A stretch of 64,000 bases of DNA from Burkholderiales bacterium (GTDB taxonomy: Bacteria; Pseudomonadota; Gammaproteobacteria; Burkholderiales; Usitatibacteraceae), in the NCBI GenBank assembly GCA_025360815.1, contig JANYBL010000057.1:141-64140 (forward strand). The letters are read 5' to 3'. This document shows positions 1 to 64,000 of the stretch, in pieces. The translations under genes were made by a program, and so were the position numbers. The notes under the pieces are model-generated. The model was not told where the DNA came from, did no database searches, and saw only the letters and a list, made by a program, of their open reading frames with translations. Numbering within the stretch: the first letter of the stretch is position 1; every line of letters begins with the position of its first letter.

Positions 1-2365
1 ATGGATCGTGAATCGTCGTCACGCCAAACGCAAGCGATGCATAGTTGATCCAACTTTGCTGCGGAATAATTTCATCTTCTGCCATACCGCCATGCCAATG
101 CACATCGACCAATCCGGGGATGATGGTTTTGCCAACCGCATCGATTACCGTTGCACCTGCCGGTGCGATCACATCGGCCAGCTTGCCAATGGCGGTGATG
201 CGATTGCCCTTGACGACGATGCGCGCGTTATCAATCACTTCATCGCCCTTCATCGTGACAACCCTTGCGCCATTGATGACCATCGTGGCGGCGGGTTTGT
301 CCGCATTGGCTGCAAAGCCAATGTTTACGCCATTCTCGGCCATTTTAGGGAGGTCTTTTGCGTCCTTAACCGTGGTTGATGTGAAGGTGAATGCGTCCCG
401 CAAAGGTCGGGTAAAGAGCGCATTGCCCAATGAAAAATAAACGGTTTTGCTATCACCCGAAAAATGCACATACTTGCCGGCATTCACATCGAGCTGTTTC
501 ACCGGCAGCGCTTCCGCTTTCGGGCCGATAGAAATCGTCTTGCCAGCCTGCGGCAATGGCATCACGTAGGTGTGGAACCGCTCTTCGAACGCAAGCCATG
601 CACCATCGGGCGAGAGCGCAAAATCGCTGGTGAAATCCCCCTTCACCACGACATGCTCGGCTGATTTATCTAACTTCACGCGCACCAGTTGCATCGTCCA
701 ATCCACCTCGCCGGTGGTGTTCTGACGGGTGACGTAGATATGGTCGTTATCCGCCCCAAACAGGGGATCGCTACCATCTTCAACCACAAGGCGGGGTGCG
801 GCTTTCGCGTCAGTTGGCACCGAAAATATGCCGGTTTCAATACCGTACCACGGTGTTGTCAAATAGCCACCGCGCGCCTTCATGAACACGACTTGTCTAC
901 CGTCTGGTGAGAAGCTCGGCGAGAGATATTTGCCCGGTTCGCGGGTCAGCACTGTTTCCTTTCCGCTGGCGAGATCAAGGGTTCGTACCGAGCCAAGCTT
1001 TGCGTCATCCCACGTCGTGAAGACGATTGATTTTCCATCGCGCGAGAACGACGGAAATAATTCAAAACGATCATCCGACTTCGTTAAACGCTGCGGTTTA
1101 TTTTCCAATTTCCCCTCGGGCATTGCGCGAACATACAAATGCCCCAATGCCGAATAAATTACCTTGTCACCGGCCGGTGAAACACGCACCCAACGCAATT
1201 GGTGTACATCGAAGCTATCGGGCGCGACCTTGGTTTCAAAGCGCACGGCCTCACGGATCTCGCGTGTATCAGTGACATGGAAAGGTATTTCCTTCGCGGC
1301 ATTTTTGCTTTCCGCTTTGTCCAAAAATGGATCAACCCGCCAAATTTTTCCCTGCGCCCACACCACAATTTCCTTGCCACCGGGCATCCATGCAAATGCT
1401 GGATATACGCCTTGAATCGCCCACGCCTCCTGCATATCCCGTTCTAGGCCCGACCAAGCAACCGTTTCAATGCCGGTTTGAAGATCTTTCAAAAACAGGG
1501 TTGACTGGTTGCGCACCCGTCGCACAAACGCCAAATATTTTCCATCGGGCGAAGGCGTAGGACGCACCGCGCCACCTGCACCGCTGACCAATGCTTTGGT
1601 TTTACCGTCCTGCAAGTCGTGGCGGAAAATTTGGTAGATCTGCTTGTTGGAATCTTTGTTGTATTCAAAATTTTTGCCCGGCGTGGTGTCTTGCGAGTAA
1701 TACACATAACGACCATCGGGGGAGAAGGCGGGCTCGCCCAAATCCTTTTGCCAATTCGGTTTCTCGTTTAGTTGCACGCCTGCGCTGGCTGCGCCCGCAT
1801 GGAAGAGCCAAATTTCGCCAGAACCTAGTGAGCGTGTGCCGGCGTAATGTTTGCGCGCCGCAATGTACTGCCCGTTCGGATGCCAAACGGGGTTATTCAT
1901 CATGCGGATTTTTTCTTTGCTGATTTCTCGCGCATCGGTACCATCGACATTCATTGTCCAAATATTGTCGCCGCCGCCTGCGTCGGACATGTAAGTCAGT
2001 TTCTTGCCGTCGGGCGAAAACCGGGCTTGCATTTCCCACGCCATCGAATGTGTCAGCGCTTTGGCTTCACCACCGGCAATCGGTAACAGATATAAATCGC
2101 CGAGCAAATCAAACACAATTTGTTTGCCGTCCGGGCTCACATCCACCGTCATCCAAGTGCCGGTGCGGGTATCGATTTTAACTGTGGCGGATGCGCCGGG
2201 TGGCTTGTTCACATCCCACTTGGGCTTCGCTTTCTCGGCTTCCGGATCAGCAGCCGCGGACGACGCAAAAGTCGGTGCGCTCAGTGCAACCAACGATAAA
2301 ACCAAATACAAACCTTGATGCAATGCTTGGTGCAAAGCCGAACGCGGGGTAGAAAAAATAAACAT
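1..2365 (-). CDS. TolB-like beta-propeller / amidohydrolase fusion protein; the 3' end lies outside the window
   Basis: Only short + strand ORFs cover 1-2365. The reverse strand is open from the ATG (CAT at 2363-2365, GGAGA upstream) to the window edge. Translation reads MFIFSTPRSALHQALHQGLYLVLSLVALSAPTFA (signal-like), then repeated SPDGK/FSPDG propeller motifs. Near the edge it reads PGLVDVHWHG, the amidohydrolase HxH metal motif. Confidence 0.85.
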   Translation of the reverse strand, partial: MFIFSTPRSALHQALHQGLYLVLSLVALSAPTFASSAAADPEAEKAKPKWDVNKPPGASATVKIDTRTGTWMTVDVSPDGKQIVFDLLGDLYLLPIAGGEAKALTHSMAWEMQARFSPDGKKLTYMSDAGGGDNIWTMNVDGTDAREISKEKIRMMNNPVWHPNGQYIAARKHYAGTRSLGSGEIWLFHAGAASAGVQLNEKPNWQKDLGEPAFSPDGRYVYYSQDTTPGKNFEYNKDSNKQIYQIFRHDLQDGKTKALVSGAGGAVRPTPSPDGKYLAFVRRVRNQSTLFLKDLQTGIETVAWSGLERDMQEAWAIQGVYPAFAWMPGGKEIVVWAQGKIWRVDPFLDKAESKNAAKEIPFHVTDTREIREAVRFETKVAPDSFDVHQLRWVRVSPAGDKVIYSALGHLYVRAMPEGKLENKPQRLTKSDDRFELFPSFSRDGKSIVFTTWDDAKLGSVRTLDLASGKETVLTREPGKYLSPSFSPDGRQVVFMKARGGYLTTPWYGIETGIFSVPTDAKAAPRLVVEDGSDPLFGADNDHIYVTRQNTTGEVDWTMQLVRVKLDKSAEHVVVKGDFTSDFALSPDGAWLAFEERFHTYVMPLPQAGKTISIGPKAEALPVKQLDVNAGKYVHFSGDSKTVYFSLGNALFTRPLRDAFTFTSTTVKDAKDLPKMAENGVNIGFAANADKPAATMVINGARVVTMKGDEVIDNARIVVKGNRITAIGKLADVIAPAGATVIDAVGKTIIPGLVDVHWHGGMAEDEIIPQQSWINYASLAFGVTTIHDP

Positions 2366-2487
2366 TTTATCTCCAACAAAAAATTGAAATGCGCTAATGA
2401 TCATTAAAGCAATGAGGCAAACAGGGTAGCGCAAAAATGCGGTCAGAGCGTTGGCGCAACTCAAGCGGTATAATCTTTGTTGTGTAA

Positions 2488-2770
2488 GGTGCTTGAGTAG
2501 CTGCGTTTTGCGGCTCAAGTTAAACGGGAAGCGTGTGATTTTGCAGCGGTAACTGGTCGGCAACAACGGTCAACAATAGCCGCCCGCAGCAGCAAAAAAA
2601 TTCACGCACTGCCCCCGCAACGGTGATTGGGTATGTTGATGTGCGATCCACTGGATGAATCTATCTGGGAAGGGCGCATCAAAAGCGATAGTGATCATTT
2701 GGCGCATGTTTTTTATGGTGCACTTTTTAACACTGTCGCCGCCCATCAGTCCGGATACCGGCCTCGCACC
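2488..2770 (+). promoter_or_regulatory. Cobalamin (B12) riboswitch in the btuB leader
   Basis: Hallmark segments are present: ttaaacgggaagc, gcactgcccccgcaacggtg, ccactgg...tctgggaaggg, and the B12 box cagtccggataccggcc at 2747-2764. ggtgc (2488-2492) can pair with gcacc (2766-2770) as P1. A TATAAT-like box lies at 2469-2474. The element sits directly upstream of a TonB-dependent receptor. Confidence 0.85.
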
Positions 2771-2914
2771 ATGCGTATTGCTAGTTTAAGGCAGTTTTAA
2801 AGCAGTTTGAAAATGCGCATGACGGTGTGCACAGCGCTGCATTCAACTGCAATCGCGATGCATTAATACTCATGTGGCGTGCGGGGACGCTTGCCACTTT
2901 TATGAAAATCTTTT

Positions 2915-4786
2915 ATGAAAAACCTATCCGTCGCTAACCTTTGCACCATACGCTCCCGTTGTAAGTGTCATCAGACCATCCTGCCCCTCGCGATTTCCAC
3001 ACTGTTTGCCACAAATCTATCTGCACAAACAGCCCCATCCGCTACGGCTGCAACTCTAAACAACCTCGTTGTTACCGCAAACCGAACGCCCCAAGATGCC
3101 GACAGCACACTCGCGCAAATCGCCGTCATTACCCGCGCCGATATTGAGGCAGTCGGCGGCCTGAATTTGACTGAACTGTTGCAACGCAAAGCCGGTGTTG
3201 AAATCCGCGCAACCGGCGGTGCCGGTCAGCCATCAGGTGTATTCATTCGCGGCGCGAACAGCCAGCACACCTTGGTGTTGGTGGACGGCTTAAGACTCGG
3301 CTCCTCAACCGCTGGTGGCGCCGCGTTTGAGAATATTCCACTCGATTTGATTGAGCGGATAGAGATCGTCAAAGGCCCGCTTTCGGGTGTTTACGGCTCG
3401 GATGCCATCGGCGGTGTGATCCAGATTTTTACCCGAGTCGCATCGAAGCCGCAGCTTACAGCCGAGGTAGGAGTAGGCTCTAATTCGGCGCGCGTCGTGA
3501 GCGCTGGATTTACCACCACCGACGATAAAACATCCTTCACCATCAACGCGGGCTATCGAGAAGTCAACGCGCGATCGGCAACCAACTCACTGGCCGGGCC
3601 ATACAGCTACAACCCAGATCGTGATCCGTATAGCAATGCGAATGTGTTGGTCAAAATTTCGCAAACGCTCTGGCAAGGCGAAACGATTACAGCCTCAGCT
3701 TGGCAATCAGTTGGCCGTGTGAAATACGATGATGGCGTACCCGGTGATCCGTCGAACAAACAAATCTTGTCAGGCCTGCTGCTGGTTTCGGAGAACAATT
3801 TCGCACCGGATTGGAAATCGAATTTCCGTATCGGCCAAACCACCGATGATATTCGCATCACCTCGGCTTATCCGGGCACGTTTAAGACTGCGCAGAATCA
3901 AGCGGTTTGGTCGAACGAATTTAAGACATTAGCCGGCAGCATGGGCGCGGGCGTGGAGTGGCGTGAGGAAAAAGTATCGTCAACAACCGATTATGATTCC
4001 AAGAAGCGCACGACCAACGCAATCTTCGCCAGCTATCTCGAACGCTTGGACGCAAACCAATTTGAATTCACTATCCGCCGCGATGAGGAGAAGCAATTTG
4101 GTAGCCGCAACACCGGCAGCGCTTCTTACGGGATTCAGCTGGCACCACACGCGTTGCTGTACGCACGCGGCGGCCGAGCCTTTCGCGCGCCAAGTTTTAA
4201 TGATTTGTACTATCCAGGCTTTTCCAATCCGAAGTTGCTGCCAGAACGTGGCGAACAAAAAGAGGGTGGCTTTAAATTTGCCGATCAAGATGTGCGTGCG
4301 AACGTTGCCTACTTTGATAATAAAATTGACGACCTAATCCTTTATGATTTTGTAACCAATAAGCCACAAAACATTCGTCGTGCCCGCATCAAAGGCTGGG
4401 AGTTCAATGGTGGCGCGACGGTTTTTGGTTTCAATTTCAACGCCGCGCTCACTGTGCAAAAGCCAATTGATGCCGACAGCAACAAGCAGCTTCGCACGAG
4501 GGCGAAGCAGTTTGGCCATGTTGGCCTGTCGCGTTCGTTCGGGGCATGGTCGTTTGGCGCCGATGTGACGACCAGCGGCGCGCGGTTTGAATCAGCTAGC
4601 GAATCTGCGGCGGCCAAAATGAGCGGCTATGCGTTGCTCGGTGCAAATGTGCGTTATCAGGTCAATAAAACATGGACGGTTGATGTCAACACGACCAATC
4701 TGGCAAACCGAGATTACACGCTGGCGCGCGGTTACAACCAGCCGGGCCGCGCGGTGTTTGTAACGGTTCGGGCGGCGGCGTTTTAG
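2915..4786 (+). CDS. btuB: TonB-dependent vitamin B12 outer-membrane receptor
   Basis: 623-aa ORF with a signal peptide, a TonB box (LVVTANR), a plug motif (DGLRLGSSTAGG...IERIEIVKGPLSGVYGSDAIGGVIQIFT) and a C-terminal aromatic residue (AAAF). It follows a B12 riboswitch. Confidence 0.9.
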   Translation: MKNLSVANLCTIRSRCKCHQTILPLAISTLFATNLSAQTAPSATAATLNNLVVTANRTPQDADSTLAQIAVITRADIEAVGGLNLTELLQRKAGVEIRATGGAGQPSGVFIRGANSQHTLVLVDGLRLGSSTAGGAAFENIPLDLIERIEIVKGPLSGVYGSDAIGGVIQIFTRVASKPQLTAEVGVGSNSARVVSAGFTTTDDKTSFTINAGYREVNARSATNSLAGPYSYNPDRDPYSNANVLVKISQTLWQGETITASAWQSVGRVKYDDGVPGDPSNKQILSGLLLVSENNFAPDWKSNFRIGQTTDDIRITSAYPGTFKTAQNQAVWSNEFKTLAGSMGAGVEWREEKVSSTTDYDSKKRTTNAIFASYLERLDANQFEFTIRRDEEKQFGSRNTGSASYGIQLAPHALLYARGGRAFRAPSFNDLYYPGFSNPKLLPERGEQKEGGFKFADQDVRANVAYFDNKIDDLILYDFVTNKPQNIRRARIKGWEFNGGATVFGFNFNAALTVQKPIDADSNKQLRTRAKQFGHVGLSRSFGAWSFGADVTTSGARFESASESAAAKMSGYALLGANVRYQVNKTWTVDVNTTNLANRDYTLARGYNQPGRAVFVTVRAAAF

Positions 4787-4842
4787 GCTCGCTAAAGCGA
4801 TCTCAGGTTACCAAAAGCCAGCAAAGGCGCTAACCAATACGC

Positions 4843-4899
4843 AAAATCGTCATTTCAGCGGGGAACGTAACGCCGTAAGCCCGCCGGGATGACGATTTT
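4843..4899. terminator. Long inverted repeat between the convergent btuB and protease genes; likely bidirectional terminator
   Basis: aaaatcgtcat (4843-4853) is the exact reverse complement of atgacgatttt (4889-4899). An inner cagcgggg / cccgccgg pairing lies between them. A/T runs flank both sides. Confidence 0.6.
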
Positions 4900-4911
4900 C
4901 AGTCGGCCGAT

Positions 4912-7900
4912 CTACTTTACCGTCACTGGATAAGCCGGCGGATCAATCTTGCGCATTGGCTCTTTCGTCATCTTGTCCAGCAAATAGGCAATCGCCGCAT
5001 CAAGCTGCGCATCGCTACCGTTGAAGGTGGCATGGGGCAAGTTATCAACGCGCACATCCGGCGCAACCCCGACACCTTCGGTAATCCATGCATGCTCTTT
5101 GCCGTCATCAACAAACGAGCCAAACTCTGCTGCGCGGGCGATGCCGTTATCGCGCAACCGATTTTGATCCGATAACCAAATGCCCGCACCAGCCGTTGTC
5201 ATGCCGATCAGGGGGGCGATGCCGAGCCGCTTCAAGCCTTGCGCCATGGTCTCGCCGTCCGAGTAGGTATCGGCATCAATGAGCGCCACGACATGACCCC
5301 GGAAGGCTAACTGCTGGTTTGTTCCCGGCGGCTCGTCATTGCGACCCTGCCAAAAATGCCATGCGCGGCGCTGAAGTTTTTCGATAATCCAGCTGTCAAT
5401 CGAGCCGCCATTGTTGCCGCGCAAATCGATAATCAAACCTTCGCGTGCAAACACCGGATAAAACTCCCGCACCCACCGAGCAATATCGTTTGGCCCCATG
5501 GCTTGCAAATGCACATAGCCGATACGTGTCGCCGATGCGGCCTCCACCTTGGCGTTGCGCTCACGCTCCCAGGTGAGATAGCGCAGCTCACGCTCACGGC
5601 GCGGGTCGGTCGGCGTGACGATGACATCTCGGGTTTTGCTGTTCGTTTCCAAAACCGTCATCAACACCTGCTTCTGCGTCTGGTTGCGCAGCAATTCGCC
5701 AAGATTGGCTACTGGCGCGGCATTTAGGCCATTTATCGAGGTGATAATCGCGCCCACTTTGATGCCGACTTCAGGCCTCGCCAAGGGGCTGCGCTCCTCG
5801 AGCAATTCGGGATCGCCGCCAAAAATTTTCGTTACGCGAAACCCCTGCGGCGTTTTTTCAAACTCAGCGCCCAAGCTTGAAACATCAATGGTATCTGCGC
5901 CACGCCGAATGTCGTTTGCACCGACTTGGCTGTGCAGCGCCGACACTTCCGAAATCATTTGCGACAAGACATCGTTGACTTCGGCACGATCAGTCACCCG
6001 ATCCATCAGCGGTTGGTATTTGGCGCGGACTTTCGGCCAATCAGCGCCGTGCATATTTTTGTCGTAAAAATAATCGCGGTGCATCCGCCAAGCGTCCACG
6101 TACATTTGCTTCCACTCTTCGCGTGGATCGACAGGGAAAGTCCAGTCACGCAGGTTCACGGCTGACTTTCCTTGATCTGGCGGCGGCGGGGCGGCTTTAC
6201 CCACATCAAAGACAAATAATTCATTTGCGCGTCGGATGAAAATCTTTTTGCGATCCTGGGTTAATTGATAGCTGCGGATTTCATCGAAAAACACATCGAG
6301 TGTTGCGGGCGTCGTACTCGCCGCTTCAATTGCGACCGAACGCAGTGATCGTTTGCGCTCAAGCGTTGCCTCGGCAACAGCCACATAAAGACGCTTGCCA
6401 TCGGTAGACAGATCGCTGTAGTTGCCAGCCGGAATCGGCACTTCATACAAACGCTCGGCAATGCCTTCAAGGACGAGTGGTGAGACTTTAATGGCGGCGG
6501 CATCTTTGCCTGTACCAGTCTCTTTCGCATCAACTTTAGCCGTCGCGGTGGTGGTGACAGTTGCAGCGCCGCCTGTAGAAGAGGCGGTCGTGGTTGAAAC
6601 TGATGCCGTTGCCGAATCCGTTTTTTTCTCAGGCTCTGGTTTCTGCAATTCATCTTTAGGCAAGAACGGCCAACGCGCTAGCGGGTCGAGCGCATAGGCA
6701 TAAATTTTTATTTGACGATCGAAATAAGGCTCTGGATTGCGCTGCCCCCAAGGCGAGCCGACGACGGATTGCAAATTACGGTTCGATAAAAAATAAAGCC
6801 ACTTTCCATCAGGGCTAAAGGCAGCATCAAGCGCATCGTAGCGATCACTCGTGATTTGCGTGCGTTTGAGTGTGGCGATTTCGATCACATGCAGCGCGTC
6901 GAATTGATTGGCCCCTGTTTTGCTGAAAGCGAGCCAGCGGCTATCGGTTGACCAGACGAGGCGGTCAAACGCGGCGTCGTTGTTACGATCAATTTGCTTG
7001 TCTTCACCGCTGGCGATATTGAGCAAAAATAGGGTGTTGCGATTATTGGTATGCGCAATCCACTTGCCGTCAGGCGAAGGCGTTGCGTGGCGACGGAGCA
7101 CGCTGGCGCTTTGTGTAAGCTGCTTGCCGGAACCAGCACCGTTTGCAGAGTAACGCCAGAGCTCCATTTCGCCTGAGGTGTCAGCGAATGCAAACACCGA
7201 TTTGCCATCGGATGAGAAGGTGGCGTGGCGTGCCCGTACCTCGCTCGCCCGCGTCACTTCGACACGTCGCCCGAGCCCAACTGGCGCTGCGAAAATTTGC
7301 CCACGAGCGGTAATGACGACCTTGTCGCCGGTCGGCGAAGGCTCCACATCGGTAACAAAATCCCATGGAGTTTTTATCCAGCGGCTGCGGGTGTGCTCAA
7401 AATCGGATTGCAGTGTAATGACCAATTTTCGGTCTGCGTTGGTGGCGGTATCGAGCACATAAACATCGGCGCCACGCTGGTAGGCGATTGATTTGCCGTC
7501 GGCTGAAATCGACGCACCGCGAATATCGAAATCTTTGTGTTTGGTGTGTTGCCTCAGGTCCCGACCAGCCAAATCCATTGACCAGAGATTGAACGTGCCA
7601 TCACGGTCAGATAGAAAATAGACACGATTGCGACTGTTGTCGCACATCGGTTGGCGGCTCGTCCCTTTGTAATCGCCCGTCAGCAGCGTTGCTTCTGCTG
7701 CCGGTTTACTAGCCGTGCCGACATCAAATCGCCAAATTTTCTGCGCCAATCCACCAATGTAGTGTTTGACGTTGTCTGATGCCAATGGATGCCGCGCAAA
7801 AAATAGCGCATTGTTGTTAAAGCAGCCTTCCGCTGCGTCGGCGAGCGGAATCGCTGTGCTGAAATGCGTTGTCATATCGACAACGTAGAGCCGGGTCGTC

Positions 7901-8328
7901 GGTTTGCCCGAGTAACGTGCGGTCGCGTAAATTATTTTGTTATCAGCTGTCCAGCCCTGCACGCGAGCGGTGTCGCCTTCATAAGTCAGGCGCGTTGGTG
8001 CGCCGCCTGTAATGGGCATCACATATACCTCGGCTGGCCCTTCGTAGCGGCCCGTGAACGCAACCCATTTTCCGTCAGGTGAAATCGCGGGGTTTGATTC
8101 TTCAGCCGAATGGGTGGTTAAGCGCTGTGCCGTTGTCGGCGAGGCAGATGCCGACATGCGCCATAAATCTCCTTCAGCGACAAAAACAATGGTGTCGCCC
8201 GAAATGCTGGGCTGGCGGAAATAGCCCAATTCGGCAGCGGTTGCGGCCATTGCATTGATGCCGAGCGCAATTAAAATCAGGCGCAAAACCATATATAAAA
8301 GCGTACGCAAAAATGATGGAAAATTCAT
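4912..8328 (-). CDS. Tricorn-protease-like periplasmic S41 peptidase (beta-propellers + PDZ + S41 domain)
   Basis: Long ORF with TolB-type repeats (SPDGKW, SADGKS, SSDGKS, SPDGKW), a PDZ-like segment and the S41 motif IDLRGNNGGS. The likely start is MNFPSFLRTLLYMV (CAT at 8326-8328), which gives a signal peptide. The track start at 8463 is an upstream extension. Confidence 0.85.
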   Translation of the reverse strand: MNFPSFLRTLLYMVLRLILIALGINAMAATAAELGYFRQPSISGDTIVFVAEGDLWRMSASASPTTAQRLTTHSAEESNPAISPDGKWVAFTGRYEGPAEVYVMPITGGAPTRLTYEGDTARVQGWTADNKIIYATARYSGKPTTRLYVVDMTTHFSTAIPLADAAEGCFNNNALFFARHPLASDNVKHYIGGLAQKIWRFDVGTASKPAAEATLLTGDYKGTSRQPMCDNSRNRVYFLSDRDGTFNLWSMDLAGRDLRQHTKHKDFDIRGASISADGKSIAYQRGADVYVLDTATNADRKLVITLQSDFEHTRSRWIKTPWDFVTDVEPSPTGDKVVITARGQIFAAPVGLGRRVEVTRASEVRARHATFSSDGKSVFAFADTSGEMELWRYSANGAGSGKQLTQSASVLRRHATPSPDGKWIAHTNNRNTLFLLNIASGEDKQIDRNNDAAFDRLVWSTDSRWLAFSKTGANQFDALHVIEIATLKRTQITSDRYDALDAAFSPDGKWLYFLSNRNLQSVVGSPWGQRNPEPYFDRQIKIYAYALDPLARWPFLPKDELQKPEPEKKTDSATASVSTTTASSTGGAATVTTTATAKVDAKETGTGKDAAAIKVSPLVLEGIAERLYEVPIPAGNYSDLSTDGKRLYVAVAEATLERKRSLRSVAIEAASTTPATLDVFFDEIRSYQLTQDRKKIFIRRANELFVFDVGKAAPPPPDQGKSAVNLRDWTFPVDPREEWKQMYVDAWRMHRDYFYDKNMHGADWPKVRAKYQPLMDRVTDRAEVNDVLSQMISEVSALHSQVGANDIRRGADTIDVSSLGAEFEKTPQGFRVTKIFGGDPELLEERSPLARPEVGIKVGAIITSINGLNAAPVANLGELLRNQTQKQVLMTVLETNSKTRDVIVTPTDPRRERELRYLTWERERNAKVEAASATRIGYVHLQAMGPNDIARWVREFYPVFAREGLIIDLRGNNGGSIDSWIIEKLQRRAWHFWQGRNDEPPGTNQQLAFRGHVVALIDADTYSDGETMAQGLKRLGIAPLIGMTTAGAGIWLSDQNRLRDNGIARAAEFGSFVDDGKEHAWITEGVGVAPDVRVDNLPHATFNGSDAQLDAAIAYLLDKMTKEPMRKIDPPAYPVTVK

Positions 8329-8549
8329 GACGACTATCCTTGTGAGATTAGTTTTTGGAAATGAGCGCGGGCAAAACCTTGAACAGAACACGACTGTATC
8401 ACTTCTGCAACACCTTGCCATTAAGTGCCGAAACACTAGCAATGGCGCGGTGTTTCGAGACATATCGCCTTTCAGTTGCAGTGCATTTTATGAGCATGAG
8501 CCATTCATATTTCAATCTCGGGAGCGTGAAATTCTGTTATCTTCTCGAC

Positions 8550-9665
8550 ATGACTCCTGATGCCGCCGACCTCTCACAAATCAAACGCGCGCTTGTCGTA
8601 AAGCTGCGCCACCACGGCGATGTGTTGCTGACCTCGCCGGTTTTCCAGGTGCTCAAAAACCATGCGCCGTCGATCGAGATTGATGCGCTGGTTTATCACG
8701 ATACGCGCGAGATGCTGACTGAACACCCAGCCGTTTCAGAGGTTTTTACGATTGATCGAGAGTGGAAAAACCTTAACGTGTTTGCGCAAGGGGCGCGGGA
8801 ATGGAAACTGCTCAAACAATTGCGGATGCGTCGCTATGATTTGGTGCTGCATTTGACGGAGCACCCGCGTGGCGCGTGGCTGACGCGGATGCTAAAGCCC
8901 CGATATTCGGTTGCACAACGCGCGATGGGCATTAATGAAGGCCGTGATTCCAAATGGTGGAAATCGAGCTTTACCCATACCTATCCTTCGCCTCGCGCGA
9001 CGTTTCGCCATACCGTTGAAAGTAACCTCGACGCGCTGCGGCGAATCGGTGTTTACCCTGGGATGCAGGAGAAAAAACTAGTGCTTGTGCCGGGCAAGGC
9101 TGCCGATGAAAAAGTTGCTGCGCTGATGACCAAACACGGCGTGGAAGCAAAAAAATTTATTCATATTCATCCCACCTCGCGCTGGTTTTTTAAAACCTGG
9201 CCGGCCGAACGATTTGCCGCGCTCATTTTGGAATTGGGTCGTGGTGGATTTAAGGTGGTGTTGACTGCCGCCCCCACTCAGGACGAACGCGCCATGATTG
9301 CCGCCATTAAGACTGAGTTAAAAGCGCCGGTGGTGGATTTGACCGGCTCGCTATCGCTCAAAGAGCTGGCGGCACTAACGAGGCAAGCCCGCGCCTTTGT
9401 CGGTGTTGATTCGGCGCCCATGCACATGGCCGCCGCCATGCAAACGCCGACGGTTGCGCTGTTTGGCCCGTCGGGCGAGGCGCATTGGGGGCCGTGGGGC
9501 GTGGTGCACCGTATCGTTGCATCCCAAGACCCGCGCCACACTTGCCGCCCCTGCGGCAATGACGGTTGCGGCGGCTCGAAAGTCAGCGAATGTCTGACGG
9601 AGCTACCGGTTTCGCAGGTGTTGGCGGCATTAAATGAGTTGCTGGCAACGGAAGTTACCGCTTGA
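8550..9665 (+). CDS. LPS heptosyltransferase (GT9 family, heptosyltransferase III-like)
   Basis: The N-terminus from ATG 8550 reads MTPDAADLSQIKRALVVKLRHHGDVLLTSPVFQVLK, typical of the ADP-heptose:LPS heptosyltransferase family. GVDSAPMHMAAA lies near the C-terminus. The gene is adjacent to a GT1 enzyme and msbA. Confidence 0.8.
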   Translation: MTPDAADLSQIKRALVVKLRHHGDVLLTSPVFQVLKNHAPSIEIDALVYHDTREMLTEHPAVSEVFTIDREWKNLNVFAQGAREWKLLKQLRMRRYDLVLHLTEHPRGAWLTRMLKPRYSVAQRAMGINEGRDSKWWKSSFTHTYPSPRATFRHTVESNLDALRRIGVYPGMQEKKLVLVPGKAADEKVAALMTKHGVEAKKFIHIHPTSRWFFKTWPAERFAALILELGRGGFKVVLTAAPTQDERAMIAAIKTELKAPVVDLTGSLSLKELAALTRQARAFVGVDSAPMHMAAAMQTPTVALFGPSGEAHWGPWGVVHRIVASQDPRHTCRPCGNDGCGGSKVSECLTELPVSQVLAALNELLATEVTA

Positions 9666-9701
9666 TGATGTTGCCGAAGTTTCTAAAATGAAACTAGCCC
9701 G

Positions 9702-10838
9702 ATGAAATTGGCGCTCATACGAGCCAAATACAATCCCTATGGTGGTGCAGAGCGTTTTTTAAACGATGCCGTGGCGGCGTTGACCGGTAGTGATTTGGCG
9801 GTTCAACCGACACTCTTTACGCGCGAATGGCCGCCTCAGGCATCGGCCACGCTGTCGCACCGAATCGTGAACCCGTGCTACATCACCTCGATCGGGCGTG
9901 ATCGGGGTTTTGCCGATGCAGTGCGCCAGGCGTTGGCCGCCGCGCCATTTGATCTTGTGCAATCCTATGAACGGTTTGCTGGTTGCGATATTTATCATGC
10001 GGTTGATGGTGTACATGCCGAATGGTTGCGGCAACGCGGCCGGATTACAGGTCGCGTACGAAAATTTGGTATTGCCATTAATCCGCGTCACCGGTTTGTG
10101 CTGGCGTCCGAACGGGCGATGTATTTGTCACCGCAATTTAAGGCCGCGATTTGTATTTCCGAGATGGTGAAAAACGATATCCTGCGCCACGTCGATATCG
10201 ATCCCGTCAAGTTGCATGTGATTTATAGCGGTATGGATACGGAAAAATTTTCGCCAGCATTGCGCGACACATTTCGCGTTCCGACGCGACAAAAATATTC
10301 TATCCCGCTTGATGCGCCGGTCGCGGTGTTCGTCGGGTCTGGCTTTGAGCGGAAAGGGCTCGCCACATTTTTACACGCACTGTCGTTGTGTGAAGATGCT
10401 TATGGGGTGGTAGTCGGCAAAGACAAACACAGCGCGCGCTATACGGCATTGGCACAAAAACTCGGCCTTCAGCACCGCGTGCATTTCGCCGGTGGCGTGG
10501 CCGATACGCGTCCATACTACGCAATGGCGGATGTTTTCGTGTTGCCGACCATTTATGAGCCATTTGGTTTGGTGTTTCTTGAGGCGATGGCCTGTGGGTT
10601 GCCGGTGGTGGCGAGCACCACGGCCGGTGCCGCTGAGCTGATTGTTGAAGGCGTGAACGGTTACGTTACGGATGCGCTCGATGTGACGGCAATCAGTCGT
10701 GCGATTGAACAATCGGTTTCATCCACTACCCGCGCCGCGATGTCCATTGCCGCCCGTGCGACCGCGCTAACATTTTCCCCGCAAACAATGGCAGATCAAT
10801 ATATCGCGCTATATCGAAAATTGCTGGCAGGCCGATAA
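9702..10838 (+). CDS. Family-1/4 glycosyltransferase, LPS core biosynthesis (WaaG-like)
   Basis: 378 aa with the C-terminal GT1 signature VLPTIYEPFGLVFLEAMACGLPVVAS. It lies between a heptosyltransferase gene and msbA. Confidence 0.8.
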   Translation: MKLALIRAKYNPYGGAERFLNDAVAALTGSDLAVQPTLFTREWPPQASATLSHRIVNPCYITSIGRDRGFADAVRQALAAAPFDLVQSYERFAGCDIYHAVDGVHAEWLRQRGRITGRVRKFGIAINPRHRFVLASERAMYLSPQFKAAICISEMVKNDILRHVDIDPVKLHVIYSGMDTEKFSPALRDTFRVPTRQKYSIPLDAPVAVFVGSGFERKGLATFLHALSLCEDAYGVVVGKDKHSARYTALAQKLGLQHRVHFAGGVADTRPYYAMADVFVLPTIYEPFGLVFLEAMACGLPVVASTTAGAAELIVEGVNGYVTDALDVTAISRAIEQSVSSTTRAAMSIAARATALTFSPQTMADQYIALYRKLLAGR

Positions 10839-10919
10839 ACGCGACCCAGTTGTTTACCAGCCATTGGCTTGTAAAATAACAGATTAGCTGTATTTTTTTT
10901 AAAGAATCGAGCAAACCTG

Positions 10920-12698
10920 ATGTCGTCCACTATTGAGCCAACGAGCGATCTCGCCCAAGACAAGCAGCTATATAAGCGATTGCTCGGTTATGTTAAACCC
11001 TACAAATGGGCATTCATCGGTAGCGTGGTGGCAATGGCCGTTGGCGGCGCGGTCGAGGGTTCGTTCGCGTGGTTTTTAAAAAACATGCTGGGCACTTTGT
11101 TTGTCGAAGGCAAAAGCACGCACGCGGCGCTAGCGGCGGTTGGCATTGTGGTCATTTTTTTGCTGAGCGGCCTCTCGCATTTTGTTGCGGGTTACGGCAT
11201 GCAGTGGGTGGGCAATAAAGTTATCTTGGATTTTCGCAATCAAATGTTTGAGCGCTTGATTCGCTTGCCCGCGCCCTATTTTGATCAAAGCACCATCGGT
11301 ACATTGCTTTCAAAAGTGACCAACGATGTCATCGGCCTGCAAGACGCGTCCACCACGGCGCTCAACGCGATGGTGCGCGGCGGCACCACGCTTGTCGTGC
11401 TTTTGGGCACCATGTTTGTGCTGAACTGGAAGCTCACGCTCATATTGTTTGCCACGATTCCGTTGCTCGCCGTGATCATCGGTGCGTTTGGTAAACGTTT
11501 GCGCCTGATCAGCCGTCAACATCAAGTGGCGAGTGCGGGTATCACGGATGTGTTGGAAGAATCGATTCGTGGCCAGAAAGTGATCAAGATTTTTGGGGGC
11601 GAGCAATATGAGGCCAAGCGCTTTGATGAGGCCGCAAATCGTATTCGCAAACTCAGCATGAAGCACAGCGCGGCGGCTGCAGCAGCAACCCCATTTACGC
11701 ATATCGTGGTGGCGTCGGCCATTGCGGTCATCGTCTATTTAGCGGCGAGCAAAACCCTCGGTGCGGCCATGCCAGTGGAAGACTTTGTCGCATTTATTGT
11801 GTCATCGGCCGCGCTGGTACCGCAGATCAAAGGATTGGCGAGCGTGAGTGAACGCTTGCAAAAAGGGCTGGCCTCAGCCGAGAGTGTGTTTGAATTGATT
11901 GATGCCAGCCCCGAAGTGGATCACGGCACAGTCGCCCTTAAACGCGCCGATGGCCGCATTCGTTTTGATCGCGTCACCATGCAATATCGCAACCAACCCA
12001 CACCCGCTCTGGACAAGGTGTCGCTGGAGATTCGTGCCGGTGAAACCATTGCGCTGGTTGGCCCGTCTGGGGGCGGCAAAACCAGTTTCGTGAATTTAAT
12101 ACCGCGATTTTTTGCACCAACAAGCGGCACGATTTATGTGGACGACCACCCGCTGGAAAACATCAGGCTTATTGATTTGCGCAGCCAAATTGCGCTGGTG
12201 AGCCAAGAGGTGATTCTGTTTAACGACACCGTTGCGGCCAATATCGCCTATGGACGGGGCTCCGAAAATACTGGCGCAGCAAGTATTGCGGAAATCACAG
12301 AAGCCGCCCGTGCCGCCAATTGCTTGGATTTCATCACCGCGCTCCCGCAAGGATTTGAAACGCAAATAGGTGAGAATGGCTCTAGGCTATCCGGCGGCCA
12401 ACGTCAGCGCATGGCGATTGCGCGTGCACTTCTAAAGAACGCGCCGATTCTATTGCTAGATGAGGCCACGTCTGCACTCGATTCCGAATCCGAGCGCGCT
12501 GTGCAAACCGCATTAGAAACCCTCATGAAGGGCCGCACGACGATTGTGGTGGCGCACCGCTTATCAACAATTGAAAACGCGGATCGGATTGTGGTGATGG
12601 AGCAAGGTAAGATTGTGGAATTGGGACCCCATCGCGAGCTGATTTCGCAAGGTGGGCTTTATGCCAGCCTGCATCGTTTGCAGTTTGATCGGGGTTGA
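10920..12698 (+). CDS. msbA: Lipid A export ABC transporter (permease/ATPase fusion)
   Basis: 592 aa. The N-terminal domain has six TM segments. Walker A is GPSGGGKTS, the ABC signature is LSGGQRQR and Walker B is ILLLDEATSALD. The gene sits in an LPS-core context. Confidence 0.9.
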   Translation: MSSTIEPTSDLAQDKQLYKRLLGYVKPYKWAFIGSVVAMAVGGAVEGSFAWFLKNMLGTLFVEGKSTHAALAAVGIVVIFLLSGLSHFVAGYGMQWVGNKVILDFRNQMFERLIRLPAPYFDQSTIGTLLSKVTNDVIGLQDASTTALNAMVRGGTTLVVLLGTMFVLNWKLTLILFATIPLLAVIIGAFGKRLRLISRQHQVASAGITDVLEESIRGQKVIKIFGGEQYEAKRFDEAANRIRKLSMKHSAAAAAATPFTHIVVASAIAVIVYLAASKTLGAAMPVEDFVAFIVSSAALVPQIKGLASVSERLQKGLASAESVFELIDASPEVDHGTVALKRADGRIRFDRVTMQYRNQPTPALDKVSLEIRAGETIALVGPSGGGKTSFVNLIPRFFAPTSGTIYVDDHPLENIRLIDLRSQIALVSQEVILFNDTVAANIAYGRGSENTGAASIAEITEAARAANCLDFITALPQGFETQIGENGSRLSGGQRQRMAIARALLKNAPILLLDEATSALDSESERAVQTALETLMKGRTTIVVAHRLSTIENADRIVVMEQGKIVELGPHRELISQGGLYASLHRLQFDRG

Positions 12699-13315
12699 TC
12701 GATTGTATGTTGAACGTGCCCTTTGGCTTTTTCGTCCAATTGGTTTTACTAAGCTGAAAGCTTAACAAGCCTTGACCCTGGTTTTCTGCCCGGTGGATCG
12801 ACAAGCGTAGCCAACGTGCCGTCTACACTTGAATCGTGGACGACTTCTACAAGCGGGAACACAAATGAATCTGCGGTCATGAATCAAGCCTCATTTGAGA
12901 TTGTTATTAGGGCCACCGCTCGGTCGTTAGCCAGATTCTGCCGGGCACTAACATTGCGCAATAAAGGTCGATATTGATTGCTTCGCCGGGAATGATTGTC
13001 CGCTCCCGAGAAAGCCCTATGACCACAAGAAGGCCAACTGCGGTCATTCAACGCTACTTGCCTTACCCTACTTCTCTGGCGTATCCCAAATAATATATTT
13101 TAGGGTGGATTACGATGCGTAAGCGAAACGAAAGTTCTAATTTTTATAATCGCGATCGCGCGAGTAGCAACAATTTGCGTCGTAACCTGCAAAACGCGAG
13201 GTGTGTTTTTTCGAAAGGTCGGCGGCAATATTCGCTGATTTGTTAACGATGTTACTTGGCATAAAAATGCCGTTCTCGGTAATGAGTCATTCTGAAAAAA
13301 TAAATCAAACTGCAA

Positions 13316-14125
13316 TTAGTCGAATCTGAAGGCGTCCATTGCCAGCGCACCGCCTTCAAACCCAGCAAACATGCGTTCTGCCGCATAGTCTTTGCCGGCC
13401 GCGCCCAGCGCTACAAATAGCGGCAGTAAATGCTCATCACTCGGATGTGCCCGCGCGGCATGTGGCGCGTGCTCGCGATAGGCCAACAGTGAATCAATAT
13501 CGTGCGCCATGATGTGCTCCAACATCCATGTTTGAAATTGCTGCGCGTAGCCTAAAACGTCTGAAACTCCAGCGCTGGTGGGGCTTTCTCGATCGAGACC
13601 CCTGGAGGGAGGGGACCAATCCCGCAAATTGTGCGTGAGGTGTCCGGAGCCTACGATCAAAACGTTTTCATTTCGCAGCGCCTGTAACGCCTGCCCAACT
13701 CGATAATGATGCGCCGTGCCGAGCGACGGCTGCACGGACAGTTGCAAAACCGGCACATCTGCATCGGGATACATTTTGAGAAGTGGCACCCAAGCGCCGT
13801 GATCGATGCCGCGACAGCCATCAACGGCAGCCGTGATACCGGCGGTTTTTAATATTGCTGCAGCTCGCACCGCGATGTCGGGCGCGCCGGGCGCGGCATA
13901 TTTAATGCGATAGAGCGCTTCGGGAAATCCGCCAAAGTCATAAATCATTGAAGGGCGGGGGTTGCCCGATAACATCGGCAAATTGGTTTCCCAATGCGCC
14001 GTTACCATCAGCACAGCAGACGGTTTGGAAAGCGATTGCGCCAATGCCGCCCACACCGCGCCCGCAGCACCCGCATCAAGCGCGTGCATGGGTGAGCCGT
14101 GGGATAAAAATAGTGTGGGCAACAT
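13316..14125 (-). CDS. ygiD: Class III extradiol dioxygenase (4,5-DOPA dioxygenase, YgiD family)
   Basis: 269 aa with the N-terminus MLPTLFLSHGSPMHAL and the SGHLTHNL motif typical of the YgiD/LigB superfamily. Confidence 0.8.
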   Translation of the reverse strand: MLPTLFLSHGSPMHALDAGAAGAVWAALAQSLSKPSAVLMVTAHWETNLPMLSGNPRPSMIYDFGGFPEALYRIKYAAPGAPDIAVRAAAILKTAGITAAVDGCRGIDHGAWVPLLKMYPDADVPVLQLSVQPSLGTAHHYRVGQALQALRNENVLIVGSGHLTHNLRDWSPPSRGLDRESPTSAGVSDVLGYAQQFQTWMLEHIMAHDIDSLLAYREHAPHAARAHPSDEHLLPLFVALGAAGKDYAAERMFAGFEGGALAMDAFRFD

Positions 14126-14143
14126 GGTTTTACTTTCTAAAAA

Positions 14144-14752
14144 TTACTTAACGAGACCAACCTTTTTCAACGCCTCTTGTACCTGCGGACGCGCTGAGAC
14201 ACGCGCCATAAACCCAGCTAACACGGGCCATTTGGCGATATCCACGCCAACCCATTGACCCCAGTTCAGCACCGTAAACAAATAGCCATCGGCAACTGTA
14301 AAAGTATCGCCCATCAGATATTGCTTGGCGTCTAATTTTTTGGTCAGCCAATCCAGCTTTTTGCCCACAGCGGCAATCGTTTGTTCCTTCGTTTCCGCAT
14401 TTATTTTCGGGTTGAACATGCTGCCCATTGGTTTGTGCACTTCGGAATTAATGTAGGTGAGCCACTCTTGCAGGCGATAGCGTTCCATGGTGCCGGCGGC
14501 TGGTGCCAAATGGGAGGCTGGCTTTTGATCGGCGATGTATTGCAAAATCGCAGCACCTTCAGACAAGCCTTGGCCGTTATCAAGCACGAGGTAAGGTACA
14601 TAACCCTTATCGTGAATTGCGTAAAAGTCCGCGCCGTCTTCCGTTTTATGCGCCTGCAAATCGACTTTGGTCAGTTCGTAAGCAATGCCGGCTTCATGCA
14701 AGGCGATATTGGATGCGAGCGAGCAAGATGCGGCGGAGTAATAGAGTTTCAT
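14144..14752 (-). CDS. gstA: Glutathione S-transferase (beta class, GstA-like)
   Basis: From the internal Met the protein reads MKLYYSAASCSLASNIALHEAGI...FTVADGYLFTVLNW. It aligns closely along its length with E. coli GstA as I recall it. The track start at 14845 is an extension. Confidence 0.85.
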   Translation of the reverse strand: MKLYYSAASCSLASNIALHEAGIAYELTKVDLQAHKTEDGADFYAIHDKGYVPYLVLDNGQGLSEGAAILQYIADQKPASHLAPAAGTMERYRLQEWLTYINSEVHKPMGSMFNPKINAETKEQTIAAVGKKLDWLTKKLDAKQYLMGDTFTVADGYLFTVLNWGQWVGVDIAKWPVLAGFMARVSARPQVQEALKKVGLVK

Positions 14753-14904
14753 GATTTGCCTTTCGTTGTTGACTAAAAATAGGGTGAGATGCAACCAGCG
14801 AACTATGAAGCAGTTGGCAATAGGGATAAAGTAAGCGGCTTGCAATAAATTATCCCAAAAAACAGGATAATAAGACTCCGCTATAACGATCCTGCAAAAA
14901 ATGA

Positions 14905-15807
14905 ATGGATAAATTTACTGCAATGTCCGTTTTCACCAGCGTTGTGGAGCAGGGCAGTTTTGCCCGTGCGGCGGATCGGCTAAATCTCTCTACCTCCGCC
15001 GTTTCGCGCCATGTGGCCGATTTGGAAGCACACCTCAACGCGCGGCTTCTCAACCGTACCACCCGCAAGCTTTCGCTCACCGAGAGTGGCCAGGCGTTTT
15101 TTGAGCGCTGCATACAGTTGCTGTCCGATTTGGAAGAAGCCGAATCGCTTGCCACCTCCTCAACGGCTGAACCGCGCGGCGTGATTAAGCTCACCTGCTC
15201 GATCAACTTCGGCATACGCTATCTGGCACCCGCCATTGGCGCATTTCAGCAGCGTTACCCTGAGGCGCATTTTGATGTGTCGCTATCGGATCGGTTTGTC
15301 GATCTGGTCGATGAAGGGCTTGATCTCGCGGTGCGGATTGGCGAAGCAGGCAACTCAAATTTAGTCGCCCGAAAAATCGGTGAAATGCGCCTCGTTTGCT
15401 GCGCCTCGCCAGCTTATTTAAAGCGTCATGGCACGCCACAACATCCACACGATTTGGCCGGCCACAATTGTCTTGCCTATGCGTATTTAGCCACCAAGCA
15501 TCATTGGTTTTTTGAAGATAAAAACGGTGGTGCGATTGATGTGCTGATCAAAGGCTCGGTCGAAGCGAACAACGGCGAAATGTTGTTGGCGATTGCCGAG
15601 CAAGACATCGGCATCGTGCTCGAACCCAATTTTTCTGCAAGCAAAGCGCTCAAAGCGGGTACGCTTGTGCCGATCCTTAACGCCTATCAACCGCGCTGCT
15701 CGAATATTTATGCTGTTTACCCAAGCCGGCGTCATTTGTCGGCCAAGGTGCGGATGTTTGTCGATTTCTTAAATGAGCGGTTTCGGGAAAGGCTGGATTG
15801 GGATTAG
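14905..15807 (+). CDS. LysR-family transcriptional regulator
   Basis: 300 aa with the N-terminal wHTH MDKFTAMSVFTSVVEQGSFARAADRLNLSTSAVSRHVADLEAHL. It is divergent from the gstA-ygiD operon. Confidence 0.9.
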   Translation: MDKFTAMSVFTSVVEQGSFARAADRLNLSTSAVSRHVADLEAHLNARLLNRTTRKLSLTESGQAFFERCIQLLSDLEEAESLATSSTAEPRGVIKLTCSINFGIRYLAPAIGAFQQRYPEAHFDVSLSDRFVDLVDEGLDLAVRIGEAGNSNLVARKIGEMRLVCCASPAYLKRHGTPQHPHDLAGHNCLAYAYLATKHHWFFEDKNGGAIDVLIKGSVEANNGEMLLAIAEQDIGIVLEPNFSASKALKAGTLVPILNAYQPRCSNIYAVYPSRRHLSAKVRMFVDFLNERFRERLDWD

Positions 15808-15994
15808 CTGGTTGGTGTTGTGATCAAGCGCAACGCCTCATCCAACGAACCCACCCTATTTGACCAAGTGAGAGTCGTGATGGCGCATCTGTTAAATAAT
15901 TTCCCGGAGATACTTAGCGTGGAACCGCCAATTCTGGCGGAGCGCTTGCGGCAAAAATGCCCCGAACTCCCCGCCAGTACTAGAGTTTCACCTT

Positions 15995-18238
15995 TTAAGA
16001 CTTCGCCTTCTCGCGCCCAAACCAATACAACAACACAACCAAAAACGCATACGGCAACATCGACAGCCAATCCGAATTTGGCCCTTCAAAGAATGGGTTG
16101 CTCTTCACGGCCCAGTCGTTCATGGCTTTGTCGAAATCGGTAAGCACGCCAGCGCTAAAGGCGATGATGATGCCGGCCAATGCGCCGCCAGCAATGTAGC
16201 CGGACGAGAGCAATACACCGGGGCTGCGGTCGCCTGCAGCGGTACGGTCTTCTTCACTGGCATTCGCGTATTGGGGCATTTTGTTGCGGCGGCGGTCGAC
16301 CAGCCAGCGCACCATGCCGCCAACGAATATCGGTGCCGACGATGACAATGGCAAATAAACGCCAACGGCGAACGGCAATGAGGGGATACCCGACATTTCC
16401 AAAATGAGCGCGATCATGACACCGAACATCACCAGCGCCCACGGTAATTTTTGATCGAGAATGCCTTTGATGATGTATGACATCAAGAGCGCTTTAGGCG
16501 CATCGTATTTGCGGACTTCGCTGCCGTCGGGGCGCTTGTTGTATTTACCGTTGATGCCCGGATCAACCAGCCACACCGCGTGGCCCGCATCATCGACAAA
16601 GTATTTTTCCGATAAGCCGGTTGCTGCATCTGTTTTATGCCAAACGCGATAAGTTTTGCTATCGCCTAATGCTTGCACGCCTTGCAAGGTCGCGGTTTCG
16701 GTCAGCGTGCTGGCATCTGTGGTGATACCAGCCGGCGCGATTTGTGCGACGGGAACATAGACCGTGGCGGCGTCATTAAGCTTCAATAAAATCGGACCCA
16801 AAATGACGGCAGAAGCAAGTGCGCCCACCAGAATTGAGTACTGCTGCAAACGCGGTGTCGCGCCCACTAAGTAGCCGGTTTTTAAATCCTGCGAGGTCGT
16901 GCCTGCGTTGCTTGAAGCGATACAGACAATAGCGCCCACTGATAATGCTGTTACGTAATAGGGCCCGCCCGTCCAGCCAACGAGCAAGAAGATTAAGCAG
17001 GTGAATAACAGCGTTGCGACGGTCATGCCGGAAATCGGATTGCTCGATGAGCCGATCTGGCCGGTGAGTTGTGATGACACTGTTGCAAATAAAAAACCGA
17101 AAACCAAAATCATCAGCGCGCCCAGCAAATTCATATTGAGCGGCGCGGCGAGCATAATCACGATGATGATCGCCAAGCACCCAACCAGCACCCATTTCAT
17201 TGGGATGTCTTGGTCTGTGCGTTTGGTGCCAGACGCCAGGCCGCCACTAAAACTAGAGAAGCTGCTTTTTAAACTATTCCAAATGGTCGGCATCGCCTTC
17301 GCCATACTGACAATTCCGCCTGCTGCTACCGCGCCCGCGCCGATATACAAAATATAAGCGCTGCGAATATTATTCGGGCTCATCTCGCTAATCAGCTTGT
17401 TACCGGGCGCAAGCGGCACTGACAACGCATCACCAAAAAATTTGATCAGCGGGATCAACAATAAATAAGCCATCACGCCACCTGCCGCCATAATTGAGGC
17501 GATACGCGGGCCGATAATGTAGCCCACGCCCAATAATTCCGGCGAGATCTCCACGCCGACCGAGCCGCCTTTGAGTGGTGCGCCGAAGATTTTTTCCGGC
17601 ACATCTTTCCAGCCTTTGAATGCGATGTTGATCGCTTTATAAGCCAAGCCCACGGCAAAACCCAAGAAGATGACCGAAGCGCCGCTGGCAACATCGTTTT
17701 TCGTCGCGGATGTTTTGGATGCTTCAGCAACTTTTAGCACTTCAGCACAGGCGGTGCCTTCAGGGTATTTTAGCTCGCCATGCTTGGCGACGATGAGTGT
17801 TTTACGCAGCGGAATCATCATCAAAATACCCAGCAAGCCGCCCAACACGCCGACTAACATCACCCGCGCAATTTCCAAATCAAAACCCAGAATCAAAATC
17901 GCGGGCATCGTCACGCCCAAGCCGAAGGCGATGGATTCGCCAGCCGAGCCTGCGGTCTGGACAATATTGTTTTCTAAAATGGTGGAATCTTTTACGCCGA
18001 CTTTCGACATCAGGCGAAACAGCGTAATCGCAATCACCGCGACGGGAATAGAGGCGCTGACCGTTAAGCCAACCTTCAACACCAAATAAAGCGACGACGC
18101 GCCAAAAATCATCCCGAGCAACGCGCCCATGACAACAGCGCGCAGCGTGAATTCAGCCATGCTAGATTCCGCAGGGACAAACGGTTGAAAGGTGGGTTGT
18201 GGGGTGGATTGGTGCGATTGACTTGAACCAGCAGCCAT
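15995..18238 (-). CDS. OPT-family oligopeptide transporter
   Basis: 747-aa polytopic membrane protein. EFTLRAVVMGALLGMIFGASSLYLVLKVGLTVSASIPVAV is the typical OPT N-terminal signature. Confidence 0.8.
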   Translation of the reverse strand: MAAGSSQSHQSTPQPTFQPFVPAESSMAEFTLRAVVMGALLGMIFGASSLYLVLKVGLTVSASIPVAVIAITLFRLMSKVGVKDSTILENNIVQTAGSAGESIAFGLGVTMPAILILGFDLEIARVMLVGVLGGLLGILMMIPLRKTLIVAKHGELKYPEGTACAEVLKVAEASKTSATKNDVASGASVIFLGFAVGLAYKAINIAFKGWKDVPEKIFGAPLKGGSVGVEISPELLGVGYIIGPRIASIMAAGGVMAYLLLIPLIKFFGDALSVPLAPGNKLISEMSPNNIRSAYILYIGAGAVAAGGIVSMAKAMPTIWNSLKSSFSSFSGGLASGTKRTDQDIPMKWVLVGCLAIIIVIMLAAPLNMNLLGALMILVFGFLFATVSSQLTGQIGSSSNPISGMTVATLLFTCLIFLLVGWTGGPYYVTALSVGAIVCIASSNAGTTSQDLKTGYLVGATPRLQQYSILVGALASAVILGPILLKLNDAATVYVPVAQIAPAGITTDASTLTETATLQGVQALGDSKTYRVWHKTDAATGLSEKYFVDDAGHAVWLVDPGINGKYNKRPDGSEVRKYDAPKALLMSYIIKGILDQKLPWALVMFGVMIALILEMSGIPSLPFAVGVYLPLSSSAPIFVGGMVRWLVDRRRNKMPQYANASEEDRTAAGDRSPGVLLSSGYIAGGALAGIIIAFSAGVLTDFDKAMNDWAVKSNPFFEGPNSDWLSMLPYAFLVVLLYWFGREKAKS

Positions 18239-18422
18239 GTTTTTCTCCTTTTAGAAGTGATTATTTTCGGTGCGCCTGCTGGTGGCGGGCGCGCTACCGA
18301 GCCTGAGTCTGTCGGTAGCCTTATTTGCACTGGCATTTACACGATATGGCGATACTATCGCACAGAAAATGGGCGATTTTTAGCGGACGCAAATTTACCG
18401 CCGCAGCCAGCAAAATCAAGCG

Positions 18423-19160
18423 TTAATTCGTCACATCCGAATCAAAAAAATACCCCGCGCCGCGCTCGGTTCTAATCATCTTCGGCTCGTTCGGGTCGGC
18501 TTCAATTTTGCGGCGCAGGCGCAAAATTTGCACATCAATGGATCGATCATAAACATCATCATGCAAACGGCTAAATTCTAATAATTGATCCCTGGACAAT
18601 ATCCGCTTTGGCGCGTTAAGGAACGTGACTAGTAATGCATATTCACCATTCGTTAGCTCGATCCGTGTGTCATTTGGCGAGGTTAACCGCCGTGTGCCTG
18701 TCGACAGCGTCCAGCCGTTGAACCGGTAAGTGCGTATTTCAGTTTCGCGCTTTGGTCGACCATCGGATTTACTGTCCGCCTCGCGGCTACCGATACCATC
18801 GTAGCGTCGCAGCACAGCCTTGATCCGTGCCAGTAATTCGCGCGGGCTAAATGGTTTGGTGAGGTAATCATCGGCGCCCAGTTCCAAGCCGAGTACGCGA
18901 TCCACCTCGTGCGTTTGCCCGGTCAGCATGATGATCGGCACGTCGGATGTTTGGCGCACGGTGCGGGCAAGCGTGAAGCCGTCTTCGCCCGGCATTTTGA
19001 CATCGAGCACGATGAGATCAACCGTGTCGGTCGCCAACACAGCCTGCATTTCGCGGCCATTGGCAGCCTGCGAAACCCGATAACCGTTTTCAGAAAGATA
19101 CTCGTCGATTAAATGTCGAATCGACTCATCATCGTCAACGGCGAGAATGTGCTGCGCCAT
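18423..19160 (-). CDS. OmpR/PhoB-family response regulator
   Basis: The receiver domain has ILAVDDD...DLIVLDVKMPGEDG...KPF. The C-terminal winged-helix domain has LTNGEYALLVTFL...IRTERGAGYFF. Confidence 0.9.
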   Translation of the reverse strand: MAQHILAVDDDESIRHLIDEYLSENGYRVSQAANGREMQAVLATDTVDLIVLDVKMPGEDGFTLARTVRQTSDVPIIMLTGQTHEVDRVLGLELGADDYLTKPFSPRELLARIKAVLRRYDGIGSREADSKSDGRPKRETEIRTYRFNGWTLSTGTRRLTSPNDTRIELTNGEYALLVTFLNAPKRILSRDQLLEFSRLHDDVYDRSIDVQILRLRRKIEADPNEPKMIRTERGAGYFFDSDVTN

Positions 19161-19382
19161 CGAGCGCCCCTATTGTTTTAATCCCCGTTGCTAGCATGTT
19201 GGTGTCCTACTTTGTAGGCTTGGTGTATTGTTGTTTGTTGACTGCATTTACGGCTTGAAACTTCTATCAGCATAGCGCAATATTGAATTGACGTGGTATT
19301 TAGCAGCGGGTATGCAGCGCCCTCTATTCAACAGTTTCCGGCTGATGTTCTACCGCTAACGGTACGATTAAGAGGAGCGCGT

Positions 19383-19467
19383 TAAAGATAATGCCTTAGA
19401 GACGGTGCCAGTATCTTAAAGCATTGCCTTTAAAGGTAATGCTTTAAAGGTAATGCCTCAGAGACGA
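19383..19467. repeat. Four direct copies of a TTAAAG-N-TAATGCCTT-like motif in a divergent promoter region
   Basis: taaagataatgccttagagacgg (19383-19405) and taaaggtaatgcctcagagacga (19445-19467) are near-identical. Two shorter copies, ttaaagcattgcctt and ttaaaggtaatgcttt, lie between them. Confidence 0.6.
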
Positions 19468-19541
19468 TCCATCTGCACGATCCAAATTTATCGTAGCGCA
19501 GACAAAACGATTTATACGAAAGTAAGAAAGCGCGCATCGCC

Positions 19542-22289
19542 ATGCTGACGTCCCCCCATGAACCCGCTGCGGGCGCAAATGCCCACGCTGCCCCAGCCTG
19601 GGTTACGCCTGCAAAGTTGGCTGGCTGGTTTCTTGCCGCGTGCATCGGCTATGTGTCGCTGTGTCAATTTTCGAATGCCATTGTTGCGGCGTCAACGAGT
19701 GCGTCACCTGTTTGGTTTGCTGACGGTTGGGCGCTTGGTATTTATATGCTCGCGAGCCGGCGTGCGGGCGGGTTATTGCCTCGCTTGGCGGTATTGGTTG
19801 GGATCTTTTTGGCGAATGCTATTTATGCCATTCCGGCGCTGCGGGATGGTGACCAGATCAATTTTGTGCTGATCGGTTCGTTGGTGAACGTAATGCAAGC
19901 TGGCATGGCAGGCGAAATTTTGAATGCCGTTCGCAAGCGATCCACGCATTGGCTACCGGCGCGTCGCTTAAGTTTTTTTTTGCTGATTTGCGTGGTGCTG
20001 GTGAACGCCTTCGCGGCTTCGCTATCGGCAGCAGGTGCTGCGGTCACGATCAATATTGATTTTGTTGAAGAGTTTTGGACGACGTTAATTTCTGACGGGT
20101 TGGGCATCATGATCATGGTGCCGCTGATGATGGCTTGTGCGCGACATTGGCAAGAAAAACATATGAATCAATTGCGATACTCGTGGCCGGAAATCGTGGT
20201 CATGCTTGCGTGTCTTTCTGCAGCGACCTGGTGGGCTTATTCGCGGCCACCGGAAATCAACGGGCTGACGCCGCCGTATTTCTATATCGGCTTGCCATTT
20301 TTGTTGTGGTCCGCCATTCGCTTGGGCACACGGGCAACCACGTTTGCGCTATTGATTTACAGCACGATTGCTGTTTATTTCACATCGCACCAGTTGGGGC
20401 CGTTTATGGATGGCTTCGCGACGCCGGTCGGTGCGATTCTCCGGCTGCAACAGTTCCTGCTGGTTTTTGTTGCAGCCTTGTTGGTGACGATGGCGATCCT
20501 GATGGAACGCGCCGCTTTGCTGCGTGAAAAATTTGATTTAGAACGCCGAAATAACGCGGCGCTGCGTGCGGGAAACACATTGATTTTTGAAATCGTACAG
20601 CGCACAAATCAGATTGATTGGACTGGCGATACTGTCGGATTGCTAGGCGTTGCCAAAAGCGAAATCAGCCAACCCCGGGATTGGGTTGTTCGAATTCATC
20701 CGGATGACCGGCCGCGAATTTTAGGCACGCGGGCGAAATTATTGTCGGGAGAATGGCCAGCTGCGGAGCTGGAATATCGCGTCCGGCGCGGCGATCTCGC
20801 GCCGGCAGCAGACAACACGATAGGTTACAAAAAAACAGACGATAGAAAAACCGCCAACCCAACATCCAGCACTATTCATAAAACAGATTATGTGACCGTT
20901 GCTGTCAATGCGTTTGCGCATAAAACCCGACTTGAAGATGGCCGAATCGAGCATCGCGTGATTGGTTTTGTGAAAGACGTCACCGATAAGAAGCAAGAAG
21001 ATGCCGTGCGCCGCCGCTTAGAGATTGAATTGCGCCAAGCGCAGAAGATGGAAGCGATTGGCCAGCTTGCCGGAGGCATTGCCCATGATTTTAATAATAT
21101 TTTGGCATCCATCATTGGCTACGGTGAAATGGCACGCAACAACGCGACTAACGGCACGCCGATGGCACGGCATCTGGATGCCGTGCTGAAAGCCGGCGAG
21201 CGCGGTCGGGTATTGGTTTCGCAAATTTTGACGTTTAGCCGCATAACGCCGGACAAAAAACAAGTTGTTGATATTGTCGATCTCACTGATGAAATCGTTT
21301 TGTTACTGCGCGGCTCTACCCCGCATACCATTGCGTTTAACCGTAACGAAACGGATGGCGATCGCGGCCGCTATCCGGCGCATCGCCGCGAAGCTATAAA
21401 TGTGTTGGGCAACGCAACCGAGCTACATCAGCTCATTATGAATCTTGCGACAAACGGCTTACAGGCGATGCCAGATTCTGGCGCATTAACCATTGCCATG
21501 GATAAGCAACGATTAACTGCACCCAAAGTCGTGTTGCAAGGCCAGCTCAGGCCCGGAGACTACGTCACGATTGCCGTTTCCGATCAGGGTTCCGGTATTG
21601 ATGATGCGACCAAAAGTCGCATGTTTGAGCCTTTTTTCACCACCAAGCCAACTGGCAAAGGAACCGGATTAGGACTCTCGATTGCCATGTCGGTGGCAAA
21701 AGCGCACGGCGGCGGGATCGATGTGGAGAGTCATGCATCTATCCATCGGCCCACCCATTTAACAACTGCCGACCGCAATACGCTTGGTACGACCTTTACG
21801 GCGTATCTCCCCATTTTTAGCGCTGCGGCGTCCGGCGTGCGGGATGCTGGCGCTGCGAATGCCGTCCTAGGCGAATCCGCATCATCCGCAACAACAGCCC
21901 ACAGCGTAGTGCGCGGTAACGATCAGTGTATTTTGCTTGTTGACGACGAAGCGCCTATGCGCGAAATGGCGGCAGAAATCCTCGCATCTCTTGGTTATCA
22001 AAGCGTGAGCTACGAGTCGAGTGCCGAAGCTCTTGCTGCTTTTGTGCGGCAGCCAGATCGGTTTGACGCGGTTCTGACCGATGAAGTCATGCCCGAGCTC
22101 GCCGGGACTGAGCTCGCCAAACGTATCCACGCCGTCAAGCCAGAAGTGCCGATATTTATTATTACCGGGTATGGCGGCCTTGGCTTCGAGCTACGGGCGC
22201 AAGAGGCGGGTATCGCACGCATTCTGCGTAAGCCCTACGAAGCGCATGAGCTGGCCGAGGTGCTGGCGAACGCATTTTCAGTCGGCTGA
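19542..22289 (+). CDS. Hybrid sensor histidine kinase (MASE1-like membrane domain, PAS, HisKA, HATPase, receiver)
   Basis: 915 aa. The N-terminal ~300 aa are multi-TM. The H-box is [11 protein letters not shown] and the G-boxes are DQGSGI...GTGLGLS. The C-terminal receiver reads ILLVDDE...[12 protein letters not shown]...KPY. Confidence 0.85.
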
Positions 22290-22687
22290 AAGCGCCGCCC
22301 TCGCGTCACCGTCCCCGTCACCGTCCCCCGCCCTCCCGTCCCCTGTCCTGTTGTTCCCAACTTTTCCCCCGACGCAAAATCGTACGAAAATTTTCAAGGT
22401 TCGGGCTAAGTTACAAAGGTTTGCACAACTGAAATCGTCGGTAATTTAGCCAATCCCGCCCATCGCGCGGGAGCCTGCATTCCAAACCCCAGCACTGGCG
22501 CGGCGTTCGGAGGTGTTCTCGGTGAGGTTCGGACAATTCCGCACCCAATCCGGACGGTCAGTGTCGGGCATTTGATTACAACCGTAACAATCCAACGCCG
22601 GATTGACATTGACAGGTAGCGGCGTCCCGTAAGAATTACGTCAGTCTTATAAAACGTGACTTTTATTCGTATTACGCGGAAGCCGCT

Positions 22688-24139
22688 ATGCCGAGCATGC
22701 TCAACAAATCCATTCAACCACTGAAGCCAAAATCCAACAGCGCTGCTATTGCCAACGCGGGTACCAACGTCGATGCGCGCACCACGCTGGCCTCTGGACT
22801 CAATCGGATCTTTGCCGGCCTGCCCAGAGGTCGTGGCTGGACAACCTTCCCGTTTAATACCCTCACGCTGTCATCGGCCTTCCAGCCCATACTCGGTGTG
22901 GCGGAACAAAACTGCGTCGGCTATGAAGGCTTGCTCCGCGCGCACAATATGACCGGCCAGCCTATCAACCCAGAGACCGTGTTCGCATTGTCGGCAAACC
23001 ATCAGGACGAGTTATTTCTCGATTGGTTGTGCCGTGGTCTGCACATGCGAAATTTTGCGAATTTGGCAAACCTTGAGAGCGAGCGTGGCCTTATTTTTAT
23101 CAACGCCTATCCCGAAGCTGCCGTTGAGGATCCGCATCACCCGGAAGTATTCGCCGATATGATCTCATTCTACGGCGTCCATCCGAGCAATATCGTGGTC
23201 GAAATTTTGGAAACCGGGGTCTCTGATGAAGCGCATTTGGTGGATGCCGTAAACCTCTACCGCAAGATCGGCTGCAAAATCGCTATCGATGATTTCGGTA
23301 TCGGATTTTCAAATTTTGATCGCCTGTGGCGCTTGCGCCCTGATCTCGTCAAGATTGATCGCACGGTAATCCAAACCGCAACCCGCGACCACCACGCCCG
23401 CTTGGTGCTTTGCAATATGGTAAAGCTGATTCACGATTGCGGCGCGAAAGTAGTGATCGAGGGCATCGAGGAACGCGCCGAAGCGATCGTCGCCGTCGCT
23501 GCAGGCGCCGATTATTTACAGGGCTTTTACTTTGGGCGTCCCGATCAAACCACCATGTCGCCGGTCTTGTGTCAAAGTATTTTCACCAGCCTGAACGACG
23601 CGATTAATGAACCCCAATATGCCACCGAAAGCATCGAAGGGTTAACGCAGCCCGCCCTCAATCAATACCGCGATTTAATGGTTGATGCGGCAAATGCGAT
23701 TGGGAAGCAAATTGAATTTGCCGATGCAACAGCTGCTTTTTTGACGATGCCGCAGGCGGCGCGGGTTTACTTGATGCGCGGCGAAGATGTCAGCACCGAC
23801 AACAACGACAGCACCGACCAATCCATCGGCCGGATTATGGTCGATATGATTGAAGACGAAGACTTGGCTAACGTGGCCGCGCCACATTCAGTCGGCGCGC
23901 AGCTAAAACAAATCTTGAAACACGCACTAGCCGAGCCATCGGTCGTAAAAGTAAATGCATCCTTGGTGAATACAGATCGTGGCGCCAAACTACCCCATGT
24001 CCGCACCGTCACACTGTCATACGGCTTTGCTCAGCTAGGCATACCGATGGTGTTATGCGGCGACATCCTTGTGCATAAATCGCGGCCCTCACCGGCTGCC
24101 ATAGCGATGCCGGTTGTCCTAGGTAACGATTTGACTTAA
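22688..24139 (+). CDS. EAL-domain protein (probable c-di-GMP phosphodiesterase) with an uncharacterised ~190-aa C-terminal domain
   Basis: The EAL signatures are present: FQPI...GYEGLLR, INAYP, EILE, DDFGIGFSN, KIDR, EGIE and QGFYFGRP. I could not assign the C-terminal third to any family. Confidence 0.8.
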   Translation: MPSMLNKSIQPLKPKSNSAAIANAGTNVDARTTLASGLNRIFAGLPRGRGWTTFPFNTLTLSSAFQPILGVAEQNCVGYEGLLRAHNMTGQPINPETVFALSANHQDELFLDWLCRGLHMRNFANLANLESERGLIFINAYPEAAVEDPHHPEVFADMISFYGVHPSNIVVEILETGVSDEAHLVDAVNLYRKIGCKIAIDDFGIGFSNFDRLWRLRPDLVKIDRTVIQTATRDHHARLVLCNMVKLIHDCGAKVVIEGIEERAEAIVAVAAGADYLQGFYFGRPDQTTMSPVLCQSIFTSLNDAINEPQYATESIEGLTQPALNQYRDLMVDAANAIGKQIEFADATAAFLTMPQAARVYLMRGEDVSTDNNDSTDQSIGRIMVDMIEDEDLANVAAPHSVGAQLKQILKHALAEPSVVKVNASLVNTDRGAKLPHVRTVTLSYGFAQLGIPMVLCGDILVHKSRPSPAAIAMPVVLGNDLT

Positions 24140-24241
24140 CCAAAAATTGACATTCAAGTCGGCGCGGACGAATCAATTCTTACGTCCCGTCATTACCGTC
24201 CCTATGGTCGCAGGTTATAGCATGGCTTGCGATCACTTCGG

Positions 24242-24275
24242 CCCGTCAGCAGGCAACTTCTGGCGGGTCTTTTTT
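24242..24275 (+). terminator. Rho-independent terminator after the EAL gene
   Basis: cccgtcag (24242-24249) pairs with ctggcggg (24260-24267), including one G-U pair. tctttttt follows. Confidence 0.65.
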
Positions 24276-24301
24276 GTGCGTTGTGCACGGATGCGTTCGG
24301 C

Positions 24302-25807
24302 CTATCGCGCGTAAACCCAGGCCAGTAGGGCGTCTTGAGCCGGTTGCGTCAACAGTGCGTTGGGATGATTAACGATCATTACAACCACCCAGCGGCGGTT
24401 GTTTTGGTCCAGCACAAAGCCCGCCATCGCCCGGGAATCATTGAGTGTGCCGCCTTTAATATGCGCTTGTCCGGCAATGGCATCGCTTCTACCGCGGCGT
24501 CGCAGCGTGCCGTCCACCCCGAGCAGCGGCATTGAGGAAATAAATTCGGGCATCACGCTGGATCGAAACGCCGCCTCCAGCATCGCACTTAGCGTCGCGG
24601 CGCTCGTCCGTTCAATACGTGAAAGCCCTGAGCCATTTTCAAATACGAGTTCCGGCGCTGCAATCCCTTTTTTGTTGAGCCATTCTTTGATGATGTCTGC
24701 TGAGCGAGACGCGTTCGCCGGGGGCAACATTTTTTCGGCTGAAATGGTCAAGAATAGCTGCCGTGCCATTACGTTATTTGAAAACTTATTGATGTCCCGC
24801 ACAACCTCAGCCAGTGGCGGCGATTCGCTTGCGGTCAGCAGTGTCGCGTCCAGCGGCGCGGCTTGGATTTTGACTGCGCCATCCCATTTTCCGCCGACCT
24901 CCTTCCATAGGGTGGCAAACACGCCGCCGACAAATCTGGCGTGATCAAGTAGCGAAATACTCCACCCACTCTCGCCACATTTTTTCGGATAGCTGCCGGT
25001 AAACGATACTGTTAATTGTGTCGGCGTTGCTGACTGCACATCGAGCAAAATATGATCACGCCAGTCTCCGCAAGCGGCATCGCTTAAGCGCATCCGGTTT
25101 ACAATTTCTAACTGCACCGGTTTTAGATCCGGCGAAATCAGCACGGACTTGCTGTCCAAGGACGGCGCGAACGTAAACCGCACCGTTTTAAAATTGAGCA
25201 GCAGCGCATCCGCGCCGACGTTGTAAGCCTTGAGCGGTTCGCCGTCAAATTTTGCCGGATCAAAATTGATGGGTTCGAAAAAGGTTTTATCGAGAATCAA
25301 ATCACCTTTGATGGTGGTGATGCCACGCTCGTGAAGTTGTTTGAGCAGCTGCCGAAACCGCTCAGCCGTCAGCTTCGGGTCGCCTACACCTTTCAACACC
25401 AAGTCGCCCTTCAAGGTGCCGCTCCGTATCTCACCGGCGGCATAAATTTCCGTTTTCCAAACGTAGGCTGGGCCGAGAAGTTCCAATCCAGCGTAAGTGG
25501 TGAAGAGCTTCATCACCGAGGCTGGGTTCATCGGTTTGGCAGGGTTCAGCGAAACGAGCGCGTCTTTTGCGCCCACTTCCTTGACGACAATTGCTACGCT
25601 CTCGAGCGGGACATTGGCGCGCGTAAAAATTTCCGTGACGGATGCGGGAAGCGATGTGGGCAGCGATGTTGGCAAAGGTGCAGGCTGCAATGAAGACACC
25701 GCAGCGGGAACTTGCGCTTTAAGCGATGATGCCGACAGACTCAGCGCGAGGCATAAAAAAACGATGCCACAACCTAGCGGCGTGGATCGGGTGCTAAAGC
25801 AAAACAT
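24302..25807 (-). CDS. dacB: D-alanyl-D-alanine carboxypeptidase/endopeptidase (PBP4 family)
   Basis: The SxxK motif is NPASVMKLFT and KGGTL lies near the C-terminus. The start at MFCFSTRS (25807) gives a signal peptide and avoids overlap with bioA. Confidence 0.8.
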   Translation of the reverse strand: MFCFSTRSTPLGCGIVFLCLALSLSASSLKAQVPAAVSSLQPAPLPTSLPTSLPASVTEIFTRANVPLESVAIVVKEVGAKDALVSLNPAKPMNPASVMKLFTTYAGLELLGPAYVWKTEIYAAGEIRSGTLKGDLVLKGVGDPKLTAERFRQLLKQLHERGITTIKGDLILDKTFFEPINFDPAKFDGEPLKAYNVGADALLLNFKTVRFTFAPSLDSKSVLISPDLKPVQLEIVNRMRLSDAACGDWRDHILLDVQSATPTQLTVSFTGSYPKKCGESGWSISLLDHARFVGGVFATLWKEVGGKWDGAVKIQAAPLDATLLTASESPPLAEVVRDINKFSNNVMARQLFLTISAEKMLPPANASRSADIIKEWLNKKGIAAPELVFENGSGLSRIERTSAATLSAMLEAAFRSSVMPEFISSMPLLGVDGTLRRRGRSDAIAGQAHIKGGTLNDSRAMAGFVLDQNNRRWVVVMIVNHPNALLTQPAQDALLAWVYAR

Positions 25808-25814
25808 GCGGCCC

Positions 25815-27194
25815 TTAAAGCAATCCATTGTTTTCCATTTCGTCAATCACGTCCAATGTTTGTTTGACCAGCCAACCGAACGCATCGTCTTCTAAAATAT
25901 ACGGCGGCATGAAATAAACAGTGGTACCAATTGGCCGCAGTAGCGCGCCGCGTTTTAAACTGCGAGCGAAAAACTCACGGGCAAATGTGGGGGCTTTAGT
26001 CTCAACATCAAACGCGAAAATCATGCCGCATTGCCGAAAGTTTTTCACCTGCGGATGTTCAATAATCGGCGTAATCAACGCAAGCCAGCGATCGGCTTTT
26101 GCGTGATTCTTCGCAATGATGTTGTCCGATGCAAAAATATCCAGTGTCGCTAACGCCGCGCGACAGGCCAAGGCGCTACCCGTGTAGGAATGCGAATGCA
26201 AAAACCCCCGCGTGCTGTCGTCATCATAAAACGCAGCGTAAATTTCGTCGGTCGTCAGTACACAAGACAGCGGCAAATAGCCGCCGGTGATGCCTTTCGA
26301 TAAGCATATCAAGTCGGGCGTGATGTTCGCTTGCTCACAGGCAAACATCGTCCCCGTGCGGCCAAAACCGGTCATGATTTCATCGGCAATAAAATGGATG
26401 TTGTATCGCGTGCAAAGCGCGCGGGCTTGTTGTAAATACGCCGGGTGATACATGCGCATGCCGGCCGCACCTTGCACCAACGGTTCGACGATGAACGCGG
26501 CAATTTCATCATGCCGCTCCGCAAACAGTTTTTCAAGTCGATCACTAGCATCCACGGTGCATTCGGGGCAACATTGCCCCAAAACGCCCGCCAATGCTTG
26601 GGTTTTGTTTTTATTCGAAGGGGCTGCGGGGAACGGCGCTGATAAGTTATTGTTCAACAACGGCCCATATGCATCACGAAAAATTGCCACGTCGGTCACA
26701 GCCAGCGCGCCCAATGTTTCACCGTGGTAGCTACCTTCCAAGCTGACGAATTTCTGTTTGCGTGGTTTGCCGGTATTGCGCCAAAAATGAAAGCTCATTT
26801 TAAGCGCGATCTCCACCGCGCTTGCGCCATCGCTGCCATAGAACGCATGACCTAGGCCGGTTAGTTTGCCCAAGCGTTCTGACAATTCGACGACCGGCTC
26901 GTGGGTGAAGCCCGCAAGCATCGCATGCTCCAACTTGCCCAGTTGGTCGATGAGTGCCGCATTGATGCGCGGGTTGGCATGGCCAAACAAATTCACCCAC
27001 CAGGAGCTGACGGCATCCAAATAGCGACTGCCGTCCGCGTCAATAAGCCAAACACCGTCACCGCGCGTGAGAGCCACGAGCGGAAACTGCTCATGGTGCT
27101 TCATCTGCGTACACGGATGCCACACACTAGTGATTGAACGGTTCACTAAATCAATATTTTTTGCACCGTTACTGCTGTCGGCCATTGCGTTCAA
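25815..27194 (-). CDS. bioA: Adenosylmethionine-8-amino-7-oxononanoate aminotransferase
   Basis: 459-aa class-III aminotransferase. Motifs: VWHPCTQMK, SSWWVNLFGH, FIADEIMTGFGRTG and the PLP lysine context ICLSKGITGG. Confidence 0.85.
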   Translation of the reverse strand: MNAMADSSNGAKNIDLVNRSITSVWHPCTQMKHHEQFPLVALTRGDGVWLIDADGSRYLDAVSSWWVNLFGHANPRINAALIDQLGKLEHAMLAGFTHEPVVELSERLGKLTGLGHAFYGSDGASAVEIALKMSFHFWRNTGKPRKQKFVSLEGSYHGETLGALAVTDVAIFRDAYGPLLNNNLSAPFPAAPSNKNKTQALAGVLGQCCPECTVDASDRLEKLFAERHDEIAAFIVEPLVQGAAGMRMYHPAYLQQARALCTRYNIHFIADEIMTGFGRTGTMFACEQANITPDLICLSKGITGGYLPLSCVLTTDEIYAAFYDDDSTRGFLHSHSYTGSALACRAALATLDIFASDNIIAKNHAKADRWLALITPIIEHPQVKNFRQCGMIFAFDVETKAPTFAREFFARSLKRGALLRPIGTTVYFMPPYILEDDAFGWLVKQTLDVIDEMENNGLL

Positions 27195-27204
27195 ATCATC
27201 ATTT

Positions 27205-27621
27205 CTAATACGTCATGCAAGCGGCATTCAAAATGCCCGCTGCAATCGAAATCGCGCCAAGAAAAAATCCAGATGCTTGCTTCCCGGCAGGAATGTCTTG
27301 GGCGATATGCGGCAAGGCGATTCGCGCCACCACAAATACCAGCAACTGAATACCGAGCGCGATGAAACCCCAGATCGCCATGTCGACCGGATTGACACTA
27401 AATTCAATCGCATTCGCGAGCGGAATCGCCATGCCGATCAGCGTGCCTGATAAGCTAAACGCCGCCGCCATATTGCCCTCGCGGATCAAGCCAATTTCAC
27501 GATACGGCGTGATGCGGACATAGATTGCAATGAATACCGCCAACAACGTGGCGGCAATGACGAGGTAAATTAAAAAATCATCAAAGCCGGTAAATGATTC
27601 CATTATTTCTTGTTTGAACAT
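27205..27621 (-). CDS. DUF350 (YjfL-like) small membrane protein
   Basis: 138 aa with four predicted TM segments. It lies next to a glutathionylspermidine-synthase-like gene, as in E. coli yjfKLMC. Confidence 0.7.
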   Translation of the reverse strand: MFKQEIMESFTGFDDFLIYLVIAATLLAVFIAIYVRITPYREIGLIREGNMAAAFSLSGTLIGMAIPLANAIEFSVNPVDMAIWGFIALGIQLLVFVVARIALPHIAQDIPAGKQASGFFLGAISIAAGILNAACMTY

Positions 27622-27642
27622 GGTGGCTCCTTGAATACAACA

Positions 27643-28806
27643 TTAAACAAAATAATGCGGCAAAAAACGGCTTGTGTTTTTCGTCACCGATGATTCATCT
27701 TCGCGAATACCAATCCCGGCGGGCTCGTCGCCAATGATCCACGAGCCAATTACCATGTAATTATCCGCACCACCGTCTCGAAAATTTGGTACCGGATGAA
27801 ACGCTTGATAGATAAAACCTTCTGCACCATAGACGCCGGGAGTCGCGATTTCCCGGTTGCCCGTTTTGATCGTAACATTCCCGCCCTCGCGAGAGAGCAG
27901 CGGCTTTTTGACAAAATCAGTGACAAATTTTTGCGGCTCAAAAAAAGCTGGCAACAAGTTTGGATGATCGGGATAAAGTTCCCACAAAATTGGCAAAATT
28001 GCTTTATTCGCCAAGAGCATTTTCCATGCAGGCTCAATCACGCGCATCGCGCTGTCGAGTAGATTCATGCCGAAGGCTTCCCGCACCATCCACTCCCAGG
28101 GATAGAGCTTGAATAGCGCTTTAATTTCTGTGTTGTTACTATCGGCAAATTTTTTGGCAACCGAATCCCAGCCGATGTCGGCGATGTCAATGAACGGTGC
28201 GTTAAGCCCGGCTTGCATGGCCACATCGCAGAGATAATCAAGGTTGCCCACATCTTCTTCGCTATCGCCTACGCAGCTGAAGTGGATGGTATTCGCGTTC
28301 AGTCCCGCGCCTATCTCTGCTTTTATTTCTTTAAATCGCTCAATCATCTTTTCGTGCAGGCTGTTGAACTGATCGGCATCCGGCTTGACGTCTTTTAGCC
28401 AATACCATTGGGCGACACTCGCCTCGATCAACGAGGTCGGCGTATCGGCGTTGTATTCAAGCATTTTGGGTGCGCTTGAGCTTGCCAAGCCTGCATTCCA
28501 TGAGAAATCAAAACGCCCAAAAAATGTCGCTTCATCATTGTTCCAAGATTGCTCAATCATTGGAATAAACGCGGGCGGAATCGCAAACAAGTGATACAAA
28601 TTTTTATCGATCACGTATTGGGCCGCCGCAAGGCACATCTCGTGGCATGCGGCAGTCGCCGCTTCGAGCGTATCGATCTCGGCGGCGGTAAATGCATAAC
28701 AAGCCCGCTCGTCCCAGTAAATGCCGTCAATTGAATGAAAGCCGAAACCTAACGCTTCCATTTTGGCAGGCCAGTCGGGGCGCGGGATGAGGTTTTCGCG
28801 CTTCAT
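27643..28806 (-). CDS. Glutathionylspermidine synthase-family ATP-grasp ligase (YgiC/YjfC-like, no amidase domain)
   Basis: 387 aa. RPDW...GF.FH, LEYNADTPTSLIEASVAQWYWL and DQFNSLHEKMIERF match the YgiC/YjfC pattern. Confidence 0.85.
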   Translation of the reverse strand: MKRENLIPRPDWPAKMEALGFGFHSIDGIYWDERACYAFTAAEIDTLEAATAACHEMCLAAAQYVIDKNLYHLFAIPPAFIPMIEQSWNNDEATFFGRFDFSWNAGLASSSAPKMLEYNADTPTSLIEASVAQWYWLKDVKPDADQFNSLHEKMIERFKEIKAEIGAGLNANTIHFSCVGDSEEDVGNLDYLCDVAMQAGLNAPFIDIADIGWDSVAKKFADSNNTEIKALFKLYPWEWMVREAFGMNLLDSAMRVIEPAWKMLLANKAILPILWELYPDHPNLLPAFFEPQKFVTDFVKKPLLSREGGNVTIKTGNREIATPGVYGAEGFIYQAFHPVPNFRDGGADNYMVIGSWIIGDEPAGIGIREDESSVTKNTSRFLPHYFV

Positions 28807-29369
28807 AGCAATTTGTACATATAGGTTGTTGGCACATGTGTCGACGCTTGGCCGGGGATCGTTGCCAGCGCAAAATTCGGAATCACACCGGCCGCTTGAT
28901 AGCCCAGTGTCGCGTAAAGCCGCTGCCCGCCACTGTTGGTTTCGGTATCGAGCACCAGCAAAGTGCGGCTTCGCGCCATGGCGACACGTTCAATCGCGAG
29001 CATTAAATCGCCACCCAAGCCGCGACGGCGTGCAGCACGATGCACCAACACCTTTTGCACCTCACCACGGTGCATGCCGTTCGGCTTCATCGACAACGCC
29101 AGTTGTGCCGAGCCGACAATTTGCCCCGCGTGTTCCGCCACCAATAAAATAAGTGAATCATGTCGTGCATCGGCAAAAACACCCTGCCAATATTGTTCGA
29201 GCAACGGTTCAGCCACCGGCAGCACATAGCCAACCGACGCGCCACCCTCGACCGCATCGCGCAACAAATCGCACAGCTGGGTTTGCAACGCGGCGTTTCC
29301 CAGCTCCGATTGCGTTACTTGCCGAATCGCCGTTATTTCCGCCGTCTCTGGCATCTGCGCTGCTGTCAT
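28803..29369 (-). CDS. GNAT-family N-acetyltransferase
   Basis: 188 aa with the acetyl-CoA motif VHRAARRRGLGGDLM (Q/RxxGxG/A). It overlaps the downstream ligase gene by 4 nt. Confidence 0.8.
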   Translation of the reverse strand: MTAAQMPETAEITAIRQVTQSELGNAALQTQLCDLLRDAVEGGASVGYVLPVAEPLLEQYWQGVFADARHDSLILLVAEHAGQIVGSAQLALSMKPNGMHRGEVQKVLVHRAARRRGLGGDLMLAIERVAMARSRTLLVLDTETNSGGQRLYATLGYQAAGVIPNFALATIPGQASTHVPTTYMYKLL

Positions 29370-29372
29370 GCG

Positions 29373-29750
29373 TTAACCCGATGCCGAGTGGCCGCTGGCG
29401 GCACTCGAACCAAAACCACCCCGGCTAACGGTCGACGAGCCAATGGTTTTGCCGGAACGGGAGGGTGAACCTGAATCTGTAAAAGAGTATGGGCGGCCGT
29501 AGTAATGGGTGACGGTAGGGTTGCCCGTGCGGCGATCATAGGCGGGCTCGCAATCGGCCGGCGTGTGCCCCCAATCGGCCAAGCAATCTTGTTTGCTGGC
29601 GTAAACATCGCGGCGAATTTCTTCTTTGCCGCATCCGCTCAGGGTGGCGGCAACGGTTGCCGCGCCGATGAATACCAACGTGATCTGTGAACTGGATTTA
29701 CGCACTCTTTTTAGCATCGACATTCTTCCCTTGAAAAACCGATTGCTCAT
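29373..29750 (-). CDS. DUF1190 (YjfM-like) lipoprotein
   Basis: A basic N-terminus is followed by a TM segment and the lipobox ATLSGCG. The tail is Gly/Ser-rich. Alternative Met starts lie at 29723 and 29717. Confidence 0.65.
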   Translation of the reverse strand: MSNRFFKGRMSMLKRVRKSSSQITLVFIGAATVAATLSGCGKEEIRRDVYASKQDCLADWGHTPADCEPAYDRRTGNPTVTHYYGRPYSFTDSGSPSRSGKTIGSSTVSRGGFGSSAASGHSASG

Positions 29751-29896
29751 ATTACGCGAATTGCTGCTGAGGAAGCTCAGATTAAGTCTAGTTCTAAACC
29801 AGACTAGGCGTGGGTGTAAACATTTCGCCGCCGTCTATGTTTGATATACAAGGAGAAATTTTTACACTCGTCACAACGTAGGGTGACGAAATTGAC

Positions 29897-30808
29897 TCAA
29901 TCAGAGCTTCCCTGGATTAATACTCGTACATATTCCGGCAATGCCTGCATCGCCCGATGCATCTCGCCGTTATAAAACTGCCGGTGTTGAATGTTGCGCT
30001 GTGTAATTCTGCTGTTCACTTCAGCCGCGCTAATGTTGGCAATGTCGAGCGAATCCGATGCCACCGCGAAGCCCCAAACGCAACCATATGCCGGAATATG
30101 TACGAAATAAGGCGTGACGATTTTAAACACGCGGCGCAGATTTTCAATGCTCTTTTTCAATCTGGGCGCATGCGAAAATGGGGAGCCGATATGCAGCGTG
30201 AGTGCGCCGCCTGTTTGCAGGATTCGTTTGCAATCCGCATAGAACGCCTCGGTATAGAGCGCTTCCGCATCGCCGGTGGGATCGGTGAGATCAAGGTAAA
30301 TCAGATCGAACAGTTCGGCCCCGTCATCCGTGCCACAACGCTGCACATATTTGTGGCCGTTGGCGATGTGAACCGAAAGCCTTGGATCGGAAAACACATC
30401 ATGATGCACGCTTTGAAAATGTTCCTTGGCGACCGCAATCACCGCCTGGTCCAACTCACATAAAATCACCGATTTGATTGATGGGTGCTTCAACAATTCC
30501 TCGGCCGAGCCGCCGTCACCGCCGCCAATAATAAGTGCCTTTGTCGGGTTCGCATGCGCGATGGCGGCGGGGTGGATGACGTTTTCATGATAAAAAAATT
30601 CGTCGCGCTCGGACAGCATGTTGCAGCCGTCAAGCCGCATCAGCATGCCTAACGCGGGTGTCGCAAAAACTTCGATCAATTGGAAAGGCGATTGCACGGA
30701 TTGAATCTGGGCAACTGCCTCAAAATGCGCGCCACTGCTGGAGGTTAGCGGCTCGTCGAGGCGAATTGGGTTGCCCGTATTAAAACGTTGAATGCCGGAA
30801 TTGTTCAA
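29897..30808 (-). CDS. speE: Spermidine-synthase-like aminopropyltransferase
   Basis: Motifs: IIGGGDGGSAEELLKH and LIYLDLTDP. The apparent start is TTG, overlapping the stop of the upstream AdoMetDC gene (TTGA). Confidence 0.75.
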   Translation of the reverse strand: MNNSGIQRFNTGNPIRLDEPLTSSSGAHFEAVAQIQSVQSPFQLIEVFATPALGMLMRLDGCNMLSERDEFFYHENVIHPAAIAHANPTKALIIGGGDGGSAEELLKHPSIKSVILCELDQAVIAVAKEHFQSVHHDVFSDPRLSVHIANGHKYVQRCGTDDGAELFDLIYLDLTDPTGDAEALYTEAFYADCKRILQTGGALTLHIGSPFSHAPRLKKSIENLRRVFKIVTPYFVHIPAYGCVWGFAVASDSLDIANISAAEVNSRITQRNIQHRQFYNGEMHRAMQALPEYVRVLIQGSSD

Positions 30809-31200
30809 AGCGCTGCCGCCAGCGGCAATGCGTTGCCGCGCAGCACGCGTTGCATCATCACATCGCCCGGCTTTAAGGCGGCGAGCAGTTCGGCGTACAA
30901 ACGCTCAGCTTTGCGGGTGTTGTCCGCCGTGACATTACAGACATAAATATCTAGCGTTGCCTCGCCACGTTCCGGCCAAGTGTGAATTGCCAAATGCGAT
31001 TCGGCCAGCACCACTGCGCCAGTTGCGCCGCCGACTTGAAGCGCATCGATCCCCGCGAACTGATAAAAGTGCTCGCCCAATACGGTCAGTTCGGCAGCTT
31101 CGCAGGCCAAAACGCACCGCTTGGCGAGCGCTTTGGCAGAAATGAGCAGGCGATTTTCGGGCAGGTTATAAAGGTCAGCGATGATGTGTAGGCCATTCAT
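30805..31200 (-). CDS. speH: Pyruvoyl-dependent S-adenosylmethionine decarboxylase proenzyme (small SpeH/SpeD type)
   Basis: 131 aa with the self-processing signature VLAESHLAIHTWPE. Confidence 0.8.
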   Translation of the reverse strand: MNGLHIIADLYNLPENRLLISAKALAKRCVLACEAAELTVLGEHFYQFAGIDALQVGGATGAVVLAESHLAIHTWPERGEATLDIYVCNVTADNTRKAERLYAELLAALKPGDVMMQRVLRGNALPLAAAL

Positions 31201-31384
31201 GGCGTTCCTTTTGGGTTGAAAAAGCGTTCTGACAACGCATCCGCGCTCTTTTGCTGGCCGACTTTGTGTGTTTTTGCATCCTCAGGCATCATTCAAATTA
31301 TAATCTCCATTGCTGCAAATTCCCCTTGCTGCACTGACCGCAGCCACGGCATTCCGCACTAATTTTTATTTCAAGAAAATCCAA

Positions 31385-33379
31385 ATGATGACCACCCCCA
31401 CCCGTTCCGACATCACCAACGCCATTCGCGCCCTCGGCATGGATGCCGTGCAAAAAGCCAACTCCGGCCATCCCGGTGCGCCGATGGGCATGGCGGAGAT
31501 GGCTGAAGTGTTGTGGCGGCATCATCTAAAGCACAACCCGACAAACCCGCATTGGGTGGATCGCGATCGGTTCGTGCTTTCAAACGGACACGCCTCAATG
31601 CTGATATATGCGTTATTACACCTGACCGGTTATGACGTGTCGATGGACGACATTAAAGCCTTCCGCCAGCTCCATTCCAAAACGCCCGGCCATCCCGAAG
31701 TGGGCATCACGCCTGGTGTTGAGACGACGACCGGGCCGCTGGGGCAGGGCTTGGCGAATGCGGTGGGAATGGCGATTGCTGAGCGCGAAATGGCGCGCAC
31801 CTTCAATCGCGATGGTCACAATATTGTTGACCACCATACCTATGTGTTCATGGGCGATGGCTGCTTGATGGAAGGTATTTCGCATGAAGTTTGCTCGCTC
31901 GCGGGCACGTTGGGGTTGGGCAAGCTGATCGGCTTTTACGACGACAATGGCATCTCCATTGACGGCAAGGTTGACGGCTGGTTCCGCGACAATACGCCGC
32001 AACGCTTCGAAGCTTACGGCTGGCATGTGATCCCGAATGTGGCGGGCCATGATTCGGCTGCAGTCGATGCGGCGGTAGTGGCCGCCAAAAAAATCACCGA
32101 TAGGCCTACCCTCATTTGTTGCAAAACCGTCATCGGCAAAGGCTCGCCGAATATGGGCGGCACGGATAAGGTTCACGGCTCGCCGCTGGGCGATAAGGAA
32201 ATCGCCGCCGTGCGTGAAACCATCGGCTGGAAATACCCGCCGTTTGAAATTCCGCAAGACATCTACGATGCATGGGATGCCAAACACAAAGGCCAGGCAG
32301 TCGAGGCACAGTGGAACGGCGCGTTTGCTGCTTATAGCGCTGCTTATCCAGAATTAGCTGCTGAATTCAAACGCCGTATGGCTGGTGATTTGCCGGCAAA
32401 TTTCGCGGCCATCGCCCTTGCCCTGCTCGATAAATCGAATGAAAAGGCTGAAACCGTCGCCACCCGCAAAGCGTCGCAATTCGCCATCGAAGCCTTCGCG
32501 CAGCAGATGCCCGAACTACTTGGCGGCTCGGCAGATTTAACCGGCTCCGTCTTCACCAACTGGAGCGGCACCAAAGCCTTGTCAGCAGCCAGTGGCGGCA
32601 ATTATATTAACTACGGTGTGCGTGAATTCGGCATGACCGCGATCGCCAGCGGTATGGCGCTGCACGGCGGTTTCATTCCTTACCACGGCACATTCCTAAC
32701 CTTCAGCGACTATTCACGCAATGCGCTACGCATGGCCGCGCTCATGAAGCTGCGCAATATTGCTGTTTTTACGCACGATTCGATCGGCCTCGGCGAAGAC
32801 GGCCCAACGCACCAATCCGTCGAACACGTTGCCTCACTCCGTTTAATTCCCAACATGGATCTCTGGCGTCCGTGCGACACCGTAGAAGCAGCTGCGGCGT
32901 GGCAACATGCGATCGCCCGCAAGGATGGCCCAACTTGCCTAATTTACTCCCGCCAAATCAGCCCCTTTCAAAAACGCGATGCCGCGACCATTGCGAATAT
33001 CGCCAAGGGTGGTTATGTGTTGAGCAAAGAGGCAGGTGAATTGAAGGCGGTGATTATCGCCACCGGTACCGAAGTCGCATTGGCAACCGAAGCGCAAAAA
33101 ACATTAGCAGCCCAAGGCATTCACGTGCGCGTCGTCTCGATGCCATCGACCTTTGTTTTCGACAAGCAAGATGCCGCCTATAAAACGACCGTATTGCCAC
33201 AGTCCGCGCCCCGCTTGGCGATCGAGGCAGGCATCACCGATTATTGGCGGAAATATGTAGGCTTGGATGGTGTCGTGATTGGCATTGATACCTTCGGCGA
33301 ATCTGCCCCAGCGCCGGTTTTATATGAGCATTTTGGGATGACGGTCGAGGCTTTGGTGGGGGCGGTAAAAGCGCTTTGA
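31385..33379 (+). CDS. tkt: Transketolase
   Basis: From Met at 31385 the protein reads [38 protein letters not shown]. Also present: [12 protein letters not shown] and GEDGPTHQ. Confidence 0.95.
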
Positions 33380-33408
33380 TGACCCAGACAAGCCACTTCT
33401 TGAAACGG

Positions 33409-33460
33409 CTTAGGGAGCGCTTAAGGGAGCACTTAAGGAACGACTTAGGGAACGGCTTTA
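33409..33460. repeat. Imperfect ~12-bp tandem repeat (about 4.5 units, core CTTAGGGA) just after the tkt stop
   Basis: The units read ggcttagggagc / gcttaagggagc / acttaaggaac / gacttagggaac / ggctttagcc. Confidence 0.6.
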
Positions 33461-33945
33461 GCCCCGCACCAGCCCTTCGTCAAAGCCTTTTTGGCAGCGG
33501 CTGAATGCAAAGATTGGCGCGCTATTGAATTTTCGCGCGGACTACTCGACATTTCACATTTTGCTCTCAAGACGGTTGCGTGGCGGCGCGAAGCTAGGCT
33601 GGGTGCTGATCAATCTGGTGTTTCCAATTTTTGGTTGGGGCGTGTTCTTAGTGATGACGCAGTCTGCAAAAGACCGCTTCACACAAACGCGTAACGTTGA
33701 GCAATACCTACGTACTTAATATTTATGACGCGCCGTACCAAGACTTCCTACCAGCGATATTTCACGTGCGTTAGCGGCGGACGATAAATATCGCGTATGG
33801 CTTGATGCCACTAAATTTGCCAGCATATTGCCGCTGTGCTGTCGGGGCTTAGCTTTAATATATTTTTTCAAACGCCCCGCCCAGCGTGCCTTTCGGGACA
33901 GAATGCCTTCAAGAGTCCCGCCGACGCTGGTGTTTGTAGCCTAGG

Positions 33946-34536
33946 TTATAACGAACCTTTAGTCGATGGCAGAATGCCCTCGGCGCGCGGATCTGCCGCG
34001 CAAGCCATGCGCAAGGCGCGGCCAAAGGCTTTGAAGATGGTCTCGGCTTGGTGGTGGGCGTTCACGCCGCGAATGTTGTCGATATGCACGGTGGCTAACG
34101 CATGGTTCACAAAGCCTTGAAAAAACTCGATAAATAAATCGACGTCAAAATCGCCCACTCTGGCGCGCGTAAAGTTCACGTGATAACTCAAGCCGGGGCG
34201 GCCGGAGAGATCAATCACGACCCGTGACATTGCCTCATCGAGCGGTATATAGGCGTGGCCGTATCGGACAATGCCCATCTTGTCGCCGAGCGCTTTGGTG
34301 AACGCCTGGCCAAGCGTAATGCCGACATCTTCAACCGTGTGGTGTGCATCAATATGCAAATCTCCCGTCGCTTTGAGTTCAATATCGATCATGCCGTGGC
34401 GCGCAATTTGATCAATCATATGATCCAAAAACGGGATGCCACAATCGAGCTTGGCGATGCCTTTGCCATCAAGATTGATGGCGCAATAGATTTGGGTTTC
34501 TTTGGTGTTGCGGGTGATGTTGGCGGTTCTGTTCAT
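33946..34536 (-). CDS. hisB: Imidazoleglycerol-phosphate dehydratase
   Basis: 196 aa with [19 protein letters not shown] and NAHHQAE motifs. Confidence 0.95.
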
Positions 34537-34571
34537 GGTATTTGGCGATGGCTATTTGTTATGGATTTTCG

Positions 34572-35684
34572 CTATGGATTTTCATTTAAAGCGGCGATCA
34601 TGGCATCGTTTTCGGTCGGCGTACCGACTGTCAAACGTAAGGTGTTCGCAAGCAAGGGATGCGATTGACTGGTGTTCTTCACCAGTATTTTACGCGAGCG
34701 CAGCTTGGCGAACATTTTATCGGCTTCAGTGTTGACGCTAGTATCGCCGGTTACTCGAATCAGGATGAAATTAGCTTCCGAGGGAAAGGTTTCGATGCCA
34801 GAAATATTTGCCAGTGCGATTGCCAAGCGGATCCGCTCGTGCTTGATGACGTCGCATTGTTTCAGCAATTCGCCATATTGTTCCATCGCAAAGGCGGCGG
34901 CGGCTTGCGTCAAGGCGTTGATGTTGTAGGGCAGGCGCAGCTTATCGAATTCTTGCAGCCAGGCTTGTCGGCCAACCAGCATCCCGAGCCGCAAACCGGC
35001 CAGACCGAGTTTGGACACCGTGCGCATCAGGACAACGTTTTCGTGTTCAGTAATGTTGTGCAAATACGATTCATGCGCATGGGTAGTAAACGGGAAATAG
35101 GCTTCGTCGATTACCACTAGGCCACCGTTTTTTTCCGCTGTTGAGATGATGCGTGCAATCGATTTACGATCAAAACAGTTGCCGGTCGGGTTGTTGGGAT
35201 TCGCAATAAATATCACTGCTGGCTGTTCACGTGCAATAGCGGCCACCATTGCCTCCGCATCGAGCGAAAAATCAGCCTTTAACGACACACCGATGTAGTG
35301 CAGCCCGCAAAAAGTAGCGATCATTTTAAACATCACAAACGCGGGTTCAACTGACAACAATGCGGCACCGGGTTTGGCAACCGCCATCGCAATCAGCTGA
35401 ATAATTTCATCCGAGCCATTGCCGAGCATGATGTCCAGTTCGGCAGGGATCTGCATCGCGTAGCGAATGGACGCTTTGAGTTCTGGCGCATCAGCTGCCG
35501 GATAGCGATTGAGCGATACCGTAGAAAGCCGCTCCAGGAGCCGAGCTTGGAGCAACTCTGGCAGCGATTGTGGAAACGCATAGGGGTTTTCCATCGCATC
35601 GAGTTTGATGAACCCTGCCGCTGGCTGCACATGATAGGAAGATAGCGCCCCGATCTCTGGCCGAATAATATCGGTTGGCTTCAT
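34572..35684 (-). CDS. hisC: Histidinol-phosphate aminotransferase
   Basis: Class-II aminotransferase with the PLP lysine context RTVSKLGLAGLRLG. The start at MKPTDIIRPE (35684) abuts the hisD stop. Confidence 0.9.
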   Translation of the reverse strand: MKPTDIIRPEIGALSSYHVQPAAGFIKLDAMENPYAFPQSLPELLQARLLERLSTVSLNRYPAADAPELKASIRYAMQIPAELDIMLGNGSDEIIQLIAMAVAKPGAALLSVEPAFVMFKMIATFCGLHYIGVSLKADFSLDAEAMVAAIAREQPAVIFIANPNNPTGNCFDRKSIARIISTAEKNGGLVVIDEAYFPFTTHAHESYLHNITEHENVVLMRTVSKLGLAGLRLGMLVGRQAWLQEFDKLRLPYNINALTQAAAAFAMEQYGELLKQCDVIKHERIRLAIALANISGIETFPSEANFILIRVTGDTSVNTEADKMFAKLRSRKILVKNTSQSHPLLANTLRLTVGTPTENDAMIAALNENP

Positions 35685-35685
35685 G

Positions 35686-36981
35686 TTAGCTTTTGAGCCG
35701 CATATCGGCCGACTGCGCATGAGCCTCTAAGCCTTCCGCACGCGCGAGCGTTGCAGCGACTTTGCCGAGTGTTTCAGCGCCCTTTGGTGAGACGTGAATG
35801 ATCGACGAACGTTTTTGAAAATCGTACACGCCAAGCGGTGAAGAGAAGCGCGAAGTGCGCGAGGTTGGCAACACGTGGTTTGGCCCTGCGCAATAATCGC
35901 CCAGTGATTCAGACGAGAAAATGCCCATGAAAATCGCGCCGGCGTGGCGAATTTTTGGCAGCAACGCTTCTGGATTTTCGACCGATAATTCCAAATGTTC
36001 AGGCGCGATACGATTCGATATTTCGCAGGCCTCCGCCAAATCGCGCACGTGAATGAGTGCGCCACGATTGGCGAGCGAAGCGCGAATAATCGTCGCGCGC
36101 GGCATCGTTGCGAGCAATCTTTCCATGCTGGCTTCAACGTCGGCGATGTAATCGGCATTGGGACAAAGCAAAATTGCCTGCGCGATTTCATCGTGCTCCG
36201 CCTGCGAGAATAGATCCATCGCCACCCAGTCGGGGTTGGTTTTGCCGTCGGCGATCACCAAAATTTCAGATGGGCCTGCGACCATATCAATACCGACTTG
36301 GCCGAACACAAACCGCTTTGCGGCGGCAACATAGGCGTTCCCGGGGCCGACGATTTTATCGACTGCCGGGATGGTGGCCGTCCCAAATGCCAACGCACCA
36401 ACAGCCTGTGCACCACCGATGCGAAACACACGATCGACACCGGCCAATTCCGCGGCGGCGAGCACGGTATCGTTCACTATACCGTCGGGCGTTGGCGTGA
36501 CCATAATGAGTTCAGCCACACCGGCAACCTTCGCGGCCATTGCGTTCATGAGCACTGAGGATGGATACGCCGCCTTGCCGCCGGGTACATAAAGCCCCGC
36601 TCGATCAATCGCGGTAATTTGTTGGCCGAGCACAGTGCCATCCGCTTCCGTGTATTGCCAAGAAGGGTGCAGCTGACGCTCGTGGTAGAGGCGTATACGC
36701 GTCGCTGCTGTTTCCAGTGCGGCGCGAATTGGCTGGGAAAGACCGCCCAGCGCGGACTTTAGGGTGCGCTGATCGATTTCTAAGGCGCCTGCCGAGGTCG
36801 GTGTCCAGCGATCAAAACGCATTGTGTAATCGAGTATCGCCGTGTCGCCGTGCGATTTTACATTCGCCAAAATGTCGCGAGCGGTCGCTTCAATTTTTGG
36901 ATCTTGCGCAGCCTCAAAGGCGAGCAACTTGGCGAGATCAGAATCGAAGGTGGCGCTGTTGGAATGGAGTTTTTTTATCAT
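35686..36981 (-). CDS. hisD: Histidinol dehydrogenase
   Basis: Motifs: [21 protein letters not shown] and [13 protein letters not shown]. The likely start is MIKKLHS at 36981. Confidence 0.95.
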
Positions 36982-37151
36982 ATTGATATCGGGATGGGCA
37001 TGGGCATAGGCATAGTAAGGCGCCTCGCTGTGGGCGGTGAAACGCTTCAATATTGGATACTGAGAAAATGTGAAGTAAGGTTAACGTAAACGTAAAGACT
37101 CTAGCGCACCTTTTTTAGTTCAGCACGCGCGGCGCGTAACCAGCGCGCGAC

Positions 37152-37799
37152 TTATTTCACGGCATTGGCAAATGCATCCATCATCGGCTGCAGCTCTGCG
37201 CTTTTCAATTTCAATGCTGCACGGTTCACGATCAACCGGCTCGAAATCGGCATGATTTCCTCGACAGCAATGAGCTTATTTGCTTTTAGTGTGTTGCCAG
37301 TTGAGACCACATCGACAATGGCATCAGCCAAGCCAGTTAAAGGTGCCAATTCCATCGAGCCATAAAGCTTAATCAAGTTAACGTGCATTGCCTTTTTGGC
37401 AAAATGCTCACGCGCAATTTGCACGTATTTGGTCGCGACATTTAACCGGGCGCCGCGTTTCACGGCGCCCGCGTAATCGTAACCATCCCGCACGGCAACC
37501 ATCATCCGGCATTTGCCAATTCGCAAATCAAGCGGCTGATATAACCCCATGCAATCAGATTCGAGCAATACATCCTTGCCGGCTACGCCAAAATCCGCCG
37601 CGCCGTACTGCACGTAGGTGGGGACGTCAGATGCCCTGACGATGATGAGCTTTACGTCAACACGAGTGGTATCAAGAATGAGTTTGCGTGATTTTTCAGG
37701 GTCATCAAGCGGCGTGATGCCGGCCGCATGTAGCAGCGGCAAGGTGTCATCAAAAATACGACCTTTGGATAAAGCAATTGTGATCATTTTACTTTTCAA
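37152..37799 (-). CDS. hisG: ATP phosphoribosyltransferase, short form
   Basis: 215 aa with [10 protein letters not shown] and [12 protein letters not shown]. It starts 3 nt after the murA stop. Confidence 0.9.
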
Positions 37800-37802
37800 T
37801 TT

Positions 37803-39071
<1,269 letters not shown>

Positions 39072-39133
39072 TTACCTTAATGAGCCCGAAATGAGCCTAA
39101 ATGAAACTAAGCGAATCTAAAATGAAGCGGGAA

Positions 39134-39376
39134 TTATTTTGTCGCAGCTTGCCATTCTGCGGGCGCCAGGGTTTGCATCGATAGCGCGTGAATTTCCTCG
39201 CGCATACGATCGCCTAAGGCCCCATAGACGATTTGGTGTCGTGCGACGCGGGTTTTGCCTTCGAACGCCGCGCATACGATCACGGCTTGGAAATGCGCGC
39301 CATCGCCTTCAACGGCAAGATGGTGGCAATCGAGTTTGGCGCGAAGGTAGCCTTCAATTTGTTCTGGTGTAACCAC
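39134..39376 (-). CDS. ibaG: BolA-family protein (IbaG/YrbA-like)
   Basis: VEGDGAHFQAVIVCAAFEGKTRVARHQIVYGAL...IHALSMQTLAPAEW matches BolA/IbaG. A GTG start at 39376 gives about 80 aa. The track start at 39457 adds an atypical basic extension. Confidence 0.75.
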   Translation of the reverse strand: MVTPEQIEGYLRAKLDCHHLAVEGDGAHFQAVIVCAAFEGKTRVARHQIVYGALGDRMREEIHALSMQTLAPAEWQAATK

Positions 39377-39584
39377 GGTGTACTTTCTTTTCCGAGCGAC
39401 GCCTGCATCGCTGCGTTTAAATGACTTGTAAATGATTGATTGTTGATGTTTGAGCATCGAATCGTTCGGCTATGCTAGCGATTTTATGGTTTTTAACCCG
39501 ACAAAAGTACGTTTGTACTTTTGTCGGCGACCCTTAAACGCCGATCATTTAAGGTGCTTAATTTACTGTCGCTTTACTGTCTCT

Positions 39585-40340
39585 TTACTGTCTAAGTTTG
39601 TAACCTGATTTTAACAGGTGCAAGGTGGCAACCGAAAGGCAAAAAAATGCGCCCGCTGTGACAGCCAATGACAACCATACCGAAACATCGGATTTGCCGA
39701 AAAATCCATAGCGGAAACCGTCAATCATGTAGAAAAACGGATTCAGATGCGATAGGTTTTGCCAAAAAGTCGGCAGCGAGTGGATGGAGTAAAACACGCC
39801 GGATAAAAACGTCAGCGGCATAATGATGAAATTTTGAAACGCGGCGATTTGGTCAAATTTGTCCGCCCACAGTCCCGCAATAATGCCGAGGGCTGCCATC
39901 ATCGCACTGCCGAACAACGCGAACACCAAGATCCACGCCATGTTGTGAATCGGGATATGCGCCAAGAAAACACCGACGAGAAACACGCCCGCACCGACCG
40001 CCAGGCCACGTACCAAGGCGGCTAACACATAAGCGCCATAATAGTTCCAGGGCGTTAAAGGCGGCAGCAAAATGAATAAAATATTGCCGGTAATTTTTGA
40101 CTGGATCAGTGATGAGGATGAATTGGCGAAGGCATTTTGCAACATCGTCATCATCGCCAAACCCGGAATGAGAAATTGTTCATAGCTCACACCTTCAAAC
40201 GCTGCATTGGAGCCGGCCATGACATGTGCAAAGATGAGGAGATACAGCATGGAAGTGAGTATCGGTGCGGCGACCGTTTGGAAAGCGACTTTCCAAAAGC
40301 GCAGTATTTCTTTTTTGAGGAGTGTTTGGAAGCCGATCAT
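39585..40340 (-). CDS. ABC-2 type transporter permease (YadH-like)
   Basis: 251 aa with six predicted TM segments. It overlaps the upstream ATPase gene by 4 nt. Confidence 0.8.
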   Translation of the reverse strand: MIGFQTLLKKEILRFWKVAFQTVAAPILTSMLYLLIFAHVMAGSNAAFEGVSYEQFLIPGLAMMTMLQNAFANSSSSLIQSKITGNILFILLPPLTPWNYYGAYVLAALVRGLAVGAGVFLVGVFLAHIPIHNMAWILVFALFGSAMMAALGIIAGLWADKFDQIAAFQNFIIMPLTFLSGVFYSIHSLPTFWQNLSHLNPFFYMIDGFRYGFFGKSDVSVWLSLAVTAGAFFCLSVATLHLLKSGYKLRQ

Positions 40341-41278
40341 GTCGCATGCCCTACCGAGGAGTCGTTCTGGTTCATGATTTTTACAAACACTTCTTCCAAT
40401 TCGGGCTCTGTCACTTCGAGATTAGTGATGACCGCACCCGCTTCGCGCAAACGGCAAAGCAACACTTCAACTTCGTTGTAATCGTGGATCGAAAAATAGT
40501 GCCAGCAATTTTCAGCCTTGCCTTCTTGTTTGATGCGCTGTGATGCCAATGGCTGAGGCAATTCGCCGGCCAATTTGACCCGTAACACCCGCTCCGAAAA
40601 TGCACTCAATAAATGATCGGTGGTGTCGAGTGCAACAATTTTACCAAGCTTCATCATGGCGATCCGCGAGCAAAGCTGTTGCGCTTCTTCTAGATAGTGG
40701 GTGGTCAGCAAAATGGTGTGGCCTTTTGTGTTCAGCTCACGAATAAAGCTCCACAAGGTTTGGCGCAATTCCACGTCGACGCCGGCCGTAGGCTCATCCA
40801 GCACAATCACCGGCGGGCGATGCACCAGCGCTTGTGCGACCAGCACGCGGCGCTTCATACCGCCGGACAGCTGGCGCATATTTTTATCAGCTTTGTCGGT
40901 AAGCGAGAGCTTGGCGAGCAACTCATCAATCCAGGAATCGAGTTGAGCGGTGCGCGCGATTCCAAAATAGCCCGCTTGAAATTGCAGGGTTTCACGCACC
41001 GAGAAGAACGGGTCAAACACGATTTCTTGCGGCACGATACCAAGCGCTTTTCGGGCTTCGCGATAATGGGAGACCACATCATGCCCCATCACCTTCAGCG
41101 TGCCCGCGCTCGGGTGCGTCAGCCCTGCAAGTGTGGAGATCAGAGTAGTTTTGCCAGCGCCATTGGGACCCAGGAGGGCGAAAAATTCACCTTCTTCGAC
41201 CTGCAAAGAAACGCCCGCCAACGCAGTGAATGAGCCGTATTTTTTTTCGACGTTGGCGACGTCGATTGCATAAACCAT
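40337..41278 (-). CDS. ABC transporter ATP-binding protein (YadG-like)
   Basis: Walker A is GPNGAGKTT, the signature is LSGGMKRR and Walker B is VIVLDEPTAGVD. Confidence 0.85.
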   Translation of the reverse strand: MVYAIDVANVEKKYGSFTALAGVSLQVEEGEFFALLGPNGAGKTTLISTLAGLTHPSAGTLKVMGHDVVSHYREARKALGIVPQEIVFDPFFSVRETLQFQAGYFGIARTAQLDSWIDELLAKLSLTDKADKNMRQLSGGMKRRVLVAQALVHRPPVIVLDEPTAGVDVELRQTLWSFIRELNTKGHTILLTTHYLEEAQQLCSRIAMMKLGKIVALDTTDHLLSAFSERVLRVKLAGELPQPLASQRIKQEGKAENCWHYFSIHDYNEVEVLLCRLREAGAVITNLEVTEPELEEVFVKIMNQNDSSVGHAT

Positions 41279-41360
41279 GGGCTACCGCTTGCGTGAATGG
41301 GTATTTAAATCTGAAAAACGTGGCTTACAAAACCAGCTTAAAACAAGAGTAACAATCCGA

Positions 41361-41702
41361 TTATGGCTCGGCCTTTTGATTGCGTTGCGCACTGAAAGGG
41401 CAATGAATTAGTTCATCGACGCCGTAGAGCTCTGCTAGTGAGCTCAGGTTGGGCGGCAAATGTACGTAGCGCAGCGCTTTACCCAGTTTAAGGGCTTCAC
41501 GGCGCCAATGCAGCAGCAGTGCTACCCCCGAAGAGTCAATTTCGGTGACATCCGAAAAATCAATCGACAGGCAATCAGGCAGATTTTGCTGCGCCGCATA
41601 GGCCGATGTCTCGCCAAGTAAGCGTGGCATGCTCGCTAAATTGAGAGCGCCAGCGAGTTTTAGGGTCTCGCCGGCGATAGTGCTGGAATGATCGTTAGGC
41701 AC
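41361..41702 (-). CDS. mlaB: STAS-domain protein (MlaB-like)
   Basis: 113-aa anti-sigma-antagonist-like fold sequence (IDFSDVTEIDSSGVALLL). It is the last gene of the mla cluster and has a GTG start. Confidence 0.7.
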   Translation of the reverse strand: MPNDHSSTIAGETLKLAGALNLASMPRLLGETSAYAAQQNLPDCLSIDFSDVTEIDSSGVALLLHWRREALKLGKALRYVHLPPNLSSLAELYGVDELIHCPFSAQRNQKAEP

Positions 41703-41745
41703 TTTTTTTACTCTGGGGAAGAATGGCTTGAATTATCGCTTTCGG

Positions 41746-42363
41746 CTATTTCTTGGCCGAGTTTTTTGCGTTGCGGTCAGACAACGATTTTACCAAGCCA
41801 TCAATACCATTGGCTTTAATTTCCGTGTTGAACGAACTGCGATAGTTCGTCACGAGTGAGACGCCGTCAATCAATACATCGAACACTTTCCAACCTTCCG
41901 GCAATTTTTCCATGCTGTAGTCGATTGGAATTGGTTGGCCGCCAGGCTGGGCGATGATGGTTTTGACAATAACATCCGTGTCGGTAGCGCTCAATTTGAG
42001 GGGCTTGACATCAACGCTTTGGTTGCGAAATTGCGACAACGATGTCGAATAAGTGCGCACCAATAAAGTACGGAATTGCTCGATCAGCGCTTTTTTCTGA
42101 TCGTCAGACGCATCCTTCCAGTTACGACCAACCGCGAGCTGCGTCATGTGCATAAAATTAAAATAGGGTAATACTTTTTCTTCAGCTAATTTTTCAATTT
42201 TCTTTTGATCGCCAGCCGCCAAATCTTTATCGGCTTTGATGGCGGTCAAAATATCGCCGGTATTTTTGCGGACAAGTTCATCCGGCGCAGTTTGCGCGAA
42301 CGCGACTGAACTAGCGGTCAGGGCTAAAACGAGGCTGGCTGCGGATGCAATTTGCTTCAACAT
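41746..42363 (-). CDS. mlaC: Periplasmic phospholipid-binding protein MlaC (Ttg2D family)
   Basis: A signal peptide (ASSVAFAQ) is followed by MlaC-like sequence (FNFMHMTQLAVGRNW...F...LV.TY). Confidence 0.85.
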   Translation of the reverse strand: MLKQIASAASLVLALTASSVAFAQTAPDELVRKNTGDILTAIKADKDLAAGDQKKIEKLAEEKVLPYFNFMHMTQLAVGRNWKDASDDQKKALIEQFRTLLVRTYSTSLSQFRNQSVDVKPLKLSATDTDVIVKTIIAQPGGQPIPIDYSMEKLPEGWKVFDVLIDGVSLVTNYRSSFNTEIKANGIDGLVKSLSDRNAKNSAKK

Positions 42364-42513
42364 GGTGATTTACTTTCAAGGATAGGAGTAGGTGCTGCTG
42401 CCGGTATTAACGGCTTCATCGTGCTGCGCGTTTACGTTCGGCTGTGTTGGTCTGGTTCAGAGACGCACACAGGCACACATGTTGACAACGAAAAAGAATA
42501 AGAATGTTAGCGT

Positions 42514-42984
42514 TTACTTCTTTTCGGCGCCATCGCTAGCCTTGCTGAACAAGAACTGACCGATTAGCTTTTCCAATACCACGGCCGATTGGGTAATTTT
42601 AATTGTATCGCCACCAGCCAGGTTTTTTTCGTCTCCGCCCGCGTCCAAGCCGATATAAACCTCACCCAATAAGCCAGACGTCAGAATCGATGCGCTGCTA
42701 TCTTTGGGGAAGTTATATTTTTTGTCTAGTGTCAATGTGGCGACGGCTTGGAATTTGGCGTTATCAAAATGAATTTCGGTGACACGCCCGACCAACACGC
42801 CCGCGCTTTTTACCGGCGCTTTGGCTTTCAGATTGCCGATGTTTTCGAACCGCGCTTCCACGGCATAGGTGCTCTCAACGCGGTTTGCGCCAAAGTTGCC
42901 GACGCGCAGCGCCAGCATCAATAATGCCGCGAACCCCAGCAACATAAAGAGTCCCACCCAAAAATCCATTGTTTTGCGTTCCAT
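42514..42984 (-). CDS. mlaD: MCE-domain protein MlaD
   Basis: The protein reads MERKTMDFWVGLFMLLGFAALLMLAL and then has an MCE domain (VKSAGVLVGRV). Confidence 0.85.
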   Translation of the reverse strand: MERKTMDFWVGLFMLLGFAALLMLALRVGNFGANRVESTYAVEARFENIGNLKAKAPVKSAGVLVGRVTEIHFDNAKFQAVATLTLDKKYNFPKDSSASILTSGLLGEVYIGLDAGGDEKNLAGGDTIKITQSAVVLEKLIGQFLFSKASDGAEKK

Positions 42985-43057
42985 ACTTGTTTTCCGCCTC
43001 AGTAGTGTTGCCAAGTTTCAAATTTAATAAGCATATGTGCCGGTGTGCGCGAAAAAT

Positions 43058-43852
43058 TTAAACGGGGCGCAGCATAAAGCCAGTGAGCATCAGGTCTAGC
43101 GCCAAGACCGTCAGCGCCGATGTCACAACCGTCCGCGTCGTCGCTCTGGAAACGCCTTCCGCCGTCGGCTCCGCGTCGAAGCCCTCAAAGGTGGCGATGA
43201 CTGAAATGGCAATACCAAACACGATCGATTTAACGACGCCGTTCATAATGTCATACCGGAAATCAACCGCGTCTTGCATATTGCTCCAGAACACGCCTGA
43301 ATCAATGCCGACCAAAATCATTGCCACCAAATAACCGCCAAAAATACCCATCGCTGAAAAAAGCGCGGCGAGAAGCGGCATTGAGACTACACCCGCCCAA
43401 AATCGCGGTGCAACCACGCGGGCGATCGGGTCAACCGCCATCATGTCCATTGCTTTTAGTTGCTCTGTCGCCTTCATCAAGCCGATTTCGGCGGTAATAG
43501 CCGATCCGGCGCGACTGGCGAATAGGAGTGCTGTCACAACCGGACCCAATTCGCGCACCAATGACAGCGCCACCAACACGCCCATTTGCTCTTCGGCGCC
43601 GTATGTTTGCAGCGTCTCAAACCCTTGCAAGCCCAGCACCATACCGATAAACAAGCCGGAGACCATGATGATGACCAGCGACATTACGCCAGAAAAGAAA
43701 ATCTCGCGAATGGTCAGATGAAAACGACGAAAGCTCATGCCTGATTGGCTGAGCACCAAAAAGAAAAAACGCGCCATGGAGCCACCGCGCCAGATCGCGT
43801 CAGTACCGCGGGCGCCCAAGTTGCTTATCGCCGCGAACAATTTTGACATCAT
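43058..43852 (-). CDS. mlaE: Phospholipid ABC transporter permease MlaE
   Basis: The polytopic sequence is typical of MlaE/Ttg2B. The ATG at 43852 overlaps the mlaF stop (ATGA). Confidence 0.85.
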   Translation of the reverse strand: MMSKLFAAISNLGARGTDAIWRGGSMARFFFLVLSQSGMSFRRFHLTIREIFFSGVMSLVIIMVSGLFIGMVLGLQGFETLQTYGAEEQMGVLVALSLVRELGPVVTALLFASRAGSAITAEIGLMKATEQLKAMDMMAVDPIARVVAPRFWAGVVSMPLLAALFSAMGIFGGYLVAMILVGIDSGVFWSNMQDAVDFRYDIMNGVVKSIVFGIAISVIATFEGFDAEPTAEGVSRATTRTVVTSALTVLALDLMLTGFMLRPV

Positions 43853-44697
43853 AAAGCAACCTTGGCTGCGCAAGAGTTTAGGTTTAGGTCGTCTGCATAG
43901 TCTCGGGCCGGATAATGGAACGGCACAGGGCCATCCATTTCAGCGTGAACGAATTGTTTGATATAGGGCTCTGTTGAGGCGCGGATTTCATCCGGTGTAC
44001 CTTGGCCGACAATTTTACCGTCCGCGACAAAATAGAGATAGTCCACAATCTGCAACGATTCTTGCACATCATGGGTGACGATGATCGATGTTGCGCCAAG
44101 CGAATCATTGAGTTTACGAATTGATTGTCCGACAACGGCTAGCGATATGGGATCTAGACCTGCAAAAGGCTCATCGTACATGATCAACGTGGGATCGAGC
44201 ACCACGGTGCGTGCCAAGGCCACGCGCCGGGCCATGCCGCCGGAAAGCTCTGAGGGGAACAATTTGGCTGTACCGCGCAAGCCGACTGCGTTCAGTTTCA
44301 TGAGCACCAAGTCATGAATCATTTCTTCTGGCAATTCAGTGTGTTCTCGCAGCTGGAAGGCGATGTTGTCAAAGACGCTTATGTCGGTAAACAGTGCGCC
44401 AAACTGAAACAACATGCCCATTTTGCGGCGCACTTGGTACATGCCTTCGCGATCTAGAGCGCCGACGTTTTCGCCGAGCACACGTACCACGCCTTTTGAA
44501 GCCAGCAATTGTCCGCCAATCAGCCGCAGCAACGTGGTTTTACCGCAGCCCGAGCCACCCATGATTGCCACTACTTTTCTGCGCCGCACCGTAAGGCTGA
44601 TCCCCTTCAAGATGGCGCGTTTACCGTAGGAAAAATCGACATTTTCGATCTCGACTAAAGGCTGCTCGGCGGCGGAAGGTAAAGGGGGACTAGACAA
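43849..44697 (-). CDS. mlaF: Phospholipid ABC transporter ATP-binding protein MlaF
   Basis: Walker A is GGSGCGKTT, the signature is LSGGMARR and Walker B is LIMYDEPFAGLD. The conserved part begins near VEIENVDFSYG. A TTG at 44697 is a plausible start, and the track start at 44850 adds an unlikely 50-aa extension. Confidence 0.8.
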   Translation of the reverse strand: MSSPPLPSAAEQPLVEIENVDFSYGKRAILKGISLTVRRRKVVAIMGGSGCGKTTLLRLIGGQLLASKGVVRVLGENVGALDREGMYQVRRKMGMLFQFGALFTDISVFDNIAFQLREHTELPEEMIHDLVLMKLNAVGLRGTAKLFPSELSGGMARRVALARTVVLDPTLIMYDEPFAGLDPISLAVVGQSIRKLNDSLGATSIIVTHDVQESLQIVDYLYFVADGKIVGQGTPDEIRASTEPYIKQFVHAEMDGPVPFHYPARDYADDLNLNSCAAKVAL

Positions 44698-45126
44698 GTG
44701 ATATTCCGTAAAATTAGGAGGCGGTAGCGGAAAAAATGAAGCAGAAAATAAAGCGGAAATACTGGCGCACAACGGCGAAAAAAAGCGAAATGGGCTCAAA
44801 ACAGGCAAGCAACGCCAGCTTTGGTTGACGGGACACTTTAAAGAAAACAAAAATGTTATGGTGAGATTTTAGCATTGCTGTACCAACATGGCCAATTAAC
44901 TACGATGCGATATGCGATTATTCGCCATGAACTTGACCCCGCTACTCAAAAAACTAATGATAATTTGTGTTGGCAAAGTTGCTGGCAAAGCAATGAAATG
45001 CTTCGATTTGACTTGCTGAATATCCTTTCCGCAAGCAATACTCTAATGCAGCCAAATGTTGCCCTTGTGCGATCAGGGTATTCTCTTAATTTTTAACCTG
45101 GATTTTTCCTTTTGGCAAACCCAGCT

Positions 45127-46653
45127 ATGCCAACAACAAATGCCGCTCCAACAAAAACCGTAGACGCCGTCAAGCCATGCTTGCTTATTGTCGATGACGA
45201 TCCGTTGATTAGCGAAAGCCTGGCATTTGTGTTGGCGGCGGATTTTAAGGTAGAGGTAGCCGAATCTCGCAGCGAGGCCATTGCGCTGCTTAAAAGTGGG
45301 CGCTTCAGGCCAGCGCTTGCATTGATTGATCTAGGATTGCCGCCATTGCCTGATCTGCCAACTGAAGGTTTCAAACTGGTGGGGGATTTGCTTTCTTGGT
45401 CACCCGACATTCGTATTTTGGTGTTATCCGGGCAAAATGAGGAATCCAATGCCCGCCGCGCAAGGGCGCTTGGCGCCGCTGAATTGGTGCCCAAACCTTG
45501 CGAACCGAGCCATTTGCGGCGTCTTTTGCTGTCGGCTTTGGCGGGGAAAGACGTAGCCGACGCCACCGAAAACGACGACCGACAACAAGGCTTGATCGGT
45601 GACAGCTTGCCGATGCGCAAGCTTAAAAACCAGATCGATCTTTACGCATCTTCCGTCTTTCCAGCGCTGATTGAGGGCGAATCGGGCAGCGGTAAAGAGC
45701 GTGTGGCAAAAGCACTACACGATTTGAGCCCTCGTGCGAGGCTACCGTTTTTGGCGCTCAATTGCGCGGCGATTTCGGCCAATTTGGTCGAGCCCACATT
45801 ATTTGGCTACGCAAAAGGCTCCTTTACGGGCGCCGCGGCCGCCAAATCAGGTTATTTTGAAGACGCCAGTGAAGGCACGTTGTTTCTCGATGAAATTGGC
45901 GAGTTGCCGCTGGAATTGCAGCCAAAATTATTGCGGGTGCTTGAAAACGGCGAGTTTCAGCGGGTCGGTGAAACCCAATCCCGGCAGGCGCATGCGCGCA
46001 TCGTGGCCGCCACCAATCGTGATTTGAAAGCCGAAGTCAAAGCAGGACGTTTCCGTGCGGATCTCTACCACCGGCTTTCGGTGTTTTCGATTTTGGTGCC
46101 GCCGCTGCGGGATTGCGGTGATGACAAACTAAAATTGATGGATCATTATCGCGCGCAATATGCGGCGAAATATGCGCCAAAATATGCCCCTACGTACACG
46201 TCGGTACATAGCAATGCTAAAGCGATGCAGCCATTTAATTTAGATCTAGAGGCGCGCCAAGCATGGCTCCAATACGGATTCCCGGGCAACGTGCGGGAGC
46301 TAAAAAATATCGTCATTAGGCTCACGGCGAAGTTTTCCGGCTACACCGTCTCGCCAGCCGATTTGTTGCAGGAGTTTGAGCCTGAAGCGGATGCGATGCT
46401 TAGGGCGCAGCAAACGATGCCGATGGCGCCTCAAGCCGCGACAGGTGAATCTAGGTTGCCGAGTTGGCTCGACGCACGCGCTGATATCGAGAAAAATGCC
46501 AACTTTGATTTGGGCACCAAATTGCGCGAGATTGAGCTTCAGTACATCGATGCGGCTATTGCGGTTGCCGAGGGGAATATGTCGCATGCGGCACGAATAC
46601 TCGGAGTTTCGCGTTCTACTCTTTACAGCCGCATCGAGGCACTAAAGCATTAA
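45127..46653 (+). CDS. Sigma-54-dependent response regulator (NtrC family, PrsR-like receiver)
   Basis: The receiver reads LLIVDDDP...ALIDLGLPPLPDLPTEGF. In the AAA+ domain, Walker A is GESGSGKE, the GAFTGA variant is GSFTGA, and GFPGNVRELKN is present. The C-terminal Fis-type HTH is HAARILGVSRSTLYSRI. The ATG is at 45127; the track uses a TTG at 45112. Confidence 0.85.
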   Translation: MPTTNAAPTKTVDAVKPCLLIVDDDPLISESLAFVLAADFKVEVAESRSEAIALLKSGRFRPALALIDLGLPPLPDLPTEGFKLVGDLLSWSPDIRILVLSGQNEESNARRARALGAAELVPKPCEPSHLRRLLLSALAGKDVADATENDDRQQGLIGDSLPMRKLKNQIDLYASSVFPALIEGESGSGKERVAKALHDLSPRARLPFLALNCAAISANLVEPTLFGYAKGSFTGAAAAKSGYFEDASEGTLFLDEIGELPLELQPKLLRVLENGEFQRVGETQSRQAHARIVAATNRDLKAEVKAGRFRADLYHRLSVFSILVPPLRDCGDDKLKLMDHYRAQYAAKYAPKYAPTYTSVHSNAKAMQPFNLDLEARQAWLQYGFPGNVRELKNIVIRLTAKFSGYTVSPADLLQEFEPEADAMLRAQQTMPMAPQAATGESRLPSWLDARADIEKNANFDLGTKLREIELQYIDAAIAVAEGNMSHAARILGVSRSTLYSRIEALKH

Positions 46654-46796
46654 GCGTAATAAACATTAAAGGCTCTAGAATAATGCAGGCTTTATAATGT
46701 TTTTTGATGTTGCAGTACAGTTTCCCAGCCGCCGGCACACTTCTATGTTCTGAGGTCAGCACCTTCAGTCGAGCACACCCTGAAATTTTAAAAACC

Positions 46797-48365
46797 ATGA
46801 CGATGTATCTTGAGCATTTCGGCTTTACCGAAGCACCTTTCAAAATCACGCCGCACACTGAGTTTTTTTTCGCGGGGGCAAATCGTGGTGAAACCCTCGA
46901 TGCCTTAATCTACGCCATCACCAGCGGTGAAGGCATGGTTAAAGTGACTGGCGAAGTTGGTGCTGGCAAAACCATGTTGTGCCGCGTGCTGATGGAGCGG
47001 TTGCCGAAAACAGTTGAAACCATTTATCTTGCCGTGCCTTCGCTGTCGCGAGACGAGTTGCTCGCGGTTATTGCGGGCGATTTAGGTATCGACACACAGG
47101 GCGGCAACACCACCAAGCTGGTGCGAGCGTTGCAAGAACGGCTGATTGAAATTCATGCTGAAGGCAAGCAGGTCGTTGCGCTGATTGACGAGGCCCATGC
47201 CATGCCACTCGAGACGCTGGAACAAATTCGCCTGCTGTCGAATCTCGAAACTAGTCACGATAAATTGATGCAAATTGTCCTGTTTGGCCAGCCGGAGTTG
47301 GACCAGCACTTGATGCTGCCACACATGCGCCAGCTAAAGGAACGCATTACACACAGTTTTAATTTGTTGCCGCTTCCGGCGCACGACATCAAGGATTATC
47401 TGGATTTTCGGCTGCGGGCAGCAGGCTATAAGGGGGCTGATTTATTTGGCCCCGCATCGCTAGAGTTGATCGCCGACGCCTCCGAGGGCTTAACACGCCG
47501 CATAAATATTTATGCCGACAAAACCTTGCTGGCCGCCTATGCTTCCGGCACTCACACCGTTACCGAAGATCATGTCCGCGCGGCGATTAGCGATACGCAA
47601 ATTTTGCTGCCAGAAATCCCGAGCCAGAACTGGTTATTTTGGTTATCCGTCGCCACTGCTTTGCTGGTCGGGTCGGGCTTGGGATTTCTCGTGGGGCGCA
47701 TGACCACGAAGTCACCTACAGCCAGTGCAGAAATTGTGCAAAACCTTGTCTCAAAGCCGATTATTGTGGCGCCGGTACCAACGTCGGCTGCCGTGCCTAG
47801 CACTACTATCGCCTCGGCCCCAGCCCCCGGCGCTCCGCCGCCGACTCTTGCTACCTCGGCATCTGGATTAGCGCCTGCGGCAGTTAGTGAGCCCGCGACG
47901 ATGCCATCGTCCGGCGCCTCAACTGGTGCACCGACCAATGCTGCAGTCAGCAATGACTTCGCGCCCACACTGAGCAAAACGCTATCCACCGCCAGTGACG
48001 CACCAAAACGTGTAGAGGCCGTTGAAAAAGACTGGCTCCATATCCGCATGCAGGCCGATTTAAAACGATTGCGTTCTCTCAAAGCCTCGAACTACGCGAT
48101 CCAACTCATGACGGCCGATGCCCGCGAAAAATCGGCGATTGAAAATTATTTGCGGGCTTTGAGTCGGGAGCTCAACCCTGATCGCGTCATGATTTACCCG
48201 ACAGGAACCGATGAAAATCCGCGCGTTAGTGTGCTTTATGGAAGTTACACTGACCGTGCAGATGCCAACGGTGAAATTTCCAGCCTACCCACCAAACTAC
48301 AAAAATTTTCACCTTATGCACGCTCGATGCAGGTAATTCGCGACGATATTCGCCCTGGACAATAG
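46797..48365 (+). CDS. MshM/ExeA(GspA)-like AAA ATPase fused to a TM segment, a Pro/Ala/Ser-rich linker and a SPOR-like domain
   Basis: MYLEHFGFTEAPFKITP...GEGMVKVTGEVGAGKTMLCRVL is the ExeA/MshM N-terminal pattern. The TM segment is NWLFWLSVATALLVGSGLGFLVG. The C-terminus is NYAIQLMTADAREKSAIENYL...VSVLYGSYTDRADA. Confidence 0.8.
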   Translation: MTMYLEHFGFTEAPFKITPHTEFFFAGANRGETLDALIYAITSGEGMVKVTGEVGAGKTMLCRVLMERLPKTVETIYLAVPSLSRDELLAVIAGDLGIDTQGGNTTKLVRALQERLIEIHAEGKQVVALIDEAHAMPLETLEQIRLLSNLETSHDKLMQIVLFGQPELDQHLMLPHMRQLKERITHSFNLLPLPAHDIKDYLDFRLRAAGYKGADLFGPASLELIADASEGLTRRINIYADKTLLAAYASGTHTVTEDHVRAAISDTQILLPEIPSQNWLFWLSVATALLVGSGLGFLVGRMTTKSPTASAEIVQNLVSKPIIVAPVPTSAAVPSTTIASAPAPGAPPPTLATSASGLAPAAVSEPATMPSSGASTGAPTNAAVSNDFAPTLSKTLSTASDAPKRVEAVEKDWLHIRMQADLKRLRSLKASNYAIQLMTADAREKSAIENYLRALSRELNPDRVMIYPTGTDENPRVSVLYGSYTDRADANGEISSLPTKLQKFSPYARSMQVIRDDIRPGQ

Positions 48366-48904
48366 GCGACGGAGTCATTTATTGTTACTCATATTCCGTT
48401 GTGCCACCGCTTCTAGAGCCGCTTGAACTTCTGAACGTGTCCTGGAAACCTGGCATGCGAAGAAACGTAAAAATGGCCCGTTTCCATAACTAAAGTAATT
48501 TTTGCGATAGTGCTCACAAGCCATTGCTTTTGTTGGCAATTCGACTTATAAAGTAAGCTAAGATGCACCGCCAAAGAAGGGGTAATGTACATTGCGGTCG
48601 TCTGGGCAATTTTTGGGCAAACCATAAAACGTCAACGCACATAAAATCAGGCGACCTCAACAGCATGCTCAAATCACTGCATAAAATTAGTTCGTTCTCG
48701 TCTCACGTATCGTCCGAGTTTGCGCTCGGGTCTGCGTTTCAGCCGGTTTCCCCGACTAGGCTGCCGTCTTTTTCCCGCAACTTAATATTGAGATATGCTA
48801 AACAGACAACAGCGGCTGACCGGACAGCAGTGGCTGACCGAAAAATAGCGGCCAAACGAAAAAATGGGTGGCTTTTTCCAAAGCTGAAGGAGTTGAAATT
48901 TTTC

Positions 48905-50911
48905 ATGATGCAACATCAAAAAGCGCCGAGTGTTCCATTACCAATGAAAAAATTTGGCCGCATCCTTTTCGCTTTCGGCTTGGGAGTTGCCGTCGCCCTG
49001 GCGCTTGCGAGCTGTGGTACCGCCCCAGTTGCACGTGTGGACGGGCACTTACGTAGCGATGGCGTTGACGGGATCATCGACGGTAGTGATGCTCGAAAGT
49101 CCGGTACGAGCGCGACACAACGCGCGTCGGGCAACGTACCGCAACCGGTTAGCCAAGTGCCGCTGCCGCCGCCGCCGCAGGCGCGTATCGATGAAATCCG
49201 CTATTCAGTTACGGTCAAAGATGTACCGGTGCAAGATTTGCTGTTCGCCATCAGTCGCGATACCAAAGTCAATATTGATGTTCATAATGGCATAGAAGGC
49301 CGCGTCACCTTAAACGCGATTGACCAAACACTAAAGCAGATTCTGACGCGCGTCGCCAAACAAGTGGATATGCGTTTTGAAGTCGACGGTCCGAACTTGG
49401 TGGTGATGCCCGATTCACCCTATTTGAAAATGTATAAAGTTGACTACGTCAATATGACGCGTGACTCATCCGGCTCGATCGGCATCCAAACTCAAGTGGT
49501 GGGCCCTGCTGGTGTAGGAGCAACCACAGGTGGTGGCACGCAGAACAGCACCCAATTGAAAATCGACAACTCGTCGAAAAATCGTTTTTGGGAGAGCTTG
49601 GACAAAAACATCAAAGAGCTACTACGTGAGACCGACAAGCAACTGCCAGAGGGTAGCTCTGAAACCTTTGTTCGTGATCAATCACAAGGCGCTTCACAGA
49701 CTAATCGCAGCCAAACGAATGTCCAACGCGGCACCGCGCGCAGCGGTGGCAGCAGCGCGAAAACGAATGCCCGCACTGACATCACCGGCCCTGGCCTGTC
49801 TGAGAATCAAGTCGAATCGCAGTCCAGCTCGCAAACACTCACCTTCCGCGAAGCCGCGTCGGTCATTATTAACCCCGAAACCGGAACCGTTTCGGTTCGG
49901 GCATCGGCACGTCAGCACGAAAAAATCGCCGAGTTCATTACCCAAGTTGCAGGCTCCGCCAGCCGCCAGGTGCTGATTGAAGCAACCGTGGTTGAGGTCA
50001 CGCTAAGTGATAATTACCAATCCGGAGTGGATTGGTCGGCGTTGGGTTTAAAAGGCGTGGGCTACTCTTTCACCCAAGCTTTCACCCCAACCTTGCTGTC
50101 AGATATCACCGGTGCGCCAACAACGAAGAATTTCGGTATTCAGTACAGCAATCCCAACGCGGCCGTCGGTGGTTCAATTTCAAGCAGCATTAAGTTGCTC
50201 GATTCATTTGGTACGACTAAAGTGTTGTCCAGCCCGCGTTTGACGACGCTCAACAACCAAACAGCCGTCATGAAAGTGGTTGAAAACAAGGTCTATTTCA
50301 CTGTCAAGGCCGAGGTTACTGCGGGCGCTGCAAACACCGCTGGCGTTGCCACGCCTATTATTTCCTACACATCCACACCCAATGTCGTGCCGGAAGGATT
50401 TGTAATGAACGTCACCGCGCAAATCAGCGAGGGCGACATTATTACGCTCAATGTGCGCCCCAGCATTACGCGAATTGTCAGCTATGTGAACGACCCGAAC
50501 CCCGATCTGGCGCGTGCCAACGTCATTAACAAAGTACCGCAAATTCAAACGCGCGAATTTGAAACCGTGCTGCGCGTGCCAAGCGGTCAGACCGCCGTAC
50601 TGGGTGGGTTGATGCAGGATAGTTTTGAAGGTCGACGCGATGGTCTGCCGGTCGTTTCACGCTGGAAAATATTTGGCGATGCCGTTAGCTATCGTAACGA
50701 TACGGGCCGAAAAACAGAGCTGGTCGTTTTCCTGCGTCCGCTGGTGATCAAAGATGCGAGCGTGGAGACCGATTTTTCGGAATATCGTCGATTGTTGCCA
50801 GACAAAAAATTCTTTAAGGAGGCGGAGCCCACGTTTCCCGTACTCTATCCGCCTACCGATACGCGCATCACGCCGGATGGCACAACATCACCAGTGAGGC
50901 CGACACCGTGA
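48905..50911 (+). CDS. Secretin (MshL/GspD/PilQ superfamily), probable lipoprotein
   Basis: The lipobox is LALASCG. The C-terminal secretin domain has VLIEATVVEV, TKVLSSPRLTTLNNQTAVMKV and VLGGLMQD...DGLPV...ELVVFLRP. Possible starts are ATG 48905 or 48944. The track start at 48563 is an extension. Confidence 0.85.
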   Translation: MMQHQKAPSVPLPMKKFGRILFAFGLGVAVALALASCGTAPVARVDGHLRSDGVDGIIDGSDARKSGTSATQRASGNVPQPVSQVPLPPPPQARIDEIRYSVTVKDVPVQDLLFAISRDTKVNIDVHNGIEGRVTLNAIDQTLKQILTRVAKQVDMRFEVDGPNLVVMPDSPYLKMYKVDYVNMTRDSSGSIGIQTQVVGPAGVGATTGGGTQNSTQLKIDNSSKNRFWESLDKNIKELLRETDKQLPEGSSETFVRDQSQGASQTNRSQTNVQRGTARSGGSSAKTNARTDITGPGLSENQVESQSSSQTLTFREAASVIINPETGTVSVRASARQHEKIAEFITQVAGSASRQVLIEATVVEVTLSDNYQSGVDWSALGLKGVGYSFTQAFTPTLLSDITGAPTTKNFGIQYSNPNAAVGGSISSSIKLLDSFGTTKVLSSPRLTTLNNQTAVMKVVENKVYFTVKAEVTAGAANTAGVATPIISYTSTPNVVPEGFVMNVTAQISEGDIITLNVRPSITRIVSYVNDPNPDLARANVINKVPQIQTREFETVLRVPSGQTAVLGGLMQDSFEGRRDGLPVVSRWKIFGDAVSYRNDTGRKTELVVFLRPLVIKDASVETDFSEYRRLLPDKKFFKEAEPTFPVLYPPTDTRITPDGTTSPVRPTP

Positions 50912-52569
50912 GCCTGCTGTTGGATGCCTTAAAGCGCGCTGAAGATGCTAAACGGTTAAAAAGAAGCGAAGCTTTAAATGGTGATTTGCTCGGCCACGAC
51001 GAGCCATCGGACACGGCGCTAACCTTGGATAACGCAGATCAATTGGCCGTTACGGTCCTTTCGTTAGAGGAGATGCATGCAGAAACAAAGTTGCCAACGA
51101 CATCGTCCGAATCAATTGCAGGAATATTTACGGAGACCTCGGCCAAAACAACATTGATTGATCCGACTGGGGCTGCGAGGTCTTTTTCGCTTGTCGATGA
51201 TGTAGTGCCACCGGCTCTCGTTGCAGCTCCCTCCCCCACGGCAACATCAACCGCAAGCCGCGCTGGGCGTGTCGACAAACCCTCGGCGCTATTGCGAGCG
51301 ACCGGAGCAACTAGCGCCGTCTCAAACCGCACCGCCAATAGCGCGCCCGCCGATTGGAGTGAAAGTGATATTGCCGACATTGCCAAAATCGAAGCCGAGC
51401 AACAGGCCAAACAAAGCGCACAACAACGGGATCAGCGTGACGCTGCGAAAAATATCTTCGCCGCAAAAAAAAATGTTCAGTCGGCGAGCGCTACTGCTTC
51501 CAAAACAAAGTGGCTTTTGCCGCTCATCGCCTTATTGGTTGTTGGAATTGGCGGGGGGGCATGGTATGTCTGGAACGAAGTAAACAAAGTATCGCAACCA
51601 TCTTGGCAGCAGACTGCGTCATCGCGGGCAGCATTGCCACAGCCATCGCTATCCAAAGTGCAGCCGAGCGGGGCAACTTTAACGCCGAGTGTCGCTACCG
51701 CTGTTGTTGCCTCGACGACCGCGCCGGCAACTACAGCGGCCACCGGGATCACCAGCCCAGCAGAACCGGCATCAGTTGACGCAGCTTTACCACCTTTGTT
51801 GCCGCCGCCAGCCAAAGAGATGCCGTTGCCCAAATTGGTGTCCGCGCCTACCGTTAAAAAATTATTTGAGGGTGAATCCCTTACCGAACGTGAGTTGCTC
51901 GCCAAGCGGCTGCAAGCATCGAGCGGCGCCAAGTCGGCCATTGAGGCGCCGGTGAGCTTGAAGCTTTCACAAACCATCGATGTGCCCAAGGTGAACCCGA
52001 CATTGCTCGCTGCTTACGCCGCGTTAAGCAAAGGCGATTATGCCGAAGCGAAGAAACGTTATGGCGACGTTGTCAGAACAGAGCCTTACAGCTTGGACGC
52101 GCAGTTGGGATTGGCAACAGCGGCGGCGCGAACAGGCGACAACGCAACGGCGGCAAAATTCTATCGACAAGCGCTTGCGCTTGACCCACGCAATGGCACT
52201 GCACTGTCCGGACTTATCGCCGTTAGCGGCGAAGTGCCCTCCGATACGCTTGAAACTGAGCTCAAAACATGGGTAGTGAAAAACCCGAATTCTGCGCCGC
52301 TTCAATTTTCCCTTGGCAATTTATACGCGGGCCAACGGCGCTGGACGGAGGCACAACAAGCTTATTTTGATGCGTATCGAATCGATTCAGTAAATGCCGA
52401 TTATTTATATAATTTAGCGGTCAGTTTGGATCAGCTTAATCAGTTCAAGTTGGCGCTCGATTATTATCAAAAAGCGTTGGCTCAACTCGGCCGCAGCGGA
52501 GGGCAATTTGATCGCGCATCGGTGGTTCGCCGGGTTGGCGAACTCAAAGCCAATCCCAAAGCGAACTAA
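50908..52569 (+). CDS. Bitopic TPR-repeat protein (MshN-like) with a GspB-like N-terminal motif
   Basis: The GTG start overlaps the secretin stop (GTGA). The N-terminus is MSLLLDALKRAEDAKR and the TM segment is WLLPLIALLVVGIGGGAWYVW. TPR repeats occupy the last ~200 aa. Confidence 0.7.
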   Translation: MSLLLDALKRAEDAKRLKRSEALNGDLLGHDEPSDTALTLDNADQLAVTVLSLEEMHAETKLPTTSSESIAGIFTETSAKTTLIDPTGAARSFSLVDDVVPPALVAAPSPTATSTASRAGRVDKPSALLRATGATSAVSNRTANSAPADWSESDIADIAKIEAEQQAKQSAQQRDQRDAAKNIFAAKKNVQSASATASKTKWLLPLIALLVVGIGGGAWYVWNEVNKVSQPSWQQTASSRAALPQPSLSKVQPSGATLTPSVATAVVASTTAPATTAATGITSPAEPASVDAALPPLLPPPAKEMPLPKLVSAPTVKKLFEGESLTERELLAKRLQASSGAKSAIEAPVSLKLSQTIDVPKVNPTLLAAYAALSKGDYAEAKKRYGDVVRTEPYSLDAQLGLATAAARTGDNATAAKFYRQALALDPRNGTALSGLIAVSGEVPSDTLETELKTWVVKNPNSAPLQFSLGNLYAGQRRWTEAQQAYFDAYRIDSVNADYLYNLAVSLDQLNQFKLALDYYQKALAQLGRSGGQFDRASVVRRVGELKANPKAN

Positions 52570-52705
52570 AGTGTCCTAAGGCGAATAACGCGGCATAGTT
52601 TGTGGACGATCAATTGGCAGCGCCGATGATAGCAATACCGTATTTGGCAAACGCTGCATTTCAGCATTAACTTTTTAACGTAAGCGGTCGGTAAACGCAG
52701 CAATT

Positions 52706-54421
52706 ATGGATCAAATGAATTCACCGATTTCTCAGCTTCCGCTTGGGCAAAACCTGCTTGCCAAAGGAATTGTTTCGCAGGATCAGCTGAACATTGCGCT
52801 GACTGAACAGCGGAAGCTAAAAACACCACTGGGTAAAATTTTGGTGCAGTTGGGCTTCGCGACCGAAGCGACGATCCGCGACACGTTGTCTGAAAGCTTG
52901 GGCCAGGTTGCAATTGATTTATCGAACACCATTATCGACCACGCCGCGCTGGCGCTGGTTCCCAAAGATATTGCCCGGCGCTATCAAGTGCTGCCAGTGG
53001 ATTATGACCGCCAAAATCGCAAGCTGTTGCTCGCGGTAGCTGATCCCTCCAACGTAGTGGCGCTTGATCAAATTCGCGCCCTGATTAAAGACGATGTTCG
53101 TATCGAACAAGTGCTCGCGCGCGAATCGGACATCTCAATCGGGATCGAGCAGCACTACGGCTTTGAATTGTCGATCGACGGCATCTTGAACGAGATTGAA
53201 ACAGGTGAAATCGACTATCAATCGATCACGACCGACTTCGAGGAATACAGCCAGCCGGTGGTGCGACTCGTGGATGCCTTACTTAACGACGCCGTAAAGC
53301 GGAACGCTTCAGACATTCACTTTGAGCCGGAGCAAGGTTTTTTGCGGATCCGCTATCGAATCGACGGTGTGCTGCGCCAGATTCGCTCGCTTCATAAGAA
53401 TTATTGGAGCGCGATGGTGGTCCGCTTGAAGGTTATTAGCGGGATGAATATTGCTGAATCCCGTGCGCCGCAGGACGGCCGGATATCGCTATCACTTTCC
53501 GGTCGCGCGATTGATTTTCGCGTTTCCGCCCAGCCGACTACGCACGGCGAAAATATCGTATTGCGTATCCTAGACCGGCAAAAAGGGATTGTGCCGCTCG
53601 ATGATCTGAGCTTGCAGGAAAACGAGTTAAAGACGCTGCGCCTGATGATGGCACGTCCCGAAGGCATCATTTTGGTGACCGGGCCAACCGGGTCCGGCAA
53701 AACCACAACACTCTATTCAATTTTGAATCACATCAATACCGAAGGTGTGAACATCATGACGCTGGAAGATCCGGTCGAATATCCGATGTCTATGATTCGG
53801 CAGACTTCGGTCAATGAATCAGCAAAACTTGATTTCGCCTCTGGGATTCGGTCGATGATGCGACAAGATCCGGACGTGATTTTGGTTGGCGAGATTCGCG
53901 ATAAAGACACCGCTGAGATGGCGTTTCGCGCGGCGATGACGGGGCATCAGGTGTTTTCCACATTGCATACCAACTCGGCTATTGGTGCGATCTCACGACT
54001 ACAAGATTTGGGCGTGCTACCCGATATCATGGCAGGCAATATTATTGGCGTGGTGGCGCAGCGACTGGTGCGCAGGCTTTGCACGCATTGCAAGGAAGCC
54101 TACCGGCCCACCGATGAAATGACGCGGAAAATTTTAGGCGTCGGCCCAACATGGAATGGAGAAATTTTCCGTGCAGACGGGTGCGAACAATGCGACAACA
54201 CTGGCTATCGCGGTCGCATGGCGATTATGGAATTGTTTAAAATGGATCAGGACATGGATGAGCTGATTGCACGGCGTGCAACGGGGCGTGAGATTCGCGA
54301 GGCGGCGCGTAAAACAGGCTATCGCACCTTAGCCGAAGACGCGACGGCGCGGGTTCTGGCCGGCCAGACTGACATTAACGAAATTTCACGGACCGTCGAT
54401 TTGACCGACCGCGTTACCTGA
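52706..54421 (+). CDS. GspE/PilB-family secretion ATPase with an MshEN-type N-terminal domain (MshE-like)
   Basis: Walker A is GPTGSGKTTT. Asp-box, Walker B and His-box regions are present. The tetracysteine motif is CTHC...CEQC. The N-terminus carries two xLGxxLLxxG(I/F)xxxxxL repeats. Confidence 0.9.
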   Translation: MDQMNSPISQLPLGQNLLAKGIVSQDQLNIALTEQRKLKTPLGKILVQLGFATEATIRDTLSESLGQVAIDLSNTIIDHAALALVPKDIARRYQVLPVDYDRQNRKLLLAVADPSNVVALDQIRALIKDDVRIEQVLARESDISIGIEQHYGFELSIDGILNEIETGEIDYQSITTDFEEYSQPVVRLVDALLNDAVKRNASDIHFEPEQGFLRIRYRIDGVLRQIRSLHKNYWSAMVVRLKVISGMNIAESRAPQDGRISLSLSGRAIDFRVSAQPTTHGENIVLRILDRQKGIVPLDDLSLQENELKTLRLMMARPEGIILVTGPTGSGKTTTLYSILNHINTEGVNIMTLEDPVEYPMSMIRQTSVNESAKLDFASGIRSMMRQDPDVILVGEIRDKDTAEMAFRAAMTGHQVFSTLHTNSAIGAISRLQDLGVLPDIMAGNIIGVVAQRLVRRLCTHCKEAYRPTDEMTRKILGVGPTWNGEIFRADGCEQCDNTGYRGRMAIMELFKMDQDMDELIARRATGREIREAARKTGYRTLAEDATARVLAGQTDINEISRTVDLTDRVT

Positions 54422-54537
54422 TTAACTTAAACTGAAGCTCATGTACCAGCAACAGCGCAGACAAAAATCCAAACACATACGCATGCAAATTCAACCCCAA
54501 TCAATACAACTGCGAACGGATAAACGATAACAAAATC

Positions 54538-55740
54538 ATGGCTTCATTTGCATATCGCGCGATTGACCAAGAAGGAATGATGCAGCGTGGCAATGTTGAC
54601 GCCATGAATGCGGTCGACCTCGAATTGCGCCTGAGGCGACTCGGATTGGAGCTGATTACTTTTGAGTCGATCAACAAATCGAGCATGCTCAGGGCTAAAC
54701 GCATTAGTCGCAAAGAGCTAGTGACGTTTTGTTTTCACTTGGATCAATTGATGCGGGCCGGTGTGTCAATTATCGATGCCCTGACCGATCTGCGCGATTC
54801 AGCTGAAAACCCTGCCTTTCGTCAGATTGTCGGTAGTCTGTTGGAAGATATTGAAGGCGGTTTAACCCTTTCCAGCGCGATGAATAACCACCCCAGCGCG
54901 TTCGATCGCGTGTTTGTGGCGCTGATTAGTACCGGCGAGCAAACAGGTCAGCTACCTGAGGTCCTAACCAAACTCACCGAAAACCTAAAATGGCAGGACG
55001 AGCTTTCGGCACAAGTAACCAAAGCGATGACGTATCCACTTTTCGCAGGTACCGTCATTATCGGTGTGGTATTTGCGCTGATGATTTTTTTAGTGCCGCA
55101 GCTTGCCATCACCATGAAGGCCCTCACGCCCAATCCGCCGCCACAAACGATGGCGTTGATTGCAGTATCAGCTTGGATGAAAAACTATTGGTATCTCGTG
55201 ATCGGCGTGCCGATTATAAGCGGGGTCACGCTTTTTATCCTTGCCAAAACCAATGAAGAGGTGCGCTACCGGATTGATGCGCTGATGTTGAAGTTGCCGA
55301 TTGTAGGACCATTGACCACCAAAATTATTTTGGCACGATTCTCGACCTATTTTGCCCTGATGTACCAGTCGGGCATCGGCGTGTTGGACTGTATTCGCAT
55401 TTCGGAAAAAATTGTTGGCAACCGCGTAATTGAGGCTGGACTTCAGCGGGTTGGTCGCGAGATCAATGATGGCACCGGTATCACGCAAGCTTTTCAGAAC
55501 GTGCGGATGTTCCCGCCCTTGGTGATACGGATGTTGAAAGTGGGCGAATCGTCGGGCGGACTTGATACCGCGCTGCTCAATGTAAGCTATTTCTATAATC
55601 GCGATGTCAAAGAAATGATGGGCAGATTACAGGAAATGATCCAGCCTATACTCACCGTCGTGCTAGGCGGTATTCTGATCCTGATCTTAGTTACCGTGTT
55701 CTCACCGATGTACGACGTGATTTCTAAGGTGAAAACATGA
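54538..55740 (+). CDS. GspF/PilC-family inner-membrane platform protein (MshG-like)
   Basis: 400 aa with two T2SSF-like repeats (FCFHLDQLMRAGVSIIDAL; FSTYFALMYQSGIGVLDCI) and three TM segments. Confidence 0.9.
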   Translation: MASFAYRAIDQEGMMQRGNVDAMNAVDLELRLRRLGLELITFESINKSSMLRAKRISRKELVTFCFHLDQLMRAGVSIIDALTDLRDSAENPAFRQIVGSLLEDIEGGLTLSSAMNNHPSAFDRVFVALISTGEQTGQLPEVLTKLTENLKWQDELSAQVTKAMTYPLFAGTVIIGVVFALMIFLVPQLAITMKALTPNPPPQTMALIAVSAWMKNYWYLVIGVPIISGVTLFILAKTNEEVRYRIDALMLKLPIVGPLTTKIILARFSTYFALMYQSGIGVLDCIRISEKIVGNRVIEAGLQRVGREINDGTGITQAFQNVRMFPPLVIRMLKVGESSGGLDTALLNVSYFYNRDVKEMMGRLQEMIQPILTVVLGGILILILVTVFSPMYDVISKVKT

Positions 55741-55837
55741 TGTCGACGATCAGCATTTTTAGGCGCGCGGTTTGTCCGTCAAAATTCATGGCTGACATGC
55801 GTTCATTTGCCAATCTGGACCAAAGCGGCTCGACGCA

Positions 55838-57505
55838 ATGAAACACTTTCTTTACCTCACTAACGACAAGCTCATCACGCTCATCTGGAAATCGGGGCGA
55901 ATGGTTAGCCGTGATGTATTTCAAGTTGGCGAGGCCAATTCGAAGCAGTTCCGCGATTATTTGCTCAAGCATCGCGAGGTGCCGACGTATTTAGTAGCCG
56001 ATTTAATCGAGGAAGATTTTCGACTAGACACCATGCCACATTTACGCGGTGGCGATGCCGACACCGTGCTCAGCCGAAAACTGGGGCAGCTCTACCGCGC
56101 AACCACCTTTAGCCACGCCATCGTACAGGATCGTGAACCGGAAGGCCGTCGCGACGATAAGGTTCTGTATCACGCGATTACCAACCCCGATCTGCTTACG
56201 CCTTGGTTGGCTGCGCTGGAAACCAGCGAGGTACCTGTGGCGGGCGTCTATTCATCGCCGGTTTTGTCAGTTCATTTGCTCAACCAATTGGATACGATTC
56301 CCAATCATGCATTGGTGGTTACCATCGTGCCCGATTTTGGTCTTCGACAAACCTATTTCCAGAATAAGCTGATCAAATTTAGCCGTTTAACGCAGATTAT
56401 TTTTGATGAAGGCCGCTCGGTCGGTAGTTTGATCGCCGCTGAAATTAGCCGCACTTGGCAATATTTGGATAGCCTGCGTTATTTTAGCAATGGCGAAGCG
56501 CTAGAGGTATGCGTCTTGGTGCATGAGCGTGATCGTCCGACGATTGCCGAGGCGTTTCGCAGCTTTCCGTTGCTCAAATGCCGCTTCCTCGATATCACTG
56601 AGATCGCCAACAAAATCAAACTAAAGCAGGTCCCCACTACCTCGCACGCCGAAGAAGTGCTCGCCCACCTGTACGCCCAAAATCGGCTTGAAAATCATTT
56701 TGCTCAGCCCGACACCACTCGTTTTGCGGTCTTCCGCAACGCGCGTATTGCGCTTTATGCCGTTACCGCGAGTGCCCTTGCGGCAGGATCGGGTGCGGCT
56801 GGATTCAATCTATATCAAGCATCACAAATTTCGAAAGAAATTGACCGCCGCGATACCACTACCCTCGGCCTTCAAAGCGAATATCAAGCCATTTCTAATT
56901 CCCTCCGTGAATTGAAATTAGCATCGGGCACGGTGCGGGATTCCAGCATATTCTTTAACAGCCAAATCCGCCCGCAACCGGCCGCCCCAGGTGACTATTT
57001 GCGCGAACTAAGCAAGGCGATCGTTGACGCGCCCAAAGTGCGGCTTCTCCAAGTGGTCTGGGCGGTCGGCAATGACGCCAATGCCACTCCATTTTTTACA
57101 CCGATGCCAACCCCGCCGATATTGGATGTGATTTCAGAAACCAAAGCCGATACAAGTTCGCCTTCGGCAGTAGCAGCGATTCTAGGCTCCAGCGCCGGCG
57201 GCATCGCCGCAACCCAAGCCGCGGTGAGCGACCTCAACCCAGCAATGCCAGGTAATAAATTTCACATTGGCGTCATTGAGTTTGCGATGATCTCGTTTGA
57301 CGGCGATTTCCGCAAGCTGCTGTCTGAAATTGAAGTATTCAAAAATCGGTTTAATGAAATCCCCAACATTAAAGCGACCATCGTTACCTTGCCGCTTAAC
57401 TTGGACACCACCGCGACGCTAAAGTCCGGTGCTAAAAAGGACACTGTTGACGCCCGTGAAGCGCGGTTTGTGATTAAGGTTGTCAGTACGGTGGTTGGCA
57501 CATGA
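55838..57505 (+). CDS. Hypothetical assembly protein: cytoplasmic PilM/GspL-like domain + TM + PilN-like periplasmic domain (MshI-like architecture)
   Basis: 555 aa with a single TM segment (ALYAVTASALAAGSGAAGFNLY) near residue 310. A coiled segment and a periplasmic domain follow. The call rests on position after the platform gene and on architecture, not on recognised sequence motifs. Confidence 0.45.
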   Translation: MKHFLYLTNDKLITLIWKSGRMVSRDVFQVGEANSKQFRDYLLKHREVPTYLVADLIEEDFRLDTMPHLRGGDADTVLSRKLGQLYRATTFSHAIVQDREPEGRRDDKVLYHAITNPDLLTPWLAALETSEVPVAGVYSSPVLSVHLLNQLDTIPNHALVVTIVPDFGLRQTYFQNKLIKFSRLTQIIFDEGRSVGSLIAAEISRTWQYLDSLRYFSNGEALEVCVLVHERDRPTIAEAFRSFPLLKCRFLDITEIANKIKLKQVPTTSHAEEVLAHLYAQNRLENHFAQPDTTRFAVFRNARIALYAVTASALAAGSGAAGFNLYQASQISKEIDRRDTTTLGLQSEYQAISNSLRELKLASGTVRDSSIFFNSQIRPQPAAPGDYLRELSKAIVDAPKVRLLQVVWAVGNDANATPFFTPMPTPPILDVISETKADTSSPSAVAAILGSSAGGIAATQAAVSDLNPAMPGNKFHIGVIEFAMISFDGDFRKLLSEIEVFKNRFNEIPNIKATIVTLPLNLDTTATLKSGAKKDTVDAREARFVIKVVSTVVGT

Positions 57506-58311
57506 GTGTGATTTTTTCAAAAAAAGGTTTCCGCGCAATGCGCTTGTCGGTCTTGGTTACGCTATCGGGGGTGGCGGTAGCAACTTTTTTGGCAGGCACT
57601 AGCTATTGGTATTGGCAGTCCGAAAAAAACGGCAACCAGACTTCTTCGGCGCGACAGCAGGATACCCGTACCCGTCTTGAAACGGCCCGCCGTGAACGGG
57701 ATGATCTTCGTGATTCAGAGCAAACCTACAAAGTGTTGACCACTCGAGGCGTGTTTCAGCCCGAACAGCGGCTGGAGTTGGTAGAAGCGTTCGCAGCGCT
57801 TAAAACTCGTCATCAACTTGTTGCATTTGAATATGAAGTTCAGCCGCAACGGCCACTTAAGCTAAGCGCCAGCGTGAGTCTGCCAGCGGTAGATGTATTC
57901 GGAAGCCGGATCAAATTTAAAGCCCGTGCCAACCATGACGGAGACCTTGTGGCATTTTTAGATGAATTCCCGCGAATGCAGCGCGGATTTTTCCCGCTGG
58001 ATCGTTGTGTTATCAAACGAACCAGCGAATCGGAATCCGCCAAAAATATTGCGTCCGTAACCAAGGCGACTGGCCTACAAGCCGCAGTGACAGCGATGGC
58101 ATCTTCAACGGGACTCAACACACCGCAATCCAGTGTTGATGCGGATGAGACCAGCTTGGAATCCATTCTCAAGCCACGTGCGCCGCAGGTCAGCAAAACG
58201 GATTCTGCAGCGCTTGAAGCCGATTGCTCGCTGGAATGGATAACGATGGTCGATAAACAGAAAATCGCTGAATTGCCCAAGCAAAGCAGCGGCGCAACGC
58301 GTTCTCAATAG
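57502..58311 (+). CDS. Hypothetical bitopic protein, PilO/GspM/MshJ-like architecture
   Basis: The ATGA overlaps the upstream stop. An N-terminal TM segment (LSVLVTLSGVAVATFLAGTSYWYW) is followed by a charged coiled segment (RTRLETARRERDDLRD) and a ~110-aa domain. Confidence 0.4.
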   Translation: MSVIFSKKGFRAMRLSVLVTLSGVAVATFLAGTSYWYWQSEKNGNQTSSARQQDTRTRLETARRERDDLRDSEQTYKVLTTRGVFQPEQRLELVEAFAALKTRHQLVAFEYEVQPQRPLKLSASVSLPAVDVFGSRIKFKARANHDGDLVAFLDEFPRMQRGFFPLDRCVIKRTSESESAKNIASVTKATGLQAAVTAMASSTGLNTPQSSVDADETSLESILKPRAPQVSKTDSAALEADCSLEWITMVDKQKIAELPKQSSGATRSQ

Positions 58312-58324
58312 CGAATTACTAACC

Positions 58325-58897
58325 ATGCTGCGATTAACTCTCCCCACTCTTCACGTTTGCGCGCTGGCTCTTGCAGCCGCGAGCGTAGGCGGGGTCTTTC
58401 AAACTAGCGCTATCGCTGCGCCTATTGCGCTTAACCCGCCCGCTACGGTCAGTATGGTTAGTGACGCAGCGTCCAGCAACAGTGTCGCCGTTCCGCCACC
58501 GCCTAAAAATATAAGGAACACAGCCGAGCCAATATCAGGAACCCTATTTTTTACCCGAGAACAACGCGAACGAATTGACCGTGCTCGCAAGCAAGGCGAT
58601 TTCGTTGAAGTCGAAGAGGCGGTTGTGGCGGAGAAGCCGCCCCGCCCGGTGATTAACGGGTTTGTTAAGCGAAGTGATGGCGCCGACGCGGTTTGGATCA
58701 ATGGCCAGCGCATGAACCTTGCAGCGGACGCGGCGGACTCTATTAGCGCCACTGATGTTGGCAGCAGTGCCGCCGCGCAGCGCGTGCAGTTCGTCAGCTC
58801 TTCGGCGAAATTGATGACCCAAACGTATTCATCAGCAAACCGCAAAGCAGTAAAAAAAATGAAGCGGTCGCCCATAAAAAAAGCAAAAAGAAAATGA
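58325..58897 (+). CDS. Hypothetical secreted/periplasmic protein (possibly MshK/PilP-like)
   Basis: The signal peptide is MLRLTLPTLHVCALALAAASVGG...AIAAP. The motif INGFVKRSDGADAVWINGQ lies in the middle and the tail is Lys-rich. Confidence 0.35.
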   Translation: MLRLTLPTLHVCALALAAASVGGVFQTSAIAAPIALNPPATVSMVSDAASSNSVAVPPPPKNIRNTAEPISGTLFFTREQRERIDRARKQGDFVEVEEAVVAEKPPRPVINGFVKRSDGADAVWINGQRMNLAADAADSISATDVGSSAAAQRVQFVSSSAKLMTQTYSSANRKAVKKMKRSPIKKAKRK

Positions 58898-60945
58898 CTA
58901 AGTTGGTGCGCGGCAAGGGTCAAAACCCGCCTGCGCGGGGCTTTGTGTTTCTGCTGATCATGCTGACGATTTTGGCAATTGCAGGCATTGTTTTTTTGAA
59001 TAGCACTGCACAAAATGCCCTGTCGACACAAAACCAATTGAGGCGCGATCAGCTTTCAACCGGCGTGCTCATAGCGGCTAAGAATGCGCTTCTTGGGCGA
59101 TTAATGAGCCCGGCCAACAATACACTTAGACCGGGCATTCTGCCTGCACCGGATTCTCTTGCCAACGGAACTTACGACGGCAAATCCGATACGCAATGCT
59201 TAGGCAATTCTTTAAACGGGCTTCCCGGTGTGGGCGCCAACTCACTCGTCAAGCGCTGTATTGGAAAAGTCCCGTGGTTAACGTTAAGCCTCGACTTGGC
59301 AAACCCGGCAGTAGAAGATCCGCTTGGTCAGGTGCCGTGGATGGCAATATCAGCAAATTTAGCGCCTGATGAAGTTACTTGCCTGCCCGTCTTCAACTCT
59401 GACGTGGCGAATCTAACTTCGCCGGTAACGCCGTCTTGTGCAGGCGTTCCGGGGGTGCAACCGACTGCACTTCCGCATCCATGGCTAAAGGTCTTTGACG
59501 AAGCCGGCAATTTACTTTCAGACAAGGTCGCTATTGTCTTAATTTTGCCGGGCGCACCAATTCAAACAGAAACAAGAAGTCAAAATAGAACCCCTTCTAG
59601 TCCAGGCAATCCATCGGATTATCTGGATTCGATTAACCTTCCGTTGGGTTGTTTGGTGGGGTGTACGCTTTTTGATAATGCAAATTTGACGAATCAATTT
59701 GTCATGATTAAGCCTGGCACTCGCTATCCGTCTGACGCGCCGAACGTCGCCAAACGAGGGGCGGCTGTTCCCTTTAATGACACGCTCATCTACCTCACAA
59801 TTGACGAGGTTATGCCTTATGCAGAGCGGAGAGTTGTAGGACAAATGGCATTAGCGCTTCGTGACTTGAAAGCCAATAGTTCGTTCAGCGCACATCCTTA
59901 TCCTTGGCTAGCTTCTACAAACACATTGCCCACTGCAACAACCAGCCTAGTTCCGCAAGCAGGAATCTATTACGGCCATTTTCCATTTATGACGGACTCG
60001 GCTGCCGGCGCGAATTCCGATTATGCGACTGATTTCGATTGGTCAATCACAGGGCTCATCGATGGCACACTACCAACTTGTGTCAGAATTAATTCTGCGC
60101 CAAATGTCTATATAAAGCCAACACTGCTCAATTCGCTTACGCCCCCTCTCGCGACACCCAATTTGGCAAATGGCGCGGCCACGTCAAATGTTGGGCAATG
60201 TAGGTGGAAAGGGATAGGAAATGTTTCATGTGCACTACAAGCTGGAAAAAATATTACGACCAATTTTCCGGTAACGATGACCACCTATTCAAACAATACA
60301 TGCACCACGGCAACTGGCGCCACTACTTTGTCAATTGCGCGTGCGATAACAGCGCTTCAAATTGACGCAACATGCAGGACTGCGCCGCCGGTTGCACCTG
60401 TAATTAGCTATGTTTCTGCTAGTGCTTCTGATGTGCATCGTTGGAAATGGGCCTGTGGCATCGTTGCCAATACTTCGGCAGCCTCCATTGATGTTTCGGA
60501 TACGATCAGTAATATCGCGACATCATGGAATAGATTGCCTCTCTCAACATCCACTTCATCATTAGGAACGCCTACACAGATTACGGTTGACCGAATGATG
60601 TATCACCCCATCATGCCGGCATGGTTCCATGAAAATTTATGGTATCAAACAGCATTTGCCGCCGTTGCCCCGTCTGCCGCCGCAGCCAATACCTCCCCGT
60701 GTGGTAGCGGAATTAATTTTCTAACGACTGGCGGTGTTACCAAAGTTGAAGCCATCACTGCTGTAGCAGGAAAAAATCTAACCACCAACATACGACCTTC
60801 TTCGTTGATCACCGACTATTTTGAAGGCAATAATGCGCTTGGCAAAGGCGGCGTGATGCCAGGCATTTCTAACTGCGCTTTTGATACGGCGACTTCTCTG
60901 TCAACTGTTACGGCAAACGACCAGTTACAAGTGGTGTCACCTTGA
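58894..60945 (+). CDS. Large Cys-rich pseudopilin-like protein (non-canonical class III signal, no Glu5)
   Basis: The ATGA overlaps the upstream stop. The N-terminus is MTKLVRGKGQNPPARG/FVFLLIMLTILAIAGIVFL. The rest is 683 aa, Thr/Ser/Ala/Asn-rich, with 14 cysteines by my count. I recognise no family. Confidence 0.45.
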   Translation: MTKLVRGKGQNPPARGFVFLLIMLTILAIAGIVFLNSTAQNALSTQNQLRRDQLSTGVLIAAKNALLGRLMSPANNTLRPGILPAPDSLANGTYDGKSDTQCLGNSLNGLPGVGANSLVKRCIGKVPWLTLSLDLANPAVEDPLGQVPWMAISANLAPDEVTCLPVFNSDVANLTSPVTPSCAGVPGVQPTALPHPWLKVFDEAGNLLSDKVAIVLILPGAPIQTETRSQNRTPSSPGNPSDYLDSINLPLGCLVGCTLFDNANLTNQFVMIKPGTRYPSDAPNVAKRGAAVPFNDTLIYLTIDEVMPYAERRVVGQMALALRDLKANSSFSAHPYPWLASTNTLPTATTSLVPQAGIYYGHFPFMTDSAAGANSDYATDFDWSITGLIDGTLPTCVRINSAPNVYIKPTLLNSLTPPLATPNLANGAATSNVGQCRWKGIGNVSCALQAGKNITTNFPVTMTTYSNNTCTTATGATTLSIARAITALQIDATCRTAPPVAPVISYVSASASDVHRWKWACGIVANTSAASIDVSDTISNIATSWNRLPLSTSTSSLGTPTQITVDRMMYHPIMPAWFHENLWYQTAFAAVAPSAAAANTSPCGSGINFLTTGGVTKVEAITAVAGKNLTTNIRPSSLITDYFEGNNALGKGGVMPGISNCAFDTATSLSTVTANDQLQVVSP

Positions 60946-60959
60946 ACGAGGCCAGCAGC

Positions 60960-61823
60960 ATGAAAACCAGAGCCGCTGGATTTACCTTGATCGAAATTGC
61001 CATCGTATTGGTAATAATTTCTGTGCTGGTCACTATTGTCGCTGTTCCGCTTTCCACGCAACTTGAGCAAAAGCGGTTCGATGAAACGCAAAAGCAGTTA
61101 GAGGTTGTAAAAGACGCTTTGGTAGGTTTTGCTATTTCGAATGGTCGTCTGCCTTGTCCTGCCAGCGCGACCAGTTCGGCACGCGAGAGTTTTTGCTCAA
61201 ATGCCACTGGTGGCTGTGGCGCGGAAGTCTTGAGTTATGCCGCAGCGCCGCACGGTCGCTGCTTCGCGTCGAACGGGTTCATTCCTGCAAACACATTAGC
61301 TCTATCCCCCGTTGATGCACAAGGTTACATGGTGGATGCTTTTCTGAAAGCAGATAACATTAATCGCATACGTTACGCCGTGCCAGCCGTCACCGTTTCA
61401 ATCGTAAACGTGGGGTACACGGCAGCGCCTGCTAAGGATTATCAGGTATTCACTTCTACTGATGGTATGCGCAACACCACGATGGATAAAATAACTGCTT
61501 ATGCAGCGGGGCTGCTATTTATATGTCAAGAATCGCAAGCTGTGACAACCGTGTCGATCACTGGCTGCGGTGCAAGGACAGAATTGACGCGAGCGAGCCC
61601 AGCTGTCGTATTTTCGGTCGGTTCGAATGCAGAGGTGGCACTTGGCAATTTGAGCTCTGGCGGCGAAGCGAGCAATCAAACCCCAAATTCAGTCGCATTT
61701 TTCCAAGGGTCAAGGGTGGATAAACGCGGTGCAGCAACGCCCTATTATTTTGATGATCTTGTGACTTGGATTTCGCCCAACACACTTTTTCTAAGAATGG
61801 GGCAAGCGGGCAAATTACCCTAG
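60960..61823 (+). CDS. Prepilin-type N-terminal cleavage/methylation domain protein (large pilin or pseudopilin, ~287 aa)
   Basis: MKTRAAG/FTLIEIAIVLVIISVLVTIVAV is a canonical class III signal with Phe+1 and Glu+5. I count six cysteines. Confidence 0.85.
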   Translation: MKTRAAGFTLIEIAIVLVIISVLVTIVAVPLSTQLEQKRFDETQKQLEVVKDALVGFAISNGRLPCPASATSSARESFCSNATGGCGAEVLSYAAAPHGRCFASNGFIPANTLALSPVDAQGYMVDAFLKADNINRIRYAVPAVTVSIVNVGYTAAPAKDYQVFTSTDGMRNTTMDKITAYAAGLLFICQESQAVTTVSITGCGARTELTRASPAVVFSVGSNAEVALGNLSSGGEASNQTPNSVAFFQGSRVDKRGAATPYYFDDLVTWISPNTLFLRMGQAGKLP

Positions 61824-61832
61824 CTGACAAGC

Positions 61833-63554
61833 TTACTTGTTTGAAACCTCAAACCGAACTTGGCCGATCTCATTCGTCGCCAGCGTCAATAAATACCCCT
61901 GCTGCTCAGCCAGTCGCCGCGCCTGATACAGCCCTATCCCTAGCCCGCCTTGACGTGAATTGGCGATGGGGGCAACGAATAGCATTTCCAATTTCGCGCT
62001 TGGAATTGGGCTGCCGTCGTCTATGATGGCGAGCGAGGGCGCAGGTTCAGTGGAGAGTTCAATTCTAATGACCATATTGGGTTCGCGTTCTTTTTTCTTG
62101 CGAGCGTTTTCAAGGCAATTCTCCAGCACGGTGTCGAAGAGCGCAGTTGGAACGGTAACGTTCAAGTCTCCCCGTACCAGGAATGTCGCGCCACTTCCGG
62201 CATGCCGGGTGGTAACGTCGGCCCACCAGTCTTGTGCAGTCATGGCGACCCCGGTTCGGCCAATGTCGGGGTTCTGTAGCTTGTCGAGCGTGGTTTGCAG
62301 CCGCTTGCTGAGTTGCGGGAGTTGCCTGACCAGCATCGCCTCATAGCGGGAGGACTCACGGCGTTCCGGCAAATGTTGGCTCGCGTCTTGATGCGCAATG
62401 CCAGCGGATGTCAGCGCGTAAAGCGATTGCAGCAGGTTTTTAATATCGTGGGTCAGACGCGCACCAGTTTCGTGGACAGCTTGCATATAGGCGTTTTGTT
62501 TGAGCACTTGCTCGCGCCGCTTGCCTTCATAAAACTCGCCAATCACTTGCGCCAGCAGCCGAGCATGGAGAAACAGCGCAGGTGACAGCGGCATGGCAGT
62601 AAAAAAAGTGACGTCAAGCTGATGATAGCGAAAGCTCGCCGCATGCGCGGTCTTGATGCCAAAGGTGCCGGCTTTTTCGCCCCCCGAATTTCCTTCTTTT
62701 CCGCCGGTAGATCTCCATTCTCCGCCCATAATCCACGGGGTGAGCGCGACTTCCTGCATTGCATGCGCCAAAAATTGTGCCGAGCTACTCTCGCCCTCCG
62801 ACAATGCAGCAACACGCCGCATCCATAATTCAAACGGCATCCCTACCGACATTAAGTATCGCGAAAAATACGTTCGCAAACCTCCAAATCCCGCGCGCGG
62901 CCCCCACATAATCGACAGCACAAACAATGCGCCCGCAAACGACAGCACTGTCAACAACACCGCCTGAAAATATTGATTCTCCGTTACGCGCATGGCAGCG
63001 ATACTTCCCAGTACCAGCACTACCACCAGCTGAAATACAAAAAGGCTATAAAAAAAATCAAACACTTGGTTAGTCGCTTCGTCTTCGCCACGAAACGGCA
63101 GCACTAACATTGGGGACAACGTCAGTGGCAACAACATAAACGCGACACCGTAGATCCCCGCTGGCAAATTGCTGATTTTTAAAAGTGAAACCGGCACAGT
63201 CCACATCAATAGCACCGCAAATAAATAGAAGACCGCCACTAAATAAAACAGCCCGCGCCGCCCGGGCTGCAAAGTGAACACCTTACCGCCCATAATGCCG
63301 ATCAAAATCGCGATCCATGTCACTAGCATCCAGCCGGCGAGCGAGTACAGAACGACGGTGGTAATACCCATCAGCAATCCGACCGCGATGACGTTTAGCT
63401 CACGCTCCGCGCTAATGAATGGCTGCCATATCAAAAAAAGCCCGAAATGAATGAGCAGCCAGATGCGTTCAAAATCGCTTTCCGCCGGCGCCATCAGTGC
63501 GGCGTGCAGCGACAGCAACATGGCCAAGATCACCCACCGGCGCATCCTTAGCAT
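61833..63554 (-). CDS. Multi-TM sensor histidine kinase (PrsK-like architecture)
   Basis: The N-terminal ~260 aa hold about 8 hydrophobic segments. The H-box is THDIKNLLQSL and the ATP-binding motifs are DDGSPIP...GGLGIGLY. The start is either ATG 63554 (MLRMRRW) or TTG 63611. Confidence 0.8.
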   Translation of the reverse strand: MLRMRRWVILAMLLSLHAALMAPAESDFERIWLLIHFGLFLIWQPFISAERELNVIAVGLLMGITTVVLYSLAGWMLVTWIAILIGIMGGKVFTLQPGRRGLFYLVAVFYLFAVLLMWTVPVSLLKISNLPAGIYGVAFMLLPLTLSPMLVLPFRGEDEATNQVFDFFYSLFVFQLVVVLVLGSIAAMRVTENQYFQAVLLTVLSFAGALFVLSIMWGPRAGFGGLRTYFSRYLMSVGMPFELWMRRVAALSEGESSSAQFLAHAMQEVALTPWIMGGEWRSTGGKEGNSGGEKAGTFGIKTAHAASFRYHQLDVTFFTAMPLSPALFLHARLLAQVIGEFYEGKRREQVLKQNAYMQAVHETGARLTHDIKNLLQSLYALTSAGIAHQDASQHLPERRESSRYEAMLVRQLPQLSKRLQTTLDKLQNPDIGRTGVAMTAQDWWADVTTRHAGSGATFLVRGDLNVTVPTALFDTVLENCLENARKKKEREPNMVIRIELSTEPAPSLAIIDDGSPIPSAKLEMLFVAPIANSRQGGLGIGLYQARRLAEQQGYLLTLATNEIGQVRFEVSNK

Positions 63555-63612
63555 GTTGGCGGGCAAAGTTTGCAGAATTTTATGATCGATTGAATTCAAC
63601 GCGGTGCCCAAA

Positions 63613-63654
63613 TAAACGAAAACGAGTAAACGAAAACGAGTAAACGAAAATGAC
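63613..63654. repeat. 14-bp tandem repeat TAAACGAAAACGAG (two perfect units plus one partial) upstream of the kinase gene
   Basis: taaacgaaaacgag occurs at 63613-63626 and 63627-63640. taaacgaaaatgac follows at 63641-63654. Confidence 0.8.
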
Positions 63655-64000
63655 TGAAGCCGAACGCGAAGTCAAATGAAGGTGCGTTCGAAACGGATGG
63701 CGAATGAAACGGGAAGTTAAGTCTAGCGGCGAGACGACCGGTTCAAGCGAATTCAAACTCGTTAGGCCTCCGATACGCGTCGTCTGGTAAGACTAACCCG
63801 AACAAGTGAGTATGCCAAGTAAAGCCGTCCAACTTACGCTGGCGTTTTGAAGTGCCCACTAGGTTATTCCCGTTTCGTTTCCCTCGATGTGACAGCAGAG
63901 TTAGGGGTGTTCATTTAGCACCGAGCGTTCGCACCGCCGAAAAGGCGGACACATTCTATATTGCGTGTATCAAAATTTGACAGTTCGTCAGGCGCTTATA

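Follow-up and report, generated by a model that had tools for sequence, protein, structure and literature searches.

The locus described here raises the question of what machine is encoded by ten co-oriented genes that lie between a sigma-54 response regulator and a convergent histidine kinase, and of what this regulatory pair controls. We analysed the whole surrounding stretch of a Burkholderiales (Usitatibacteraceae) genome, 64,000 nucleotides in length and hereafter called the window, in which the initial annotation had proposed an MSHA-like filament or secretion system. The gene layout was borne out, as all twelve ORFs were present at the coordinates and on the strands first assigned to them, with some starts corrected. 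The cluster specifies a type IV filament machine of the MSH class, a relative of the Vibrio MSHA pilus, and our reading of the locus, known from its genes alone, is that the machine is complete and makes an MSH-type type IV pilus belonging to a separate paralogous subtype that has no name as yet (probability about 0.68). It is a real conserved cluster and not a chance assembly, since the gene order is kept in every long related locus examined; the order M-L-N-E-G-I'-J'-K', which had been read from the window, is a conserved trait of the whole lineage, being fixed in ~170 species (Usitatibacteraceae and other Burkholderiales) and matched in Massilia, Thiogranum and gammaproteobacterial MAGs.

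Domain content and family scores backed the proposed MSHA-like component set for the secretin, its two neighbours, the ATPase and the platform protein. The MshL-type lipoprotein secretin (48905..50911, +; Pfam Secretin, 102 bits) scored 228 bits against NCBIfam MshL (cut-off 250.2) compared with 132 for GspD and 93 for PilQ, and its Thiogranum orthologue clears the MshL cut-off (272.8). The ORF opening at 48563 is over-extended, the RBS and start pointing to 48905 or 48944 as the likely start; these starts yield a lipoprotein signal with a lipobox (...LALASC), and ~66-80% of the query from 48563 was covered by most relatives. The MshM/GspA(ExeA)-like P-loop ATPase (46704..48365, +) matched AAA_22 (97 bits) and SPOR (19 bits) in Pfam and has a single TM segment (residues 312-330) followed by a periplasmic, weakly SPOR-like C-terminus; hhalign gave 100% probability to the canonical MshM of Thiogranum and 64% to E. 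coli GspA. Its true start is probably near 46797-46803, since the family alignment opens at residue 34. The MshN-like bitopic TPR protein (50908..52569, +), recognised from TPR families, hhalign and TM prediction, is composed of an N-terminal MSLLLDALKRAE helix, a TM segment (residues 203-221) and C-terminal TPR repeats, and aligned to Thiogranum MshN with 85% probability.

The MshE-type extension ATPase (52706..54421, +) carries an N-terminal MshEN (c-di-GMP) motif and matched Pfam T2SSE (437 bits) and MshEN (63.5 bits), as well as NF053729 above its cut-off (58 bits; cut-off 38); GspE (525) and PilB (523) in NCBIfam each stayed under their cut-offs, and in PDB comparison PilF/PilB outscored GspE. 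Both canonical arginines of the MshEN motif are proline and one glutamine is serine (motif alignment, read against PMC5013675), so that c-di-GMP binding by this ATPase is uncertain. The inner-membrane platform protein of the MshG/GspF/PilC family (54538..55740, +) has three hydrophobic segments, matched Pfam T2SSF in two stretches (169 bits) and scored best against GspF (285 bits, under the cut-off of 424). This score and the tie of the ATPase between GspE and PilB would also suit a T2SS variant, in which the pilin-like proteins would make up a short pseudopilus in the periplasm that pushes folded substrates through the secretin and GspA/GspB-like accessories help the secretin through the wall; the MshM-like protein has the corresponding GspA/ExeA architecture (ATPase, TM segment and wall-binding-like domain), and a T2SS-type system of P. 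aeruginosa likewise includes ATPases with MshEN (PMC5013675). The MshL preference of the secretin and the MshL-grade score of its orthologue argue against such a variant, as do the absence of GspC and of the GspH-I-J-K set and the lack of candidate substrate genes conserved beside the cluster in the related loci examined.

In Thiogranum the variant cluster adjoins a canonical mshIJKLMNE cluster, and because both stand side by side there, the variant counts as a separate, paralogous subtype. The orthologues of the window proteins are those of the Thiogranum variant set, and not those of the canonical msh set next to it: secretin identity is 47% to the variant compared with 27% to the canonical copy, and ATPase identity 67% compared with 34%, the N-terminal ~240 residues being available for the canonical ATPase. 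Judged by sequence, the subtype appears to be a widespread, unnamed sister lineage of MSHA, several parts of which are unrecognisable by sequence; Pfam and NCBIfam returned no matches for four of its proteins (555, 269, 190 and 683 aa).

Three of these occupy the place of the alignment complex. The 555-aa assembly protein (55838..57505, +) was modelled with AF2 (pLDDT 66) with an actin-like (PilM/GspL-like) N-domain in the cytoplasm, from which a TM helix and a coiled coil lead to an alpha/beta domain in the periplasm, and Foldseek matched the model to P. aeruginosa PilM (5eou; E 2.4e-6). Its profile is matched by 2180 representatives at 50% identity, and hhalign against GspL, HofM/N and canonical MshI gave no match; the PilM/N-like fusion of the initial annotation holds at the level of the PilM-like actin fold and finds no counterpart among Pfam or NCBIfam families. 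On the strength of the model, the protein would be the functional equivalent of MshI/GspL; its GspL-like architecture, and one UniRef relative named for the GspL cytoplasmic domain, count in favour of the T2SS variant. The 269-aa bitopic protein (57502..58311, +; TM segment at residues 15-33) lies in the PilO/GspM/MshJ position and was matched to orthologues with 99.3% probability in Thiogranum and 99.4% in Massilia, and the 190-aa exported protein in the MshK/PilP position (58325..58897, +), with a signal peptide read from its hydrophobic N-terminus, is poorly conserved and has orthologues in both at 95-97% probability. No hhalign match was obtained for the former to canonical MshJ, GspM or HofO, or for the latter to MshK, GspC or HofP; with no detectable similarity to PilO/GspM/MshJ or PilP/GspC/MshK, their roles were assigned from size, topology and gene position.

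The window contains two pilin-like genes. The 293-aa prepilin (60942..61823, +; start probably ATG 60960) has a canonical G/FTLIE class III signal, the sole canonical prepilin motif in the window, with N_methyl and IV_pilin_GFxxxE above their cut-offs, and hhalign linked it to GspG with 96% probability over 71 columns. The first ~150 residues of the 683-aa pilin-like protein (58894..60945, +) are paralogous to it (hhalign 97.7%); this larger protein has a long N-terminal helix without Glu5 (GFVFLLIML) and a large Cys/Trp-rich, beta-rich head, and its confident AF2 model (pLDDT 82.7, pTM 0.81, helix 15-71) found no relative in the PDB by Foldseek (best match E 0.04). We regard the 683-aa protein as a candidate tip or priming subunit and adhesin, and the 293-aa prepilin is probably a minor pilin paired with it. 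The heads of both share no DNA similarity with the close relative L001, whose flanks are 82-85% identical, and this replacement fits surface-exposed, diversifying subunits; heads swapped between close relatives are typical of exposed pili and not of periplasmic pseudopilins. A DNA-uptake (competence) or other specialised pilus, in which the 683-aa subunit would be a receptor for DNA or some other ligand instead of an adhesin, shares the generic type IV filament architecture, could make use of the large novel head without known function, and would agree with the non-redundant role suggested by the co-existence of canonical MSH in Thiogranum. We consider it very unlikely, as the locus lacks a retraction ATPase and genes like ComEA, ComEC or DprA, and hypervariable heads speak against a conserved ligand such as DNA.

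The missing ordinary major pilin, which had been listed as a peculiarity of the cluster, is most likely an artefact of the window edge: 13 of the 14 kinase-bearing relatives have a prepilin gene (216-237 aa) beyond the kinase, at a distance of 330-650 bp. The earlier count of two pilin-like genes is correct inside the window and incomplete for the system, since relatives place a third past the kinase. This outside pilin has a GspG/GspH-like N-terminal helix, and in Thiogranum the orthologous pilin lies directly 3' of the 293-aa homologue (hhalign 99.9%). A canonical sigma-54 promoter (TTGGCAC-N5-TTGCT/A) was found 92-218 bp upstream of the pilin gene in all 13 such relatives, with scores of 9-11 out of 11, and a palindrome (TGTCGA-N5-CCGGACA) lies upstream in nine loci by the strict pattern and is nearly absent elsewhere in those loci. 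The window itself holds neither the sigma-54 pilin promoter nor the major pilin, and a search of 44000-62000 found no canonical sigma-54 promoter; alignment with 13 relatives showed that it ends within the start of the kinase-pilin intergenic control region (63612..64000, +), which contains a block, GACTAACCCGAAC, common to the window, L002 and L003, and a diverged copy of the upstream palindrome in the last ~70 nt before 64000. By this resemblance, the sigma-54 promoter and pilin gene of the window organism are expected just past position 64000. Because the platform scored best against GspF and the pilin N-terminal helices are GspG/GspH-like, we retain a secretion role as an alternative, but the presence of only three pilin-like genes and the use of sigma-54 and a polytopic kinase to control the pilin, a type IV pilus pattern, add to the evidence that renders the T2SS variant distinctly unlikely.

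Next, we considered the regulatory pair. The NtrC-family sigma-54 response regulator (45112..46653, +; alternative start ATG 45127) combines a receiver, an AAA+ domain with a GSFTGA loop and a Fis-type HTH (Pfam Response_reg, Sigma54_activat and HTH_8), and its PDB matches belong to the NtrC family. The polytopic sensor histidine kinase (61833..63611, -), convergent with the pilin genes, has 7-8 hydrophobic segments within residues 27-235, an HDIKN H-box and HATPase_c; its H-box, of the HDxKN type, was unmatched by Pfam HisKA, no PAS domain was detected, and a PDB sequence search returned no relative. The kinase is PilS-like in architecture. As conserved neighbours of the cluster, the two differ: the regulator lies upstream in 35 of 37 related loci, and a distant Gammaproteobacteria MAG has it at the matching position (43% identical), whereas the kinase is limited to a sub-clade (14 of 37), kinase and pilin being absent beside the cluster in the other 23.

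The initial annotation had likened the pair to PrsR/PrsK, and these are indeed the top curated families for both proteins, but the scores are far under the cut-offs: 336.6 bits for PrsR (cut-off 502.6), with NtrC close at 319.7, and 46 bits for PrsK (cut-off 300), confined to the catalytic core and leaving the polytopic N-terminus unmatched. The PrsR preference of the receiver, whose DLGLPP...EG insertion was presumed at the outset to be PrsR-associated, recurs in the Massilia regulator (98 bits compared with 72 for AtoC). Were the two true PrsK/PrsR orthologues, pilus assembly could be wired to exopolysaccharide or PEP-CTERM sorting, and for four of the twelve proteins the NCBIfam ranking is headed by PrsR, PrsK, the TIGR03015 ATPase and PrsT. 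All four matches nevertheless fall under curated cut-offs, most of them widely; that of the MshM-like protein to TIGR03015 (218 bits) is generic, being given by canonical MshM as well (221 bits), and so is that of the TPR protein (57 bits). Neither the 64-kb window nor the flanking regions of related loci yielded genes for an exosortase, PEP-CTERM proteins or polysaccharide, and the sole sigma-54 promoter that consistently accompanies the pair is that of the pilin gene, all of which makes exosortase wiring highly improbable. Furthermore, the combination with pilus genes, at first flagged as odd, corresponds to the PilS/PilR paradigm, in which a kinase with six TM segments, PilS, is paired with PilR, the activator of the sigma-54 pilA promoter (PMC6058289); by analogy, the regulator and kinase may work in the same way.

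Taken together, an MSH-type pilus of this subtype would operate as follows. By homology, the MshM/GspA-like ATPase and the MshN-like TPR protein would aid assembly of the MshL secretin through the cell wall, while the MshE-type ATPase, possibly c-di-GMP-tuned, would power the platform protein. An alignment complex of very divergent make-up would hold both beneath the secretin; its members, the 555-, 269- and 190-aa proteins, were placed there by fold, by architecture only and by position only, respectively. The 683- and 293-aa paralogues may serve to prime the filament or to cap it, with their variable heads probably forming an exposed adhesive tip, and the shaft would consist of the 216-237-aa GspG-like pilin, whose gene lies past the kinase, outside the window, in the lineage. 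The NtrC-type regulator at the operon head would activate the pilin's sigma-54 promoter seen in relatives, and the polytopic kinase would control the regulator, as in PilS/PilR autoregulation of pilin supply. Other loci must supply the prepilin peptidase and, if there is one, the retraction ATPase, as is established for MSH systems; the absence of a peptidase gene was correctly noted in the initial annotation, yet it is no oddity, since MSH loci lack one as a rule (PMC6668835).

Compared with V. cholerae MSHA, the locus has in common the MshL-type lipoprotein secretin with an MshM P-loop ATPase and an MshN TPR protein beside it, the MshE ATPase with MshEN, the MshG platform, and a single locus without prepilin peptidase or retraction ATPase. 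It differs in its order (M-L-N-E-G, then the alignment genes), in a long, GspA-like MshM homologue with a TM segment and a periplasmic domain, in I/J/K equivalents without detectable sequence similarity to MshI/J/K, in the substitution of both MshEN arginines by proline, in its attached sigma-54 two-component pair and in its co-existence with a canonical msh cluster as a paralogue in Thiogranum. V. cholerae MSHA has seven pilin genes (the mshBACDOPQ set), whereas the variant has three pilin-like genes, one of which encodes a 683-aa protein whose fold has no PDB match.

With PilS/PilR of P. aeruginosa and others, the pair shares a polytopic kinase that lacks a large periplasmic domain, a sigma-54 activator of the NtrC type, and a canonical sigma-54 promoter with an upstream palindrome before a pilin gene adjoining the kinase gene; this likeness is one of architecture and gene setting, the nearest curated families here being PrsK/PrsR. 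In contrast to PilS/PilR, a PAS domain was not found, the H-box belongs to the unmatched HDxKN type, and the regulator is encoded at the front of the assembly operon, 15 kb away from the kinase. PrsK/PrsR, the XrtA/PEP-CTERM kinase and PEP-CTERM-box regulator, are the top-scoring families and both kinases are polytopic, but the scores are low (337 against 503 and 46 against 300 bits), the membrane domains are unmatched, the window offers no exosortase context and the sole linked target seen is the pilin promoter. Finally, a T2SS with GspA/GspB (ExeA/ExeB) has similar GspA-like ATPase-TM-periplasmic and GspL-like bitopic actin-fold proteins, a GspF-like platform and GspG-like pilin N-termini; unlike such a system, the locus has no GspC or GspH-K set, and it combines an MshL-type secretin with variable pilin heads and pilus-type control via sigma-54.

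The ORF listing reproduced the twelve genes described in the initial annotation. The cluster is headed by the regulator gene (45112/45127-46653), which is followed by ten co-oriented genes extending to 61823 and by the convergent kinase gene (61833-63611), and the mlaFEDCB operon lies upstream on the opposite strand. The MshM-like gene, which adjoins the secretin gene, probably starts at about 46800 and the gene for the 293-aa prepilin probably at 60960; the secretin most likely starts at 48905, which an AAGGAG precedes by 12 nt, or else at 48944, and either start would give a lipoprotein signal (...LALASC). The rest of the window is of housekeeping character, with a TonB-dependent receptor, LPS glycosyltransferases, an EPSP-synthase-family (murA-like) gene and histidinol dehydrogenase, and further genes outside the cluster encode aminotransferases, transketolase and polyamine functions. 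Two other features of the window were recorded separately: a tricorn-like protease of 1183 aa (4912-8463; PD40 repeats, Tricorn_C1, PDZ and S41 domains), which has no relation to the filament locus, and, about 20 kb upstream of the cluster, a MASE1 hybrid histidine kinase (915 aa) with an EAL-domain protein (483 aa; together 19542-24139), which are possible partners in c-di-GMP turnover.

Comparison of the core assembly proteins with NCBIfam models gave MshL (TIGR02519) as the best match of the secretin at 228 bits (cut-off 250.2), compared with 132 bits for GspD and 93 for PilQ; its orthologue in Thiogranum longum scored 272.8 bits, above the MshL cut-off. The MshM-like protein, an AAA_22 ATPase with one TM segment and a weak SPOR-like C-terminus, aligned with MshM of a canonical mshIJKLMNE cluster at 100% probability over 267 columns (hhalign). 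The TPR protein is bitopic with C-terminal repeats, and the platform protein carries a T2SSF domain. For the extension ATPase, which contains T2SSE and MshEN domains (Pfam), the GspE and PilB models of NCBIfam were tied (525 and 523 bits, both under cut-off), while among PDB sequences PilF/PilB (446-403 bits) exceeded GspE (376 bits).

The MshEN motif of this ATPase (52739-52897, residues 12-64) passed the c-di-GMP motif model NF053729 (58 bits, cut-off 38) and retains the exact 24+5+24 spacing together with the Gly and Leu positions. Both half-motifs, however, have Pro instead of Arg (PLGQ.. and PLGK..), the first substitution being invariant across the family and the second nearly so, and the last (second) Gln is replaced by Ser. 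Because the spacing is conserved whereas Arg and Gln are exchanged, and Arg9 and Gln32 of Vibrio cholerae MshE are reported to be important for binding (PMC5013675), c-di-GMP binding by this putative MshEN domain is only plausible.

The 555-, 269-, 190- and 683-aa proteins gave no family match even at E ≤ 10, and the family profiles of the first three matched neither the canonical MshI/J/K of Thiogranum nor E. coli GspC/L/M or HofM/N/O/P. An AlphaFold model of the 555-aa protein (19 homologues in the alignment, mean pLDDT 66) has an alpha/beta domain at each terminus, with a helix at residues 295-316 and then a coiled coil between them. In Foldseek searches the N-terminal domain was recognized as an actin-like ATPase fold, with P. 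aeruginosa PilM among the top matches (E 2.4e-6) alongside FtsA; the predicted fold thus supports the proposed PilM/N-like fusion through its PilM-like N-domain, an architecture common to GspL. The bitopic 269-aa protein and the 190-aa protein, which has a signal peptide, are assigned to the alignment complex by topology and gene position only.

The 555-aa protein also served as a marker for the distribution of the system. Hundreds of close homologues, all hypothetical and without Pfam domains, come from Betaproteobacteria, Burkholderiales and Usitatibacteraceae MAGs, and a profile search against 1.84 billion representatives matched 2180 protein clusters (at 50% identity) with E ≤ 1e-3, of which 944 reached E ≤ 1e-30; those with names are called hypothetical, save one UniRef entry labelled with a GspL cytoplasmic domain. 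A scan using one genome per GTDB species found carriers in at least 170 species. The best 80 of these 170, among them the complete genomes CP012157 and CP019169, all belong to Usitatibacteraceae, Burkholderiales or other Betaproteobacteria, save one MAG labelled 'uncultured proteobacterium'. The rearranged gene order noticed at the outset was borne out by tblastn as a fixed property: in every long locus the genes run mlaF (opposite strand), regulator, MshM, secretin, TPR, MshE, platform, 555, 269, 190, 683 and 293. Literature searches on Usitatibacter pili and on MSHA systems in Betaproteobacteria returned nothing relevant.

Distant members in which both gene sets occur were informative on the relation to canonical MSH. 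In Thiogranum longum and a related metagenome contig, genes in the order M-L-N-E-G-517-207-151-379-231, plus a 201-aa pilin gene, are followed by a canonical msh cluster with PilN-like, MshJ-size, T2SSB-domain, secretin, AAA_22, TPR and MshE genes. The two clusters lie on the same strand and are directly adjacent in Thiogranum (L085:2863-21554); in the related contig, L089, ABC-transporter genes are interspersed around the last pilin gene. The window secretin is 47% identical to the Thiogranum variant copy and 27% to the canonical copy, and the window ATPase is 67% identical to the variant and 34% to the canonical copy, of which the locus contains the N-terminal ~240 residues. These identities make the variant set, rather than the canonical one, the orthologues of the window proteins. 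At a greater distance, canonical MshL and MshM were closer to the window proteins than E. coli GspD/HofQ and GspA. On this sequence evidence, we interpret the locus as a member of a widespread, uncharacterised and paralogous MSH-type pilus subtype with several unclassified protein families.

We then considered the pilin-like proteins, of which only two are encoded inside the window, a third lying just outside in relatives. The 293-aa protein has an N_methyl motif, and 71 columns of its family profile matched E. coli GspG (96% probability). The 683-aa protein gave a confident predicted model (pLDDT 82.7, pTM 0.81) with an N-terminal helix of 57 residues and a large beta-rich body, for which Foldseek found no significant match in the PDB (best E 0.04). 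Over its first ~150 residues the protein is a paralogue of the 293-aa prepilin (profile comparison, 97.7% probability), with the motif AL-x-G-[FY]-A ... G-x-LPCP ... LPW-x-TLGL common to both. The GspG match, taken with the GspF-, GspA- and GspL-like features of other window proteins, would fit a variant of the type II secretion system, a reading that we consider unlikely. Comparison with the closest relative, L001, bears on this reading: DNA identity is 82-85% over the assembly genes and the kinase gene, whereas the bodies of the 683- and 293-aa genes (58994-60977 and 61156-61842) have no DNA similarity and align in their N-terminal-helix segments alone. At the protein level the two are 40% identical, compared with 87-100% for most neighbours and 68% for the 190-aa protein. 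The change of the heads looks like a cassette replacement, as in exposed pilus subunits, which argues against a purely periplasmic pseudopilus.

The regulator consists of REC, sigma-54 AAA+ (Sigma54_activat) and Fis HTH (HTH_8) domains, and its best NCBIfam match was PrsR (TIGR02915; 336.6 bits, cut-off 502.6 not reached), with NtrC at 319.7 bits. In the kinase, HATPase_c alone was recognized as a domain, and 7-8 hydrophobic segments lie within residues 27-235; it matched no PDB sequence, and its match to PrsK (TIGR02916; 46.2 bits, cut-off 300 not reached) covers the catalytic core only (residues 367-577 to profile positions 463-664). No exosortase, PEP-CTERM or polysaccharide-export genes occur within the 64-kb window, and no exosortase XrtA or PEP-CTERM genes were seen in the flanks of related loci. 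By score, and by context within the window and those flanks, the pair does not look like a PrsK/PrsR system, and the suggested link to PEP-CTERM loci was not upheld. Two further matches had been considered as such a link and were set aside: that of the TPR protein to PrsT is generic, and that of the MshM-like protein to TIGR03015, its top NCBIfam model (218 bits, cut-off 324.5), is uninformative because a canonical MshM has the same best match (221 bits). A direct repeat, TAAACGAAAACGAG, is present in about 2.5 copies at 63620-63660, just upstream of the kinase start codon.

As neighbours of the cluster, the regulator and the kinase behaved differently among the 37 related loci with enough flanking DNA. 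The regulator was found upstream in 35 of the 37, and the expectation that it is a conserved neighbour held even for a distant gammaproteobacterial MAG, where the 555-aa homologue is 25% identical to that of the window and a sigma-54 regulator still precedes the MshM-like gene (43% identity to the window regulator versus 34% for a genuine NtrC). For the kinase the expectation held in part: the convergent gene is present in 14 of the 37 loci, which are the closer relatives, and not in the remainder. In Massilia sp. MS-15 the last genes of the cluster, which share a strand, encode a 219-aa regulator and a kinase (L086:14513-16140); this regulator lacks an AAA+ domain and comprises a Fis HTH and a REC domain that has a DLGLPPFP..EG insertion, and its receiver again preferred PrsR, at 98 bits compared with 72 for AtoC.

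The kinase also marks the position of a further pilin gene. ORF listings of relatives revealed, past the kinase on the + strand, a prepilin gene of 216-237 aa whose product begins in the form MKSMK.QQSGFTLVEIAIVLVIIGLLLGGILKGQELINSAKVK. Of the 14 kinase-bearing relatives with enough sequence, all but L022 have it (13), and it was never found next to the kinase-less clusters among the related loci. In Thiogranum the orthologous pilin gene directly follows the 293-aa homologue (99.9% probability), without a sigma-54 promoter and without regulators. Its position in these relatives and in Thiogranum therefore suggests that the 216-237-aa pilin belongs to the filament system. Past the kinase start the window continues for 389 bp, so that the promoter and the pilin gene (expected pattern MK..QQSGFTL[VI]EIAIVLVIIGLLLGG...) would lie beyond 64000; the major pilin described as absent is thereby explained as a product of the window end point, which is also a practical lesson. 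Exact-protein look-ups for the DNA past 64000 gave no match for the kinase (three start variants) or the prepilin, and the 555-aa protein led to contigs ending too early.

A sigma-54 scan of the related loci gave strong sites, every one just past the kinase. The promoter TTGGCA[CT]-N5-TTGC[TA] precedes all 13 pilin genes, 92-218 bp upstream of the start codon, and a palindrome, TGTCGA-N5-CCGGACA, lies upstream of the promoter, with nine loci matching the strict pattern and the pattern being almost absent elsewhere in those loci. Past the window kinase, the block GACTAACCCGAAC is common to the window and to L002 and L003, two of the related loci, and the last ~70 nt of the window contain a palindrome region whose match is diverged and is therefore treated as suggestive only. 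Consensus scans of the window cluster (44000-62000) found no convincing canonical sigma-54 promoter. The strings TTGGCAA and TTGCCAA recur in its intergenic regions (44851-45130, 48360-48570, 52560-52710 and 55735-55845); considered as sigma-54 promoters, they were rejected, none having sigma-54 spacing. Between promoter and pilin start codon, 10 of the 13 relatives contain a conserved small ORF of ~28-31 codons encoding one hydrophobic helix, for example MKNTLNRIKLHDLAVAFILFGMAMGAFIK (L034:17090-17180, with equivalents in L005, L009, L017, L020, L023, L024, L037, L041 and L060); it is absent in L002, L003 and L078. Elsewhere, sigma-54-like promoters were observed ~40-70 bp upstream of the MshM-like gene at L087:2822 (TGGCTCGCAACTTGCA) and L085:2808 (TGGCGTGAATTTTGCT). 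Neither locus has a system-specific regulator: none is in view in L085, and the downstream regulator/kinase pair of L087 was rejected as such, being the glnA-linked NtrB/NtrC.

Taken together, the pilin gene travels with its sigma-54 promoter, the kinase and the regulator, an arrangement that by analogy follows PilS/PilR logic. In that system PilS, a kinase with six TM segments, detects pilin within the membrane, and its partner PilR switches on pilA from a sigma-54 promoter (PMC6058289). The window likewise encodes a polytopic kinase and an NtrC-type sigma-54 activator, and the pair may work in the same way, the likeness being drawn from architecture and presumed function.

Attachment, biofilm formation, motility, DNA uptake and secretion all have type IV filaments at their centre, and the classification of these filaments rests on few model systems. 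Here, a large lineage carries an MSH-related machine whose most informative parts are annotated entirely as hypothetical proteins. The 555-, 269-, 190- and 683-aa proteins, the 293-aa 'LPCP' prepilin and the 216-237-aa pilin constitute new families for databases and MacSyFinder models. The Pro-for-Arg MshEN motif offers a test case of how much of the motif is needed for c-di-GMP binding, and a PilS/PilR-like control of pilin, if built from a PrsK/PrsR-related pair, would offer another. A further-reaching reading, advanced tentatively at roughly one chance in three, would make the locus a separate type IV filament family, sister of MSH and wide in Beta- and Gammaproteobacteria. Its alignment complex would have been replaced or have diverged beyond recognition, and no more than two giant 'LPCP-motif' pilins, paralogous to each other and one of them folded in a way unseen in solved structures, would prime its filament. 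A single cell could operate this machine alongside a canonical MSH pilus, which would imply a distinct function, and some lineages would have recruited a PrsK/PrsR-related pair for the PilS/PilR job.

For the MSH-type subtype that we prefer, the reference is the published definition of MSH loci as single loci without a prepilin peptidase, recognized by mshA, E, G, L and M (Denise et al. 2019, PMC6668835). No peptidase A24 gene occurs in the cluster or its flanks; this lack had been remarked on at the outset and is normal for MSH. MacSyFinder would probably call the locus MSH or 'generic'. The MSH-like character first proposed is supported by the presence of the E, G and M components in a single locus, with L nearly recognized, whereas the locus differs from known MSH systems in having no recognisable MshI/J/K and a pilin set that is reduced and unusual relative to MshA with MshB, C, D, O, P and Q.

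Follow-up and report, generated by a model that had tools for sequence, protein, structure and literature searches.

What do five closely packed genes, the first four of which match no Pfam or NCBIfam family, contribute to the type IV filament locus in which they lie? The genes, here called X1–X5, occupy positions 55838–61823 on the forward strand of the 64,000-nucleotide stretch of DNA that was analysed (the window). We propose, with a probability of roughly 0.7, that they encode two sets of parts, the inner-membrane alignment sub-complex and the filament tip, of a type IV filament machine that is specified by a single locus and resembles MSHA and T2SS.

Organization and conservation of the block

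The tight packing reported in the initial annotation was confirmed by reading out the sequence. Stop and start codons overlap as ATGA at 57502–57505 (X1/X2) and 58894–58897 (X3/X4), and the remaining junctions are gaps of 13 nt (X2 stop at 58311, X3 start at 58325) and 14 nt (X4 stop at 60945, X5 prepilin ATG at 60960). Only 97 nt separate X1 from the platform gene upstream, which makes the block a section of a longer same-strand gene array; the type IV filament locus as a whole has 12 genes, and X1–X5 form its distal half.

Orthologues of all five genes were found in unchanged order in 9/9 independent loci of relatives, which have the 12-gene order in common and across which X1 identity is 39–90%. 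This conservation, the absence of which the annotation had named as a refutation, indicates together with the large sizes of the families that X1–X5 are real genes. In the closest relative (L001), identities are 100% for the ATPase, 98% for the platform, 90% for X1, 89% for the histidine kinase, 87% for X2 and 68% for X3, falling to 42% for the X5 pilin and 40% for X4. This hypervariability of X4 and X5 (40–42%), seen where the ATPase does not differ at all, is a pattern expected of surface-exposed parts beside near-identical machine genes. At the profile level the block was correctly described as unrecognizable: with matches up to E = 1 listed, Pfam and NCBIfam yielded nothing near curated cut-offs for X1–X4, and X1, X2 and X3 had no significant profile match to PilM, PilN, PilO, PilP, GspL, GspM, GspC or GspB.

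The surrounding filament locus

The conserved locus opens with a PrsR/NtrC-like sigma-54-dependent response regulator (45112–46653; TIGR02915, 336.6 bits, under the NCBIfam cut-off of 502.6), which holds the same place in relatives. Like the regulator, the next five genes are on the forward strand. An ExeA/GspA/MshM-like AAA ATPase (46704–48365; TIGR03015, 218 bits versus a cut-off of 324.5) has a transmembrane (TM) segment and ends in a SPOR/DamX-like tail, to which DamX matches weakly, and its counterparts in relatives carry AAA_22. The secretin (48905–50911), whose true start is downstream of the ORF call at 48563, is a probable lipoprotein (lipobox LASC) with homologues of 631–670 aa; it matches Pfam Secretin at 3.1e-29 and is closest to MshL (TIGR02519, 228 bits versus a cut-off of 250.2). 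Overlapping its stop is the start of a TPR protein with one TM segment (50908–52569), in the position of MshN/TadD-like proteins. The assembly ATPase (52706–54421), of the GspE/PilB/MshE class (T2SSE, 5.9e-131; NF053729, 58.2 bits versus a cut-off of 38), bears an N-terminal MshEN c-di-GMP-binding domain (1.9e-17) with both RLGxxLLxxG-type motifs visible, and the inner-membrane platform (54538–55740) is of the GspF/PilC/MshG type (T2SSF, 4.1e-50; TIGR02120, 285 bits).

Beyond X5 lies a convergent gene on the reverse strand (61833–63611) for a histidine kinase whose N-terminal region has approximately 8–9 TM helices and whose catalytic part is PrsK-like (HATPase_c; TIGR02916, 2.5e-12, 46 bits), which adjoins the pilin gene in relatives too. 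No prepilin peptidase was found among the 12 locus genes or ten other window ORFs scanned.

X1 and X2 resemble alignment-complex proteins

X1 (555 aa; 55838–57505) has the architecture of a GspL/MshI-class bitopic assembly-platform protein. The secondary structure of its AlphaFold2 (AF2) model (mean pLDDT 70) agrees with a cytoplasmic domain (approximately residues 1–290), a TM helix (approximately 303–325) that is weakly hydrophobic and scores under the usual hydropathy threshold, a coiled coil and an alpha-beta periplasmic domain (approximately 384–551) built of alpha-beta-beta units. Foldseek placed PilM first for this model (3jc8_Ma, E = 1.2e-7; 5eoy/5eou, 2.6–4.1e-7), with further matches to FtsA and the PulL cytoplasmic domain (5tkw, 1.1e-5), and every one of the 50 matches at E ≤ 1e-3 was an actin-fold protein, those of type IV pili leading. 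The predicted structure shows a PilM/GspL-type actin-like fold in the cytoplasmic domain. Among the 617 members of the X1 family, the N-terminus and the motifs DLIEEDFRLDT, EGRRDD, PDFGLRQTYF and RTWQYLDSLR are invariant, and GspL_C was matched by one of 18 members (0.015).

The adjacent, overlapping gene encodes X2 (269 aa; 57502–58311), a putative partner of the PilO/GspM class, comprising an N-terminal TM helix (residues 15–33), a long coiled coil to about residue 81 and a domain of alpha-beta-beta repeats in which Cys169 and Cys242 form a conserved pair; a long low-complexity insert is also present. Its model had a pLDDT of 71, and with pTM values of 0.42–0.49 the X1 and X2 models are of moderate quality. 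The best Foldseek matches were PilO 3jc8_Oa (E = 0.019, probability 0.96) and PilO 2rjz (probability 0.90), followed by PilO 5uvr and Amuc_1100, the PilO matches being statistically weak (E = 0.02–0.09). Sub-threshold matches to Pfam T2SSM (5/25 family members, best 4.9e-4) and NCBIfam GspM_XpsM (4/25, best 0.0037) occur within the X2 family, for which 208 matches were obtained. Together, the fold and profile matches partly support a PilO/GspM-like identity.

Domain order in both proteins follows that of GspL and GspM (in X1 an actin-like cytoplasmic domain, then the TM helix, then an alpha-beta domain in the periplasm; in X2 the TM helix first, a coiled coil next and an alpha-beta domain last), and the fold matches to PilM/PulL and PilO extend the likeness to PilMNO. 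Sequence similarity to GspL and GspM is, however, not significant; X1 is longer (555 aa versus approximately 390–400 aa for GspL), with a long disordered insert in its periplasmic domain and motifs of its own, while X2, unlike GspM, has the conserved cysteine pair, predicted to form a disulfide, and the low-complexity insert. The equivalence of PilM plus PilN with GspL and of PilO with GspM was itself established despite absent sequence similarity (PMC4471445). The suggestion that the block encodes highly divergent alignment-complex proteins, for which structure prediction with Foldseek had been advised, thus holds well for X1 and more weakly for X2, but no test tied X3 to PilP, GspC, GspB or MshK.

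X3 is a candidate periplasmic connector

X3 (190 aa; 58325–58897) is a small exported protein with a predicted signal peptide. Alignment of 16 orthologues revealed two conserved motifs, GTLFF(S/T)REQRERxDRAR and INGFVKRSDGxxxVW(V/I)DG, and the C-terminal tail is rich in Lys and Arg. The protein is kept in 9/9 loci, and matched nothing among Pfam, NCBIfam and PDB profiles or by hhalign to Escherichia coli GspB, GspC and HofP. Its position and architecture suggest a candidate periplasmic connector, standing in for PilP, the GspC HR domain or MshK.

X4 and X5 are paralogous pilin-like proteins

X5 (287 aa; 60960–61823) is a canonical type IV prepilin with a seven-residue leader (MKTRAAG|FTLIE), Glu5, a GRLPCPA motif and a conserved C-terminus ending in FDDxVxWxSLNTLFxRMxQAGKLP. 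The ORF list starts it at a TTG at 60942, but the ATG at 60960, preferred already in the initial annotation, yields the canonical leader and is upheld as the start. Pfam N_methyl (26.2 bits versus a cut-off of 21.2) and TIGR02532 (23.5 versus 16.3) both recognize the protein; there is also an N-terminal match to GspG, and matches to PDB profiles are confined to pilin N-termini. A six-frame regular-expression search for the motif G-[F..]-[TSA]-L-I-E identified X5 alone in the 64 kb. Its description as the only canonical prepilin is accurate inside the window, but relatives have a second prepilin past the kinase gene, just beyond the point at which the window ends. In those relatives a consensus sigma-54 promoter precedes the second prepilin gene, which adjoins the kinase gene; within the window, no sigma-54 site scored above chance. 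The separately promoted second prepilin raises the possibility that X5 is not the major pilin but a minor one.

X4 (683 aa; 58894–60945) had been left among the unrecognized proteins. When pilin and X4 families were compared by hhalign, they aligned over 225 columns, the entire pilin (probability 97.7%, E = 1.7e-12), and by this sequence comparison X4 is a Glu5-less paralogue of the X5 pilin encoded directly downstream. Its N-terminus reads ARG|FVFLLIML (family consensus QRGxALLL), with Leu at +5; after the pilin-paralogous module (approximately residues 14–310) come a variable middle and a conserved module at the C-terminus, which ends in NDQLQVVSP and is kept in orthologues of 381–683 aa. 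Across 533 representatives of 50%-identity clusters, the N-terminal 350 or so residues are conserved and lengths run from 350 to 1115 aa. The core belongs to no Pfam family; single members bear DUF7305, pAdhesive_15 or CBM_5_12.

These features recall GspK, PilX (PilK) and CpaL: Glu5 is missing from every PilK/GspK homologue, and the pilin-like protein CpaL sits at the tip, carries an adhesin domain and provides its own C-terminal strand in cis (PMC13533445). X4 shares with them a pilin-like N-terminal hydrophobic segment in which Glu5 is replaced, a QRG-type motif before it, large size with an extra domain, a gene next to that of another pilin, and a conserved extreme C-terminus, as in cis donors of a C-terminal strand. 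It differs in that its pilin module is a paralogue of the 287-aa pilin of its own locus and no GspI/GspJ-type partners are recognizable in the window; the GspK-like QRG match spans only 16 aa, and X4 did not match the GspK and PilX_N models. By analogy, X4 is probably a filament-tip or initiation subunit of the GspK/CpaL class with a built-in adhesin, and both its tip location and strand donation would follow that precedent.

Secretion system, MSHA pilus or new component

Several observations temper the alignment/tip reading. X1–X3 have no significant profiles, the X2 fold matches are weak and the AF2 models are of moderate quality. Known machines have three or four minor pilins, whereas X4 and X5 are the only pilin-like proteins visible here.

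An improbable alternative is a type II secretion system that exports folded proteins with no role in adhesion, in which X1 would be GspL, X2 GspM, X4 a GspK-like cap, X5 a pseudopilin and the ExeA-like protein GspA. GspE and GspF are indeed the top or near-top NCBIfam matches of the ATPase and platform, the sub-threshold matches of the X1 and X2 families are GspL_C, T2SSM and GspM_XpsM, the X5 N-terminus is closest to GspG, X4 carries the GspK signature QRG..ALL and the locus lacks a retraction ATPase. However, X4 and X5 vary greatly where the rest of the machine is nearly identical, and C-terminal domains of adhesin-like or carbohydrate-binding kind occur in members of the X4 family; both point to exposed, selected surfaces not expected of a periplasmic pseudopilus. 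The secretin also scores 228 bits with MshL versus 132 with GspD, a PDZ-bearing GspC and a GspH/I/J set are absent, X5 is approximately twice the size of GspG, and the c-di-GMP domain MshEN typifies adhesive MSHA-type pili.

Also quite unlikely is an ordinary MSHA pilus locus in which X1, X2 and X3 are MshI, MshJ and MshK relocated downstream of mshG. The MSHA (MSH) system of Vibrio and Shewanella, as defined in TXSScan/MacSyFinder (Denise et al. 2019, PMC6668835), is likewise a single locus without a prepilin peptidase. Common to both are a secretin of MshL type (here its best match), an MshE-type ATPase with MshEN, an MshG/GspF platform, an MshM/ExeA-like ATPase and a TPR protein in the MshN position. 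MshI is a fused PilM/PilN-type protein, and in both systems such a protein is followed by one of PilO type. In contrast to MSHA, the accessory genes here come after the platform and not before the secretin, X1–X3 are recognized by no profile, and one Glu5-less pilin-adhesin fusion and one large prepilin replace the minor-pilin set MshB/C/D/O/P and MshQ. PrsK/PrsR-like regulators flank the present locus, and the MshL, GspE and GspF models all score below curated cut-offs for secretin, ATPase and platform. The initial annotation had held that confident full-length matches to MshI, MshJ and MshK would mark the block as ordinary MSHA; Pfam and NCBIfam searches returned none, and members of the X1–X3 families never matched PilM_2, PilN, PilO or T2SSM_b, which we take to be the Pfam families covering MshI and MshJ, at any listed E-value.

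Most doubtful is that X3, and possibly all of X1–X3, represents a new kind of component unrelated to PilMNOP/GspCLM, the fold likenesses then being convergent or artefacts of model quality: X3 matches nothing, the X2 fold matches are marginal and the X1 and X2 models are of moderate confidence, but the match of X1 to PilM, FtsA and PulL is strong and specific, the top matches of X2 are PilO of two species and the PilO-like Amuc_1100, independent sequence-profile hints lead from X2 to GspM, and gene order and topology are as in GspL–GspM. Four of the five genes can be explained without the earlier notion of something new.

A proposed lineage-specific adhesive filament machine

As alignment and tip parts of a filament machine, X1–X5 would work together as follows. 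X1 would act like GspL, MshI or a PilM–PilN fusion, its actin-fold domain docking the c-di-GMP-responsive ATPase and the GspF-type platform; X2, acting like GspM/PilO, would pair with the TM helix and the periplasmic domain of X1. X3 would most likely bridge X1–X2 and the MshL-like liposecretin, taking the part of PilP, the GspC HR domain or MshK; all of these protein–protein contacts are predicted. X4, in which Glu5 is lost, the middle domain can be exchanged and the C-terminal strand is conserved, would prime assembly and come to rest at the tip of the filament, serving there as an adhesin in the manner of GspK, PilX or CpaL. X5, the Glu5 prepilin, would polymerize beneath it, either as the fibre subunit or as a minor pilin joining X4 to a major pilin that is encoded separately. 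Coupled translation would hold the partners at fixed stoichiometry.

In Pseudomonas type IVa pili, the major pilin gene is under PilS–PilR/sigma-54 control. The present locus similarly encodes a multi-TM histidine kinase and a sigma-54 activator and, in relatives, has a consensus sigma-54 promoter before the kinase-adjoining prepilin gene, but the two regulators are closer to PrsK/PrsR of PEP-CTERM systems and the sigma-54-driven pilin lies outside the window. The flanking PrsK/PrsR-like pair, together with sigma-54, probably controls filament production.

The machine occurs in uncultured soil and water Betaproteobacteria (Burkholderiales/Usitatibacteraceae-type MAGs). It is a lineage-specific form of known pilus machinery and no new type of system, and, judged from its sequences, its function would be adhesive rather than secretory.

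Five closely spaced genes in the distal part of a conserved locus

Overall, the five plus-strand genes X1 (55838-57505, 555 aa), X2 (57502-58311, 269 aa), X3 (58325-58897, 190 aa), X4 (58894-60945, 683 aa) and X5 (60960-61823, 287 aa) belong to a conserved locus of 12 genes, in which they take up the distal part. The locus comprises a PrsR/NtrC-like sigma-54 response regulator (45112-46653), an AAA ATPase (46704-48365) that is ExeA/GspA/MshM-like and has a TM segment and a SPOR/DamX-like tail, a secretin (ORF called from 48563, to 50911), a TPR protein whose gene overlaps the stop codon of the secretin (50908-52569), a GspE/PilB-class ATPase (52706-54421) with a MshEN c-di-GMP-binding domain, a platform protein of the GspF type (54538-55740), X1-X5 and, convergent with them, a histidine kinase (61833-63611, minus strand) that has multiple TM helices and a PrsK-like catalytic part. 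Directly upstream, at 37803-44850, are murA, a BolA-family-sized ORF, a pair of ABC-2 transporter genes and a Mla-like group (an MlaF-type ABC ATPase, a permease, MCE/MlaD, MlaC-like and STAS), and the MlaF-type gene is the conserved left neighbor of the pilus locus in relatives.

The tight gene spacing reported in the initial annotation was borne out by the sequence read-out, with overlapping stop and start codons (ATGA) at 57502-57505 and 58894-58897 and gaps of 13 nt (58311 to 58325) and 14 nt (60945 to the ATG at 60960) elsewhere. The overlaps fit stoichiometric co-production of interacting partners, and from gene spacing only we infer an operon structure. A mechanical ORF list placed the start of X5 at a TTG (60942), which we rejected; ATG 60960 is the correct start because it yields the canonical leader MKTRAAG/FTLIE.

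Nine independent loci from relatives (L001-L009), with X1 identity to the window protein ranging from 90% down to 39%, carry all five genes in this order, which runs counter to one proposed refutation of the block, a lack of conservation in relatives. The X1 family has 617 matches at E<=1e-3 (near full length for the best 120 of the 617), the X2 family 208 matches and the X4 family 533 representatives of 50%-identity clusters, and the nearest relatives are MAGs labeled Burkholderiales, Betaproteobacteria or Usitatibacter(aceae). Given these large families and the same order in nine loci, X1-X5 are genes and not chance reading frames. The block had also been described as one of unrecognizable proteins, and X1-X4 indeed have no Pfam or NCBIfam match even at E<=1.

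An MSH-like core

The secretin scored best against the MshL model TIGR02519, at 228 bits versus a curated cut-off of 250.2, with GspD at 132 and PilQ at 93. Its called start at 48563 was rejected as ~115-127 codons too long (homologues, 631-670 aa) in favor of 48905 or 48944, either of which gives a lipobox (LASC), and the protein is a probable liposecretin. The MshEN domain of the GspE/PilB-class ATPase passed both of its cut-offs (PF05157, 63.5 bits versus 23.1; NF053729, 58.2 bits versus 38), and both copies of the MshEN motif are visible in the sequence. The best model for the ExeA-like AAA protein was TIGR03015 (218 bits, under the cut-off of 324.5). No prepilin peptidase was found among the 12 locus genes or ten other window ORFs scanned, which are housekeeping genes.

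X1 and, more weakly, X2 resemble alignment-complex proteins in fold

X1 has no Pfam, NCBIfam or PDB sequence or profile match, and the window protein does not match the T2SSL, GspL_C, PilM_2, PilN or TIGR01709 models; one of 18 family members gave a sub-threshold GspL_C match (0.015). Alignment of the X1 family to single E. coli sequences with hhalign was not significant for either GspL (probability 1.3%) or HofM (0.2%); the GspL alignment is topologically sensible, yet proves nothing. Within the family, the first ~290 residues are very strongly conserved and are followed by an uncharged Ala/Gly-rich helix and a less conserved C-terminal half. Public-contig gene callers begin X1 at Met22, which gives 534 aa. 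Because the 21 residues before it (MKHFLYLTND.., 55838-55903) are invariant in the family, 55838 is taken as the real start.

In contrast to sequence, fold is retained between such proteins: PilM plus PilN is equivalent to GspL, with a common fold but not a common sequence (Berry and Pelicic, PMC4471445). An AlphaFold2 model of X1, built from 24 sequences (mean pLDDT, 70) and searched against the PDB with Foldseek, matched PilM of M. xanthus (1.2e-7) and P. aeruginosa (2.6e-7 and 4.1e-7), then FtsA, the cytoplasmic domain of PulL, the GspL of the pullulanase T2SS (1.1e-5), and a long tail of actin-fold kinases. The PilM and PulL matches had a probability of 1.00 and target-normalized TM-scores of 0.43-0.48 (PilM chains) and 0.46 (PulL domain). 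The cytoplasmic part of X1 is therefore modeled as an actin-like domain of the PilM/EpsL-cyto class. Past a helix at 295-374, the model contains alpha-beta-beta and then beta-alpha-beta-beta elements, broken by a disordered insert, and this region would fit a PilN/GspL-type periplasmic domain; the candidate TM helix, an uncharged stretch at 303-325, falls under the hydropathy threshold. Together, the fold match, the helix and the alpha-beta layout give X1 a predicted architecture like that of GspL, of MshI or of PilM fused to PilN.

For X2, several consistent but individually weak lines converge. In its model (pLDDT 71), a TM helix and a helix of ~75 residues precede a domain built from two alpha-beta-beta units. 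This is the layout expected of the PilO/GspM class, namely an N-terminal TM helix, a coiled coil and a ferredoxin-like periplasmic core, and an invariant Cys169/Cys242 pair fits a periplasmic location. No Foldseek match reached E<=1e-3, and the top matches were PilO of M. xanthus (3jc8_Oa; E 0.019, probability 0.96) and P. aeruginosa (2rjz; E 0.087, probability 0.90), with further matches to the PilO core structure 5uvr and the PilO-like Amuc_1100. The window protein does not match the PilO, T2SSM, T2SSM_b or GspM sequence models, while sub-threshold matches appeared in the family to Pfam T2SSM (5/25 members; best, 4.9e-4) and NCBIfam GspM_XpsM (4/25; best, 0.0037). Family alignments to E. coli GspM and HofO with hhalign were not significant, the former being topologically sensible but proving nothing, and neither was an X1 versus X2 alignment for PilN/PilO-type relatedness. 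On the basis of the fold, the sub-threshold profile matches and the overlap behind a GspL-type gene, X2 is most likely the GspM/PilO partner.

X3, a predicted exported protein of unassigned family

Sixteen X3 orthologues share a signal peptide, the motifs GTLFF(S/T)REQRERxDRAR and INGFVKRSDGxxxVW(V/I)DG, and a Lys/Arg-rich tail; the signal peptide has no consistent lipobox. No member of the family matched Pfam or NCBIfam, a PDB profile search was likewise negative, and hhalign probabilities against E. coli GspB, GspC and HofP were all <1%. The INGFVKRSDG hairpin was aligned by hhalign to the beginning of the GspC HR region with a probability of 0.1%, which is a lead and not evidence, and a word-indexed homologue search returned just 11 proteins, all without annotation. 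From position, size and export signal only, X3 might be a connector analogous to PilP, GspC-HR or MshK, a tentative assignment against which the odds lean slightly. The suggestion that the block encodes divergent alignment-complex proteins thus holds for X1, through its PilM/PulL fold, and more weakly for X2, through its PilO-type top fold matches; X3 is tied to no such class and is the sole part that may still hide something new.

X4 is a pilin paralogue and candidate tip protein

X4 has no Pfam, NCBIfam or PDB profile match, including to the GspK and PilX_N models, and against E. coli GspK only its N-terminal 16 residues were aligned by hhalign (probability 11%). A profile-profile comparison of the X4 family (36 diverse members) with the pilin family (nine orthologues), however, gave a probability of 97.7% (E 1.7e-12, 225 columns). 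The alignment spans the whole pilin, including the N-terminal helix, AKxALxGxA, G.LPxP and, near the pilin C-terminus, FDDxVxW / FNDxLxY. X4 begins ..ARG/FVFLLIML.. (family consensus, QRGxALLL), with Leu for Glu at +5. Judged by this alignment, X4 is not an unknown but a paralogue of the locus pilin that lacks Glu5.

The first ~350 residues of the X4 family are conserved, the middle is variable and the proteins are 350-1115 aa long, with individual members carrying DUF7305, an ice-binding-like adhesive domain or CBM_5_12. The last ~45 residues (60800-60945; ..YLEgxN...C.F....NDQlxVVSP) are conserved across the 381-683 aa orthologues in L001-L009. Homologues of PilK/GspK invariably lack Glu5, and GspK, like CpaL, a pilin-adhesin fusion, supplies a C-terminal strand in cis (PMC13533445), of which the conserved X4 C-terminus is reminiscent. 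The overall pattern is that described for tip-initiation subunits, making a tip location for X4 putative by analogy.

X5 and a second prepilin in relatives

X5 carries a class III signal peptide, with a short and basic leader (MKTRAAG/FTLIEIAIVLVIISVLV), Gly-1, Phe+1, Glu+5 and a hydrophobic helix, and it scored above cut-off against PF07963 (26.2 versus 21.2) and TIGR02532 (23.5 versus 16.3). It is a bona fide prepilin, large at 287 aa. A six-frame regex scan agreed with the initial annotation that it is the only canonical prepilin, finding one motif in 64 kb. Relatives L002, L005/L006, L007 and L009 have, 270-400 nt past the kinase gene, a sigma-54 promoter of consensus sequence (TGGCAC-N5-TTGC) together with an ORF of 30-40 codons and another canonical prepilin gene. 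This second prepilin is 217-232 aa long (N-terminus, ..QQSG/FTLVEIAIVLVIIGLLLGG..) and is duplicated in L006. The regions concerned are L002:17640-18235, L005:17560-18634, L006:18726-19388, L007:16810-17963 and L009:17495-18570. The second prepilin is ~55% identical among these loci and less variable than X5. None adjoins the L008 kinase and none was found in the L004 stretch examined, so that not every locus shares this arrangement.

The window ends 389 nt beyond the kinase start, short of any second-prepilin gene, and the only-prepilin status of X5 may be an artifact of where it ends. Equating the only canonical prepilin with the major pilin was therefore rejected as unsafe, given the second, sigma-54-driven prepilin of relatives. 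The odds are roughly even between X5 as the fiber subunit and X5 as a minor pilin that would couple X4 to a major pilin expressed separately.

Immediately upstream of the kinase start, at 63613-63650, 2.7 copies of a 14-nt sequence (TAAACGAAAACGAG) form a perfect tandem repeat. Four of 17 public contigs with an identical pilin were examined and all four end near this repeat, which suggests an assembly break there or at a repeat further on. The last 36 nt of the window had no exact match in JGI metagenomes.

Promoters and regulators

The sigma-54 promoter pattern had 48 matches in the window versus 49.7 expected by chance, and scans of the locus for sigma-70 promoters and for terminators were also at chance level; hence no internal promoter or terminator is claimed. 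The regulator (45112-46653) and kinase (61833-63611) resemble PrsR and PrsK of XrtA/PEP-CTERM systems, under cut-offs, and the ExeA-like ATPase matches a PEP-CTERM-associated ATPase model best. The ORFs examined included no exosortase or PEP-CTERM gene.

X4 and X5 form a hypervariable cassette

Compared with the closest relative, L001, identity was 100% for the GspE/PilB-class ATPase, 98% for the platform protein, 93% for the secretin, 90% for X1, 89% for the kinase, 87% for X2 and 68% for X3, but only 42% for the pilin X5 and 40% for X4. X4 and X5 (58894-61823 versus L001:13116-16023) are thus a hypervariable cassette between the conserved X2/X3 and the kinase gene. A replaceable cassette of this kind is the expected signature of surface-exposed, selected parts. 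This hypervariability argues for a pilus over a periplasmic pseudopilus.

Class of the machine

The best-supported reading of the locus is a c-di-GMP-activated, MSHA/T2SS-like filament machine, resembling in how it works those type IV filament machines that contain GspL/GspM and have a tip protein like CpaL/GspK. In such a machine, X1 would tie the ATPase to the membrane and pair with X2, X3 may bridge to the liposecretin, X4 would prime and cap the filament, and X5 would polymerize beneath X4.

A more novel reading is a distinct, unnamed type IV filament subclass, widespread in uncultured Betaproteobacteria, in which X4 as a lone Glu5-less pilin-adhesin fusion replaces the usual four-protein priming complex, X3 is a new component type unrelated to PilP, GspC or MshK, and a PrsK/PrsR-like sigma-54 circuit controls the fiber. 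We consider this unlikely as a whole. Accessory proteins of type IV filament machines are known to keep their fold while sequence similarity is lost (PMC4471445), and the divergence seen here is for that reason no new principle; X4 is an interesting natural pilin-adhesin fusion.

Nor do we class the locus as ordinary MSHA. In keeping with how Denise et al. 2019 (PMC6668835) define the MSH type, the locus is single, lacks a prepilin peptidase and has E/G/L/M-like components with a TPR protein. Its MSH-like core nevertheless scores under curated cut-offs apart from the MshEN domain, and the minor pilins MshB/C/D/O/P and MshQ are missing, the window having one Glu5 prepilin motif and one Glu5-less paralogue. 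The initial annotation had reasoned that recognition of MshI, MshJ and MshK would make the block ordinary MSHA; X1-X3 and their family members instead gave no PilM_2, PilN, PilO or T2SSM_b match. The low-scoring core, the failure of the accessory proteins against sequence models and the missing minor pilins and MshQ together set the locus apart from ordinary MSHA.

X1-X4 stand for four conserved families without a Pfam or NCBIfam assignment (at least 617 X1 matches, 208 X2 matches and 533 X4 cluster representatives, with X3 a small family); members of the X1 and X2 families, where named in sources, are called 'hypothetical protein'. With predicted roles as GspL/PilM-N, GspM/PilO and tip pilin, such loci can be annotated as pilus machines in many Betaproteobacterial MAGs from soil and freshwater. 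The X4 and X5 cassette may be a compact natural pilin-adhesin fusion that replaces a multi-protein priming complex. Its low identity between strains with identical ATPases and its conserved extreme C-terminus are relevant to a recent proposal that filament initiation follows a C-terminal strand-addition rule.
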